Origin: Saccostrea cucullata
Taxonomy: Eukaryota
Assembly (NCBI RefSeq): GCF_032062105.1
Contig: NW_026936221.1
Location: 1 to 64,000, forward strand
DNA: 64,000 nt
Direction: 5' to 3'
In this document: piece after piece, positions 1 through 64,000 of the stretch
How positions within the stretch are numbered: the stretch's first letter is position 1
Layout: the number at the start of each line of letters is the position of its first letter
The notes under the pieces: generated by a model
The model's input: only the letters and a program-made list of their open reading frames with translations
Database searches by the model: none
Told to the model about the DNA's origin: nothing
Position numbers and translations under genes: made by a program

Positions 1-244
1 TCTACTTGTGTGCCTAGTTATATTGAAATCAGACCAAAACTGTAGAAGGTGTAGCGTTTTTAAGGAATTTCACAGAAATATCTATTTTTAGTAACCATGG
101 CAACATCGTTCATCAAAATAAAAAACGGATGCACTATTCTATGTATCTTAGTGTAGTCTACTTGTGTGCCAAGTTATATTGAAATCAGACCAAAACTGTA
201 GAAGGAGTAGCGTTTTGAAAAATTGTTTACAGACAGACGGACAG

Positions 245-282
<38 letters not shown>

Positions 283-346
283 GGACGGACGCCGGACGCA
301 TTACTATCGCATAAGCTCTTCTGGTCTCTGACCAGTAGAGCTAAAA
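1..346 (-). mobile_element. Terminus of a Helentron-associated non-autonomous element (HINE/pearl-like), cut by the window start
   Basis: ~156-bp internal repeat (1-62 recurs at 157-218), (ACAG/ACGG)n microsatellite ~228-292, terminal inverted repeat agctcttctggtc..gaccagtagagct followed by aaaa. Confidence 0.7.
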
Positions 347-2414
347 ATCAACATGTTCATATTCTTCCTTATTAGTCTAAGATCTTATGCTTCATTGAAC
401 AACAAAATGTACAAGTAGTACTTTAAACTCTGTCCGTTTTATGCACGTGATAGTCTGAACATTCATTGGCAAGATCGACATATATATCGATCTGCAAATG
501 TTGTTTCATCAGAGTACTCTAAAAGTCTGTTTATACAAATCTGTTTTGGAATTGCCAGCACATGTTGCGGTTATAGAGGCACACACGGTGAAGCAATCCT
601 CGTCTGAAAGCGACTTGAAGGTAGACAAACTCCTTTTTACCGCCATGCTGTCAAACATACCGCCATTCTGTCAACATTTAACGAAGTTCCTAATCTCGAT
701 CATCAACACGCTTTATACAATTGGGGAAAGGGAGAATCAAAGCGTCTAAATAACCTAACACAGGTTTTGTTGAAAAAAGCTAAACGGATAAAAACGGATA
801 AAGATACGAATCAAATAAAAAAAACATTTTTGTGAAAATTGAAATAAAATATTTTGAGTCGGGCTAATTTTCGCGGGTCGGTCTGCTAAGGGCAAACAAA
901 CAATATTTTAATTTAGGCCTAAATAGAACTTGTTTACGTCTAACTTTACCTGAAAACATTAAGATGTTTATCTGATGTAATTTTAGAAACAGATTTTTAT
1001 CCAATCAAAATCTCTGTGCGGGATCAGCACCAACCGTTCCATGAGTAAGTTTTCCACTCAGCGAGCTACCTTGTGTTATAACATGTATACTGTGGGTTAA
1101 AAATTTAGTACTGAAACAAGTCCCTTTGGGCAAAAAATATGAACAGAAACTCACGTGAAATACTCAAATAGATCTAAATAGATCTTAATGCACAAAAAGA
1201 TAATCCACAGACATACAAAAGGTAAAACTTTACTGAAAAATAAGTATATTAAAAAAATATTTACCCAAACAAAATGGATGCAGCCACAAGATGATGTTAG
1301 TACCCATCTAACACTGACAAAACTCCTCCTCTACAATCAGCTGATAAAAACATTATCGTACTTGGATTCAAAAAAATTCTGTAAACAAATTAAGGCAAAA
1401 GATGATTACAAAACTATTTCATTCGGCTGAAAATAAAACACCTAATTTTCCCTCAAAATAAACAAGAAACAGATGACACTCTGATTTGTTTACCTGTACT
1501 TCAATCGAAATTTTCCAGATGGACACTCGCACCCAAATTTTTATGACACCGTAAGTCGATAAACCATTCTATACTGGAACAGTTATTGAGAAGGCTTCAT
1601 CTCCTTTATTCAGTCTTGGTGCCGTCAAAGACTGCAAATTACATAAAAAGTGATTAGAAATTACATAAAAAATGACTGACACAAAACGTTGACTATATTA
1701 TGTATCATTTATGACCGAACCGAGTTTCCATACTTTTACTTTTAACAGCGATCTACTACTAAACAATAAACACAAGAAAGTAGTAATAAATCGGCAAGAA
1801 ATCATCAAATTATCCTTATAAATATACATACTCGAGTATAACACACAGTGACTAGATTAGTAGATGGTATAAATCTCCGAAAATGATCTGAACACAAACC
1901 ACGTGCTTAGCCTTACACAAAAACCAGGTCATTTTGACAATGCAAAAATAATACTTAAAATTTCTGAAACATTTGACATTACAAGGTTTGCGTTTTAACA
2001 CATGATTTCTTAGATCTTAATATTATATCAAATGAAAGTGTACTTACACTATAGGGCTACAAAGTCACAATCCAATTGCACGTGTAAAATATGGCGCTTG
2101 CCAAACTACGGGAAATAACTCTTGAAATAAACAAAACAAAAAGTTAACTCGTACATAGTTGATTCGGAGACATTACACATTCCGCTTTTAAAGTAAAACT
2201 ATTTAACAGTCCCCGAAAGCTTTGCGTAAACCAGAAACATGCTAAACTCAATACACAAATCCATGTCAGGCATGTGCTAGGTACCCCAGAAGTGAGGAAC
2301 CCCGCGAGTTACGTGACAAGCACTTTCAGACTCTTGACCGAGTTTTCTCAGCATTTGAAATACTTCCGGTAAAGGGAGAAGTAATTTAAAATGGAATTTA
2401 AATAAAAATAATGA

Positions 2415-2852
2415 AGAGAGATATCTCTTTGCAATAAAGAGATATCTCTTTTTGCTTGGGAGATATCTCTTGAAGACACTTTTGAGAGATATCTCTTTCA
2501 CTTTGAGAGATATCTCTTATGATAAACTTAGAGAGATATCTCTTTTACTTAAAGAGATATCTCTCAAAGTGAAAGAGATATCTCTCTAGGTGAAAAAGAT
2601 ATCTCTTTTGATGAAAGAGATATCTCTTTAACGTTCAAAGATATCTCTTTTCACGAAAGAGATATCTCTCAAGGAGAAAGAGATATCTCTTAAAGCAAAA
2701 GAGATATCTCTCTAAGTATAAGAGATATCTCTCTAACTTAAAGAGATATCTCTTTCTTATAGAGATATCTCTTAAAAATAAGAGATATCTCTTTAAGTTG
2801 GGAGATATCTCTATTTTTTAAGAGATATCTCTCTAAAATGAGAGATATCTCT
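2415..2852. repeat. Array of 21 palindromic GAGATATCTC motifs with variable short spacers, probably internal to a non-autonomous DNA transposon ending ~2905
   Basis: GATATC cores at 2420,2441,2462,2488,2509,2535...2745 (21-bp steps),2764...2844; terminus-like aataaatagtaaaagggcttgccata at ~2881-2906. Confidence 0.85.
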
Positions 2853-4099
2853 GTAATTTGAAGATAAAATTTATTTTCCGAATAAATAGTAAAAGGGCTT
2901 GCCATAGAAGGGCTTGTCGCATTTTGGGATTTTTCTTAGGACATATCTTAGGAATATCTAAAGATAGGTCTTAGGATTCTGAGGAATATTTTCGTACGCG
3001 AATCTAAAATTCTCTTTAAGCAACAGTAATTATGCCTTTTGTGTCCCTTTTCTGAAAGGTAAAAAGTCTAACATTTTCATCATACTAATTCGATGACTTT
3101 TAACAAACAAGCAACTATGACAATATGGTGTTCATTAGACAAACCCATAGTGCCGAAACAATTACCCCATGTCGAATCAATTTTTGTGTTTTTGCAGAAA
3201 TAAACCTTAAATTGTGGAAGCTATTGATGCATTCGGAATTTGAAAAACACCATTAATCGTATGATATTGACTGAATAGTCTCTGAATTATTTTGAGTGCT
3301 ATAAGGTATCCAAATCAAACACACTTGAATATAAACAATTAAGCACCATTATAGTTCTTTTAAAAAGATGGAAATTGACCGTTGTTGATCCAACTAAAAA
3401 GGTCTCCCATGTCAGTAAATTGTGTACAATATCCTGAAACACGATCGATAATACAGATACAGATTATTAGGTACATCTATGTAAATTGCTAAAGAGATTT
3501 ATAGGTCCGTTATTCATTAAAATCTAAAGGGTTGATATAATATATAATACTAAGTAGTAACTTTTTCTCGGTAGAGAAAAAAATCCGCCAAAGTTAAACG
3601 TTACATCTCAGTTCACCCCCAGATCGATCTAACATAATGATTAATGCTTAAATTGTTTGTTTTTTTCTTTTATTTTTAATGACTACGTCTTAATAAAAAG
3701 TGTAAAGATGATAAATTGCAAAAATCCAGATAAGAAAACAAATCATAATCAGTGGAAAACACAGACCCTTTAAAAAAATCATGAGGAGGAGGAAGCATTT
3801 CTTTTCGGCTGGTCAGACCCACCTAAAGCATCCTGTATTTACTTAATTAAAAAAAAACCTCACTACTTAAAATAAAGGATGTTGACGACAAATAATTCAT
3901 GATATCTCATGAATACAAATTTCAAAGTACCTTTGTGTAGAATCGAAATGATTCAAACAAAGTACTTTGGTAAATGACCAATCGTAAGATATGATAATAT
4001 CCAAATTGTTGTTTTATGAGAAAAGCTGTTTTTTTCTTTGATGCAATCAAGGCTAGATTAAAGAGTAGTTGTAGAAAAGGTCGCATAATCGCAGTTATT

Positions 4100-4600
4100 T
4101 AAGGAATCACTGTCTAGTTAGGAGGGTATGTCAGGGCATCAACAATAGTGGGAAACATGGGATAATTTGCATAACGGGCGAAGCCCGTTATGCTTAAATT
4201 ATCCCATGTTTCCCACTATTGTTGATGTCCCTGACATACCCTCCTAACTAGACAGTGATTCCTTATATTTCCATTTCATTGTGAAATAAAATTGTAGATT
4301 TAGACTTTAAAAATGTAGAAAATTAGATTTAAATCACATGATGACTTCTATGCCAATTTCAATAGTCCTCGCCAACCGACGTCAAACACAAAGGCAGCCG
4401 CACGAGATTTACATGCATATTTGGCCTCTTTAGCGTCAGACACAGAGACAGATGCGCACGAGAATTGCATGCGTATTAGGCCTCCTTAGCTCCCGACCTA
4501 TCGACCTGCCTAATTTACATTCCGGCAGAATTATCAAGAAATAAACTACCCATAACTTTCAAAGAGTTATCACAGAGAAAAAAATTAGAAATGGAAATAT
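4100..4600. mobile_element. Insertion made of a ~166-bp near-perfect hairpin plus a second block bounded by inverted repeats
   Basis: 4100-4265 palindrome centred on GCGAAGC (4178-4184); ATATTTCCATTTC (4265-4277) and GAAATGGAAATAT (4588-4600); absent from the paralogous G2 flank (~16520-16545). Confidence 0.7.
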
Positions 4601-4793
4601 TTTCAAATGTACGATTCGATCGTACGTCATAAATTTTTGAAAAATATAGTAATTTCAAATTCTTTAAAATTCTTCAGAGTTGTGACATTATTCTAATTCT
4701 CGAATATGTTGTTGTACGAGTAATTTCGACTTAAAACAGGGGTTTTTTTTTGGAGTGAAGATAGATTTAGTTTTACATGTCTGCGTATATTTA

Positions 4794-4950
4794 CAGAAAA
4801 ACTCGTTTAGTACGAACACGGATATTGCGAATTTATGGATATAGCGAAGTCATCTTGAATCCCAAGCCATTTCTTATATGGTTATAACGAATTACGGATA
4901 TAACGAAGTAATTTCATAGGTCCCAGCGACTTCGTTATAACCGAGTTTTG
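4794..4950. mobile_element. Short Tc1/mariner-type MITE
   Basis: TA flanks, imperfect TIRs cagaaaaactcg / cgagttttg, internal ggatata(g/a)cgaa repeats. Confidence 0.55.
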
Positions 4951-5525
4951 TATATTGCAGTTCTACACTGTACGATAAACTTTATTGTAAATCTCATAAC
5001 TTGTTCTAAAAAATACAGATAATGAACAGCAATCGATTTTAAAAAAACTACAGCAAAATACATCTGTAAAAAGGACCAAAACAAAAAACAAAACACGGAC
5101 CCTTGGAAATTCTAGAGGTTTGGTTAGGTGCCTTAGAGGATTAAGCGTGAAATCCTTTTTGAAATTTTTTCTACAAAAATTAAAAATTCTGGAATTTTAA
5201 ATCACAGTCTGAACACTGGACACAGAGAACATACCTTGACACAATAGAAACTGACTTAGTGGAATAACAAACAACTATTTCATTGCAAAAGGCATATATC
5301 AAAATGCTACGAATTTTAAAATGTTTAATGCAGTCAAACAAAATTTCCATTACAACTAGTATTACAACTATACATTTTTAGCAATAAGCTTTATACAGCT
5401 ACATACATGTATATGCAACTAAGTCCGGTTTTTAAATTTCCAAAACAAAGCAAAAGATAAGAAGAGGAAAATTCCCACCATGATGTCTAAATGTTTCATT
5501 CAAAATATGTTGAAACAATCCTCCT

Positions 5526-6794
5526 TCACGTTAATGTTATTACTAGGATAAACCACTGAAAGAAAACAAAGATGTAAAAATAGTGCATCATCACTCTGTC
5601 ATATCCCTCCGCTAAAATCTTCCAAGTTACCTTCTTCTCTGCCTCAGTATCTTGCTCATCTTCGTTAGGAGCAATATATTTCTTTTCAAAACTTACATCC
5701 AGTTCCGCAGATTTGTCAGCGACTTTAGCCTTCTTTTTTCGTTTTCCACAGATGTCGTGCAAGAATCGGAGTCGAAGCACATTTAGCACAAAAACACTTT
5801 TACTTGAGACGTGAAAAGTAGGGTCTCTGAAATGAAAACGCATCGTTACAACAGCCAGAACGCTTATAAGTGTGCTCATCGACATTGTTATTATTAAGAA
5901 ATATGACATTAAAGACATTGGCTCTGAAGATTTAGGGATATTGTCACTTAGCAATGTCATAAACACGGCAAATGACAAGAAGATGGTTATAGCATAGGAT
6001 ACACGTTCTCCACTTTCCACTGGTAATGCAAACACTAGAGGGTTGAGTAAGGACAATAAAAGGATAGGGGCTAACATGTTTATGATGAAATAAAGAGATT
6101 TCCTCTTCAAAATTAGTCGAATTTCAATTAAATTATCAAAATGTTCGAGAACAGCCCGTTTCATAAGTGCCTTTTGTAATGTCCATTGGGCATTCGGGGA
6201 GTAGTACGTCGTATCCGCGACTGTCACACCATTCAAGGGGATTAATCTCACTTCATTTGGATAATATCCCCACGGTGATAAAGTGAATGAGCAAGTTTGT
6301 GTATCAAATGGAAATTTATACATATCAACGTTGCAAAGAGTCTGAATCAGACCAGCAGGTATCCATCTTGTAGTTCCGGTGTAAGAAATTCTCCCCAAGA
6401 AGTCTTCATCTCCAAGGGCTTCCATTTTATTTGCTGGGTCAATCAAAAAGATATTAGGAATCCATATTTTTTCCTTGGGAACTGGGATTTCTTCGATGTC
6501 ACCATAGTTGCTTGGTGTCCAAGTCAATCGAAAATCCTGCCAAAACATACCAAGGCCACAAACAATTGACAACACACCAGAAATCTCATCAAAATCATTT
6601 ATTGAAAAAATCATGGGCATAAGAGCGACCTCTAAAGCTTCTGAAAAGTTCGCTTTTGGTCGGATTTCTTTAGAGTAGTTCTTGAAAACCTCTTGAAGAA
6701 GTAATTCAGCGTCAGTATAAAGACCTTGAACATTTGTTAGTGATGTTCCTGAAATTAATAGCAAAAACAAACCCAAATTAGGAACTTTCTTCAT
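5526..6794 (-). CDS. G1: nAChR-like Cys-loop ligand-gated cation channel subunit, non-alpha (no vicinal cysteines), single coding exon, 422 aa
   Basis: Signal peptide (..TNVQG), NYSKEIRP, WIPNI, Cys loop CNVDMYKFPFDTQTC, LKRK pre-M1, M1-M3, GER before M2, DR before C-terminal M4. Confidence 0.96.
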   Translation of the reverse strand: MKKVPNLGLFLLLISGTSLTNVQGLYTDAELLLQEVFKNYSKEIRPKANFSEALEVALMPMIFSINDFDEISGVLSIVCGLGMFWQDFRLTWTPSNYGDIEEIPVPKEKIWIPNIFLIDPANKMEALGDEDFLGRISYTGTTRWIPAGLIQTLCNVDMYKFPFDTQTCSFTLSPWGYYPNEVRLIPLNGVTVADTTYYSPNAQWTLQKALMKRAVLEHFDNLIEIRLILKRKSLYFIINMLAPILLLSLLNPLVFALPVESGERVSYAITIFLSFAVFMTLLSDNIPKSSEPMSLMSYFLIITMSMSTLISVLAVVTMRFHFRDPTFHVSSKSVFVLNVLRLRFLHDICGKRKKKAKVADKSAELDVSFEKKYIAPNEDEQDTEAEKKVTWKILAEGYDRVMMHYFYIFVFFQWFILVITLT

Positions 6795-7489
6795 GATCCA
6801 CTCAAGCTGTCTATTTTGAAATTAAACAGCTATCTGCACACAAATGGTCGATCGTCGAATAATAGGTATGAAATGTAACTGCTGTGTTTCCGTTCACTCT
6901 AATGTTCAGTTCATTTTTTATGTTGATTAGTTTGAAATAGAATTTATAAACAGTCCTCGCTAAAATTCAGTTGTCTCACTGTATTTTAAAAAGAAAAACA
7001 TCCCATGAACAAATATTAATCAGCAATATTTGTTATCACGCTTCAAAAGATAAATGAAATAAGGTCCGACTTGCTGTAAATATTAGCACAGTACTAACGA
7101 AGTCCTCTATTAATGTCTTCACTAAATATCTTTTTTAAAATAAATTTGAATTAGGATGATCTTTTTGATATTTTCTATTTGGGGCGTGTGTAGCCAATGT
7201 TATAAGCCGAGGAATCTGAAATAAGATAAAACAAGGCATCCGACAAGTACTTTTATAGTTCAGCTTCGATCTGCTGCAGGCAAATTGTCTGTCCATCTAG
7301 CTAGGTATTCTATATGAGCCAATCAATGGTTATGATGTGATATCTGAGATTTGGAAGATTACAATTACATTCATAATTATATTGGACACATTTAAAAGGG
7401 TCCAAACCTCCAACAACAACAAAATCAGGACATCAGTAAAAAAAAATTATATAGCAAGATCTTGAGTGTCAAATATTCAAATGTTAAAT

Positions 7490-8780
7490 AGTAAATGTTC
7501 AACCAAGCCTCTTTCGTTACTCCTCTCTAAGATACTGACAGTAGTGAAGGAAAAATTCAAAAGTACTGTGCAACAATATACACAAGAAGTGGTGTGAATC
7601 AGATGTGGGACTCAAAAATTCTAAAGAACTTTTGGACTGGACAATTTGAAATCACAAGATTTTACCAAAATCAACAGCTTAAAAACTTACGACTTTTCTA
7701 CTTTATACACCACCATTCCCCATGATAAATTAAAACCCAGGCTTTTGGATATCACCGACAGCTGCTTTTTCAATAAAAATGGAACTCGTAAATTTACTAA
7801 CCTGGTCATTGGTCATTTGCAAAATTATTTGTTAAAACACATTCTGATTGCACACACAAATACTAGCACTCTGAATTGACATGAAAAAGATGCTTGAGTT
7901 TTGAATTGACAATATCTATGTGGTCTTTGGAGATCAGGTCTTCCAACAATCTATTGGAATTCCATGGGTACAAATTGCGCTCCATTATTAGCAGGCCCAC
8001 TTTATATTCATATGAAGCAGAATTTATGCAAAATCTTATGCGTGCAAAGAAGAAAACACTGGCTGTGGCCTTAAAACTCGACATTTAGATATATCGACGT
8101 ATTGCCAATTAACAATGGTAATTGTCGATACGATATACTTGTATCCTGGTGAGCCTGAGATAAAACATACGACAGAGTTTGACACATCTGTTTCATAGTT
8201 GGATATTTTACTTGAAAAAGACTTAATGGTAATCTAACAACCAAGTTCTATGGTAAACGCATTGACTTTAACTTTTCAATCGTCAAGTTCCCTTACTTAT
8301 GCAGCAATATACCTTCAATACCTTCATCACCTGCTTACTGGGTTTATATCTCTCAGTTGATTCGATACGCAAGACCTTGCTCTACGTATGAACAATTTCT
8401 AAGAAGAGCTATATTACTGACAAACATGTTGATGAAACAAGACTATCAGCAGTCTTGTTTAAAGTAATGATTTCGTAAGTTCTATGGTCGATGCATGACC
8501 TTGTCAGCAAATACAATTTATCATGGGACAAATGCTGACTAACGTTTTTCATACTTATTGTTGGTCCATTATACACTGAATAAACGATTAATTTTCCCGT
8601 TATAACCCGATAATGACAAGGAGCACACGGCGGGTGTGACGGTAGGCAGGGGATGCTCACTCCTCCATAGCATCTGATCCCACCTCTGATGTTTTGGAGG
8701 TCGTGTTTCCTCTGTTTCTATTTATGTATTGTTTTATGGGCTTTGATATTGAATACTGTTCGTTACCTCCATATTCTTTA
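7490..8780 (+). mobile_element. Degenerate 5'-truncated Penelope-like retroelement (RT and 3' end)
   Basis: Frameshifted RT motifs TYDFSTLYTTIPH, GIPMGTNCAP, YSYEAEF, FRYID, SQLIRYAR; conserved 3' motif cggcgggtgtgac...ctgatcccacctct. Confidence 0.88.
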
Positions 8781-10308
8781 TCACTAACTCTACATTTGTG
8801 TCAAGCTCAGACTTTTAGCATTTTTTTTGTTATTAGCTAATGCAAGTAATAAATTGAAAGAATGCAAATAATTGTGAGTTTTAATATTGACAGAAGAAAT
8901 GCTGAATGAGTTTGAACGCTATCAGCTTTCCAATCAAAACGTGTATTAACGATTTAATAGAATCAAATAGATACGATAATTCGGGTTTTACCTGTTCATC
9001 AATGATTATTTAAAACAGCGGAAATTGATTGAAACGAGAGATCGTCCAGACGTCATAATCTTTCAAACCAGTTGAAGTATTCATATTCACCATCGCACTT
9101 TTTAAAAGGCAGCAAATAATCACTTATATTTGTTTAAATCATTCTCGACATCTAACCTTTTCTTTACGAGAATTATTCGAGTCAATCATAAAGATTTAAG
9201 CATATCTTAAAAATGGCTGAATTTAAATTATTTTTACTCACCATTTTGAAATATAGATGTTGTATCTTATTAATTTGAAAACCACTATTTACACACTGAA
9301 TTGTGTACGGATTATTCCGTTCTTCTCGACCATGACAATTAGGAGCAGAATATGCTCATTCCTTCATGGCACCTGATCCCATCTCTAATGATAATAGGTC
9401 CATATCTGCTCCGTTTTGTAATGTTTGAGTGGACTTATCAGCTTAACTAGTGTTCGTCCTCTCCATATTTCAGTAAGAGAAAAACATTTTCAGAGTTAAA
9501 GAATGAAAGTGAAACATATACATATAGTCTGAATTATCATGATTTTAATCTAATCACATGTCAGTCCGTCTTTTCAATCAGAGGCGTAACTACGAGGGCT
9601 GTTCCATAAATAATGTCCTGAACCGTATTACATACAATACAGATATCATATGACATTAAACTTGACTTTCTCTCATTATTGAATCTTTACTGAATTTACA
9701 ACAGTTTATGTGACCACTTTTCATCACATAGTTTCATCGTGAGAAGCTGGAAAACAAGGGCTATTCGAGACACTGCATTATCAATGAATGGTAAAGAATC
9801 AGTAAACTAGAGTGAAAATGAAAGCTACATTAAAGCTGCTGTAAAACTTGTTAAAAATCCCAAAGAAATATTCACTGAAATATGTGACATTTACAGCAAC
9901 CGATGCCTGTTTTTATAGACAAATGATCAGGTGGATTTCAATGATAAAAATTATATAATGGGCATCAAAGATGGGTACCCTCTTTGCCAACAAAAGTTAT
10001 AACAACTTTTGTACTGATTGCCAAAGGATGCGGTGACTTGCGGTGTAACGTTGAATTTTGACCCGGGTTGAAAATTGACCCGGGGGTCATTTTTCAACAT
10101 TGAATACTGAGACCGAAGGTGTTGAATTTAGACCCTAATCCGTTGAAAACTGAGCCGGGTCGTGGAATTTTGATCATGAAACCGGTTCAAAATTCAACAG
10201 CATAAAAACACATATTTATGATTGGGTTTTCACTACTGTGATTTAATTCATGGGTATGAGACCCCGTTTTAGTATTTACTGCAAAAAGTAGTATCCCCTA
10301 TTTGAATA

Positions 10309-10712
10309 AGTGATATCACCTGTTCCAATACATGATATCACCTATTTGATTTGAATTTGTGATATCACCAATTCGAAAAGGTGATATCACTTATTCGAAT
10401 TGGTGATATCACTTATTCGATTGGGTGATATCACCTTTTCCCGTCGAACAGCTGTAGTTTTTTTTTGCTTACAAACTAATTTATTTCACTTATATATCAT
10501 GTATATACAACAAGAAAATCGTAAAAATGAATGAAAACTGGGTAGTCCGAATTTTCTTGGTTCCAGTGTAGTATAATATATATTATAGGGAGCATTCATT
10601 AATGACTGTTGTAAGAAACTCAAAAAGGTAATATCACCTTTTCGAATAGGTGATACCACTTATTGAAATAGGTGATAGCATCTATTTAGCACGGAAAGGT
10701 GATATCACCTTT
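10309..10712. repeat. Array of palindromic GTGATATCAC motifs, ~22-bp period
   Basis: GATATC at 10312,10334,10361,10383,10405,10427; further degenerate copies ~10628-10710. Confidence 0.75.
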
Positions 10713-11698
10713 AATTCTAAGCTCTCTGATTGGCTCAAACTTGATCTGTGATTCACATGATTAAGTATATAACAGCATAAAGACTTGAGTTACTATTTAT
10801 AGAATCTGAAATGCATATTGATTTCATGTTTTTTTTCTTGTGATTATATAGTTTACTATATTGCAGGAGTCCTTTTAGAAAATTTCATTAAAGTGTGTGA
10901 CACCCCCCCCCCCCTCCCTGCCTGGAGATAATTTTTTGTAAAACAGAAATAGTATTGATTTCTCAATTAAAGATAATACAGAGTATGACTTGATGTTTCT
11001 GAAAAAAAAAATTACTACAACTTGTATTAAAATTTTTTAATGTTCCGTAATTGGTGAGACGTACCAATGCCTTTAAGTCTTGAATTAGGATCAAAATGTA
11101 CTTTATATTAAAACATATTGGATATCAAAAATTGATACAAGACATAATCAATTAAATAAATTTGTATTCTGAATAACTAAATCCTCTATAATTACTCCAT
11201 TAATGTATAAAACGAAACATATTTATTTAATATTAAATAGCAACAGCTTAATTTATGCTGATCTCTAGTCTCTAAGTCTTGAAGAGAGAAAACTTCTGCC
11301 TTATTCCCAATATTTTCAAATTTTGTTTTGTCAATCTATGTGATAAAATGATTTATATTCGATAATAATGTTAAACTTTACATTCCTATTTAATTGAGTT
11401 TACAACCAATTCTAGTTTAATTTGTCATATTTCCCAGAATGCAATCATGGCAATTATTGAAAAAGAATTAAAAAAACATCGCATAGGAGATCATAGAGAT
11501 AAAATCATGTTATAAGATGAGAAGTTTAACGAATAGGAATTGTATTTTTTTTTCGAATAGAAATGATGGTAGTATGTTTTCGAACAACAACTTTATTGCA
11601 TATAAACCAAATAATCATCGATTAAAAAAGATAAAATTATCGAATATGAATGACAAAATTAGCGACTAGCAACCAATTGTTTTAAATATTAATGACAT

Positions 11699-38733: not shown

Positions 38734-41587
38734 ATTATTCCAAAAAAGAAATCTGAAAATCTGTTCATTAAACAAGGTTGTTCGTCGATTATGGCACTTT
38801 TCATTATATCACCAAACTAGAATTTTAGATAAAAATCCGCATTTTTACTTTCCATGCTAATGATATCATCTAACGCCGTGTCTGTTTCAATGTCAGAGGC
38901 ACTTGATTAAATAAATGTTCCGAATTACAAAATATTCCTTCGCCACCTGACCACTGTCCATAATTCCTGCTAAGCTATGCGACTGCAACTGAATCAATCA
39001 ATGAATGAAAGAATGAAACAATCAAGATTTCCATGACCTCTCTAAAATCCCTCTCTCTTTTCTTTTGTGTACTTATTAGATGGTTTCAGGATGCCTGATC
39101 TCGTATTATGTAATTATCGAACTCCCCTAGTTAACTTTTGAATATTTAAATGGCAATGTTTTAAGTAAAATATATGCCTCATACAATTCTTTATGTAGAA
39201 TTATCACTGATTTTTTTTCAATAGCATTAAAATACACAGAGAAATATTTGCAAAGATTCAATTTTAACAATATACATGTAATTGAGTTTTGAAACCATTA
39301 TTTACATGTAAAACACAATAATTTAGCATCAAAAGTCTTAATTTTCTTCCCTAACATTATAAAAATGCTACAAAAAATTATTCTTTGAAAAATGCTAAAA
39401 ATTTAAGGATACTAGTAGGTATCTATATTTAGATATATGCCCCAACATAAGAAAAACACAATTTCATACTTAAATAATACCGAAACGGAGATACTTTAAT
39501 AACTAAAATATCTAACTAAATTTTACACAGGGTTCATTTGTAGATACGTTACTTTACCCCCCTCTCCAACCACCACTACTCCACCCTCCCCCACCAAAAA
39601 AAATATTTTACCTCTACCATTCGGTGCAGATTTTTAACAGTAAGAGAAAACTTGACCGACATTTCTCTAAAAATAAAAGAGTATATATTATCATGTTACG
39701 AAAATTACTAATAGTTCAACGCTATATTTTACAGCCAACTTGAATGTACATTAGTTCTAGCTAGAATTCTAAAGTTTGGTCTTTCGAGTTCATCATAATT
39801 ATGTAAAACTGAACAACTGAACATTTAAAGTTCAACTTTATGTTCAATTTATTCATTCAAACCATATTAATGGTACATGAGGTTCAACAATATATGTACA
39901 ATATATAGAAAAAATAATATACAAGATATACGTGAAATGGCGGAAATACATTCATATAAAGTAACAAAAACAATTATGGAGGACAGACTTTTTCATATAC
40001 TCTATTTATGTAACTGCATAGTTTAATTAATACCTTGGAGTCAGCAGATGACAACAATTCTGAGAATTTGAAAAAAACTGGTCTATTAAAATATTTACTA
40101 AGAAGATATTTTTTTTCTATATTTGGAAAAAAATTTACATTCTAAAATGTAGTGATACTCATCAGCTATTTGTCCATTATTACAAAGATTACATAGTCTA
40201 TCATTTTTGTAAACATCTAAAACGATGATTTGCTGACGTCTGTCGGATTGGTAGTTAATTGGTCACCATGTCAAGAATAACAACCCCCTTTGTCATTGTT
40301 TCGGTTTGTTCCCATCTCGCCATAACTGTAAAATTTAGCATTCCCATTTCGCCTTAGTAACCTCTCAGGTGAATTAAGGTGAAAAAGATTTAATATATTT
40401 AGCATAAAGTATTAAAAAACTTAGTATTACATGTATTATTTCATTCACTGTATTCATAAATTCCCATTACCTGTTAAATTCAATCTAAATTTTCAATCTT
40501 GACTTTGAAAAAGAGTAGGCTTTCTGAGGGCCGCCAGAGGAACCAAAAACTTTTTCAAAAACGGTCAAATAAACTTAACGTCACAACCTATGACTTAAAT
40601 GTTACCAACAATAAATAATCAATCAAAAAAGTATTTCAATGGTATTGTGAACAGGTGCGCCTAAATTACTTTATTCTAAGTAGTTATAACATATCATTAT
40701 AATTCAGATGCCTATTGCCAGCAATTTTTAATCAAAAGTCAATGTGCGCGAACTTAATGGACAACCATCGTTCATGTATCACGTTGTGTTTTTTTCCAGT
40801 TCATTCGATGCAAAAGAACGTTTAATAAACACGTATACCTGTCGATTGGTCGAACGTTCACTGAAGAATAGAGGATTAATTTTTTGTTCTCAGTTTCTGC
40901 TAAATTGTCTACCCATTTATTCGACCGAGACAAACGCTAAAGCTGGCCTGATGGATCCGCGCACGTGTTTAATTCTGTTCGCCATCTTTATTTTTTTTAT
41001 CACATGCGTTGAAGTTGATATCATGTGAAACCTCAAACTGTGTAATATTATTATGCACTAAACCGATCAAATAAACTGAAAATTTTCCTCCGTAAAATGA
41101 TTGAAATATTGCCAACTCAGTGTTTTTTTTTATAAACAGTCTATTTAATGCACCAATCATTTTTATACGTATAGTTTGAAAAACGACAAGATTAATTTCA
41201 GTACTAGTATTCATCAAGTATCCTTTGAATTATTTTATATCATTATGAACAGACGTTCAATAAACGTTGTCAGTTTTAAAGTTATGTCATGATGCTTCGT
41301 AAGAAAAAGACGAATTAGTAAGTAAAGGGTCCTCTATTCTACGGTACACGGCAAGATGTTTTTCTCCCTTGTTTCTCGTGACCTTCTGACCTTCCTCTGT
41401 ACTTTCGTAAAGTTTAGAAACAACTGGGTCATTATCCTACAAAATCGAAACAAGAATAGTTTCACTTTCGTCCATATTCTACTGTTGAAAAATTAAAGAA
41501 AAAAAATGCAATTGATTGCCTGAAAATTAATTGCAGAATGAACTTGAACGCTATCAGCTTTCCAAACCAACAATTCTTTATCATCTA

Positions 41588-41752
<165 letters not shown>

Positions 41753-41854
41753 TTACAGTTAGTAATTATATGTACCAAGTCCATTTCGTTTATATCAATT
41801 TTCCTAATTGCTCACAGTATTCACACATCCTTTACTTCACAAAGCCATTTCCTA

Positions 41855-42025
<171 letters not shown>

Positions 42026-42241
42026 CTAATAAAAAGAACAGAAAGGTTTTAAATCATACATTACGCATCAAAATTCAGAAATACGTAAGAGATGAATAAG
42101 ACGTAGGAAATCTATGGCTTATGTGACATAACAGCAAAATTTCTCTCATTACTTCAAGAATTAAGATCAGTATTTATATTCATTTCTCCTTTCATAATTG
42201 ACAGTTGAAAACGTTTGAATGGAAAATAAAACATTTTTTTA

Positions 42242-42508
<267 letters not shown>

Positions 42509-44455
42509 TCAATAACCATGCAAATCAAAAAGCTTGTTGTTTATATACTTTATTTTTTTCTTTGTCTACACGTGTGAAGTTCAAAAACAATTTCATAACA
42601 AGGGCAACACAATGTAAAACATATCCTTGCAAAGGGAGATATCAGCATTTGACATCGATCCCAACACAGGTAACGTCACTTCCATTACATTCATAAGGAA
42701 AAAACAAACCTTTCACATACACACACGAGAGCGTTATTTATCCCCTCGCAACGGAGTTGAAAAGATAAATCAAAGATTGTTGCATTTCAACCGAAGATAA
42801 TCATAAGATAAGATACTTATATTTTTCATTAAAGTAAATATGAAGAGAGAAAACTTCCAATATAAATTTAAATCTCAGTTCAAATTGTCGAGCATTTTCC
42901 CCCAACCAAATCACAAATATTTACTAGAACAACATATAAAATTTGTTTTCTAGTTGCATTTACATTGGAGTAGTAAATCATGTTCATTTTTGTTATTTTT
43001 TTCAATATATTCTTATCACATATTCCTTAAAAATTTAAGAAGGGGGGGGGTGCTCACTAAAGATGTATTTTAAGTTGAATCAGTAACTTTTGAAGAAAAG
43101 GTTTGTTTGTTGGTTTTTTGACACTCTTAAGTTCAAACAAAATCGATCATTCAGAGAAAAATAAATCATATAGTCATTATAATATCAAGGAAGAATACTA
43201 ATATTTCCTCTTAATTTATTTTTATATTACAAAGCAAATTGAAAATATTACTTTAAATTTCATATTAGTTTTTAACAACATTTATTACTTTGTCGCTTCA
43301 ATTCTGAGACAGCAAAAGATATAAGATTCATAATTTTAATTCATTGGGCACTCCAGCATATTACTCAGTAGAGACAAAGTTCGTATAAAGTTGCACGGAA
43401 TGAAAATTAACCATTAAATCAAAAGATGACTGAAAGATTAGATAAGGGTAACTGAGTGGTAACTGAAATTCAGTTGATAAATGAATGGCAAAATATTGAA
43501 TTCAGTTTTCCTTTCCTTACCTTTCAATAAACATTCAGCTGTTTAAATGACAATAAAGTATGGATATTTTTATCTTAAAAATTTATTTTTATTAGTTTTT
43601 AATTATTAGATTTTATATAGACAAATATAAAAAGTACACTAACTGCACTGTATATATTTACCAACAACATGTTCTAATATTAAGGTAATTTTTGAATACG
43701 AGAGACTTAAAACGGACAATTGGTCTTGTACATGGAAACACAAAACAACTAAGAAATCGTGAGACAAAAAGATTTCTTTGATAAGTCTAACAATATATTT
43801 TTAACAGTTTATGATACGGTGCATTATCGCTATTTAAAAGCACTTTAAACTTTTTTTAAAGATTGATTCATGAGGCAATGGATCTCTTTTGTATAAGCTT
43901 TTATAGCACATTTTCGCAAAACATGCATGAAATGAAATCATTATTCATGAAAATGAAAAGAAATGCAGGAATGTTTGAAATGAAAACAATCAAAAAAAAG
44001 TTTATCACAAATAATTTATCACGAACGCACTTTTAAAAAAAAATCTACAATATAAATATGAAAACATTTGTTTATTTCGCCATCAAACTTGAAAGTAAAA
44101 GTATGGCATTCATGTCTGACACTTTTGTACTGTATGAATTTAATGGTTTAAATGTCTCAGTTTTATAAAATGACTGTTCTATATAAAGCACTTTACTTAA
44201 AGGATTATTGCAGTCTAGGACATTCAATTTTACCTTTATCGTCAGATTTCTAATTATTTTGTATTTAAACAAATACGAAGGAAGTACACAACTACTAATA
44301 TATATGCTTATTACGTTTTTTTTGCAAAGCAATGTGGCTTAATTTGATATACAAAACAAAACCGTTACGCAAAAACTGAAAACCGACAAGAACAGAATAT
44401 AGCAGGTCACGTGCAATTCTTGAACGTTTTAAGTTTCGTGAAATTAGATAACTTA

Positions 44456-45025
44456 AACAAGTTGTTTTTGTGAAACACAAAGTTCGAAAAAAAACTTTTT
44501 TTAGCATATAGGTCACTGTCAAGGTCACAAGGACATTGACATTGGTATCATTTGAAAGAAATAGATTATTGGAATATGTATACCAAATATGAATTCTCTA
44601 TCTCTCATGGTTCAAAAGTTATGGTGAAGGTTCAAAAAAGCTATTTTAGCATATAGGTCACTTTCAAGGTCACAAGGTCACTGACCTTAGTGTCATTTGA
44701 AAGAGCTTAAAAGGTGGAGTACGCATACTAATTATGAAGTCTCTATCTTTCACGGTTCATTTTTTTTAAAGATATAGCGAAGGTGAAAATTTGCAGAAAA
44801 AATATTTTAAGCATATAGGTCACAGTCAAGGTCACAAGGTCATTGACCTTGGTGTCAATTGAAAGAGCTTTATTATTGAAATGTGCGTACCAAATATGAA
44901 GTCTTTATCTTTCATGATTCAAAAGTTATGGCGAAGGTTCAAGTTTGCAAACAAAGAGACAAACAGACAGACAGACAGGGCAAAAACAATATACGGCCCG
45001 AATCTATCGATCCGGACGCATAAAA
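44456..45025 (-). mobile_element. HINE with ~160-bp internal repeats
   Basis: Repeated gcatataggtcac..caaggtcacaagg, (ACAG)n, terminal gatccggacgcataaaa; same family as 52616-53177. Confidence 0.75.
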
Positions 45026-45149
45026 ATAATCACTTAAATAAAGAAAAATAACTTTCTTACCCACAGAGGAAAATGTTTCTTTATTTCTTCCTGTACGCAT
45101 GCGTAGATTTTAAAATAATTTTTAAAACATTCAAGAATTTATTCCTCGC

Positions 45150-45972
45150 TCAGAACTTTTGTACAGCAAGGGCTACGGCTTTCATCCTATATATTATTCT
45201 TGTGACAAGACCTTTCGTTGGATATCAACAACTTTGACCATTTGACCTTGGAGTTTGACCTACTTTTAACAAACTTTAACCTTGGCTACAACTTTTGAAC
45301 AGTAAAGGCTACAGCTTTCATACTTCACATATCTTATCCTTGTGACAAGATCTTTCATTGGATATCAACAACTTTGACCCTTTGACGTTGGAGTTTGACT
45401 TACTTTTTACAGACTTTAACCTTGGTCATAACTTTTGGATAGTAAGGGCCAGCACTTTCATACTTCCCATATGTAATCTTTGAGACAAGGCCTTTCTTTA
45501 CAAAACAAAACCTTGACCCTTTGACCTTGACCCAGGAGTTTGTCCTACCTTTAAAAACATTAACCTTTGTCATAACCTTTGAACAGGTGGTGCTAGGGTT
45601 TTATATTTCACATTTGTATTTCTTGTGAAAAGGCCTTATTTTAGGTATCAACATACCGTATATCCGGGGTTTTTTTTGCGTATTGAAAATTTTGTTAAAA
45701 AGGGATAGGATATTACATTTTTTATTCTGCGTGTTATTTTTTATGATTAAAGATTTTTTTGTTTAAAATGGTAATGTTTTTATGTCACATTATAGCTGAC
45801 ATAATTTATGCGTGTTTTACATTTTGCGAATCAAAAATGGTCGCAAAAATGCGAAAAGTAGAACATCGCGAAAAAAAACCGGATATACGGTATTTGATCT
45901 GCATTTGAGAAAGCTAAACCTTCGCTATGTTGCCATACGGGGGGATCAGTGTTTCACAAATACGTCTTGCTT
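45150..45972 (+). mobile_element. HINE fragment (tgaccttg repeats) with nested MITE
   Basis: Repeats related to 55094-57660; 3' end gtgtttcacaaatacgtcttg. Confidence 0.7.
45656..45890. mobile_element. Tc1/mariner-superfamily MITE
   Basis: TIR ccgtatatccgg...ttttgcg / cgcgaaaa...ccggatatacgg, TA TSD. Confidence 0.82.
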
Positions 45973-46548
45973 TTATTTATTTGTTTTGTTTTATTGGGGG
46001 GTTAATTTCTAATTTAGATCTTACGTGGTCTTTCTTGCTTTCCAGAGCTTTGTAGATTGTAAAAATTTTGTAATACCGGTACATGAACTTTTATTTTCCA
46101 TAATCTGTTAATTTATGATACAATTATCTTAAAAGAGAAACATAATTTTGATTCATTGTATAGGTCTAAACAAATTCATTCTTGTCGCTGTTTAATTTTT
46201 TACTTAAAATAAATTAACTACAAGTGTTTTAATTTGTCTCGTAATGAAATTGTTATTAATTGTCTTATCAGGAGACATATTTGAAAACTCTTCCCCAGGA
46301 GCCAGGAACAACTCAACGAGTCCATCATTCCTCTGCAAATATCTTCGGGCGAAAAAGTTATAATTAGTTCCCAGTATCTTAAGAAATATTTCTGGATCTG
46401 CTAACAGAATTGGCATTCAATGTATATTATAAGTCTAGCTTCTTATTATCATTACTGATAAAGACAAATAATGAATGCAAAACAAAATGAAAAGAAAACT
46501 CCTGAGCATACAGTTATAATTTTATTCAAATTTGCTTACAAAGTTCTT

Positions 46549-47820
46549 TTACAGCAACGCCATTACAAGGACGCACCACTGTATGAAAACAAAGACGTAA
46601 AAATAGTACGTCAAAAGTCTGTCATATCCTTCCGCCAAATCCTTCCAAGTGACTTTTTCCTTTCCTTCTTCAAAATTTTGCGTATTGTTACCTTCAGCCA
46701 CATTACTCTTTTCAAAAACTACATCCACTTTCACAGATTTAGCTTTGACTTTAGTCTTGCTTTTTTTACAGACGCAGCACAGACATTGGAATCTCAAAAT
46801 ATTAAGCATAAAAACACAAGGACGTGAGACGGGTAACAGGGGATCTTTGAAATGAAAACGCATTGTAACAACAGCCAAAACGCATATCAATGTGCTCATA
46901 GCCATTGTTATGATTAAGAAGTAAGACATCAAAGACATTGGTTCTGAAGATTTGGGAATATTGTCACTGAGCAGTGTCATAAAAACGGCGAAAGACAAAA
47001 AGATTGTAATAGCATAAGATACACGTTCCCCACTTTCAATTGGTAAAACAAACACAAGAGGATTGAGTAAGGACAGAAGAAGGATTGGTGCTAACATGTT
47101 AATGACAAAATACAGAAACTTCCTCTCTAAAATTAATCCAATTTCAAGTAAATTATCATAATCAGCGAGTGCAGTCCGCTTCATCAATGTCCCTTTCAAC
47201 GTCCACTGAGCATTCTCGGAGTAGTAGCTTGTGACCACTGTCGTTAAGTTATTGTGAGGAATTAATCTTGCTTCAGATGGCGAATATCCCCACAAAGCTA
47301 TTGTGAAAGTGCACGATTGTGTGTCGAAAGGGAATCTGTACATGTCAACGTTGCACGAAGTCTGAAGTAGACCTGCTGGTACCCATGTCACTTGGCCAGA
47401 ATAAGAAATTCTGCCCAAGAAATCCTCGTCCCCAATGGCTTCCATCTTTTTGGCTGGGTCAAGCAAAAATATGTTTGGGACCCATAGTCTCTGTTTGGGA
47501 ACAGGGAGATGTTCGATGCCACCATAGTTGCTTGGTATCCAGGTCAGTCGAAAATCATGCCAAAACAACGTAAAACTACTAACAATGGACAGAACTCCTG
47601 AAACTTCATCGAAATCATTTACTGAGAAAACAATAGGGCTAACGGAGACCTCTAAAGTTTCTGACATGTTCTCTTTTGGTCGGATTTCTGTTGAGTAGTT
47701 CTGAAACACATCCTGGAGAAGTGATTTGGCGTCCGAATACGGATACCCATGGACAGATGTTGACAAAATTCCACTGATCAACAGCAGAGAAAAATAAAAA
47801 CAAGCAGATTCTACTTTCAT
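46549..47820 (-). CDS. G4: nAChR-like Cys-loop cation channel subunit, non-alpha, single coding exon, 423 aa
   Basis: Signal peptide, Cys loop CNVDMYRFPFDTQSC, 4 TM, GER-M2. Confidence 0.96.
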   Translation of the reverse strand: MKVESACFYFSLLLISGILSTSVHGYPYSDAKSLLQDVFQNYSTEIRPKENMSETLEVSVSPIVFSVNDFDEVSGVLSIVSSFTLFWHDFRLTWIPSNYGGIEHLPVPKQRLWVPNIFLLDPAKKMEAIGDEDFLGRISYSGQVTWVPAGLLQTSCNVDMYRFPFDTQSCTFTIALWGYSPSEARLIPHNNLTTVVTSYYSENAQWTLKGTLMKRTALADYDNLLEIGLILERKFLYFVINMLAPILLLSLLNPLVFVLPIESGERVSYAITIFLSFAVFMTLLSDNIPKSSEPMSLMSYFLIITMAMSTLICVLAVVTMRFHFKDPLLPVSRPCVFMLNILRFQCLCCVCKKSKTKVKAKSVKVDVVFEKSNVAEGNNTQNFEEGKEKVTWKDLAEGYDRLLTYYFYVFVFIQWCVLVMALL

Positions 47821-49744
47821 AATCCTCTCAAGCAGTCTATGTGGAGAATTAAGCCAGCTGCATTTAAATGGTCGACTGTGAAAAATATTTTGATTTTTAT
47901 TTCAAGCACAATATATCTAATACTCTTTTCCGCATGATCACTTTTAAATAGTATTTCAAAATGATCAATGATGTTAGATTTCTACTATGTATTAATAAAA
48001 CAAAGATCTGCTCAACAATTATCAGAGAGCAATATTTGCTTTTCAGTTATCGCCAGAAGAATAACCTCATAATAATTGAAATAAAACCTTTTTACTGTAA
48101 ATTAATGTTGACACCCTCTTTGGTTCCTCTGAATGCTTGCATATTTCCATATAGGAAAAGATTCTTTTGATTAGTTAATTAAACTTAAGTGAAAAAGTAA
48201 AGACATGTAATTAAGAGGAAAATCTTTTTACATTTATGTAAAGTTGGTGTTGTAATCCAATAACTTTGCGGTTAAAATACAGCTTTAGACTATTCCGATT
48301 ACACAGATTTAGTCTTAGCTTATAAATATTATCAGCTTATCTGGTATTCTAGCTGAGTCAAGCAATTAAATTATGTATTTTATCTAGTGAGGTAAATTAT
48401 GAACTTTATTGAAGCATTGAAGATTAATTTTTGATGTTATCCGTAATATACTACCATTTTAAACTCCACATCAAATCCATCGTAAAATTATTCAATGTTA
48501 TGGCATAGTTTGTAATGAATCTTTTTTTCCACATGATCTTTTTCGTTTTAACCATATAACCTTATGCACACATTCATTAACCTGAAGTTAATCAAAGAAA
48601 CACTTTATTTGATGTACACAGATGGATATAGGGCCTGTTTTCGCTGAATATGATTAATTGGTTAACCAATGGCTTTTTATTTCAAATATTCCTTGGCTTT
48701 CAAAAACAAAATAATCTCAATATATATAATTCCCTGCGAACATGACCAATCTTAATATGCCTGTTAATACACATGTACTCCTGTTTCGTAAAAGAAGGAG
48801 ATAACAAAAAACGATTTGTGGTAGTGAATTGAAATACATATATATTAGCATAACCTTTGGGATATCAATTAATCTTTTGCATGTAAGTTAACTGTATTAA
48901 AGACTCTTCTTTTCTTATTATACAAGCATGTAGCTACTGATTCCTCGAAAAGGACAATGCATTTGACAAAACCCCACAGAAATGCATGCTTTAATCATGT
49001 TAATACTGAACCTGAAAATCACTTTTCGAGTACTCCCCATATAAAATTAAACACGAATTTTATAAGAAAATATAGGGTATATTGCTGTTATCCCGTTCCG
49101 TCAGTCCGTCCATCTCTTACAATATCTTCTTCCTAATCATACGCTTACTTTCAAACAGAAGCCAACTCATCTTAATGACTAAATTACATCTGAAATGATT
49201 ATAAGCACCAAAATATACTCCATGTTTTGAGTTCCCTATGCCCTATATCTACATGTTATCTTTAACATCTCCATAGCCTCACTTTGACGTCACTTAACGG
49301 TGAGAGTTTCTCCGTGTATATCTCAAAAATTATACCTTGAGTATACATGAAAATGACATTCAAATCAATTTCACAGTTGGCTTAGTAGAAAAAACACGGA
49401 GAAATAGTGAAATATTGTACTAAGATGTATCAAAATCAAATAAAAGTGTGGAAGGAAGTGGTACTTCGAAAATTTTTAAACAGGCTTATCATACAATCTC
49501 ATCAAGTATATTTTATTAACGACCAGTACAACAGTAATTAACAGACACAAGCACACAAAAAACACACAATGAATAAGAAAGCAGTTCAACATGTTCAATA
49601 GAACATTTAAAAATGATATACTAGTAATCAACGCACAGTTTCAACAATTTCCGAACTTAATTAATAAATGGTTTTGAACTCAGCCTACGTTCGAAAAAAA
49701 AACAACTTTTGAACAATTAATACCTGTAATCTTATTAAACAATT

Positions 49745-51019
49745 TCACACTGCCAATACCACTCCAAGGATAAGCCACTGTAGAAATACCAGAACGTAAA
49801 AGTAGTTCGTTAGTATTTTATCATATCCCTTCGCCAAAATTTTCCAAGTGACTTTTTCCTCTTTTTCATCATCTTCTATACTTTTGTCAACGGCTATTTT
49901 ACTTTTTACAAAAACTATATCCAATTTCGAGGACGTGTCAGTGACTTTAGACTTCTTTTCACGTTTTCTACAAATACGACATAGGCATCGGAGTCTCAAA
50001 ACATCCAGCATGAAAACACATTTACTTGAAACTGGCAATTTAGGATTTTTGAAATGGAGTTGCATTGTGACAACAGCCAAAACGCATATTAAAGTACTCA
50101 TAGACATCGTTACTATTAAAAAGTAAGACATTAAAGACATAGGCTCAGACGATTTAGGCATACTGTCGCTGAGCAAAGTCATAAATACGGCAAAAGATAA
50201 GAAGATGGTTATAGCATAGGACACACGTTCTCCACTTTCAACCGGTAATGCAAACACAAGAGGGTTGAGTAAGGACAATAAAAGAATTGGTGCTAACATG
50301 TTTATGACGAAATATAGGGATTTCCTTTTCAGAATCAACTGTAATTCGATTAAACTATCATATCCTCCAAGTGCAGATGGTTTCATAACAGTCTTTTCTA
50401 ACGTCCACTGAGCATTTGACGTGTAATAAGTCGTATCCATGGTTGTGAAATTGCTAAAAGGTGTTAATTTAGCTTCAAATTGTGAATATCCCCACAAAAC
50501 TAATGTAAAAGAGCATGTCTGTACATCAAAAGGAAATTTATACATGTCAACGTTGCACAAGGTCTGAATTAAACCCCCTGGTACCCATGACACCATACCC
50601 GAATTTGAAATTCTGCCTATGAAGTCGTTACTTCCAATTGCTTCCATTTTATTAGCTGGATCAATCAGAAAGACGTTAGGCACCCATAACATCTCTTTAG
50701 GCACAGGAATATCCTGGATGCCACCATAGTTGTTGGGTGTCCAGGACAACCGAAAATCATGCCATGTCAAGAAAAATCCACACACAATGGACATTACACC
50801 AGAGACTTCATCGAACTCATTCACTGAAAACATGAACGGCAAAAGAGAAACTTCTAACACTTCAGACAAGTTCTCTTTGGGGCGGATTTTTGTTGAGTAG
50901 TTCTTGAAGACATCCTGGAGAAGAAAATCGGCATCTGAATACATAAAGCCATATACAGATGTCAACGTTGTTCCAATGGTTAACACAAAACACCAACACA
51001 ACAAAGAATTCTTCGTCAT
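49745..51019 (-). CDS. G5: nAChR-like Cys-loop cation channel subunit, non-alpha, single coding exon, 424 aa
   Basis: Signal peptide, Cys loop CNVDMYKFPFDVQTC, 4 TM, GER-M2. Confidence 0.96.
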   Translation of the reverse strand: MTKNSLLCWCFVLTIGTTLTSVYGFMYSDADFLLQDVFKNYSTKIRPKENLSEVLEVSLLPFMFSVNEFDEVSGVMSIVCGFFLTWHDFRLSWTPNNYGGIQDIPVPKEMLWVPNVFLIDPANKMEAIGSNDFIGRISNSGMVSWVPGGLIQTLCNVDMYKFPFDVQTCSFTLVLWGYSQFEAKLTPFSNFTTMDTTYYTSNAQWTLEKTVMKPSALGGYDSLIELQLILKRKSLYFVINMLAPILLLSLLNPLVFALPVESGERVSYAITIFLSFAVFMTLLSDSMPKSSEPMSLMSYFLIVTMSMSTLICVLAVVTMQLHFKNPKLPVSSKCVFMLDVLRLRCLCRICRKREKKSKVTDTSSKLDIVFVKSKIAVDKSIEDDEKEEKVTWKILAKGYDKILTNYFYVLVFLQWLILGVVLAV

Positions 51020-51936
51020 TTTTCTCTTCAGAAACGTTATATGGCTGAAACTGGTTAATGTTCAAAAATATATCTAATTTTTTTTATAAGCCCAATATTT
51101 AATCCCTTTTCTTCAGTTGATCATGTTTAAATACTTTTTCAAAACAACTCCTCTTGAAATTCAGTCGTCTCATTGTGTTGTCAAAGGAAAACAAAAATGT
51201 CTCTTTAAAAATGTTGAGACAACTAAGGGTAATTAGAATGCAATCACCTTAAGAGAATAAGCACATCCATTTCTTCTGTAGTGATTATATACATTTTTAC
51301 AATAAGCTGAAGAAATGTTATTCATTTCCTCATTATACAAACTTTTCCACTGAATCTTCGTAAAATCACGACAAATTTCTTTCCCATATCTCTAAACACG
51401 ACGGGGAATATTCGATGTTGAAACTGAGAATATAAGCTCTCGACTTTTGCAAAATATGGACCTACGTCAAGAAGTAATAAGAGGGTTATTCAGAGATAAT
51501 CCCAACACTTCTTTAGCTTATGGATCTAACATTAGCAGATCAACGATTAAATGGAGAGAAGTCTCCGACATTTAATCTCATCATTATCATTAGTACAGTG
51601 ATGAGCATTGAACATATCGACACCAGTTATGCAATAATCGCAATTAAATTATAAAATACCCAACATATTTTAAATGGTATTCTTTCGTTAACCAGAATAT
51701 AAAGCAATGATCGAATTTCTTTGGAATGAAGCCTCCTTCAAATAATAGGAATTACATCGGTCTATTTATCTGATCTACTAATGGATCTTTATTTACATGT
51801 TCTCTTTGATTGCATCTGGTTAATCACTTAATCATCATACGTGAACGTATTTATCAAAACTGCACATCAGTAAATTATCTTAAAGGTGGAAAAACAAACG
51901 GATGGAGAACGCCTAAATGGGAAGGAATGGCCGGGG

Positions 51937-52143
51937 TATTAAACCAATCTTTATTCGCGTGAAAGGAATATTCGCGAGTTTCGCGACCTTCTTAATCCCT
52001 CGAATATTAATTGCTGCTTACCAATGAATTTGCTTTGTGTTAAAATAGAATGTCCCCTCCGAGGCGAAAATTAATTTTCGCGGATTGATTTCAATCTGAC
52101 AATTCACGAATAAAAGATGACGCGAATAAAAAAGTGTTTACAG
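51937..52143. mobile_element. Degenerate MITE
   Basis: Imperfect TIRs taaaccaatctttattcgcg / cgcgaataaaaaagtgttta; absent from the paralogous spacer at ~59880-59910. Confidence 0.6.
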
Positions 52144-52615
52144 CATGTACATGACTGTATTATACTATTTAGAATACTGTAGAAAAATAAGTTTTAATGC
52201 ACCCCTTCAACAGTTGTGTTTGATAATTTTATTTTCATTCAAGACTTTGTGTTTGATATTATAGTGTAAAATTGGTACGGTTTATGACAAGGAAACAGAA
52301 AAAATCACGTGCGTGGGCTAGTCTAGTCTGGGGCGAAACATTGGATAGTTTATTAAGTATCGGACATTCAAGCAAGGGATCTTTTACAAAATAGTCAAAT
52401 CAAATTATTAAATAAATGAAAACATTGTACTAAAACAGAGAGATTTGCTTTTGTGAGGACGGTGTTGACAAATTTTAAATAACATTACCACATGTAACAT
52501 TCATGTGAGAAAAATCTAAAAAATGTCATTTTATATCATTCACAAGGGAAGTAGTGCATTTTAGAAGAAATTCTATATTGACGATAATAAATTACACTGT
52601 GTTTAACAGTATTAA

Positions 52616-53177
52616 AATAAGATGCGTTTGTTAAACACTATGCTCCTGGCGGCAACAAAGTTCGTAAAAAGCTATTTTTGGCATATAGGTCAGAGTCAAA
52701 GTCATGCATTGACCTTGATATCATTTGAAAAGGCTTAATGAGTGGAGTAGGAGACACATAAAAATATGTCCCTAACTTTATTAGTTCAAAAGTTATGGCG
52801 AAGGACAAAGTTTGAAGACAAAAAAATATTTTTAGCATAAGGGTCCGAGTCAAGGTCACAAAGTCATTGTTCTTGGTATTACTGGAAAGAACTTAATTGA
52901 TAGAGTATGCATACCAAATTTAAAATCTTTATCTTCAAAAGTTACGGCGAAGGTTAACATTTGCAGAAAAAATTCTATTTTAGCATATAGGTCACAGTCT
53001 AGGTCATGAAGTCATTGGTCTCATTTGAAAGAACTTTATTAGTGGAGTATGAATACCAAATGTGAAGTTTCTATCTTTCATGATTCAAAAGGTATAGCGA
53101 AGGTTAATTTTGCAGACAAATGGACAGACAGGAAAAAACAATATACTCCTCGGATCTCTTGATCCGGACGCATAAAA
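52616..53177 (-). mobile_element. HINE inserted 16 bp downstream of the G6 stop codon
   Basis: Same family as 44456-45025; empty site downstream of G7 at ~61305. Confidence 0.8.
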
Positions 53178-53193
53178 GTCTGAGAAATTTGCA

Positions 53194-54474
53194 TCAAAAT
53201 TTAACAGATATAGCAAATGATACCCAGAAAAAGACAGTAAAAAAATAGAAGTAGTACATTAATACTCTATCATAGGCACGCGCCACACTTTTATAAGTGG
53301 TAACATTGTCCAATTCATCACTTTCTCTGTTTTCCGATTTACTAGTTCCTACACTAGTCTTCACAAACACTACATCTTTGACTTCATTTTCTGCACCAAT
53401 CCTAGCAGATCCGGATTTTTTCTTCTTACAACAATTAAATATAAAATGGAGTTGAAGAAGTTTTAAAACATTCCGTAATTTTCTAGAAACTTTTGCTTCT
53501 GGTTCTTTTAAATGAAGATACATAGTGAATATTGTTAAAATAGTCATGAGTGTGCTCAAACACATCGTAAAAATCAAAAAGTAAGACAGAAGAGCCATAG
53601 GTTCTGATGATTTTGGCATGTTCTCACTGAGTAAAGTCATAAATACAGCAAAAGATAAGAAAATCGTAATTGCATAGGAAATGCGTTCTCCGCTATCCAT
53701 AGGTAAAACAAACACCAATGGATTCAGAAAGGATAGGAGAAGAATCGGGGCCAACATGTTGAGAATGAAATATAGAGACTTTCTTTTCAGAGTCATCGTG
53801 ATGCGTATCCGACACTGGTATTGTCCAAGATTTGACTGGGCCATGTGAGTCTTTATCAAATCCCACTGGCCATTTTTGTTGTAGAAAGAAGTGTCTACAT
53901 TAGTGACATTATTCCATGGAAGCAAGATGGCATCTTCAGGGGTATATCCCCAGAGCATAAAATTAAGCGAGCATTCCTGTGTGTCGAACGGAAACCTGAA
54001 CATGTCAATGCTACAAATGGAAGTAAGTAGTCCACCTGGCACCCATGACATGTTGCCATCCGAATACATCCTTCCGAGAAAATCGCCATCTCCGATAGCT
54101 TCCATTTTATTGGCAGTGTCTATCAGAAACAGCCTTGGGGCCCAAATCTTTTTGAGTGGAACGGGCAAGTTGTCCAGTCCTCCGTAAGTGCTCGGCGACC
54201 ACGCGAGGCGAAAATCATTCCATTCCAGTCTGAAGGCGGCTACCACTGACAGTATTCCGGATATTTCATCTAAATTGTTCAGTGATATTAGATAAACATA
54301 AATGCCCACTTTTGTTGGTTCGGACAGATTCGTCTGAGGACGTAAATCAGGATTATAATTCCCAAATAAGTTTTGGTAAAGAGAGGAACTGTCTGAAAAC
54401 ATTGCTCCCTGAACTCGTGTTCCAAATATAATGCAAATGAGAAACATGGAAGAAATAAACCACATCGTCTTCAT
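53194..54474 (-). CDS. G6: nAChR-like Cys-loop cation channel subunit (second subfamily), non-alpha, single coding exon, 426 aa from first ATG
   Basis: ORF-track start at 54498 is TTG; first ATG is 54474 (MKTMWF); Cys loop CSIDMFRFPFDTQEC, 4 TM, GER-M2. Confidence 0.95.
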   Translation of the reverse strand: MKTMWFISSMFLICIIFGTRVQGAMFSDSSSLYQNLFGNYNPDLRPQTNLSEPTKVGIYVYLISLNNLDEISGILSVVAAFRLEWNDFRLAWSPSTYGGLDNLPVPLKKIWAPRLFLIDTANKMEAIGDGDFLGRMYSDGNMSWVPGGLLTSICSIDMFRFPFDTQECSLNFMLWGYTPEDAILLPWNNVTNVDTSFYNKNGQWDLIKTHMAQSNLGQYQCRIRITMTLKRKSLYFILNMLAPILLLSFLNPLVFVLPMDSGERISYAITIFLSFAVFMTLLSENMPKSSEPMALLSYFLIFTMCLSTLMTILTIFTMYLHLKEPEAKVSRKLRNVLKLLQLHFIFNCCKKKKSGSARIGAENEVKDVVFVKTSVGTSKSENRESDELDNVTTYKSVARAYDRVLMYYFYFFTVFFWVSFAISVKF

Positions 54475-54547
54475 CTGTGTCTTCGTAAAATTCTCCAATC
54501 TAATAACTCCTGATGTTATTTGTCAGACAGGCAGAATAAATAGGACA

Positions 54548-54555
54548 TTTATATA
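54548..54555 (-). promoter_or_regulatory. Candidate TATA box of G6
   Basis: TATATAAA ~75 bp upstream of ATG, conserved at 62680-62687 for G7; TATA-like also at 37050-37057 (G3) and 51082-51088 (G5). Weak evidence in AT-rich DNA. Confidence 0.35.
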
Positions 54556-55093
54556 ATCAACTGCATATTTCAAAATCAGATCAAATGTTAAAGCCCGCTT
54601 TAACATTGATCCCAATCAATGTGAGGATTAATGAAAAAACACCCAGAGGTGACCATGCCAAGTAGAAGGCATGAAAACAAAAAGTGTAAGGTCATATACC
54701 TGAACATTTAAAGGAAATAAGAAACAAATTGTACTTAATTGATAGTGTAAAGAGATTAATTCCTTGTGAAAGATCTTAAGTCAAAGTTTTTACAACATTA
54801 AAATCATATAGCATTTGAAATATTCATGTTTAAGAAATAAGGGTCATTTCACATTTGTTGTAGCTTAAATTGTAATCTTATTTCATTAAATGTCCCAATT
54901 TCGCTATCATTTGAGAAGCGAAAGCGGAAGATCTAATTTTAATTAGATTGCTACTATTATAACCTTTTACATTTTCAAGTTCCAAAACAAAAATAAAACA
55001 TGGGTCGTTGTATTTATATATCCAACTAAAATATGCATTTATATGCTTTCAATAAGAAATACATAAATCTTCTTAGTTGATCAGTTTTAAATA

Positions 55094-57660
55094 TTTTTAA
55101 GCCCCCGTAAAAACGAAGTTTTGGGAGTATAAAGTTTTTTTCGTGTCCGTCCGTCTGTCTGTCTAGCTGTCTCTCTGTTTGTCTGTTTGTCCACAAAAAT
55201 TTTAAACTTGCCCATAACTTTTGATTTAGTGGAGCTATGACTTTCATACTTCACGTGTGTATTCCTTGTGACAAGACCTTTCTTTGGGTACCACCAAATT
55301 TGACCTTGACCTTTGAGTTTTACCCACTTTTACAAAAAATCTCAAATTATTACTTTTGCCATACCTTTTGAACATTAGATACCAGGACATTTATACTACA
55401 CATATATATTCTCTGAGGAAATTTCATTGGGTGCCAACAACCATGACCTTTTGACCTTGACCTTGGAGATTTCCGTCCTTGTAAAAACTAGAACTGTCCA
55501 ATAGGGACAAATACCCCCGCGGGTTTTTCAGAGTAGGTGCAATTTCACAAATATTTATGGATCTATTAAGAGGTGTTCACTATTTTCTTAGAAACAATTG
55601 GAGTCTCCACAAACATACATATACGCACATATCTTTCATGTGGGACATGAATCACTTGATATTTAAAAAATATATATATTTTAAAAATATATATATTTTA
55701 AAATAATATGTATTTTTAAAATATATATATTTTAAAAATATATCAATTTAACTAATTAATCTTCAAAACTTAACCTTTACCAAACAGATTTTAGAAATAG
55801 GAGACTGCATGGCCATCAAATGACAAATGCTATTTAAACTGACCAGCACTTCTGTCCAATTCCCAAAGGATTCAGATAAGAGCTGCTTCATCAGAGATAT
55901 GCTCTAACAGAAATGATTGAGACAGCTAGCTTCCCTACATAGAACTCATTAATTAATCTTTGACTGGAAGCATGTCCACTAATTACTATCATGGGATGAA
56001 TGGATCTTAACTTTCTCCTTTGTAATGCAATCGAAATGCACAATTGCATGTTTCATTCTTAAATTAAATCTGAAAACAAAGATTTTGTATAACTTTGTTA
56101 CAAAGATTTATACTGAAAAAAATTTGTGTAATCTTGATGCATCATTTTGAATAAGGTTCCTGCATGATTATTAGATTTTTAGGGGCTATCTACCAATTTT
56201 TTTTACATACTTGATTCATTTGGATTTGATATCAGACTAAAAGTTTCAATCTGAAATTCGCATGGAGAATGGGCATGGGAAATGATTCCAAAAACACCCC
56301 CCTCCCCCCACACACACAATATGATTAGTTTTAATTATATTACACGAAATCAATTAAGTTTATTATACAACTTCATAGTGTATTATACAATATCCAATTA
56401 GTTTGAAGTTGCTTTTTCTCAAATTCATTAAATAAGTTAGGCTAGTCACTAAAACAATTTTAGACTGAATCCTTAGCCCAGTTCCCAAGAGACAGATAAC
56501 TGCTTGATCTACCAGTTAGCTCCTTACACTAAACTAATTAATTTCTCTCTAACTTGACATGCAATTTTCTGTTATCAAAATTCTCCTTGACCAGTGCTTG
56601 ATAATTATACCCATGGGAGAGGTAGATTTTCTCTTATAAAATAACATTTGTTATGGATTGCTGTAAAGTATATAATGAAATTTTTTTTTTCTTAATTTAA
56701 CATGTTTTAAATAGGGATATTGCAACAGTCTTACATTGTTGAGATTGTGTAATTCAAAAGTAAAAGATAGTGTTTTCTTTTTTAATTTTACTTTAATTAC
56801 TAGTAAAGGTCACAGTGACCTTGAAATAGGTCAGGACACACCCTCTACCCAAGATGCATAAATTGGCCAAGTTTGATGATTGTAAGTCTAACAGTTCTCC
56901 AGTTATAAGCCAAACAAAACAACAAAATAAAAAACAAAAAATGCCTGTAAAATGCACAAAAATCATCCAATCATGATGAAAATAACAGGTGCAAAGCTTC
57001 ATATGGTGAAAAATAAGTGTGCAAGTTTTCAGACAAATCCATCCAATAGTTTCTGAGAAATGGTCCGGACGAAATCTTGTCTACAGACAGATGGACAGAC
57101 GGACAAGCTGATTTCAATATACCCCCCTAAACTTCGTTTGCAGGGGTATAAAAACTTTAACCTTGGCCATAACTTTTGAATAGTAAGGGATAGGGCTTTC
57201 ATACTTCACATATTTAATCCTTGTGAATTTTGACCCTTTGACCTTGACTTTGGAGTTTGACCTTCTTTTATAAAGCAAAGCTTGACATAACTTTTAAAGA
57301 GTTAAGGCTAGTGCTTTCATACTTTAAATATTTAATCCTCGTGACAAGACCTTTCATTTGATAGCAAGACCTTTGACCCTTTGATCTTCGTCTTGGAGTT
57401 TGACGTACTTTTTAAAATTTTTAACCTTAGCTAGGGCTTTCATACTTCACATATGTATTTCTTGGCAAGAACTTTCATTGGATACCAATTATCTTGATCT
57501 TTTGACCTTGACCTTGGAGATTTACTTACTTATGAAAAATCTTTAACATTTACTTTCATATTTCAGAATTGTATTTCCAGTGAGTTTGCATTTAAGAATA
57601 TTTAAATCTTCGCTATGTTGCCAGACGAGGGCATCAGTGTTTCAAAAACACATCTTGTTT
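55094..57660 (+). mobile_element. HINE interrupted by a second, oppositely oriented HINE
   Basis: Start gcccccgtaaaaacgaagttttgggagtata, (GTCC/GTCT)n, tgaccttg repeats, end gtgtttcaaaaacacatcttgtt; empty site at ~51135. Confidence 0.8.
55486..57151 (-). mobile_element. Nested HINE-like element (~1.7 kb)
   Basis: Termini aactagaactgtcc..ggaca and cccctaaacttcgtttgcaggggtataa with (ACAG/ACGG)n; missing from the paralogous host copy at ~63910-63920. Confidence 0.78.
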
Positions 57661-58382
57661 TTCAAAAAATCCTTCTTGATATTCAGTTGTCTCATTTTGC
57701 ATCCAAAGAAAATAAAATGTCTCTTTAAAAATGTTCAGACAGGTATGGGTAATTAGAATTCAATCACTCTAAAATTATAAGCACTTCTTCTGAAGAAAGT
57801 AAAAACACTTTAACAATAAGCATTTTATTTCCTTATTGCACAAAATTTCCACGGTATCTTCGTAGAACTAGGACATTTCTTTGCCATTTTTCTGAACATG
57901 ATTTACATGTTTACATGTTAACATATGATGTTTTAAACTGAGAATATAAACACTTGTCTTCTGTACAAAATAGACTTACGTCAAGACGATAGGAGAAGGT
58001 TCTTCATAGATACTCCCCAAACATTGTCCCCCTATGGTTATAGTATTAGCAGATCAACGATAAAATACAGAGAAGAGTCTTCGGCATTTCATCTCATCAT
58101 TATCATAATACTGATGAGCAAAGAATGTACCGACATGAGTTTTGCAATGTTCGCAATCAAATTATAAAATACCAAACATATTTTTTAAAGTGTATTCTTA
58201 TGTTATCTAGTATAAGAAGCAATGATCGAATTTCTTTGGAATAAAGCCTTCCTCAAATAAGAGGAATTACATCGGTCTGTATTATATATCTGATCTACTA
58301 ACATGACTAATTCATCTCTTATTTCATCTCCTCTTTAATTGCATCTAGTAAATTGCTTTATCATCAAACATGAACATACCAT

Positions 58383-58883
58383 AACAAGAGGCCCAGGGGC
58401 CACATCGCTCACCTGAGCAAATCGGCTAGGAAAAAGCACAGATCAGATCAGAACAGAAAAGTTCACTGAAGGGAGGGAGGCTTGAATTTTAATACTACTT
58501 GAGATTGTCTTCATATTAATACAGCATATGACTTTGCTGTTCTTGATAAAAAGATTTTTTGAAAACATTTTCTTCCTATATATAACTTCATAATAATTTG
58601 AATTTGATTCCTCATTGTTTCCCTCTCTACCCCAAAGGGCCATGATTTGAATAAATTTATATCTTCAATACATGAGGCTGCTTAAATGTCAATATGACTA
58701 AACATAGCTTTTCTGTTCTTAGGATTTTTTCCTTTATTTTTCTAAGTAAAACTTTGATCCACCATTGTGGCCCCATCCTACCCTTGGGGGTTATGATTTG
58801 AACAAATTTAAATCTACACTACCCGAAAATGCTTCCATATAAATACTAGTATTACTAAACACGGTTTTGCTATTCTTGGGAAG

Positions 58884-58923
<40 letters not shown>

Positions 58924-59618
58924 TGTAAAACTTGGATCCCCCATTGTGGCCCACCTATCCCTGGGGGTTATGATGTGAACAAACTAGAATCTATACTACC
59001 TGAGGATGATTCCACATAAGTAAATTATATCTAATCATGGCTTTGAAGTACTTGAGAAGACGATTTTAAAATATTTCCCTATCTAGTCCAATGTAGAACT
59101 TTGATCAGCCATTTTGCCCCTCCCCAACCCCCAGGGGTCATGATTTGAATAAACTTGAATCTACACTACCTGACGATGGTTTAACATAAATTTCATCTTT
59201 CCTGGCCCAGTGATTCCTGAGAAGAAGATTTTTAAAGATTTTTCCTATACATTCCTATATAAAATTTTGATTGGCCATTGCGGAACCACCCTACCCACAG
59301 GGGTCATGATTTGAACAAACTTGAATCCACGCTACATGAGGATGCTTCCACATGAGTTTCATCTTTCCTGGCCCATTGAGTCTTGAGAAGAAGATTTTTA
59401 AAGATTTTCCTTATATACTCCTATGTAAAACTTTGATCAGCCATTGTGGCCCCAACCTACTGGGGGTCATGATTTGAACAAACTTGAATCTACAATACCT
59501 GAGGATGCTTCCACATGAGTTTCATCTTTCCTGGCCTAGTGGTTCTTGAGAAGAAGATTTTTGAAAAATGCCATTAATGTTTCACTAATTCATAATTATC
59601 TCCCCTTGGAAATGGGCC

Positions 59619-59655
<37 letters not shown>

Positions 59656-59758
59656 TAAGGATACTTTGTGGCAAGTTTGGTTGAAATTGCCCCAGTAGTT
59701 CTTGAAAAGAAGATGAAAATGTGAAAAATTTATGACGATGCCGACAACGCCAACGGAA

Positions 59759-59790
<32 letters not shown>

Positions 59791-59804
59791 GGCTTAGTTG
59801 AGCT
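58383..59804 (-). mobile_element. HINE/pearl-type element with diverged ~166-bp repeats and a (TA)n tract
   Basis: Same termini as 28135-29770 (aacaagaggccc..gctcacctgag; agctcacttgagcc); absent from the paralogous spacer at ~51850. Confidence 0.85.
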
Positions 59805-60014
59805 GCAAACTAAAAACTGTGCATCAGTTACCCAAAACAAATGAATGGAAAAGGCCTAAATTTGAAGAAATGGCCGGGGTGTCACTTATTTTTCCGATAT
59901 ATGTATATGTACATTATTAATTATTCAATATACTGTAGAAAACTTTTTGAATGTGCCCCCTCAAAAGTTATGTCTGATAATTTTGTTTTCACCAAAACTT
60001 TTGCTTCATGAGGG

Positions 60015-60180
60015 ATATGGAGATAACGAAAAGTATTCAATATCAAAGTTAAAAAAAACGATAACAAATAGGAACACAGCAAACATTGGCCTCCGAAACA
60101 TCAGAGGTGGGATCAGGTGCCATGGACAAGTGAGCATCCCCTGCCGACCGGTCACTACCGCCATGTGCTCCCTGTCATGA
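60015..60180 (-). mobile_element. Penelope-like 3' tail fragment
   Basis: Reverse complement of the 8610-8775 motif; absent from the paralogous spacer. Confidence 0.75.
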
Positions 60181-60364
60181 TATTATATTGAAAAATTTGA
60201 ATTCTTTATGCCAGTGAAACTTATAAAAAAGAATTTCTCATCATACAAATACTAAACCAATCTGGGGCAAAACACAGGATGTTATTGAGTATTGGGTTCC
60301 AGCAAGGGACGTTTAACGATTTAACAAAGAGTCTTTTTACACAACAGTCAAATTATATTCTTAA

Positions 60365-61108
60365 GAATATCCTCCGCCAGGAAGGATAACTCCAAAAATT
60401 GATATTTAATTTGAAATGCATCAAAATGAAGCTTGAATTTTTTTTTTCATGCAACAATTTTCATTTTATTCATCTTCATAAGATTCAAGATTTTTGGAAG
60501 TCTAGGAAAAGGTCTTAAAAGTTGACATTTGTACCCTATAATAGGAAAAAAATTAATACAGTTTTAGAGAAATAAGATTTATGGATACCTGAATAACATC
60601 ACCTCCTTATTAAAGACAAGACATAACATTCAGTAAAGGAATAGAAGAGGTCATTTATTTATTTTTTTTAACCCAACCTTAGATATCAATGCTTATAAGC
60701 ATGATATGGAATTAGAAGTGATTTGAGGTGTCTTGCAATGATAACAAAGTCATTTACACTATGTAATATAGAATACATGACGGAAATAGAAGACAAAAAA
60801 TACCACATAAGTATAAAAATCATGACATTTGCTAAGAATGTCTGGATATCTATCGTTTTTTGACCTAAAATATATTTGTTGATCAATTTCCAATTAGAAA
60901 ATGCATTGCTTATATTCCTATTTCCTTTTTCCGCAAAAATATTGGAAATTTGACAATTTTCCCTATATAATATAATTAACTTTAATCTTTAACTTTAAAG
61001 AAATACTGTGGATAAATTTACATAGGAACTTTGTGGATTCAAAGATACTTTAATGAGTATTTTTGATTACTTAACTGCTAATTTTATAAACCTGAGGTTC
61101 GTGCTACG
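60365..61108. mobile_element. TTAA-flanked insertion without clear TIRs
   Basis: TTAA at 60361-60364 and 61109-61112; absent from the paralogous spacer at ~52405. Confidence 0.55.
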
Positions 61109-61325
61109 TTAATAAAAATTAATGTCTTGTACTTAAATAGATATTTACATAAGGCGAGGATGATGTGAACAAAATAACATTATCATATAACTTTCATGTG
61201 AGAAATATGTCAAAAATCATATATCATTTACATGAGTAGCAGTGCATCTTTTAAGGAATTCTATATAACGAAAATAAATTACATATGTGTGTTGAACAGT
61301 TTTAAAAACGTCTATGAAACATTCA

Positions 61326-62606
61326 TCAAAATTGAACCGAAACAGCGTATGATATCCAGAAAAAGAAAGTAAAGAAATAGAAGTAGTACATTAATACTCT
61401 ATCATAGGCACGAGCCACACTTTTATAAGTCGTAACATTGTCTAATTCATCACTTTCTCTGTTTTCAAGTTTAGTAGTCCCTACACAAGTCTTCACAAAC
61501 ACTACATCTTTGACTTCATTTTCTGCACCAACGCTAGCAGATCCTGATTTTTTCTTCTTACAACAATTAAATATAAAACGGAGTTGAAGAAGTTTTAAAA
61601 CATTCAGTACTTTTCTAGAAACTTTTGCTTCTGGTTCTTTTAAATGAAGACACATAGTGAATATTGTTAAAATAGTCATGAGTGTGCTCAAACACATCGT
61701 AAAAATCAAAAAGTAAGAAAGAAGAGCCATAGGTTCTGATGATTTTGGCATGTTGTCACTGAGTAGAGTCATAAATACAGCAAAAGATAAGAAAATCGTA
61801 ATTGCATAGGAAATGCGTTCACCGCTATCCATAGGTAAAACGAACACCAATGGATTTAGAAGGGATAGGAGAAGAATTGGGGCCAACATGTTGAGAATGA
61901 AATATAGAGACTTTCTTTTCAGAGTCATCGTGATGCGTATCAGAGTCTGGGATGGACCAAGATTTGACTGGGCCAAGTAAGTCTTCATCAAATCCCACTG
62001 GCCATTTTTGTTGAAAAAAGAAGTGTCTACATTTGTAACATTATTCCATGGAAGCAAGATGGCATCTTCAGAAGTATATCCCCAGAGCGTAAACTTAAGT
62101 GAGCATTCCTGCGTGTCAAACGGAAATCTGAACATGTCAATGCTACATTGGGAAGTAAGTAGTCCACCTGGCACCCATGACATGGTGCCATCAGAATACA
62201 TCCTTCCGAGAAAGTCGCCATCTCCGATAGCTTCCATTTTATTGGCAGTGTCTATCAGAAACAGCCTTGGGGCCCAAATCTTTTTGAGTGGAACGGGCAA
62301 GTTGTCCAGTCCTCCGTAAGTGCTCGGCGACCACGCGAGGCGAAAATCATTCCATTCCAGTCTGAAGGCGGCTACCACTGACAGTATTCCGGATATTTCA
62401 TCTAAATTGTTCAGTGATATTAGATAAACATAAATGCCCACTTTTGTTGGTTCTGACAGATTCGACTGAGGGCGTAAATCTGGATTATAATTCCCAAATA
62501 AGTTTTGGTAAAGAGAGGAACTATCTGAAAACATTGCTCCCTGAACACTTGTTCCAAATAAAATATAAATGAAAAACACTGAAGAAATAAACCACATCGT
62601 CTTCAT
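61326..62606 (-). CDS. G7: nAChR-like Cys-loop cation channel subunit, close paralogue of G6, 426 aa from first ATG
   Basis: ORF-track start at 62630 is TTG; first ATG is 62606; Cys loop CSIDMFRFPFDTQEC, 4 TM, GER-M2. Confidence 0.95.
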   Translation of the reverse strand: MKTMWFISSVFFIYILFGTSVQGAMFSDSSSLYQNLFGNYNPDLRPQSNLSEPTKVGIYVYLISLNNLDEISGILSVVAAFRLEWNDFRLAWSPSTYGGLDNLPVPLKKIWAPRLFLIDTANKMEAIGDGDFLGRMYSDGTMSWVPGGLLTSQCSIDMFRFPFDTQECSLKFTLWGYTSEDAILLPWNNVTNVDTSFFNKNGQWDLMKTYLAQSNLGPSQTLIRITMTLKRKSLYFILNMLAPILLLSLLNPLVFVLPMDSGERISYAITIFLSFAVFMTLLSDNMPKSSEPMALLSYFLIFTMCLSTLMTILTIFTMCLHLKEPEAKVSRKVLNVLKLLQLRFIFNCCKKKKSGSASVGAENEVKDVVFVKTCVGTTKLENRESDELDNVTTYKSVARAYDRVLMYYFYFFTFFFWISYAVSVQF

Positions 62607-63509
62607 CTGTGTCCTCGTAAAATTCTCCAATCTAATAAATCTGGAAGTTATTTGTCAGACACGCAGGTTAAATAGGACATTTATATAATCAACTACATAT
62701 TTTAAGATCAGATCACATGTTAAAGCACGCTTTGACATTGATCCCAATCAATGTGAGGATTAATGAAAAACACCTAGAAGTGACCGTGCGAAGTAGAAGG
62801 AATGAAAACAAAAAGTTTAAGGTCATATACTTGAACATTTAAAGGAAATAAGAAAAAAAATGTACTAAATTGATAGTGTAAAGAGATTAATTCCTGGTTA
62901 GAGATCTTAAGTCAAAAGTTTTTACAACATATAGCATTTGAGATGTTCATGTTTAAGAAATAAGGGTCATTTCACATTTGTTGTTGCTTAAATTGCAATC
63001 TTTTAAATTAATGTCCCGATTCCGCTTTCATTTCAGAAGTGTTAACGGAACATCTAATTTTAATTAGATTACTACTTTTATAACTGTTTACATTTTCAAG
63101 TTCCAAAACAAAAATAAAACATGGGTCATTGTATTTATATATCCAACTAAATTATGCATTTCTATGCTTTCAATAAGAAATGCATAAATCCACATGTAAC
63201 GCATAGACAATTTTTTGTTGTTTCATTGAAAGAATTTCACAATTTAGACACAAAAACACATGTCAAAGCACTTGATTTGACACAAAATGCTCACATGGTT
63301 GGAAACTGAGTGGGCAAACAAAATTACCAAATGTCACTAAATCTGACTCTGTTTCTGTAACCCAAGTCCTGGGTTCTTCGCCAATTTTCTTTCAGACAAC
63401 CTTTGTAGAAATACACGTTATCTGCATGAAACTGTTGGATGTTCAAAAATATATCTAGTTTATTGGTAAGCCCAATATATAAACCTTTTCTTCGTTGATC
63501 AGTTTTAAA

Positions 63510-64000
63510 TATTTTATGCCCCCATAAACGAAGTTTTCGGGGTATAAAGTTTTTGTAGTGTCCGTCCGTCTGTCTGTCTCTCTATCTAGCTGTCTCTCTG
63601 TCTGTCTGTTTGTCCGCAAAAACTTTAATCTTGTCCATAACTTTTGATTTCGTGGAGCTATGACTTTTATACTTCACATGTGTATTCTTTGTGACAAGAC
63701 CTTTCTTTGAGTACCACCAAATTTGACCTTGACTTTGGAGTATAACCCACTTTTATACAAAAATCTCAAACTTTTACTTTGGCAATATCTTTTGAACAGT
63801 AGATACCAGGATATTTATACTTCACATTTATGTTTTCTGCGAAAAGACCTTTCATTGGGTACCAACAATCATGACCTTTTGACCTTGACCTTGGAGATTT
63901 CCGTCCTTGTAAAAAAAACTTAATCCTTGGCTTAACTTTTGAATACTAAGGGATAGGGCTTTCATACTTCACATATGTAATCCTTGTGAGAAGACCCTTC
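63510..64000 (+). mobile_element. HINE, paralogous insertion to 55094-57660, cut by the window end
   Basis: Same flank (gttgatcagttttaaatatttt) and same internal sequence, without the nested element. Confidence 0.85.

Follow-up and report, generated by a model that had tools for sequence, protein, structure and literature searches.

According to the main text of Jiao et al. (2019; PMC6896357), five bivalves carry 99 to 217 nAChR genes that are intronless and arranged in tandem, and C. gigas has tandem arrays of seven and eight genes. Of the 132 genes in this oyster, 33 are of the alpha type and 13 have a complete principal acetylcholine (ACh) site. Bivalve nAChR genes are reported to peak in expression in the gill, where ChAT is not expressed; some are on in embryos before ACh synthesis, and some oyster members are gonad or embryo specific or react to Vibrio and herpesvirus (PMC6896357). 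The main text of that study notes the loss of the ACh site in general terms and suggests diverse ligands, and chemosensation goes unmentioned there.

The cephalopod CRs are reported to be nAChR-derived, intronless, tandemly arranged, and ACh-insensitive, with a variable pocket (PMC11526382); they are opened by hydrophobic molecules, and their pocket is positively selected (PMC11526382, PMC9068888). The pocket of CRT1 is described as using Y58, W122, F124, and F192 (10.1101/2025.03.03.641191). In MolluscaGenes (PMC13174522), some molluscan clades are described as having substitutions at the binding residues, bivalves are among the members of a CR-like clade, and alternative ligands and chemosensation are put forward as hypotheses. 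Loop C is reported to be shortened in both ZAC and CRT1, with an even shorter one described for ZAC (PMC11536092), and nematode channels gated by ACh or choline are described in which the vicinal Cys pair is missing and the aromatics are shifted but kept (PMC9962794). We found no functional study and no deorphanized bivalve member of the gene group analyzed here in the open-access literature.

Gene content of the array

The window (i.e., the whole 64,000-nt stretch of Saccostrea cucullata DNA that was analyzed; contig NW_026936221.1) contains seven nAChR-like genes, G1 to G7, which are intronless, arranged in tandem within 57 kb, and all on the minus strand. The window is AT-rich (27 to 38% GC per 2 kb), and its only ORFs of at least 150 aa are eight minus-strand frames that together make up the seven genes. 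In the intact genes, the coding sequence is a single ORF of 422 to 426 aa. A search by tblastn and nhmmer for further degenerate gene copies within the window found none beyond G1 to G7.

5526..6794, minus strand: G1, intact intronless nAChR-like subunit of 422 aa, with signal peptide, ECD, M1 to M4, and a short M3-M4 loop
17309..18612, minus strand: G2, frameshifted copy of G1 in two frames, probable pseudogene, on a 4.7-kb segmental duplicate
17912..17982, minus strand: exact 35-bp tandem duplication in the loop C coding region of G2, source of the frameshift
35693..36967, minus strand: G3, intact paralogue, 424 aa
46549..47820, minus strand: G4, intact paralogue, 423 aa
49745..51019, minus strand: G5, intact paralogue, 424 aa
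53194..54474, minus strand: G6, intact, 426 aa; pocket polar, with Arg at positions 57 and 89 and Glu at position 59
61326..62606, minus strand: G7, intact, recent duplicate of G6

G1 and G2 lie within 4.7-kb duplicates at 90% identity, and G6 and G7 lie within 1.9-kb duplicates at 92% DNA identity, flanks included in both cases. The initial annotation counted seven paralogues. Seven copies are indeed present; G2, however, is frameshifted by the 35-bp duplication and is probably a pseudogene, and therefore six genes are intact. General pseudogene decay of these six was ruled out by their open frames and by pairwise dN/dS values of 0.17 to 0.31 where measurable.

The two halves of the G2 protein on either side of the frameshift are still 87 to 91% identical to G1, and the frame break is thus recent or an assembly error. 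Among the matches listed for reads over the G2 duplication, none had a joint there, and the G2 ECD had zero coverage in all four runs.

Some features outside the coding sequences were also observed. In G1 to G4, an AG that follows a pyrimidine-rich stretch about 14 to 20 nt upstream of the ATG (e.g., 6795-6815) could be a 5' UTR splice acceptor; at G3, a contig of run X1 (see below) continues unspliced past this AG, which leaves the candidate acceptor unsupported so far. Self-matches revealed satellite tandem arrays between genes whose units recur about every 147 and 167 bp (26356-27410, 28245-29777, and 58539-59816). The regions 7500-8800 and 15000-15500 are a high-copy repeat with very high read depth and broken frames that resemble a retroelement remnant; three short frames of this repeat had no Pfam match.

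The array shares with the expansion described by Jiao et al. an oyster host, intronless ORFs, tandem arrangement, the LBD plus TM organization, and a non-alpha character (PMC6896357). Intronless coding sequences and stepwise tandem duplication in a bivalve were both found, the latter as seven same-strand copies. On this basis, we assign G1 to G7 to this bivalve gene expansion.

Channel fold, pore, and gating elements

All six intact genes scored above the cutoff for Pfam PF02931 and PF02932 (LBD and TM). The AlphaFold2 models of G1 and G6 had pLDDT values of 83.6 and 88.1, and a fold search with the G1 model matched nAChR structures (best Z, 30.7). The Cys-loop (C-x13-C with FPFD) is present in 7 of 7 genes, the beta1-beta2 Glu and the M2-M3 Pro are conserved, and M2 is near-identical throughout, with a GER start, Leu9', and Val13'. 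The cation-type signature of M2 (Glu at -1', no Pro-Ala-Arg) was found in all seven; our reading of GER/Leu9'/Val13' as cation type follows from what is established for nAChR pores. The genes are thus, as far as their sequences tell, of the Cys-loop pentameric ligand-gated ion channel type, nAChR-like, with a predicted cation pore.

The closest PDB sequence and fold matches were the canonical alpha3, alpha6, alpha7, beta2, and beta4 subunits, with which the array shares the Cys-loop, the loop B Trp, and the cation-type M2. In contrast, the Cys-less clade of PMC13174522 is described there with anion-type motifs, whereas G1 to G7 are of the GER type.

Residues of the acetylcholine site

G1 was aligned to human alpha3, alpha6, and alpha7, with loops D, A, and B falling within ungapped stretches. 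The alpha7 residue numbers used below are labels for the positions aligned with alpha7. The sites of interest in G1 are as follows.

6612..6614, minus strand: Met61, beta1 position of alpha7 Ser36 (M, M, F, I, F, Y, Y across G1 to G7)
6555..6557, minus strand: Gly80, loop D Trp55 position (alpha3/alpha7 alignment)
6441..6443, minus strand: Ile118, loop A Tyr93 position (alpha3/alpha7 alignment)
6390..6392, minus strand: Arg135, loop E, alpha7 Leu109 position (Arg in 7 of 7 genes)
6270..6272, minus strand: Trp175, retained loop B Trp149 (alpha3/alpha7 alignment)
6102..6185, minus strand: beta9-loop C-beta10 hairpin of 28 residues without vicinal Cys, Phe219 at the tip

From G1 to G7, the Trp55 site reads G, G, G, S, G, A, A (no Trp in any gene), the Tyr93 site I, I, I, L, I, I, I, and the Asp89 site N, N, D, N, N, R, R, while the Trp149 site is W in 7 of 7. 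The alignment to alpha3/alpha7 thus bore out, in every gene, what the initial annotation had read from the sequence: Trp55 replaced by Gly, Ser, or Ala, Tyr93 replaced by Ile or Leu, and the loop B Trp as the sole remnant of the box. The motifs that it quoted are all present in the sequence, although the G1 beta1 motif (6606-6623) lies just beyond the span of 6090..6600 that it gave for them. Misalignment as the source of the apparent loss was ruled out because loops D, A, and B are ungapped and anchored by conserved Trp and Pro residues.

Loop C was said to be shortened and to have no YxCC, and both points hold. The vicinal Cys pair is absent from 7 of 7 genes, and each of the six intact genes has 28 residues between the beta9 Trp and the pre-M1 Arg; a hand count gave 33 residues in alpha3/alpha7 and 30 in beta2/beta4, i.e., the loop here is five residues shorter than in the alpha subunits and two shorter than in beta2/beta4. 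In the AlphaFold2 models of G1 and G6, strands 204-216 and 219-231 are joined by a two-residue turn. The models therefore indicate that the lid with Tyr188 and the Cys pair is deleted, not substituted, and the shorter loop should leave the pocket more open. A Phe or Tyr occupies the hairpin tip in five of seven genes (G1 and G3 to G6; absent in G2 and G7), one residue off the Tyr195 register, which itself holds Asp or Gln.

A Tyr-x-Cys in G6, which HMMER aligns as a YxCC remnant, was treated as a coincidence because it is collinear with a loop that lacks Cys in the other six genes, lies at the modeled hairpin tip, and occurs at that place in none of 216 relatives (see below).

Relative to canonical nAChR subunits, the seven genes therefore lack Trp55, Tyr93, Tyr188, Cys190-Cys191, and Tyr195; four of the five residues of the aromatic box are lost, together with the vicinal Cys pair. 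Of the residues that mark an alpha subunit, they have Trp149 and lack the vicinal Cys, Tyr93, Tyr188, and Tyr195, and the loop D Trp55 expected of an ACh-binding complementary (beta/gamma/delta-type) subunit is missing from 7 of 7. By these residues, the genes encode neither alpha subunits nor ACh-complementary subunits. The earlier judgment that they could serve neither face of an ACh site is supported by these losses, by the Asn or Arg at the Asp89 site in six of seven genes and by one to three pocket Arg or Lys residues per gene at positions where alpha7 has none. ACh binding by proteins of this type appears very unlikely.

Among described receptors, Alpo4, an Alvinella orphan, is likewise lophotrochozoan, nAChR-like, and without vicinal Cys, and is reported not to be gated by ACh; Alpo4, however, keeps the full aromatic set (F103, W159, Y199, Y205, and W65), whereas G1 to G7 keep one (PMC10338036).

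Composition of the remodeled pocket

From the pairing of strands, the beta1 equivalent of Ser36 would be the cross-strand neighbor of position 55. This beta1 site holds Phe, Tyr, Trp, or Met in 38 of 62 relatives with Gly55 versus 42 of 149 without it (counts uncorrected for kinship), which suggests that side-chain bulk has shifted from beta2 to beta1.

The initial annotation proposed a larger and more hydrophobic pocket, and each half of the proposal survives in part. Side-chain volume summed over 13 pocket sites outside loop C was 1835 to 2063 in G1 to G7 versus 1958 in alpha7; because the beta1 site is now Met, Phe, Ile, or Tyr, the lost Trp is refilled and total volume stays about that of alpha7. 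The pocket floor is clearly emptier in G1 and G2 only (283 versus 461). On the Kyte-Doolittle scale, the pockets of G1 to G5 are more hydrophobic than that of alpha7 (-0.56 to +0.19 versus -1.02), but on a Wimley-White scale they are not. The pockets of G6 and G7 are more polar than that of alpha7 on both scales, and the loop E Arg is invariant.

In loop E, the genes combine this Arg with Arg, Thr, or Ser (at the Gln117 position) and Val, Ile, or Thr. At position 57, the residues from G1 to G7 are G, G, M, T, F, R, R. The Leu109 position is Arg or Lys in 164 of 215 relatives. The loop E Arg, the W-G-Y of loop B, and Arg57 of G6 and G7 may resemble pocket residues of GABA and glycine receptors. 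The loop E Arg may bind a carboxylate or bridge subunits, and the cationic pocket residues would disfavor a quaternary ammonium ligand and suit neutral or anionic ones. Apart from the Arg at the Leu109 site, no residue of the hypervariable complementary face is conserved.

Octopus CRT1 and squid CRB1 are reported to be, like G1 to G7, nAChR-derived, intronless, tandem, without an ACh site, and short in loop C. Tyr93 and Asp89 are missing from CRT1 as well, and its beta1 Ser36 position is occupied by Tyr. CRT1 Tyr58, however, aligns with G1 Gly80, and since this Trp55 position is Gly, Ser, or Ala in the array, the pocket chemistry is not that of CRT1. Likewise, Trp122 and Phe124 of CRT1 contrast with an Arg-bearing loop E here, if the sites are equivalent as they appear to be. 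The array thus most likely resembles the cephalopod CRs in logic and not in pocket chemistry.

Sequence scores gave no consistent sign of a special kinship with CRT1. CRT1 was the top match for G1 residues 9-140 (68.0 bits versus 57.2 for the next non-CRT1 chain), but this hint was not reproduced elsewhere: CRT1 ranked 12th for the G1 ECD and 52nd when the corresponding part of G6 was used, and it did not reach the top 60 with an 84-sequence profile. Among the fold-search matches listed for the G1 model, CRT1 was absent, which has no bearing on kinship.

Selection and divergence

Protein identity among the seven genes is 76 to 99% in the TM versus 46 to 93% in the ECD. Pairwise dN/dS, measurable in seven of 15 intact-gene pairs (dS was saturated in the other eight and undefined in seven of those), was 0.17 to 0.25 in the six pairs among G1, G3, G4, and G5 and 0.31 for G6/G7. 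A codon model of the seven sequences, with G2 read through with X, gave an omega of 0.147. Site-wise mean omega was 0.09 in M1 to M3 (TM) and 0.24 in the ECD, and the membrane domain is thus under purifying selection.

Within the ECD, the 11 complementary-face sites had an omega of 0.50 (P = 0.0002 versus all ECD sites; P = 0.004 versus surface-like sites), whereas the 22 principal-face sites (omega, 0.29; P = 0.13 and 0.34) were not faster than background. The complementary face therefore evolves at about twice the ECD rate, with pocket omega remaining below 1. Recent duplicates show the same concentration: 7 of 14 ECD changes between G6 and G7 (Fisher P = 0.002) and 8 of 21 between G1 and G2 (Fisher P = 0.008) fall in 33 of 207 sites assigned to the pocket, these 33 having been picked from the alpha7 alignment after the paralogue alignment had been viewed. 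In canonical receptors, the pocket is reported to be conserved (10.1101/2025.10.28.685082); in contrast, the complementary pocket face is the fastest part of the ECD here.

Codon site models of the seven sequences gave no evidence of positive selection (M7 versus M8, P = 0.52; M8a versus M8, P = 1). For octopus CRs, positive selection on the pocket is reported; in the array, the pocket is faster than the ECD and the M7/M8 test, on seven sequences, is not significant. Pocket dN is similar to that of the disordered M3-M4 loop. Because pocket omega is below 1, relaxed constraint explains the fast change of the pocket equally well; both relaxation and ligand tuning fit.

Relatives across bivalves

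The closest named relatives were from Saccostrea echinata (up to 77% identity), followed by Ostrea and Crassostrea. A first set consisted of the best 120 of 229 matches, of which 115 were not encoded in the window; counting only matches with a residue aligned at the position concerned, it contained Trp55 in 0 of 111, Tyr93 in 0 of 113, vicinal Cys in 0 of 114, and Trp149 in 106 of 113. These were pooled with the best 150 of 11,534 HMMER matches, and 216 of 251 non-window proteins (330 to 560 aa) were kept. In the pooled set, Trp55 was found in 1 of 214 and Tyr93 in 2 of 216, vicinal Cys in none of 216, and Trp149 in 177 of 216; loop C was 27 to 28 residues long in 168 of 216. Asp89 was kept in 30 of 216. 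Only 13 of 41 close relatives have Tyr at the hairpin tip.

All named relatives are bivalve (oysters, Pinctada, scallops, Mytilus, Tegillarca, Mercenaria, and Sinanodonta). Of 20 clusters that were looked up, six had a species name, all bivalve and adding Mya, and 14 were nameless. Since 216 relatives have the same pattern, the loss of the box is not due to chance. The initial annotation treated this loss as peculiar to the array; it is instead the state of a large bivalve gene group. The alignments indicate a loss common to the group without implying a single origin, because relatives were picked for their likeness to G1 and the tree lacked a canonical outgroup. Databases annotate such genes as neuronal acetylcholine receptor subunits.

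Many of the top HMMER matches were 580 to 1,075 aa long with two to four matched stretches, i.e., predicted fusions of neighboring tandem copies. These are probably gene-calling artifacts, and such artifacts may also account for the domain combinations with several LBDs in the tables of PMC6896357.

Transcription

Public runs filed under the species label of the best match, with tissues not stated, were compared. In run X1, which is RNA by our guess, contigs extended across G3, G4, G6, and part of G5 at 92 to 97% identity, and several unique intergenic bins had zero depth. Contigs spanning the ECD of G1 at about 99% identity occurred in X1, X5, and X6, which come from three studies and of which X6 is recorded as RNA; the bin adjoining G1 (5001-5501) had a depth below 1. 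In raw poly(A) reads, X3 had a depth below 2, and the depth in X2 and X4 was about 0. These results fit low or tissue-restricted transcription of near-identical genes.

Candidate functions of the array

The reading that we prefer is that these genes are oyster members of the bivalve expansion that have kept the pore and gating elements and lost the ACh box. Their products would be pentameric channels opened by small molecules other than ACh, and these subunits would assemble with each other as homo- or heteropentamers. The ligand would lie between the loop B Trp of one subunit and the variable beta1/beta2/beta5-6 floor of the next, a floor formed by the beta1 Phe, Tyr, or Met and the invariant loop E Arg, and opening would allow cation flux. 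Each paralogue would probably be tuned to different small molecules, and the proteins would most likely serve as chemosensors on water-exposed tissue.

Our confidence differs between the parts of this reading. Gating by something other than ACh we consider quite probable; an environmental-sensor role falls at or just short of an even chance. For the account as a whole (non-cholinergic ligand-gated cation channels, tuned per paralogue and probably chemosensory), belief and doubt are in balance. It is favored by the loss of the box in 7 of 7 genes and in their relatives, the intact channel, the fast complementary face, and the near-identical transcripts. From the literature, the peak of bivalve nAChR expression in a gill that lacks ChAT, the embryonic expression that precedes ACh synthesis (PMC6896357), and the parallel route taken by the cephalopod CRs (PMC11526382) also speak for it. 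Against it are the lack of positive selection in the site models, a pocket omega below 1, a principal face evolving at the background rate, poly(A) depth below 2 or about 0 in three runs, and a pocket chemistry unlike that of CRT1; moreover, nematode channels gated by ACh or choline are reported to exist without vicinal Cys (PMC9962794).

Several of these points would also suit accessory subunits, which would sit beside canonical alpha subunits in heteropentamers, at the position that binds no ligand, and tune conductance, kinetics, or trafficking while their own pocket decayed. A pocket omega below 1 with no positive selection, a pocket dN like that of the disordered M3-M4 loop, and a strongly conserved pore all agree with such a role, for which the 33 alpha subunits reported in C. 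gigas are possible partners (PMC6896357). Ordinary non-alpha subunits, however, keep most box residues (beta2 and beta4 retain Trp in loop B and Tyr in loop C), and Alpo4 keeps its loop D Trp. Decay would also sit poorly with a complementary face that outpaces other surface-like sites (P = 0.004), a loop E Arg or Lys held in 164 of 215 relatives, and many tandem copies with differing pockets. We regard accessory subunits as an unlikely explanation.

A receptor for an endogenous signal other than ACh (a hormone, metabolite, amino-acid-like compound, or immune mediator) acting in hemocytes, gonad, or embryos would also combine a lost box with an intact channel. The invariant loop E Arg and the Arg57 of G6 and G7 would suit a carboxylate, given a putative likeness to GABA and glycine receptor arginines, and some oyster nAChR genes are reported to be gonad or embryo specific or responsive to Vibrio or herpesvirus (PMC6896357). 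A single ligand, however, predicts a conserved pocket, whereas the pocket residues vary between neighbors and across the group, which makes this alternative rather improbable.

We give still less credence to a rebuilt cation-pi site that would bind ACh, choline, or betaine weakly through Trp149, the Tyr or Phe at the loop C tip, and the beta1 Phe or Tyr. Three aromatics (Trp175, Tyr219, and Phe/Tyr61) may converge in G3, G5, and G6, and nematode choline/ACh channels are reported to function although they lack vicinal Cys and their aromatics are shifted (PMC9962794). Neither G2 nor G7, however, has the tip aromatic, only 13 of 41 close relatives have Tyr there, Asp89 is kept in only 30 of 216, and the pocket is lined by one to three Arg or Lys residues. 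Finally, ZAC-like gating by protons, by Zn or Cu, or spontaneously, with the pocket unused, is very improbable: loop C is also short in ZAC and CRT1 (PMC11536092), but no conserved His, Cys, or acidic cluster was found at the pocket sites examined, and the diversified complementary face would be left unexplained.

The array alone is one ordinary example of the published bivalve expansion. The present analysis contributes an anatomy at the level of single loops, the swap of beta1 for beta2, the conservation of the loop E Arg, and the fast change of the complementary face; the loop-by-loop account and the complementary-face analysis go beyond the main text of PMC6896357. If the preferred reading of non-cholinergic channels is extended to the whole bivalve nAChR expansion, the latter would be a very large ionotropic chemoreceptor family and an ancient parallel to the cephalopod CRs, a suggestion that we make tentatively and with somewhat more doubt than belief. 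Such a family would be common to oysters, mussels, scallops, clams, and unionids, would use a different pocket (i.e., the loop B Trp, the invariant loop E Arg, and an interchangeable beta1/beta2 floor), and would sense seawater, biofilms, food particles, and spawning cues on the gill, palp, mantle, and larva. Work on oyster immunity and toxicology reads these genes as ACh receptor subunits. If they are chemoreceptors, their cloneable 1.3-kb intronless ORFs would offer a concrete way into the sensing of food, settlement, and spawning cues by sessile filter feeders, and the family would provide a second test case for the evolution of neurotransmitter receptors into sensors.

What the first reader, a model, noticed from the sequence alone, without database searches (positions are those of the whole stretch)
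5526..62606. Tandem array of seven intronless, non-cholinergic nAChR-derived channels: candidate bivalve chemoreceptor family
Seen: seven co-oriented single-coding-exon Cys-loop genes in 57 kb, forming two subfamilies (G1-G5, G6-G7). They share an invariant pore and have variable ligand-binding loops, a lost ACh site, and recent gene birth and death. Established: canonical nAChR genes are intron-rich; lophotrochozoans, bivalves especially, have large expansions that include intronless tandem copies of mostly unknown function; cephalopod chemotactile receptors (octopus CRT1, squid CRB1) are intronless, tandemly arrayed nAChR derivatives that lost the ACh site and detect environmental compounds. 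Inference: this is a parallel sensory system in a bivalve, possibly for waterborne, settlement or microbial cues on gill, mantle, palp or larval foot. The expansion itself is known; the sensory role is the untested part.
Basis: partly seen in the sequence, partly recalled or inferred. Interest (0 to 1): 0.9.

Follow-up and report, generated by a model that had tools for sequence, protein, structure and literature searches.

The report
Oyster orphan nicotinic-like channel array
This is a real tandem cluster of single-exon genes for nicotinic-receptor-like cation channels in an oyster, partly nested inside a tRNA-methyltransferase gene; they have lost the acetylcholine site and belong to an already published bivalve expansion, and a role in sensing the environment is possible but not shown.

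Summary
Observation confirmed. The window holds seven co-oriented single-coding-exon Cys-loop genes (six intact, G2 frameshifted) in two subfamilies, from an oyster (probably Saccostrea cucullata); two more copies lie beyond it. The cation-type pore is under strong purifying selection (omega 0.05). The acetylcholine site is dismantled on both faces (Y93, W55 and the loop C tip lost; W149 kept), but that is the rule among this genome's intronless copies. Pocket-rim sites evolve fastest (omega about 1), without robust positive selection. No special kinship to cephalopod CRT1/CRB1 was found. Pacific-oyster orthologs are in the published expansion (PMC6896357): low expression, larval peak, not gill-enriched; one was assembled from a gill RNA-seq run. 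Verdict: new members of a known family of orphan channels; external chemosensing about 0.3. The scan noted similar clusters elsewhere in this genome (s1-721951).

The parts
5526..6794 (-). G1, intact nAChR-like subunit, 422 aa
17309..18612 (-). G2, nAChR-like copy frameshifted by a 35-nt tandem duplication; 92% nt to G1
17912..17986 (.). 35-nt tandem duplication that shifts the frame of G2 in loop C
35693..36967 (-). G3, intact, 424 aa; AlphaFold2 model pLDDT 83.8 with nAChR fold
46549..47820 (-). G4, intact, 423 aa, inside METTL1 intron 2
49745..51019 (-). G5, intact, 424 aa, inside METTL1 intron 2
53194..54474 (-). G6, intact, 426 aa, second subfamily, inside METTL1 intron 2
61326..62606 (-). 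G7, intact, 426 aa, second subfamily, inside METTL1 intron 2
42263..42447 (-). METTL1 (tRNA m7G46 methyltransferase) exon 3
   Evidence: PF02390 hit and AG/GT ends
41912..42025 (-). METTL1 exon 4
41627..41728 (-). METTL1 exon 5
41287..41436 (-). METTL1 exon 6 with stop codon; the six exons sum to 765 nt = 254 aa + stop, the length annotated in other oysters
32870..32981 (-). decayed copy of METTL1 exon 5
30657..30770 (-). decayed copy of METTL1 exon 5
25341..25530 (-). decayed copy of METTL1 exon 5 region
20707..20894 (-). decayed copy of METTL1 exon 5 region upstream of G2
8897..9078 (-). decayed copy of METTL1 exon 5 region upstream of G1
4964..9592 (.). 4.7-kb duplication unit holding G1, 90% identical to 16762-21402 (G2 unit)
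16762..21402 (.). 4.7-kb duplication unit holding G2

Best explanation
These genes encode orphan, non-cholinergic, cation-selective pentameric ligand-gated channel subunits of the bivalve intronless nAChR expansion. SHOWN: one intronless ancestor sat in METTL1 intron 2 before oysters split. It duplicated in tandem, and in Saccostrea some duplications carried the host's 3' exons, which put G1-G3 downstream of the host and left exon-5 relics. The pore and a pocket core (W149, Y151, Gly at 55, Ile at 93, Arg at 109; alpha1 numbering) are held by purifying selection, while the pocket rim changes at about the neutral rate. INFERRED: the subunits form homomers or within-array heteromers that bind a small non-acetylcholine molecule at the subunit interface, open a Na/K/(Ca) pore and depolarise the cell; paralogs differ in tuning. 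The open, polar pocket fits a water-soluble ligand better than the greasy ligands of octopus CRT1. Whether the ligand comes from seawater (about 0.3) or from inside the animal (about 0.3) is unresolved. The confidence below is for 'functional cation channels gated by a non-ACh small molecule', either source.
For: Fold and domains. Pore: E at -1', L9', V13', no PAR motif; omega 0.048 in TM1-3, and M2 pN = 0 while pS is 0.4-0.7 in five of six pairs among G1/G3/G4/G5, so selection rather than gene conversion. ACh site lost on both faces: Y93 to I/L/V, W55 to G/S/A, loop C about 5-6 residues shorter without the vicinal cysteines, no Tyr at the Y198 position. W175 and R135 (G1 numbering) are invariant in 20 oyster sequences, and the G/I/R/W set is kept in two Pinctada relatives. 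Pocket positions chosen from nAChR numbering have mean omega 0.54 against 0.22 for the rest of the ECD; none of 100,000 permutations or 207 shifts reached it. Nesting in METTL1 in five oyster genomes. A Magallana ortholog is assembled full length from SRR27190616, a C. gigas gill RNA-seq run.
Against: No ligand or current has been measured. Alvinella Alpo4, a similar orphan, stayed silent in extensive screens (PMC10338036). The pocket positions are solvent-exposed and partly overlap sites already seen to be fast, so fast change may be relaxed constraint; M8 vs M8a gave p = 0.17, 0.22, 0.14 and 0.04 (the last from one site in one subset). Rim residues also differ between Saccostrea orthologs. 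Same-strand nesting means METTL1 pre-mRNA can mimic low expression.
Confidence: 0.6

Rival explanations
1. External chemoreceptors: ionotropic receptors in sensory cells of larvae, gill or mantle that detect waterborne, food, microbial or conspecific molecules, evolved in parallel to cephalopod CRs.
For: Intronless tandem birth-and-death array; conserved pocket core with fast rim, as described for CRs (bioRxiv 10.1101/2025.10.28.685082); transcript in gill; gill is the organ with most nAChR expression and little ChAT (PMC6896357); Magallana paralogs have homogenised C-terminal halves but diverged ECDs (pS 0.11-0.29 vs 0.45-0.57 for two of three pairs).
Against: No robust positive selection; no CR affinity; C. 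gigas orthologs at or below about 1 RPKM in gill, mantle and palp and low at pediveliger.
Confidence: 0.3
2. Receptors for an internal non-ACh signal (transmitter, paracrine metabolite, steroid or osmolyte) in larvae or epithelia.
For: The same pocket core is kept across oysters and Pinctada, which fits one constant ligand class; larval expression peak; invertebrate nAChR-like channels have been retuned to dopamine (bioRxiv 10.1101/2025.10.31.685654).
Against: Receptors for one internal ligand rarely need nine copies with a changing rim; DopC keeps YxCC and the aromatic cage, these do not.
Confidence: 0.3
3. Accessory (non-binding) subunits that co-assemble with canonical alpha subunits and tune ACh-gated heteromers, like vertebrate alpha5, beta3 or muscle beta1 (own knowledge).
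For: Both binding faces lost while assembly and pore surfaces are conserved; rim omega near 1 fits no binding role.
Against: Invariant pocket-core residues; near-identical M2 across 50%-diverged paralogs suits self-assembly; vertebrate accessory subunits are single-copy.
Confidence: 0.2
4. Channels gated without an organic ligand (pH, ions, osmotic or temperature change) or constitutive cation leaks in epithelia.
For: Pore strongly conserved, rim unconstrained; oyster gill nAChRs respond transcriptionally to salinity, temperature and air exposure (PMC6896357).
Against: L9' and V13' gate residues are intact; conserved W149, Y151 and Arg109 line the pocket.
Confidence: 0.12
5. Mostly redundant copies in a duplication-prone intron; only one or two matter.
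For: Two of nine copies are frameshifted in this assembly; recent 90-94% duplications; low expression.
Against: G3, G4 and G5 have kept open frames despite pS about 0.5, with omega far below 1; G4 and G5 have one-to-one orthologs in S. echinata.
Confidence: 0.08

Closest known systems
Expanded intronless nAChR-like genes of bivalves (Jiao et al. 2019, PMC6896357)
   Same: Intronless, tandem, non-alpha, diverged ligand-binding domain, unknown ligand. The Cys-loop of C. gigas OYG10005188 in that paper is identical to that of the Magallana ortholog of the G6 subfamily.
   Different: The paper does not describe this locus, its nesting in METTL1, its pocket signature or its selection pattern.
Cephalopod chemotactile receptors (octopus CRT1, squid CRB1)
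   Same: nAChR-derived, intronless, arrayed, ACh site lost, conserved inner pocket with variable rim.
   Different: No special sequence affinity (G1: CRT1 143 bits vs alpha3 174; CRT1 absent from the top 60 with the family profile). By inferred mapping CRT1 has Tyr at loop D and Leu at loop B where these have Gly/Ser/Ala and Trp. Sensory expression and ligands are shown for CRs, not here.
Alvinella Alpo4 orphan receptor (PMC10338036)
   Same: Lophotrochozoan nAChR-like subunit without vicinal cysteines, loop B Trp kept, no known agonist; third-best PDB match to the G6 ECD (98.5 bits).
   Different: Alpo4 keeps the key aromatic residues; these have lost Y93, W55 and the loop C tyrosines.
Vertebrate non-alpha nAChR subunits (beta2, beta4, gamma, delta)
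   Same: Same fold (Z about 30-33), cation pore, no vicinal cysteines.
   Different: They keep the loop D Trp of the complementary face and are intron-rich (own knowledge); here that Trp is lost.
DopC dopamine-gated cation channels
   Same: nAChR-derived cation channels with a non-ACh agonist.
   Different: DopC keeps YxCC and the aromatic cage; these do not.

Membership tests
Cys-loop pLGIC superfamily | C-x13-C loop, LBD plus four-helix membrane domain | tested here: met
Cys-loop pLGIC superfamily | assembles as a pentameric gated channel | not tested
   A complex prediction would not separate the rival readings, so it was not run
Cation-selective nAChR/5-HT3 branch | Glu at -1', no PAR motif, hydrophobic 9' and 13' | tested here: met
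   best PDB matches are nAChRs
nAChR alpha subunit | vicinal cysteines (YxCC) in loop C | tested here: not met
   absent in all 20 oyster sequences; loop C shortened
nAChR alpha subunit | Y93, Y190, Y198 of the aromatic cage | tested here: not met
   I/L/V at 93; tip deleted; D/Q/E/K/N/S at the 198 position
nAChR alpha subunit | W149 in loop B | tested here: met
   invariant W175
nAChR complementary (beta/gamma/delta-type) subunit | W55 in loop D | tested here: not met
   G/S/A in all 20
Bivalve intronless nAChR expansion (Jiao 2019) | intronless LBD+TM genes in tandem arrays in a bivalve genome | tested here: met
   ortholog listed in the paper's supplement
Cephalopod chemotactile receptors | member of the CR clade | tested here: inconclusive
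   No CR sequence was available for a tree; similarity scores rank CRT1/CRB1 below canonical nAChRs, which argues against membership but is biased by the fast evolution of CRs
Cephalopod chemotactile receptors | hydrophobic pocket with loop D Tyr and loop B Leu | tested here: not met
   Gly/Ser/Ala and Trp at the positions inferred to match CRT1 Y58 and L153; the mapping is by constant offset, not by an aligned structure
Cephalopod chemotactile receptors | intronless, tandem, ACh site lost | tested here: met
Cephalopod chemotactile receptors | diversifying selection on the outer pocket | tested here: inconclusive
   fastest sites lie on the rim, but M8 vs M8a is not robustly significant
Cephalopod chemotactile receptors | expressed in sensory epithelium and gated by environmental compounds | not testable with these tools
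DopC dopamine-gated channels | YxCC and aromatic cage retained | tested here: not met

The most novel reading that the evidence does not exclude
This oyster clade is part of an independent bivalve ionotropic chemoreceptor system: nAChR-derived cation channels in larval or gill sensory cells that detect soluble environmental molecules through a conserved Trp/Arg/Gly pocket core with a variable rim, evolved in parallel to cephalopod chemotactile receptors.
Probability: 0.3. Interest if true: 0.75.

Novelty: new member of a known kind. Interest (0 to 1): 0.33.

Why it matters
Bivalves carry 100-200 nAChR-like genes with no known ligand, and the receptors for settlement, feeding and valve-closure cues are largely unknown. 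If this clade senses the environment, it would be a second molluscan origin of chemoreceptors from nAChRs, with use in aquaculture and antifouling. The array is a convenient test set: single-exon genes, traceable orthologs in five oyster genomes, a fixed pore and a short list of variable pocket sites. The METTL1 nesting is a practical warning: a UniProt gene model fuses host exons to these receptors, and bulk RNA-seq values for them may carry host signal.

Tried and rejected
Gene conversion as the cause of the invariant pore: rejected for the window genes, since synonymous sites in M2 are diverged while amino acids are not; G1/G3 (pS 0.12), the Magallana C-terminal halves and the C7405 copy do show conversion-like patterns. 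Positive selection: M8 beats M7 (p = 1e-4) but not M8a (p = 0.17); three ECD reruns gave p = 0.22, 0.14, 0.04; my own script, fixed topology, recombination not modelled; not claimed. CR kinship: four PDB sequence searches and a structural comparison put canonical nAChRs first; no tree with CRs could be built. Intron in S. echinata P0003: it is a 506-nt element with terminal inverted repeats and a TA duplication, not an ancestral intron. Receptors as alternative last exons of METTL1: 19 Magallana contigs are colinear with the genome and carry no host exon; each gene has its own ATG and hydrophobic leader; not supported, not excluded for the G6-type gene. METTL1 nesting outside oysters: no host exons within 10 kb of the Pinctada or Pecten relatives. 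ESM Atlas gave only generic LBD clusters. The two 2023 Nature CR papers are not held.
Full report
Observation. The window has no N. Seven minus-strand single-ORF Cys-loop genes lie at the stated span: G1 5526-6794, G2 17309-18612, G3 35693-36967, G4 46549-47820, G5 49745-51019, G6 53194-54474 and G7 61326-62606. G1 and G6, the two scanned, have the Pfam ligand-binding and membrane domains; the AlphaFold2 model of G3 (pLDDT 83.8) superposes on nAChR subunits at Z about 30-33. G1/G3/G4/G5 are 67-74% identical, G6/G7 92%, and the two groups about 50%. G2 is a 92% copy of G1 within a 4.7-kb duplication and is frameshifted by a 35-nt tandem repeat.

Organism and family size. The genome is 1.17 Gb in 23,869 contigs. 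The closest named relatives are from Saccostrea echinata (74-82%), Ostrea edulis (58-70%) and Magallana gigas (about 59%), and a protein named Saccostrea cucullata sits on a contig of the same length (124,283 nt) as own contig C22911, so the genome is most likely S. cucullata (inference). At least 99 long single-frame nAChR-like matches exist genome-wide (a lower bound, but probably inflated by haplotigs). This is the expansion described by Jiao et al. 2019 (PMC6896357): 99-217 genes per bivalve, many intronless and in arrays of up to 12.

Four exons of METTL1 (tRNA m7G methyltransferase, PF02390) lie between G4 and G3 on the same strand (42447-41287). Exons 1-2 are on contig C22911, followed by a ninth receptor copy (G9) at the contig end; a frameshifted G8 lies just past the window. 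The six exons have GT/AG ends and sum to 254 codons plus stop, the length annotated in other oysters, and an MFS gene upstream is syntenic with Magallana angulata. So G4-G9 lie in METTL1 intron 2. Receptors inside the METTL1 span are annotated in S. echinata, O. edulis, M. gigas, M. angulata and C. virginica, but no host exons were seen near the Pinctada or Pecten relatives. Five decayed copies of exon 5 lie among G1-G3, and similar relics occur in S. echinata. Inference: tandem duplications that included the host's 3' end pushed copies out of the intron.

History. A protein tree (FastTree, 71 sequences, midpoint root, no CRs or canonical subunits) puts all array genes in one oyster clade (support 1.0). 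The G6-type genes group with a Magallana gene that also lies first in its array, so the two subfamilies predate the split of these genera; G4 and G5 have one-to-one orthologs in S. echinata. G1/G2 and G6-G9 are recent (92-94% nt). An intact G2-like gene on contig C7405 (97% nt) and a G1-like gene on C3805 (98%) are probably the other haplotype, so the death of G2 may be allelic.

Pore. M2 has Glu at -1', Leu 9', Val 13' and no PAR motif, the cation-selective pattern (established knowledge). Omega by region on 20 oyster coding sequences: TM1-3 0.048, ECD outside loops 0.124, loops A-F 0.277, intracellular loop 0.36, TM4 0.35. In M2, pN is 0 while pS is 0.4-0.7 in five of six pairs among G1/G3/G4/G5, so the constancy is purifying selection.

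Pocket. Mapping to alpha1 numbering through the HMMER alignment: Y93 is I/L/V, W55 is G/S/A, W149 is invariant, and loop C is 5-6 residues shorter, without Y190 and the vicinal cysteines and with no Tyr at 198; the model shows a tight hairpin. These subunits thus fit neither face of a canonical ACh site. Specific to this clade is a fixed set Gly55/Ile93/Arg109/Trp149, also present in two Pinctada relatives. The fastest ECD sites (G1 59, 82, 141, 143, 178, 180, 192, 215) fall on loops G, D, E, B, F and C; pocket positions average omega 0.54 against 0.22 elsewhere. But their rate is about neutral: M8 vs M8a gave p = 0.17, and 0.22, 0.14 and 0.04 in reruns. Exposure to solvent was not controlled for.

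Relation to chemotactile receptors. CRT1 scores 143 bits against G1 (alpha3 174), drops out of the top 60 with the family profile and with the G6 ECD, and CRB1 ranks with 5-HT3A for the membrane region. By an inferred offset, CRT1 pocket residues Y58 and L153 (bioRxiv 10.1101/2025.10.28.685082) correspond to Gly/Ser/Ala and Trp here. So there is no ground to file these genes as CRs, although the pattern of a fixed core and a variable rim works like theirs. A 2026 preprint already reports CR-like sequences in bivalves and proposes that divergent molluscan nAChRs may be chemosensory (PMC13174522); whether this clade is among them could not be tested.

Expression. For Magallana orthologs, 19 Logan contigs of 1.5-2.3 kb hold the whole ORF, start 94-270 nt before the ATG and are unspliced; one comes from SRR27190616, listed as C. 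gigas gill RNA-seq in PMC11171025; the library types of the others are unknown. In Jiao's tables, OYG10005188 (Cys-loop identical to the G6-type ortholog) has 0.7-1.9 RPKM in seven organs including gill (1.1), 3.9 in female gonad, 4.9 in eggs and up to 7 in D larvae; this flat, maternal pattern may reflect fused METTL1 exons, since a UniProt model (P0139) joins host exons 1-2 to three receptors. Its neighbour OYG10005187 (assigned by adjacency only) is absent from eggs, peaks at 5.3 RPKM in late D larvae, is about 1 in pediveligers and is not listed among genes above 1 RPKM in adult organs. Other oyster nAChRs reach 40-80 RPKM in gill. This does not favour a gill, palp or settlement role for this array, but cannot exclude sparse sensory cells.

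Mechanism and verdict. Most likely these are functional cation channels gated by a small non-ACh molecule (0.6), split about evenly between an environmental and an internal ligand; accessory subunits (0.2), non-ligand gating (0.12) and redundancy (0.08) are the other readings. Identity, nesting, pore constraint and loss of the ACh site are shown; assembly, ligand and cell type are inferred. The family and the chemosensory hypothesis are both published; new here are the conserved METTL1 nesting, the duplication route and the pocket signature. Novelty: new member of a known kind; interest 0.33.

Noticed in passing
window 41287-42447 and G000:C22911:115836-117967: METTL1 is split over two contigs; its intron 2 holds six same-strand receptor genes, which implies C22911 and C18358 are adjacent.
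   Followed up: yes
G000:C18358:67321-68595 (L031 5322-6596): G8, a G6-type copy with a 2-nt and a 1-nt deletion; pseudogene or assembly error.
   Followed up: partly
P0139 (UniRef100_A0A8W8N008): A 1167-aa M. gigas model fuses METTL1 exons 1-2 to three receptors; probably an annotation artefact, though a real splice from host exon 2 into the first receptor was not excluded.
   Followed up: partly
L037:10442-10949 (S. echinata): A 506-nt MITE-like element with terminal inverted repeats and a TA duplication interrupts one receptor gene and is annotated as a GT-AG intron; a possible case of intron gain from a transposon.
   Followed up: partly
L039 (M. gigas array): Paralogs have similar membrane and C-terminal halves (pS about 0.1-0.3) but diverged ECDs (pS about 0.45-0.57), suggesting conversion or chimeric duplication that spares the ligand-binding half.
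   Followed up: partly
window 19463-19855 and 7625-7894: Fragments of a very high-copy element (21,001 candidates genome-wide) resembling a reverse-transcriptase segment, duplicated with the G1/G2 unit.
   Followed up: partly
window 28247-29505 and 58539-59816: 166-bp tandem satellite arrays, the same period as the known oyster satellite (own knowledge); a 147-bp array lies at 26356-27410.
   Followed up: no
window 2410-2866 and 11695-12114: Short-period arrays (about 21 nt) that are also their own reverse complement.
   Followed up: no
G000:C3805 and G000:C7405: Probable haplotigs of the G1 and G2 regions; the C7405 gene looks like a G1/G2 mosaic in its first 450 nt. Haplotigs inflate gene counts in this assembly.
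   Followed up: partly

What the first reader, a model, noticed from the sequence alone, without database searches (positions are those of the whole stretch)
53809..53856. Burst of amino-acid change in loop C between near-identical G6 and G7
Over 16 codons (53809-53856 vs 61941-61988; IKTHMAQSNLGQYQCR vs MKTYLAQSNLGPSQTL) I count 9 nucleotide differences, 8 non-synonymous and 1 synonymous. Loop B also differs (NFMLWGYTPE vs KFTLWGYTSE), while the first ~110 mature residues differ at one site. The G1/G2 pair shows the same targeting: loop C AVLEHF vs AALGDL, loop B YYPNE vs YAPSE, loop E TTRWI vs NMRWV, loop D LGMFWQ vs FGMSWR. Pattern expected from diversifying selection on ligand specificity (inference).
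Basis: partly seen in the sequence, partly recalled or inferred. Interest (0 to 1): 0.7.

Follow-up and report, generated by a model that had tools for sequence, protein, structure and literature searches.

The report
Oyster receptor duplicates rework ligand loops
In an oyster cluster of duplicated, intron-free nicotinic-type receptor genes, two loops on one face of the predicted binding pocket changed about five times faster in the newest copies than on older branches, likely because new copies are retuned to different ligands, although the rate only reaches the neutral level and does not prove positive selection.

Summary
The counts are right: 9 nucleotide differences, 8 non-synonymous, 7 amino acids in 16 codons, more clustered than chance (scan p 0.002-0.04). 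The genes are two of seven intronless, tandem, non-alpha nAChR-like genes of an oyster (nearest named proteins Saccostrea). They keep the Cys-loop and a cation-type pore motif but lack the vicinal cysteines and all canonical aromatic-box residues except W149.

The inference of diversifying selection is only partly supported. dN/dS above 1 is not shown by any test (window p=0.37; M7/M8 p=0.28; branch-site p 0.19-1.0). The near-identical background is a 239-bp identical run, most likely gene conversion. G2 is broken by a 35-bp duplication in loop C.

What holds up: principal-face loops B+C run at omega 1.06 on the four young branches against 0.22 on older ones (p<0.0001; G1/G2 alone p=0.004). 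Complementary loops and the rest of the ectodomain do not accelerate, and 0 of 60 saturation simulations reproduce it. Best reading: episodic retuning of ligand specificity after duplication, in an array homogenised by conversion (0.5). Local relaxation and an unseen conversion donor remain open. Known family, known kind of process.

The parts
53194..54474 (-). G6: intact single-exon nAChR-like gene, 426 aa (ATG at 54474)
   Evidence: ORF; Pfam PF02931 + PF02932; AlphaFold model with four TM helices; nAChR fold
61326..62606 (-). G7: intact paralogue of G6, 92% amino-acid identity, 73 nucleotide differences in 1278, omega 0.29
53809..53856 (-). Q218 about Y190, Q220 about Y198, R222 = D200 position of alpha subunits
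   Evidence: the Y190/Y198 register is inferred by counting from aligned anchors
61941..61988 (-). Matching window in G7 (P218, S219, T221, L222)
   Evidence: a P-S-Q-S form is read from an 11-letter loose end in run X5
53935..53964 (-). G6 loop B, codons 171-180 (N171 = alpha K145, W175 = W149, P179 = G153); G7 counterpart 62067-62096
   Evidence: alignments to PDB chains; coordinates
54083..54321 (-). 239-bp run identical in G6 and G7 (62215-62453), codons 52-130, likely gene-conversion tract; includes loops D and A
   Evidence: 0 of 100,000 permutations; silent sites alone p=0.007
53174..55069 (.). Duplicated block holding G6, matching 61306-63190 at 92.5%
   Evidence: self-BLASTN
5526..6794 (-). 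G1: intact paralogue, young partner of G2
17309..18612 (-). G2: frameshifted copy as assembled; stop directly after loop C
17913..17982 (-). Exact 35-bp tandem duplication (17913-17947 and 17948-17982) across G2 loop C
35693..36967 (-). G3: intact older paralogue
46549..47820 (-). G4: intact older paralogue
49745..51019 (-). G5: intact older paralogue

Best explanation
G6 and G7 are young tandem duplicates of an oyster non-alpha Cys-loop receptor subunit whose principal-face loops B and C diverged at about the neutral rate while the rest of the ectodomain stayed constrained, likely because selection retuned ligand recognition after duplication while gene conversion likely kept other parts of the copies alike. 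Shown: the gene anatomy, the clustering, the young-branch acceleration confined to loops B+C, the identical tract and uneven silent divergence. Inferred: that the cause is positive selection (an average of 1.06 over 21 codons that include invariant W175 and G176 would need some sites above 1), that the tracts are conversion, and that the proteins form cation channels gated by something other than acetylcholine. The changes hit positions known to tune binding and gating in alpha subunits: G6 has N171+R222 and G7 has K171+L222 at the K145/D200 positions, with Q/P218 near Y190 and P/S179 at G153. The ligand is unidentified; an environmental or paracrine small molecule is the likeliest class by analogy with octopus chemotactile receptors.
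For: Branch-by-partition codon model on the ectodomain, tract masked: loops B+C omega 1.06 on G1, G2, G6, G7 vs 0.22 on older branches (p<0.0001); G6/G7 alone 1.03 vs 0.27 (p=0.008); G1/G2 alone 1.10 vs 0.27 (p=0.004). Controls on the same four branches: loops D/E/F/G 0.37 vs 0.29 (p=0.55), rest of ectodomain 0.11 vs 0.13 (p=0.47), so the copies are not relaxed gene-wide. Whole-gene version 1.09 vs 0.27, p=0.0002. 0 of 60 simulations with constrained plus neutral sites and no branch effect reached omega 1.06 or the observed 2dlnL of 19.7 (maximum 9.8). Pocket loops run twice as fast as the rest of the ectodomain over all seven genes (0.34 vs 0.16) and in G1-G5 alone (0.40 vs 0.17, p=1e-7). A third close paralogue, P0002, differs from each of G6 and G7 at 9 of 16 window residues. 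Protein-level contrast: pocket/rest rate ratio 2.0 in 7 paralogue pairs, 1.55 in 9 orthologue pairs, 1.16 in within-gene variants of 11 gene groups (0.69 without singletons; OR 1.75 p=0.06, OR 2.9 p=0.04), whereas the intracellular loop behaves as simply relaxed (2.3 in variants, 2.2 in orthologues). Conversion: 239-bp run; in TM1-3 silent difference G1/G2 0.37 exceeds G2/G3 0.29 although G1/G2 are 0.12-0.16 apart in the ectodomain; P0117 joins a G1-type loop E to G2-type loops B and C. Position mapping; role of K145-D200-Y190 from passages of PMC11655062.
Against: No test puts omega significantly above 1: young-branch B+C vs 1 p=0.84; the 18 B+C sites that vary in 22 outside homologues give 1.23, p=0.5; M1a=M2a; M7/M8 p=0.28, M8a/M8 p=0.10; 0 of 6 branch-site tests significant (p 0.19-1.0). 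A preset list of 15 canonical pocket positions gives only 0.50 in the pooled young pairs. Two other young pairs show just 1 of 16 window differences each (P0025/P0119, P0022/P0023), and without G6/G7 loop C's share of differences in paralogue pairs does not exceed that in orthologue pairs (p=0.40). For loops B+C alone the variant-vs-divergence contrast is absent (OR 1.37, p=0.48), and the whole-pocket contrast fades without the window's pairs (p=0.10-0.18). One of the four young branches (G2) is a broken gene as assembled. Conversion violates the single tree all my models assume. Expression is not shown: 2 reads under 95% alike in 1,921 million letters of one raw RNA run.
Confidence: 0.5

Rival explanations
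1. Local relaxation. In young redundant copies the principal face is no longer needed (for example the copy serves as a complementary or structural subunit in a heteropentamer), so loops B and C drift at the neutral rate with no change of specificity being selected.
For: Every estimate for B+C on young branches is statistically equal to 1 (1.02-1.27). The subunits lack the vicinal cysteines and most aromatic-box residues. Within-gene variants are raised in B+C too (ratio 1.96 with singletons). G2 is broken.
Against: The same loops are constrained on older branches (0.22), and W175, G176 and Y177 stay fixed in all seven genes. With 10 or 15 of 21 sites fully neutral, simulations averaged only 0.51 and 0.67 and never reached 1.06, so nearly every site would have to be free. 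The complementary face and core do not relax.
Confidence: 0.25
2. Mosaic ancestry. The loop B-C segment of G6 or G7 came by gene conversion or unequal crossing-over from an older allele or a paralogue outside the window, so the burst is old divergence set in a recently homogenised gene.
For: Silent divergence is very uneven: G6/G7 0.05, 0.18, 0.10, 0.16 over four segments; G1/G2 0.12-0.37; G1/G2 flanks 2.9% upstream and 15.8% downstream. Loop C types recur in other organisms' runs: P-S-Q-S-L in X5 and R-A-A-L-A in X1. Run X1 has G7's letter at 4 of 4 differing sites in one contig and at 1 of 8 in another. P0117 and P0118 are G1/G2 mosaics.
Against: No donor in the window: after the partner gene (9 mismatches) the best match to either 48-mer has 20 or more. 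P0002 is not the donor: G6 and G7 agree against it at 12 sites between 178 and 217. An old tract should bring silent changes, but the window has 1 in 10.7 silent sites. If loop types persist across organisms while the flanks homogenise, that itself suggests selection.
Confidence: 0.2
3. Chance or assembly error: a window picked after the fact, or base-calling errors in a long-read contig.
For: Nine differences only; scan-corrected p up to 0.04; the window was chosen by eye; the contig is 70.9 kb and G2's exact 35-bp duplication could be an assembly slip.
Against: Replicated in G1/G2 and P0002. All G6/G7 differences are substitutions in frame. L222, K171 and T141 of G7 are read in three other runs.
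Confidence: 0.05

Closest known systems
Expanded intronless tandem nAChR genes of bivalves (Jiao et al. 2019, PMC6896357)
   Same: Single-exon genes in a tandem array, oyster-specific relatives, loss of canonical ACh-binding residues; that paper already proposes that LBD diversity broadens ligand range.
   Different: Its main text has 0 occurrences of 'selection', 'conversion' and 'nonsynonymous'. The loop-specific young-branch acceleration and the conversion mosaics are not described there; supplements were not seen.
Cephalopod chemotactile receptors CRT1/CRB1 (as summarised in PMC11526382)
   Same: nAChR-derived, intronless, tandem, canonical pocket residues replaced, fastest change near the pocket.
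   Different: CRs show significant positively selected sites and have measured ligands; here no test exceeds omega 1 and no ligand is known. In the fold comparison CRB1 (Z 21.2, rmsd 4.5, 307 aligned) and CRT1 (Z 19.9, rmsd 4.7, 290 aligned) rank below nAChR and 5-HT3 chains (Z 25.9-26.7, rmsd 6.1-7.6, 349-367 aligned); clade membership was not tested.
Vertebrate alpha-type nAChR subunits (alpha1, alpha3, alpha6, alpha7)
   Same: Best sequence matches in the PDB (E about 1e-53); Cys-loop C154-C168, W149, pre-M1 Arg, G-E-R motif and L9' in M2 are kept.
   Different: No vicinal Cys pair; loop C five residues shorter than alpha6/alpha3; Y93 is I, W55 is A/G/S, Y190 and Y198 positions are Q/P/D/H/G, D200 is L or R.
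Alvinella Alpo4 (PDB 8bx5)
   Same: Lophotrochozoan nAChR-like channel; third-best match to the G6 ectodomain (E 3e-27).
   Different: 27% identity only; that it does not respond to ACh is recalled, not checked here.

Membership tests
Cys-loop pLGIC, nAChR superfamily | Ligand-binding domain plus transmembrane domain | tested here: met
   Pfam PF02931 and PF02932 above cut-off in G1, G6, G7, the 3 of 7 genes scanned; four TM helices in the G6 model
Cys-loop pLGIC, nAChR superfamily | Two cysteines separated by 13 residues | tested here: met
   C154 and C168 in 7 of 7 genes, invariant in 43 of 43 aligned proteins
Cys-loop pLGIC, nAChR superfamily | Cation-type M1-M2 motif and L9' gate | tested here: met
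   G-E-R and L273 in 7 of 7; GEK-type motif read as cation-selective in PMC13174522 section 3.4.3; selectivity itself not measured
Cys-loop pLGIC, nAChR superfamily | Assembles as a pentameric ligand-gated channel | not testable with these tools
   needs expression and recording
Alpha-type (ACh-binding) nAChR subunit | Vicinal cysteines in loop C | tested here: not met
   0 of 7 genes; G6 has a single C221
Alpha-type (ACh-binding) nAChR subunit | Aromatic box Y93, W149, Y190, Y198 (+W55) | tested here: not met
   only W149 (W175) kept; positions 118, 80, 218, 220 are non-aromatic in 7 of 7
Bivalve intronless tandem nAChR expansion (Jiao 2019) | No intron in the coding sequence | tested here: met
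   6 of 7 are single ORFs; G2 is colinear apart from the 35-bp duplication; UTR introns not tested
Bivalve intronless tandem nAChR expansion (Jiao 2019) | Tandem array with lineage-specific relatives | tested here: met
   7 genes on one strand within 57 kb; every named hit among the 36 best is from an oyster
Cephalopod chemotactile receptors / CR-like clade | Intronless, tandem, ACh-binding residues replaced | tested here: met
Cephalopod chemotactile receptors / CR-like clade | Falls in the CR or CR-like clade | not tested
   no CR sequences were in hand for a tree; the fold ranking is not a clade test
Cephalopod chemotactile receptors / CR-like clade | Significant positively selected sites in the pocket | tested here: inconclusive
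   site and branch-site tests not significant on 7 sequences with recombination; power to detect such sites was not simulated
Cephalopod chemotactile receptors / CR-like clade | Expressed in sensory cells and gated by environmental ligands | not testable with these tools
   one raw RNA run gave 2 divergent reads
   point estimates 0.35-0.44 over the whole tree and 0.57-2.5 in young pairs, none significantly above 1
   no donor in the window or in P0002; no genome held, so other paralogues were not searched

The most novel reading that the evidence does not exclude
This oyster array is a chemosensory receptor family derived from nAChRs in parallel with octopus chemotactile receptors and built like a constant channel with a variable sensor: gene conversion keeps the pore and scaffold uniform and shuffles pocket faces between neighbours, while selection holds distinct loop B/C types, some shared between species, that set different non-ACh ligands. 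G6 and G7 would be a natural two-loop swap experiment, with a positive charge placed at either the K145 or the D200 position.
Probability: 0.25. Interest if true: 0.7.

Novelty: new member of a known kind. Interest (0 to 1): 0.38.

Why it matters
Bivalves carry 99-217 nAChR-like genes whose ligands are unknown (PMC6896357). If young duplicates are retuned at loops B and C, near-identical pairs such as G6/G7 (14 ectodomain differences, 7 of them in the 21 residues of loops B+C) are the cheapest route to finding those ligands and to testing whether nAChR-to-chemoreceptor transitions happened outside cephalopods. The result is also a caution: gene conversion in such arrays distorts pairwise dN/dS.

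Tried and rejected
No whole genome is held, so genome-wide paralogues could not be screened. A metagenome scan for related loci matched 177 stretches and confirmed none, so codon models rest on the 7 window genes. Earlier-findings look-ups by place, sequence and words returned nothing.

I first read 54106 (G6=G7, all three contig runs differ) as proof of conversion and dropped this: of 35 rows checked, 13 show G6=G7 against the runs and 12 of them lie outside the tract (5 of the 40 printed rows lie upstream of the ATG and were left out; 152 rows were not printed). The runs cannot polarise the G6/G7 changes. P0002 as a conversion donor was rejected. A peak of silent divergence around loops B/C was not seen (1 silent difference in the window; 0.18 in codons 131-232 vs 0.10-0.16 downstream). 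A GENECONV-like scan on 119 silent codons gave no pair significant after correction for 21 pairs (best G1/G3, p=0.01 uncorrected). Signal peptide and M4 each hold 5 non-synonymous changes per 16 codons, fewer than loop C.

The CR chains are absent from the top 60 sequence hits and the printed Foldseek rows, which tests nothing. Searches timed out: the G1-G5 rows for loops E, F, G and the single-branch rows are missing; one search repeated the pair-level tests on the ectodomain only. The tree is the quick one. No complex prediction was run.

Full report
1. What is in the window. Seven nAChR-like genes lie on the minus strand: G1 5526-6794, G2 17309-18612, G3 35693-36967, G4 46549-47820, G5 49745-51019, G6 53194-54474, G7 61326-62606. 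Six are single ORFs of 422-426 codons. G2 has an exact 35-bp tandem duplication (17913-17982) over loop C and stops right after it; whether this is real or an assembly slip is untested. Pfam finds the ligand-binding and transmembrane domains in the three genes scanned. Every named hit among the 36 best homologues is an oyster protein, the closest being Saccostrea cucullata XP_062594914 (P0002, 85%). The G6 model (mean pLDDT 72.7) matches nAChR and 5-HT3 chains best.

2. The observation. It is as described: 9 differences, 8 non-synonymous, 7 residues. Gene-wide there are 73 differences in 1278 bases (34.5 silent, 38.5 replacement; omega 0.29). The window is the densest one, with scan-corrected p between 0.002 and 0.04 depending on the region shuffled. 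The 8:1 ratio is not unusual where 78% of sites are non-synonymous (p=0.37), and 8 replacements against the 4.6-5.4 expected at the silent rate give p=0.08-0.16. The contrast with the N-terminal half is partly made by a 239-bp identical run (codons 52-130) that also lacks silent differences (p=0.007 on silent sites alone), which points to gene conversion.

3. Where the changes fall. Alignment to PDB alpha subunits gives W175=W149, I118=Y93, A80=W55, N/K171=K145, P/S179=G153 and R/L222=D200. Counting from these anchors puts 218 near Y190 and 220 at Y198 (inferred). Loop C has no vicinal cysteines and is five residues shorter than in alpha6/alpha3; in the model it is a two-residue turn. These are therefore not ACh-binding alpha subunits by sequence. 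M2 keeps G-E-R and L9' in all seven and the TM region has omega 0.10, as expected of working cation channels (inference). G6 has N171+R222 and G7 has K171+L222 at the positions of the K145-D200 salt bridge that loop C's Y190 approaches during activation (PMC11655062, passages). The importance of G153 for agonist affinity is from the search listing of PMC3536520. G6 also has an N-glycosylation sequon at 141 and an unpaired C221 that G7 lacks.

4. Tests of selection (own GY94/F3x4 code; 7 genes; G2 read through its duplication). Random-site models: M1a=M2a, M7/M8 p=0.28, M8a/M8 p=0.10. Fixed partitions: pocket loops 0.34, rest of ectodomain 0.16, TM 0.10, intracellular loop 0.38, signal 0.51; loop B 0.35, loop C 0.44 (approximate interval 0.29-0.61), both below 1. 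Young pairs: loops B+C 1.21 in G6/G7 with the tract masked, 1.02 in G1/G2, 1.11 pooled (p=0.71 against 1; p=0.003 against 0.44); a preset list of 15 canonical pocket positions gives 0.50. Branch-by-partition (ectodomain, tract masked): B+C 1.06 on the four young branches vs 0.22 (p<0.0001), G6/G7 1.03 vs 0.27 (p=0.008), G1/G2 1.10 vs 0.27 (p=0.004); loops D/E/F/G 0.37 vs 0.29 (p=0.55; G1/G2 alone 0.64 vs 0.28, p=0.06); rest 0.11 vs 0.13. Simulations with 10 or 15 neutral sites of 21 and no branch effect gave means of 0.51 and 0.67, and 0 of 60 reached 1.06. Restricting to the 18 B+C sites that vary among 22 outside homologues gives 1.23 (p=0.5 against 1). Branch-site model A: 0 of 6 significant. 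So loops B+C accelerate about five-fold, specifically, to a rate that cannot be told from neutral.

5. Outside evidence at protein level. P0002 differs from each of G6 and G7 at 9 of 16 window residues, against 29-32 of 277 over residues 46-322. One search compared within-gene variants (11 gene groups, 78 sequences; at most 15 members were listed per cluster; fragments, frameshifted or misplaced members and a 10-sequence group duplicating another gene were dropped), 7 paralogue pairs and 9 orthologue pairs; the labels of pairs with unnamed members are assumed from the quick tree and identity. Pocket/rest ratios are 1.16 (0.69 without singletons), 2.0 and 1.55; OR 1.75 (p=0.06) or 2.9 (p=0.04). 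The intracellular loop is 2.3 in variants and 2.2 in orthologues, the pattern of plain relaxation, but 1.0 in paralogues. Against: for B+C alone OR is 1.37 (p=0.48); without the window's pairs p is 0.10-0.18; two other young pairs have 1 of 16 window differences; without G6/G7, paralogue and orthologue pairs do not differ in loop C's share (p=0.40).

6. Conversion in the array. Besides the 239-bp run, TM1-3 silent difference is 0.37 for G1/G2 but 0.29 for G2/G3 and 0.35 for G1/G3, reversing the ectodomain order. P0117 has G1's loop E and G2's loops B and C; P0118 is intermediate in loops D and C. M. gigas P0143/P0144 differ at 50 of 208 ectodomain residues and 0 of 90 in TM1-3. A formal silent-site scan was not significant after correction. 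Laying four runs on G6 (40 of 192 difference rows and 18 of 110 pieces printed) shows G7's L222, K171 and T141 in X1, X5 and X6, a P-S-Q-S-L loop C in X5 and an R-A-A-L-A loop C in X1 (read from 11- and 15-letter loose ends, one contig each). S221 is one step from both C (G6) and T (G7). No donor for either loop C lies in the window, but paralogues elsewhere could not be searched. The raw RNA run X14 gave 2 reads, both under 95% alike, so expression is not shown.

7. How it most likely works. Duplication by unequal crossing-over makes a redundant copy. Conversion keeps overwriting pore and scaffold segments. Copies that persist are likely those that gained a different principal face, so loops B and C change quickly early and then slow, giving about 1 on young branches and 0.2 on old ones (0.5). 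Rivals: local relaxation of a dispensable principal face (0.25), import of an older segment (0.2), chance or assembly error (0.05). The ligand is unknown; a non-ACh small molecule is inferred from the pocket, and a sensory role only by analogy.

8. Relation to what is known. The family and its intronless tandem expansion are described in PMC6896357 (read: parts 1-3 of 6 of the text, the Discussion, and term passages), which already suggests broadened ligand range but has no selection or conversion analysis in its main text. Pocket-directed positive selection is reported for octopus CRs (passages of the review PMC11526382; the primary papers were not read). PMC13174522 (passages and sections 3.4.3-3.4.4) reports a CR-like clade that includes bivalves and pocket substitutions in several clades; its supplements, and those of PMC6896357, were not seen and may place or describe this clade. 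Searches listed no paper testing selection on bivalve nAChR loops; the library lacks most subscription papers.

9. Verdict. Observation confirmed; interpretation partly supported. A real, loop-specific acceleration in young duplicates of a known gene family, short of proof of positive selection and confounded by conversion. Novelty: new member of a known kind. Interest 0.38.

Noticed in passing
window 17913-17982: G2's exact 35-bp duplication ends the frame just before beta10, leaving signal peptide plus nearly the whole ectodomain. Pseudogene, assembly slip or a truncated secreted product; not resolved.
   Followed up: partly
G1/G2/G3, codons 233-322 (e.g. G1/G3 59-bp identical run from codon 267): TM1-3 silent divergence contradicts the gene tree (G2 closer to G3 than to G1), suggesting conversion of the pore region among older paralogues.
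   Followed up: partly
P0117, P0118 (S. cucullata, other contigs): Recombinant-looking G1/G2 copies: P0117 pairs a G1-type complementary loop E with G2-type principal loops B and C.
   Followed up: partly
P0143/P0144 (M. gigas); P0015/P0030 (O. edulis): Paralogues with 50 of 208 and 65 of 206 ectodomain differences but 0 and 2 of 90 in TM1-3: constant pore, variable ectodomain.
   Followed up: partly
window 54052-54054 and 53812-53814: G6 has an N-M-S sequon in loop E and a free cysteine at 221 beside the pocket; G7 and P0002 have neither.
   Followed up: no
G6/G7 residue 82 (loop D) and 135 (loop E): Arg three residues before the invariant loop D Trp, the position that binds ligand carboxylates in glycine and GABA-A receptors and is also Arg in 5-HT3A (recalled); R135 is fixed in all seven genes. 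A weak hint at an anionic ligand.
   Followed up: no
codon 217: G/E change occurs in parallel in G1 vs G2 and in P0002 vs G6/G7, with A in run X1; P0002's R-A-A-L-E resembles the G1/G2 loop C motifs.
   Followed up: no
P0002 residues 1-130: The database model has an unrelated N-terminus in place of the signal peptide, resembling a tRNA methyltransferase segment (recalled); probably a fused gene prediction.
   Followed up: no
window 6795-7800 vs 18613-19620; 4964-5525 vs 16762-17308: G1/G2 flanks differ by 2.9% upstream and 15.8% downstream, another sign of segments of different age.
   Followed up: no
window 26356-27410, 28245-29505, 58539-59816: Tandem satellite arrays with offsets of about 147 and 166 bp; the 166-bp type occurs in two places.
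   Followed up: no
window 19463-19855 (+): 130-aa ORF with a motif resembling a retroelement reverse transcriptase (recalled), upstream of G2.
   Followed up: no
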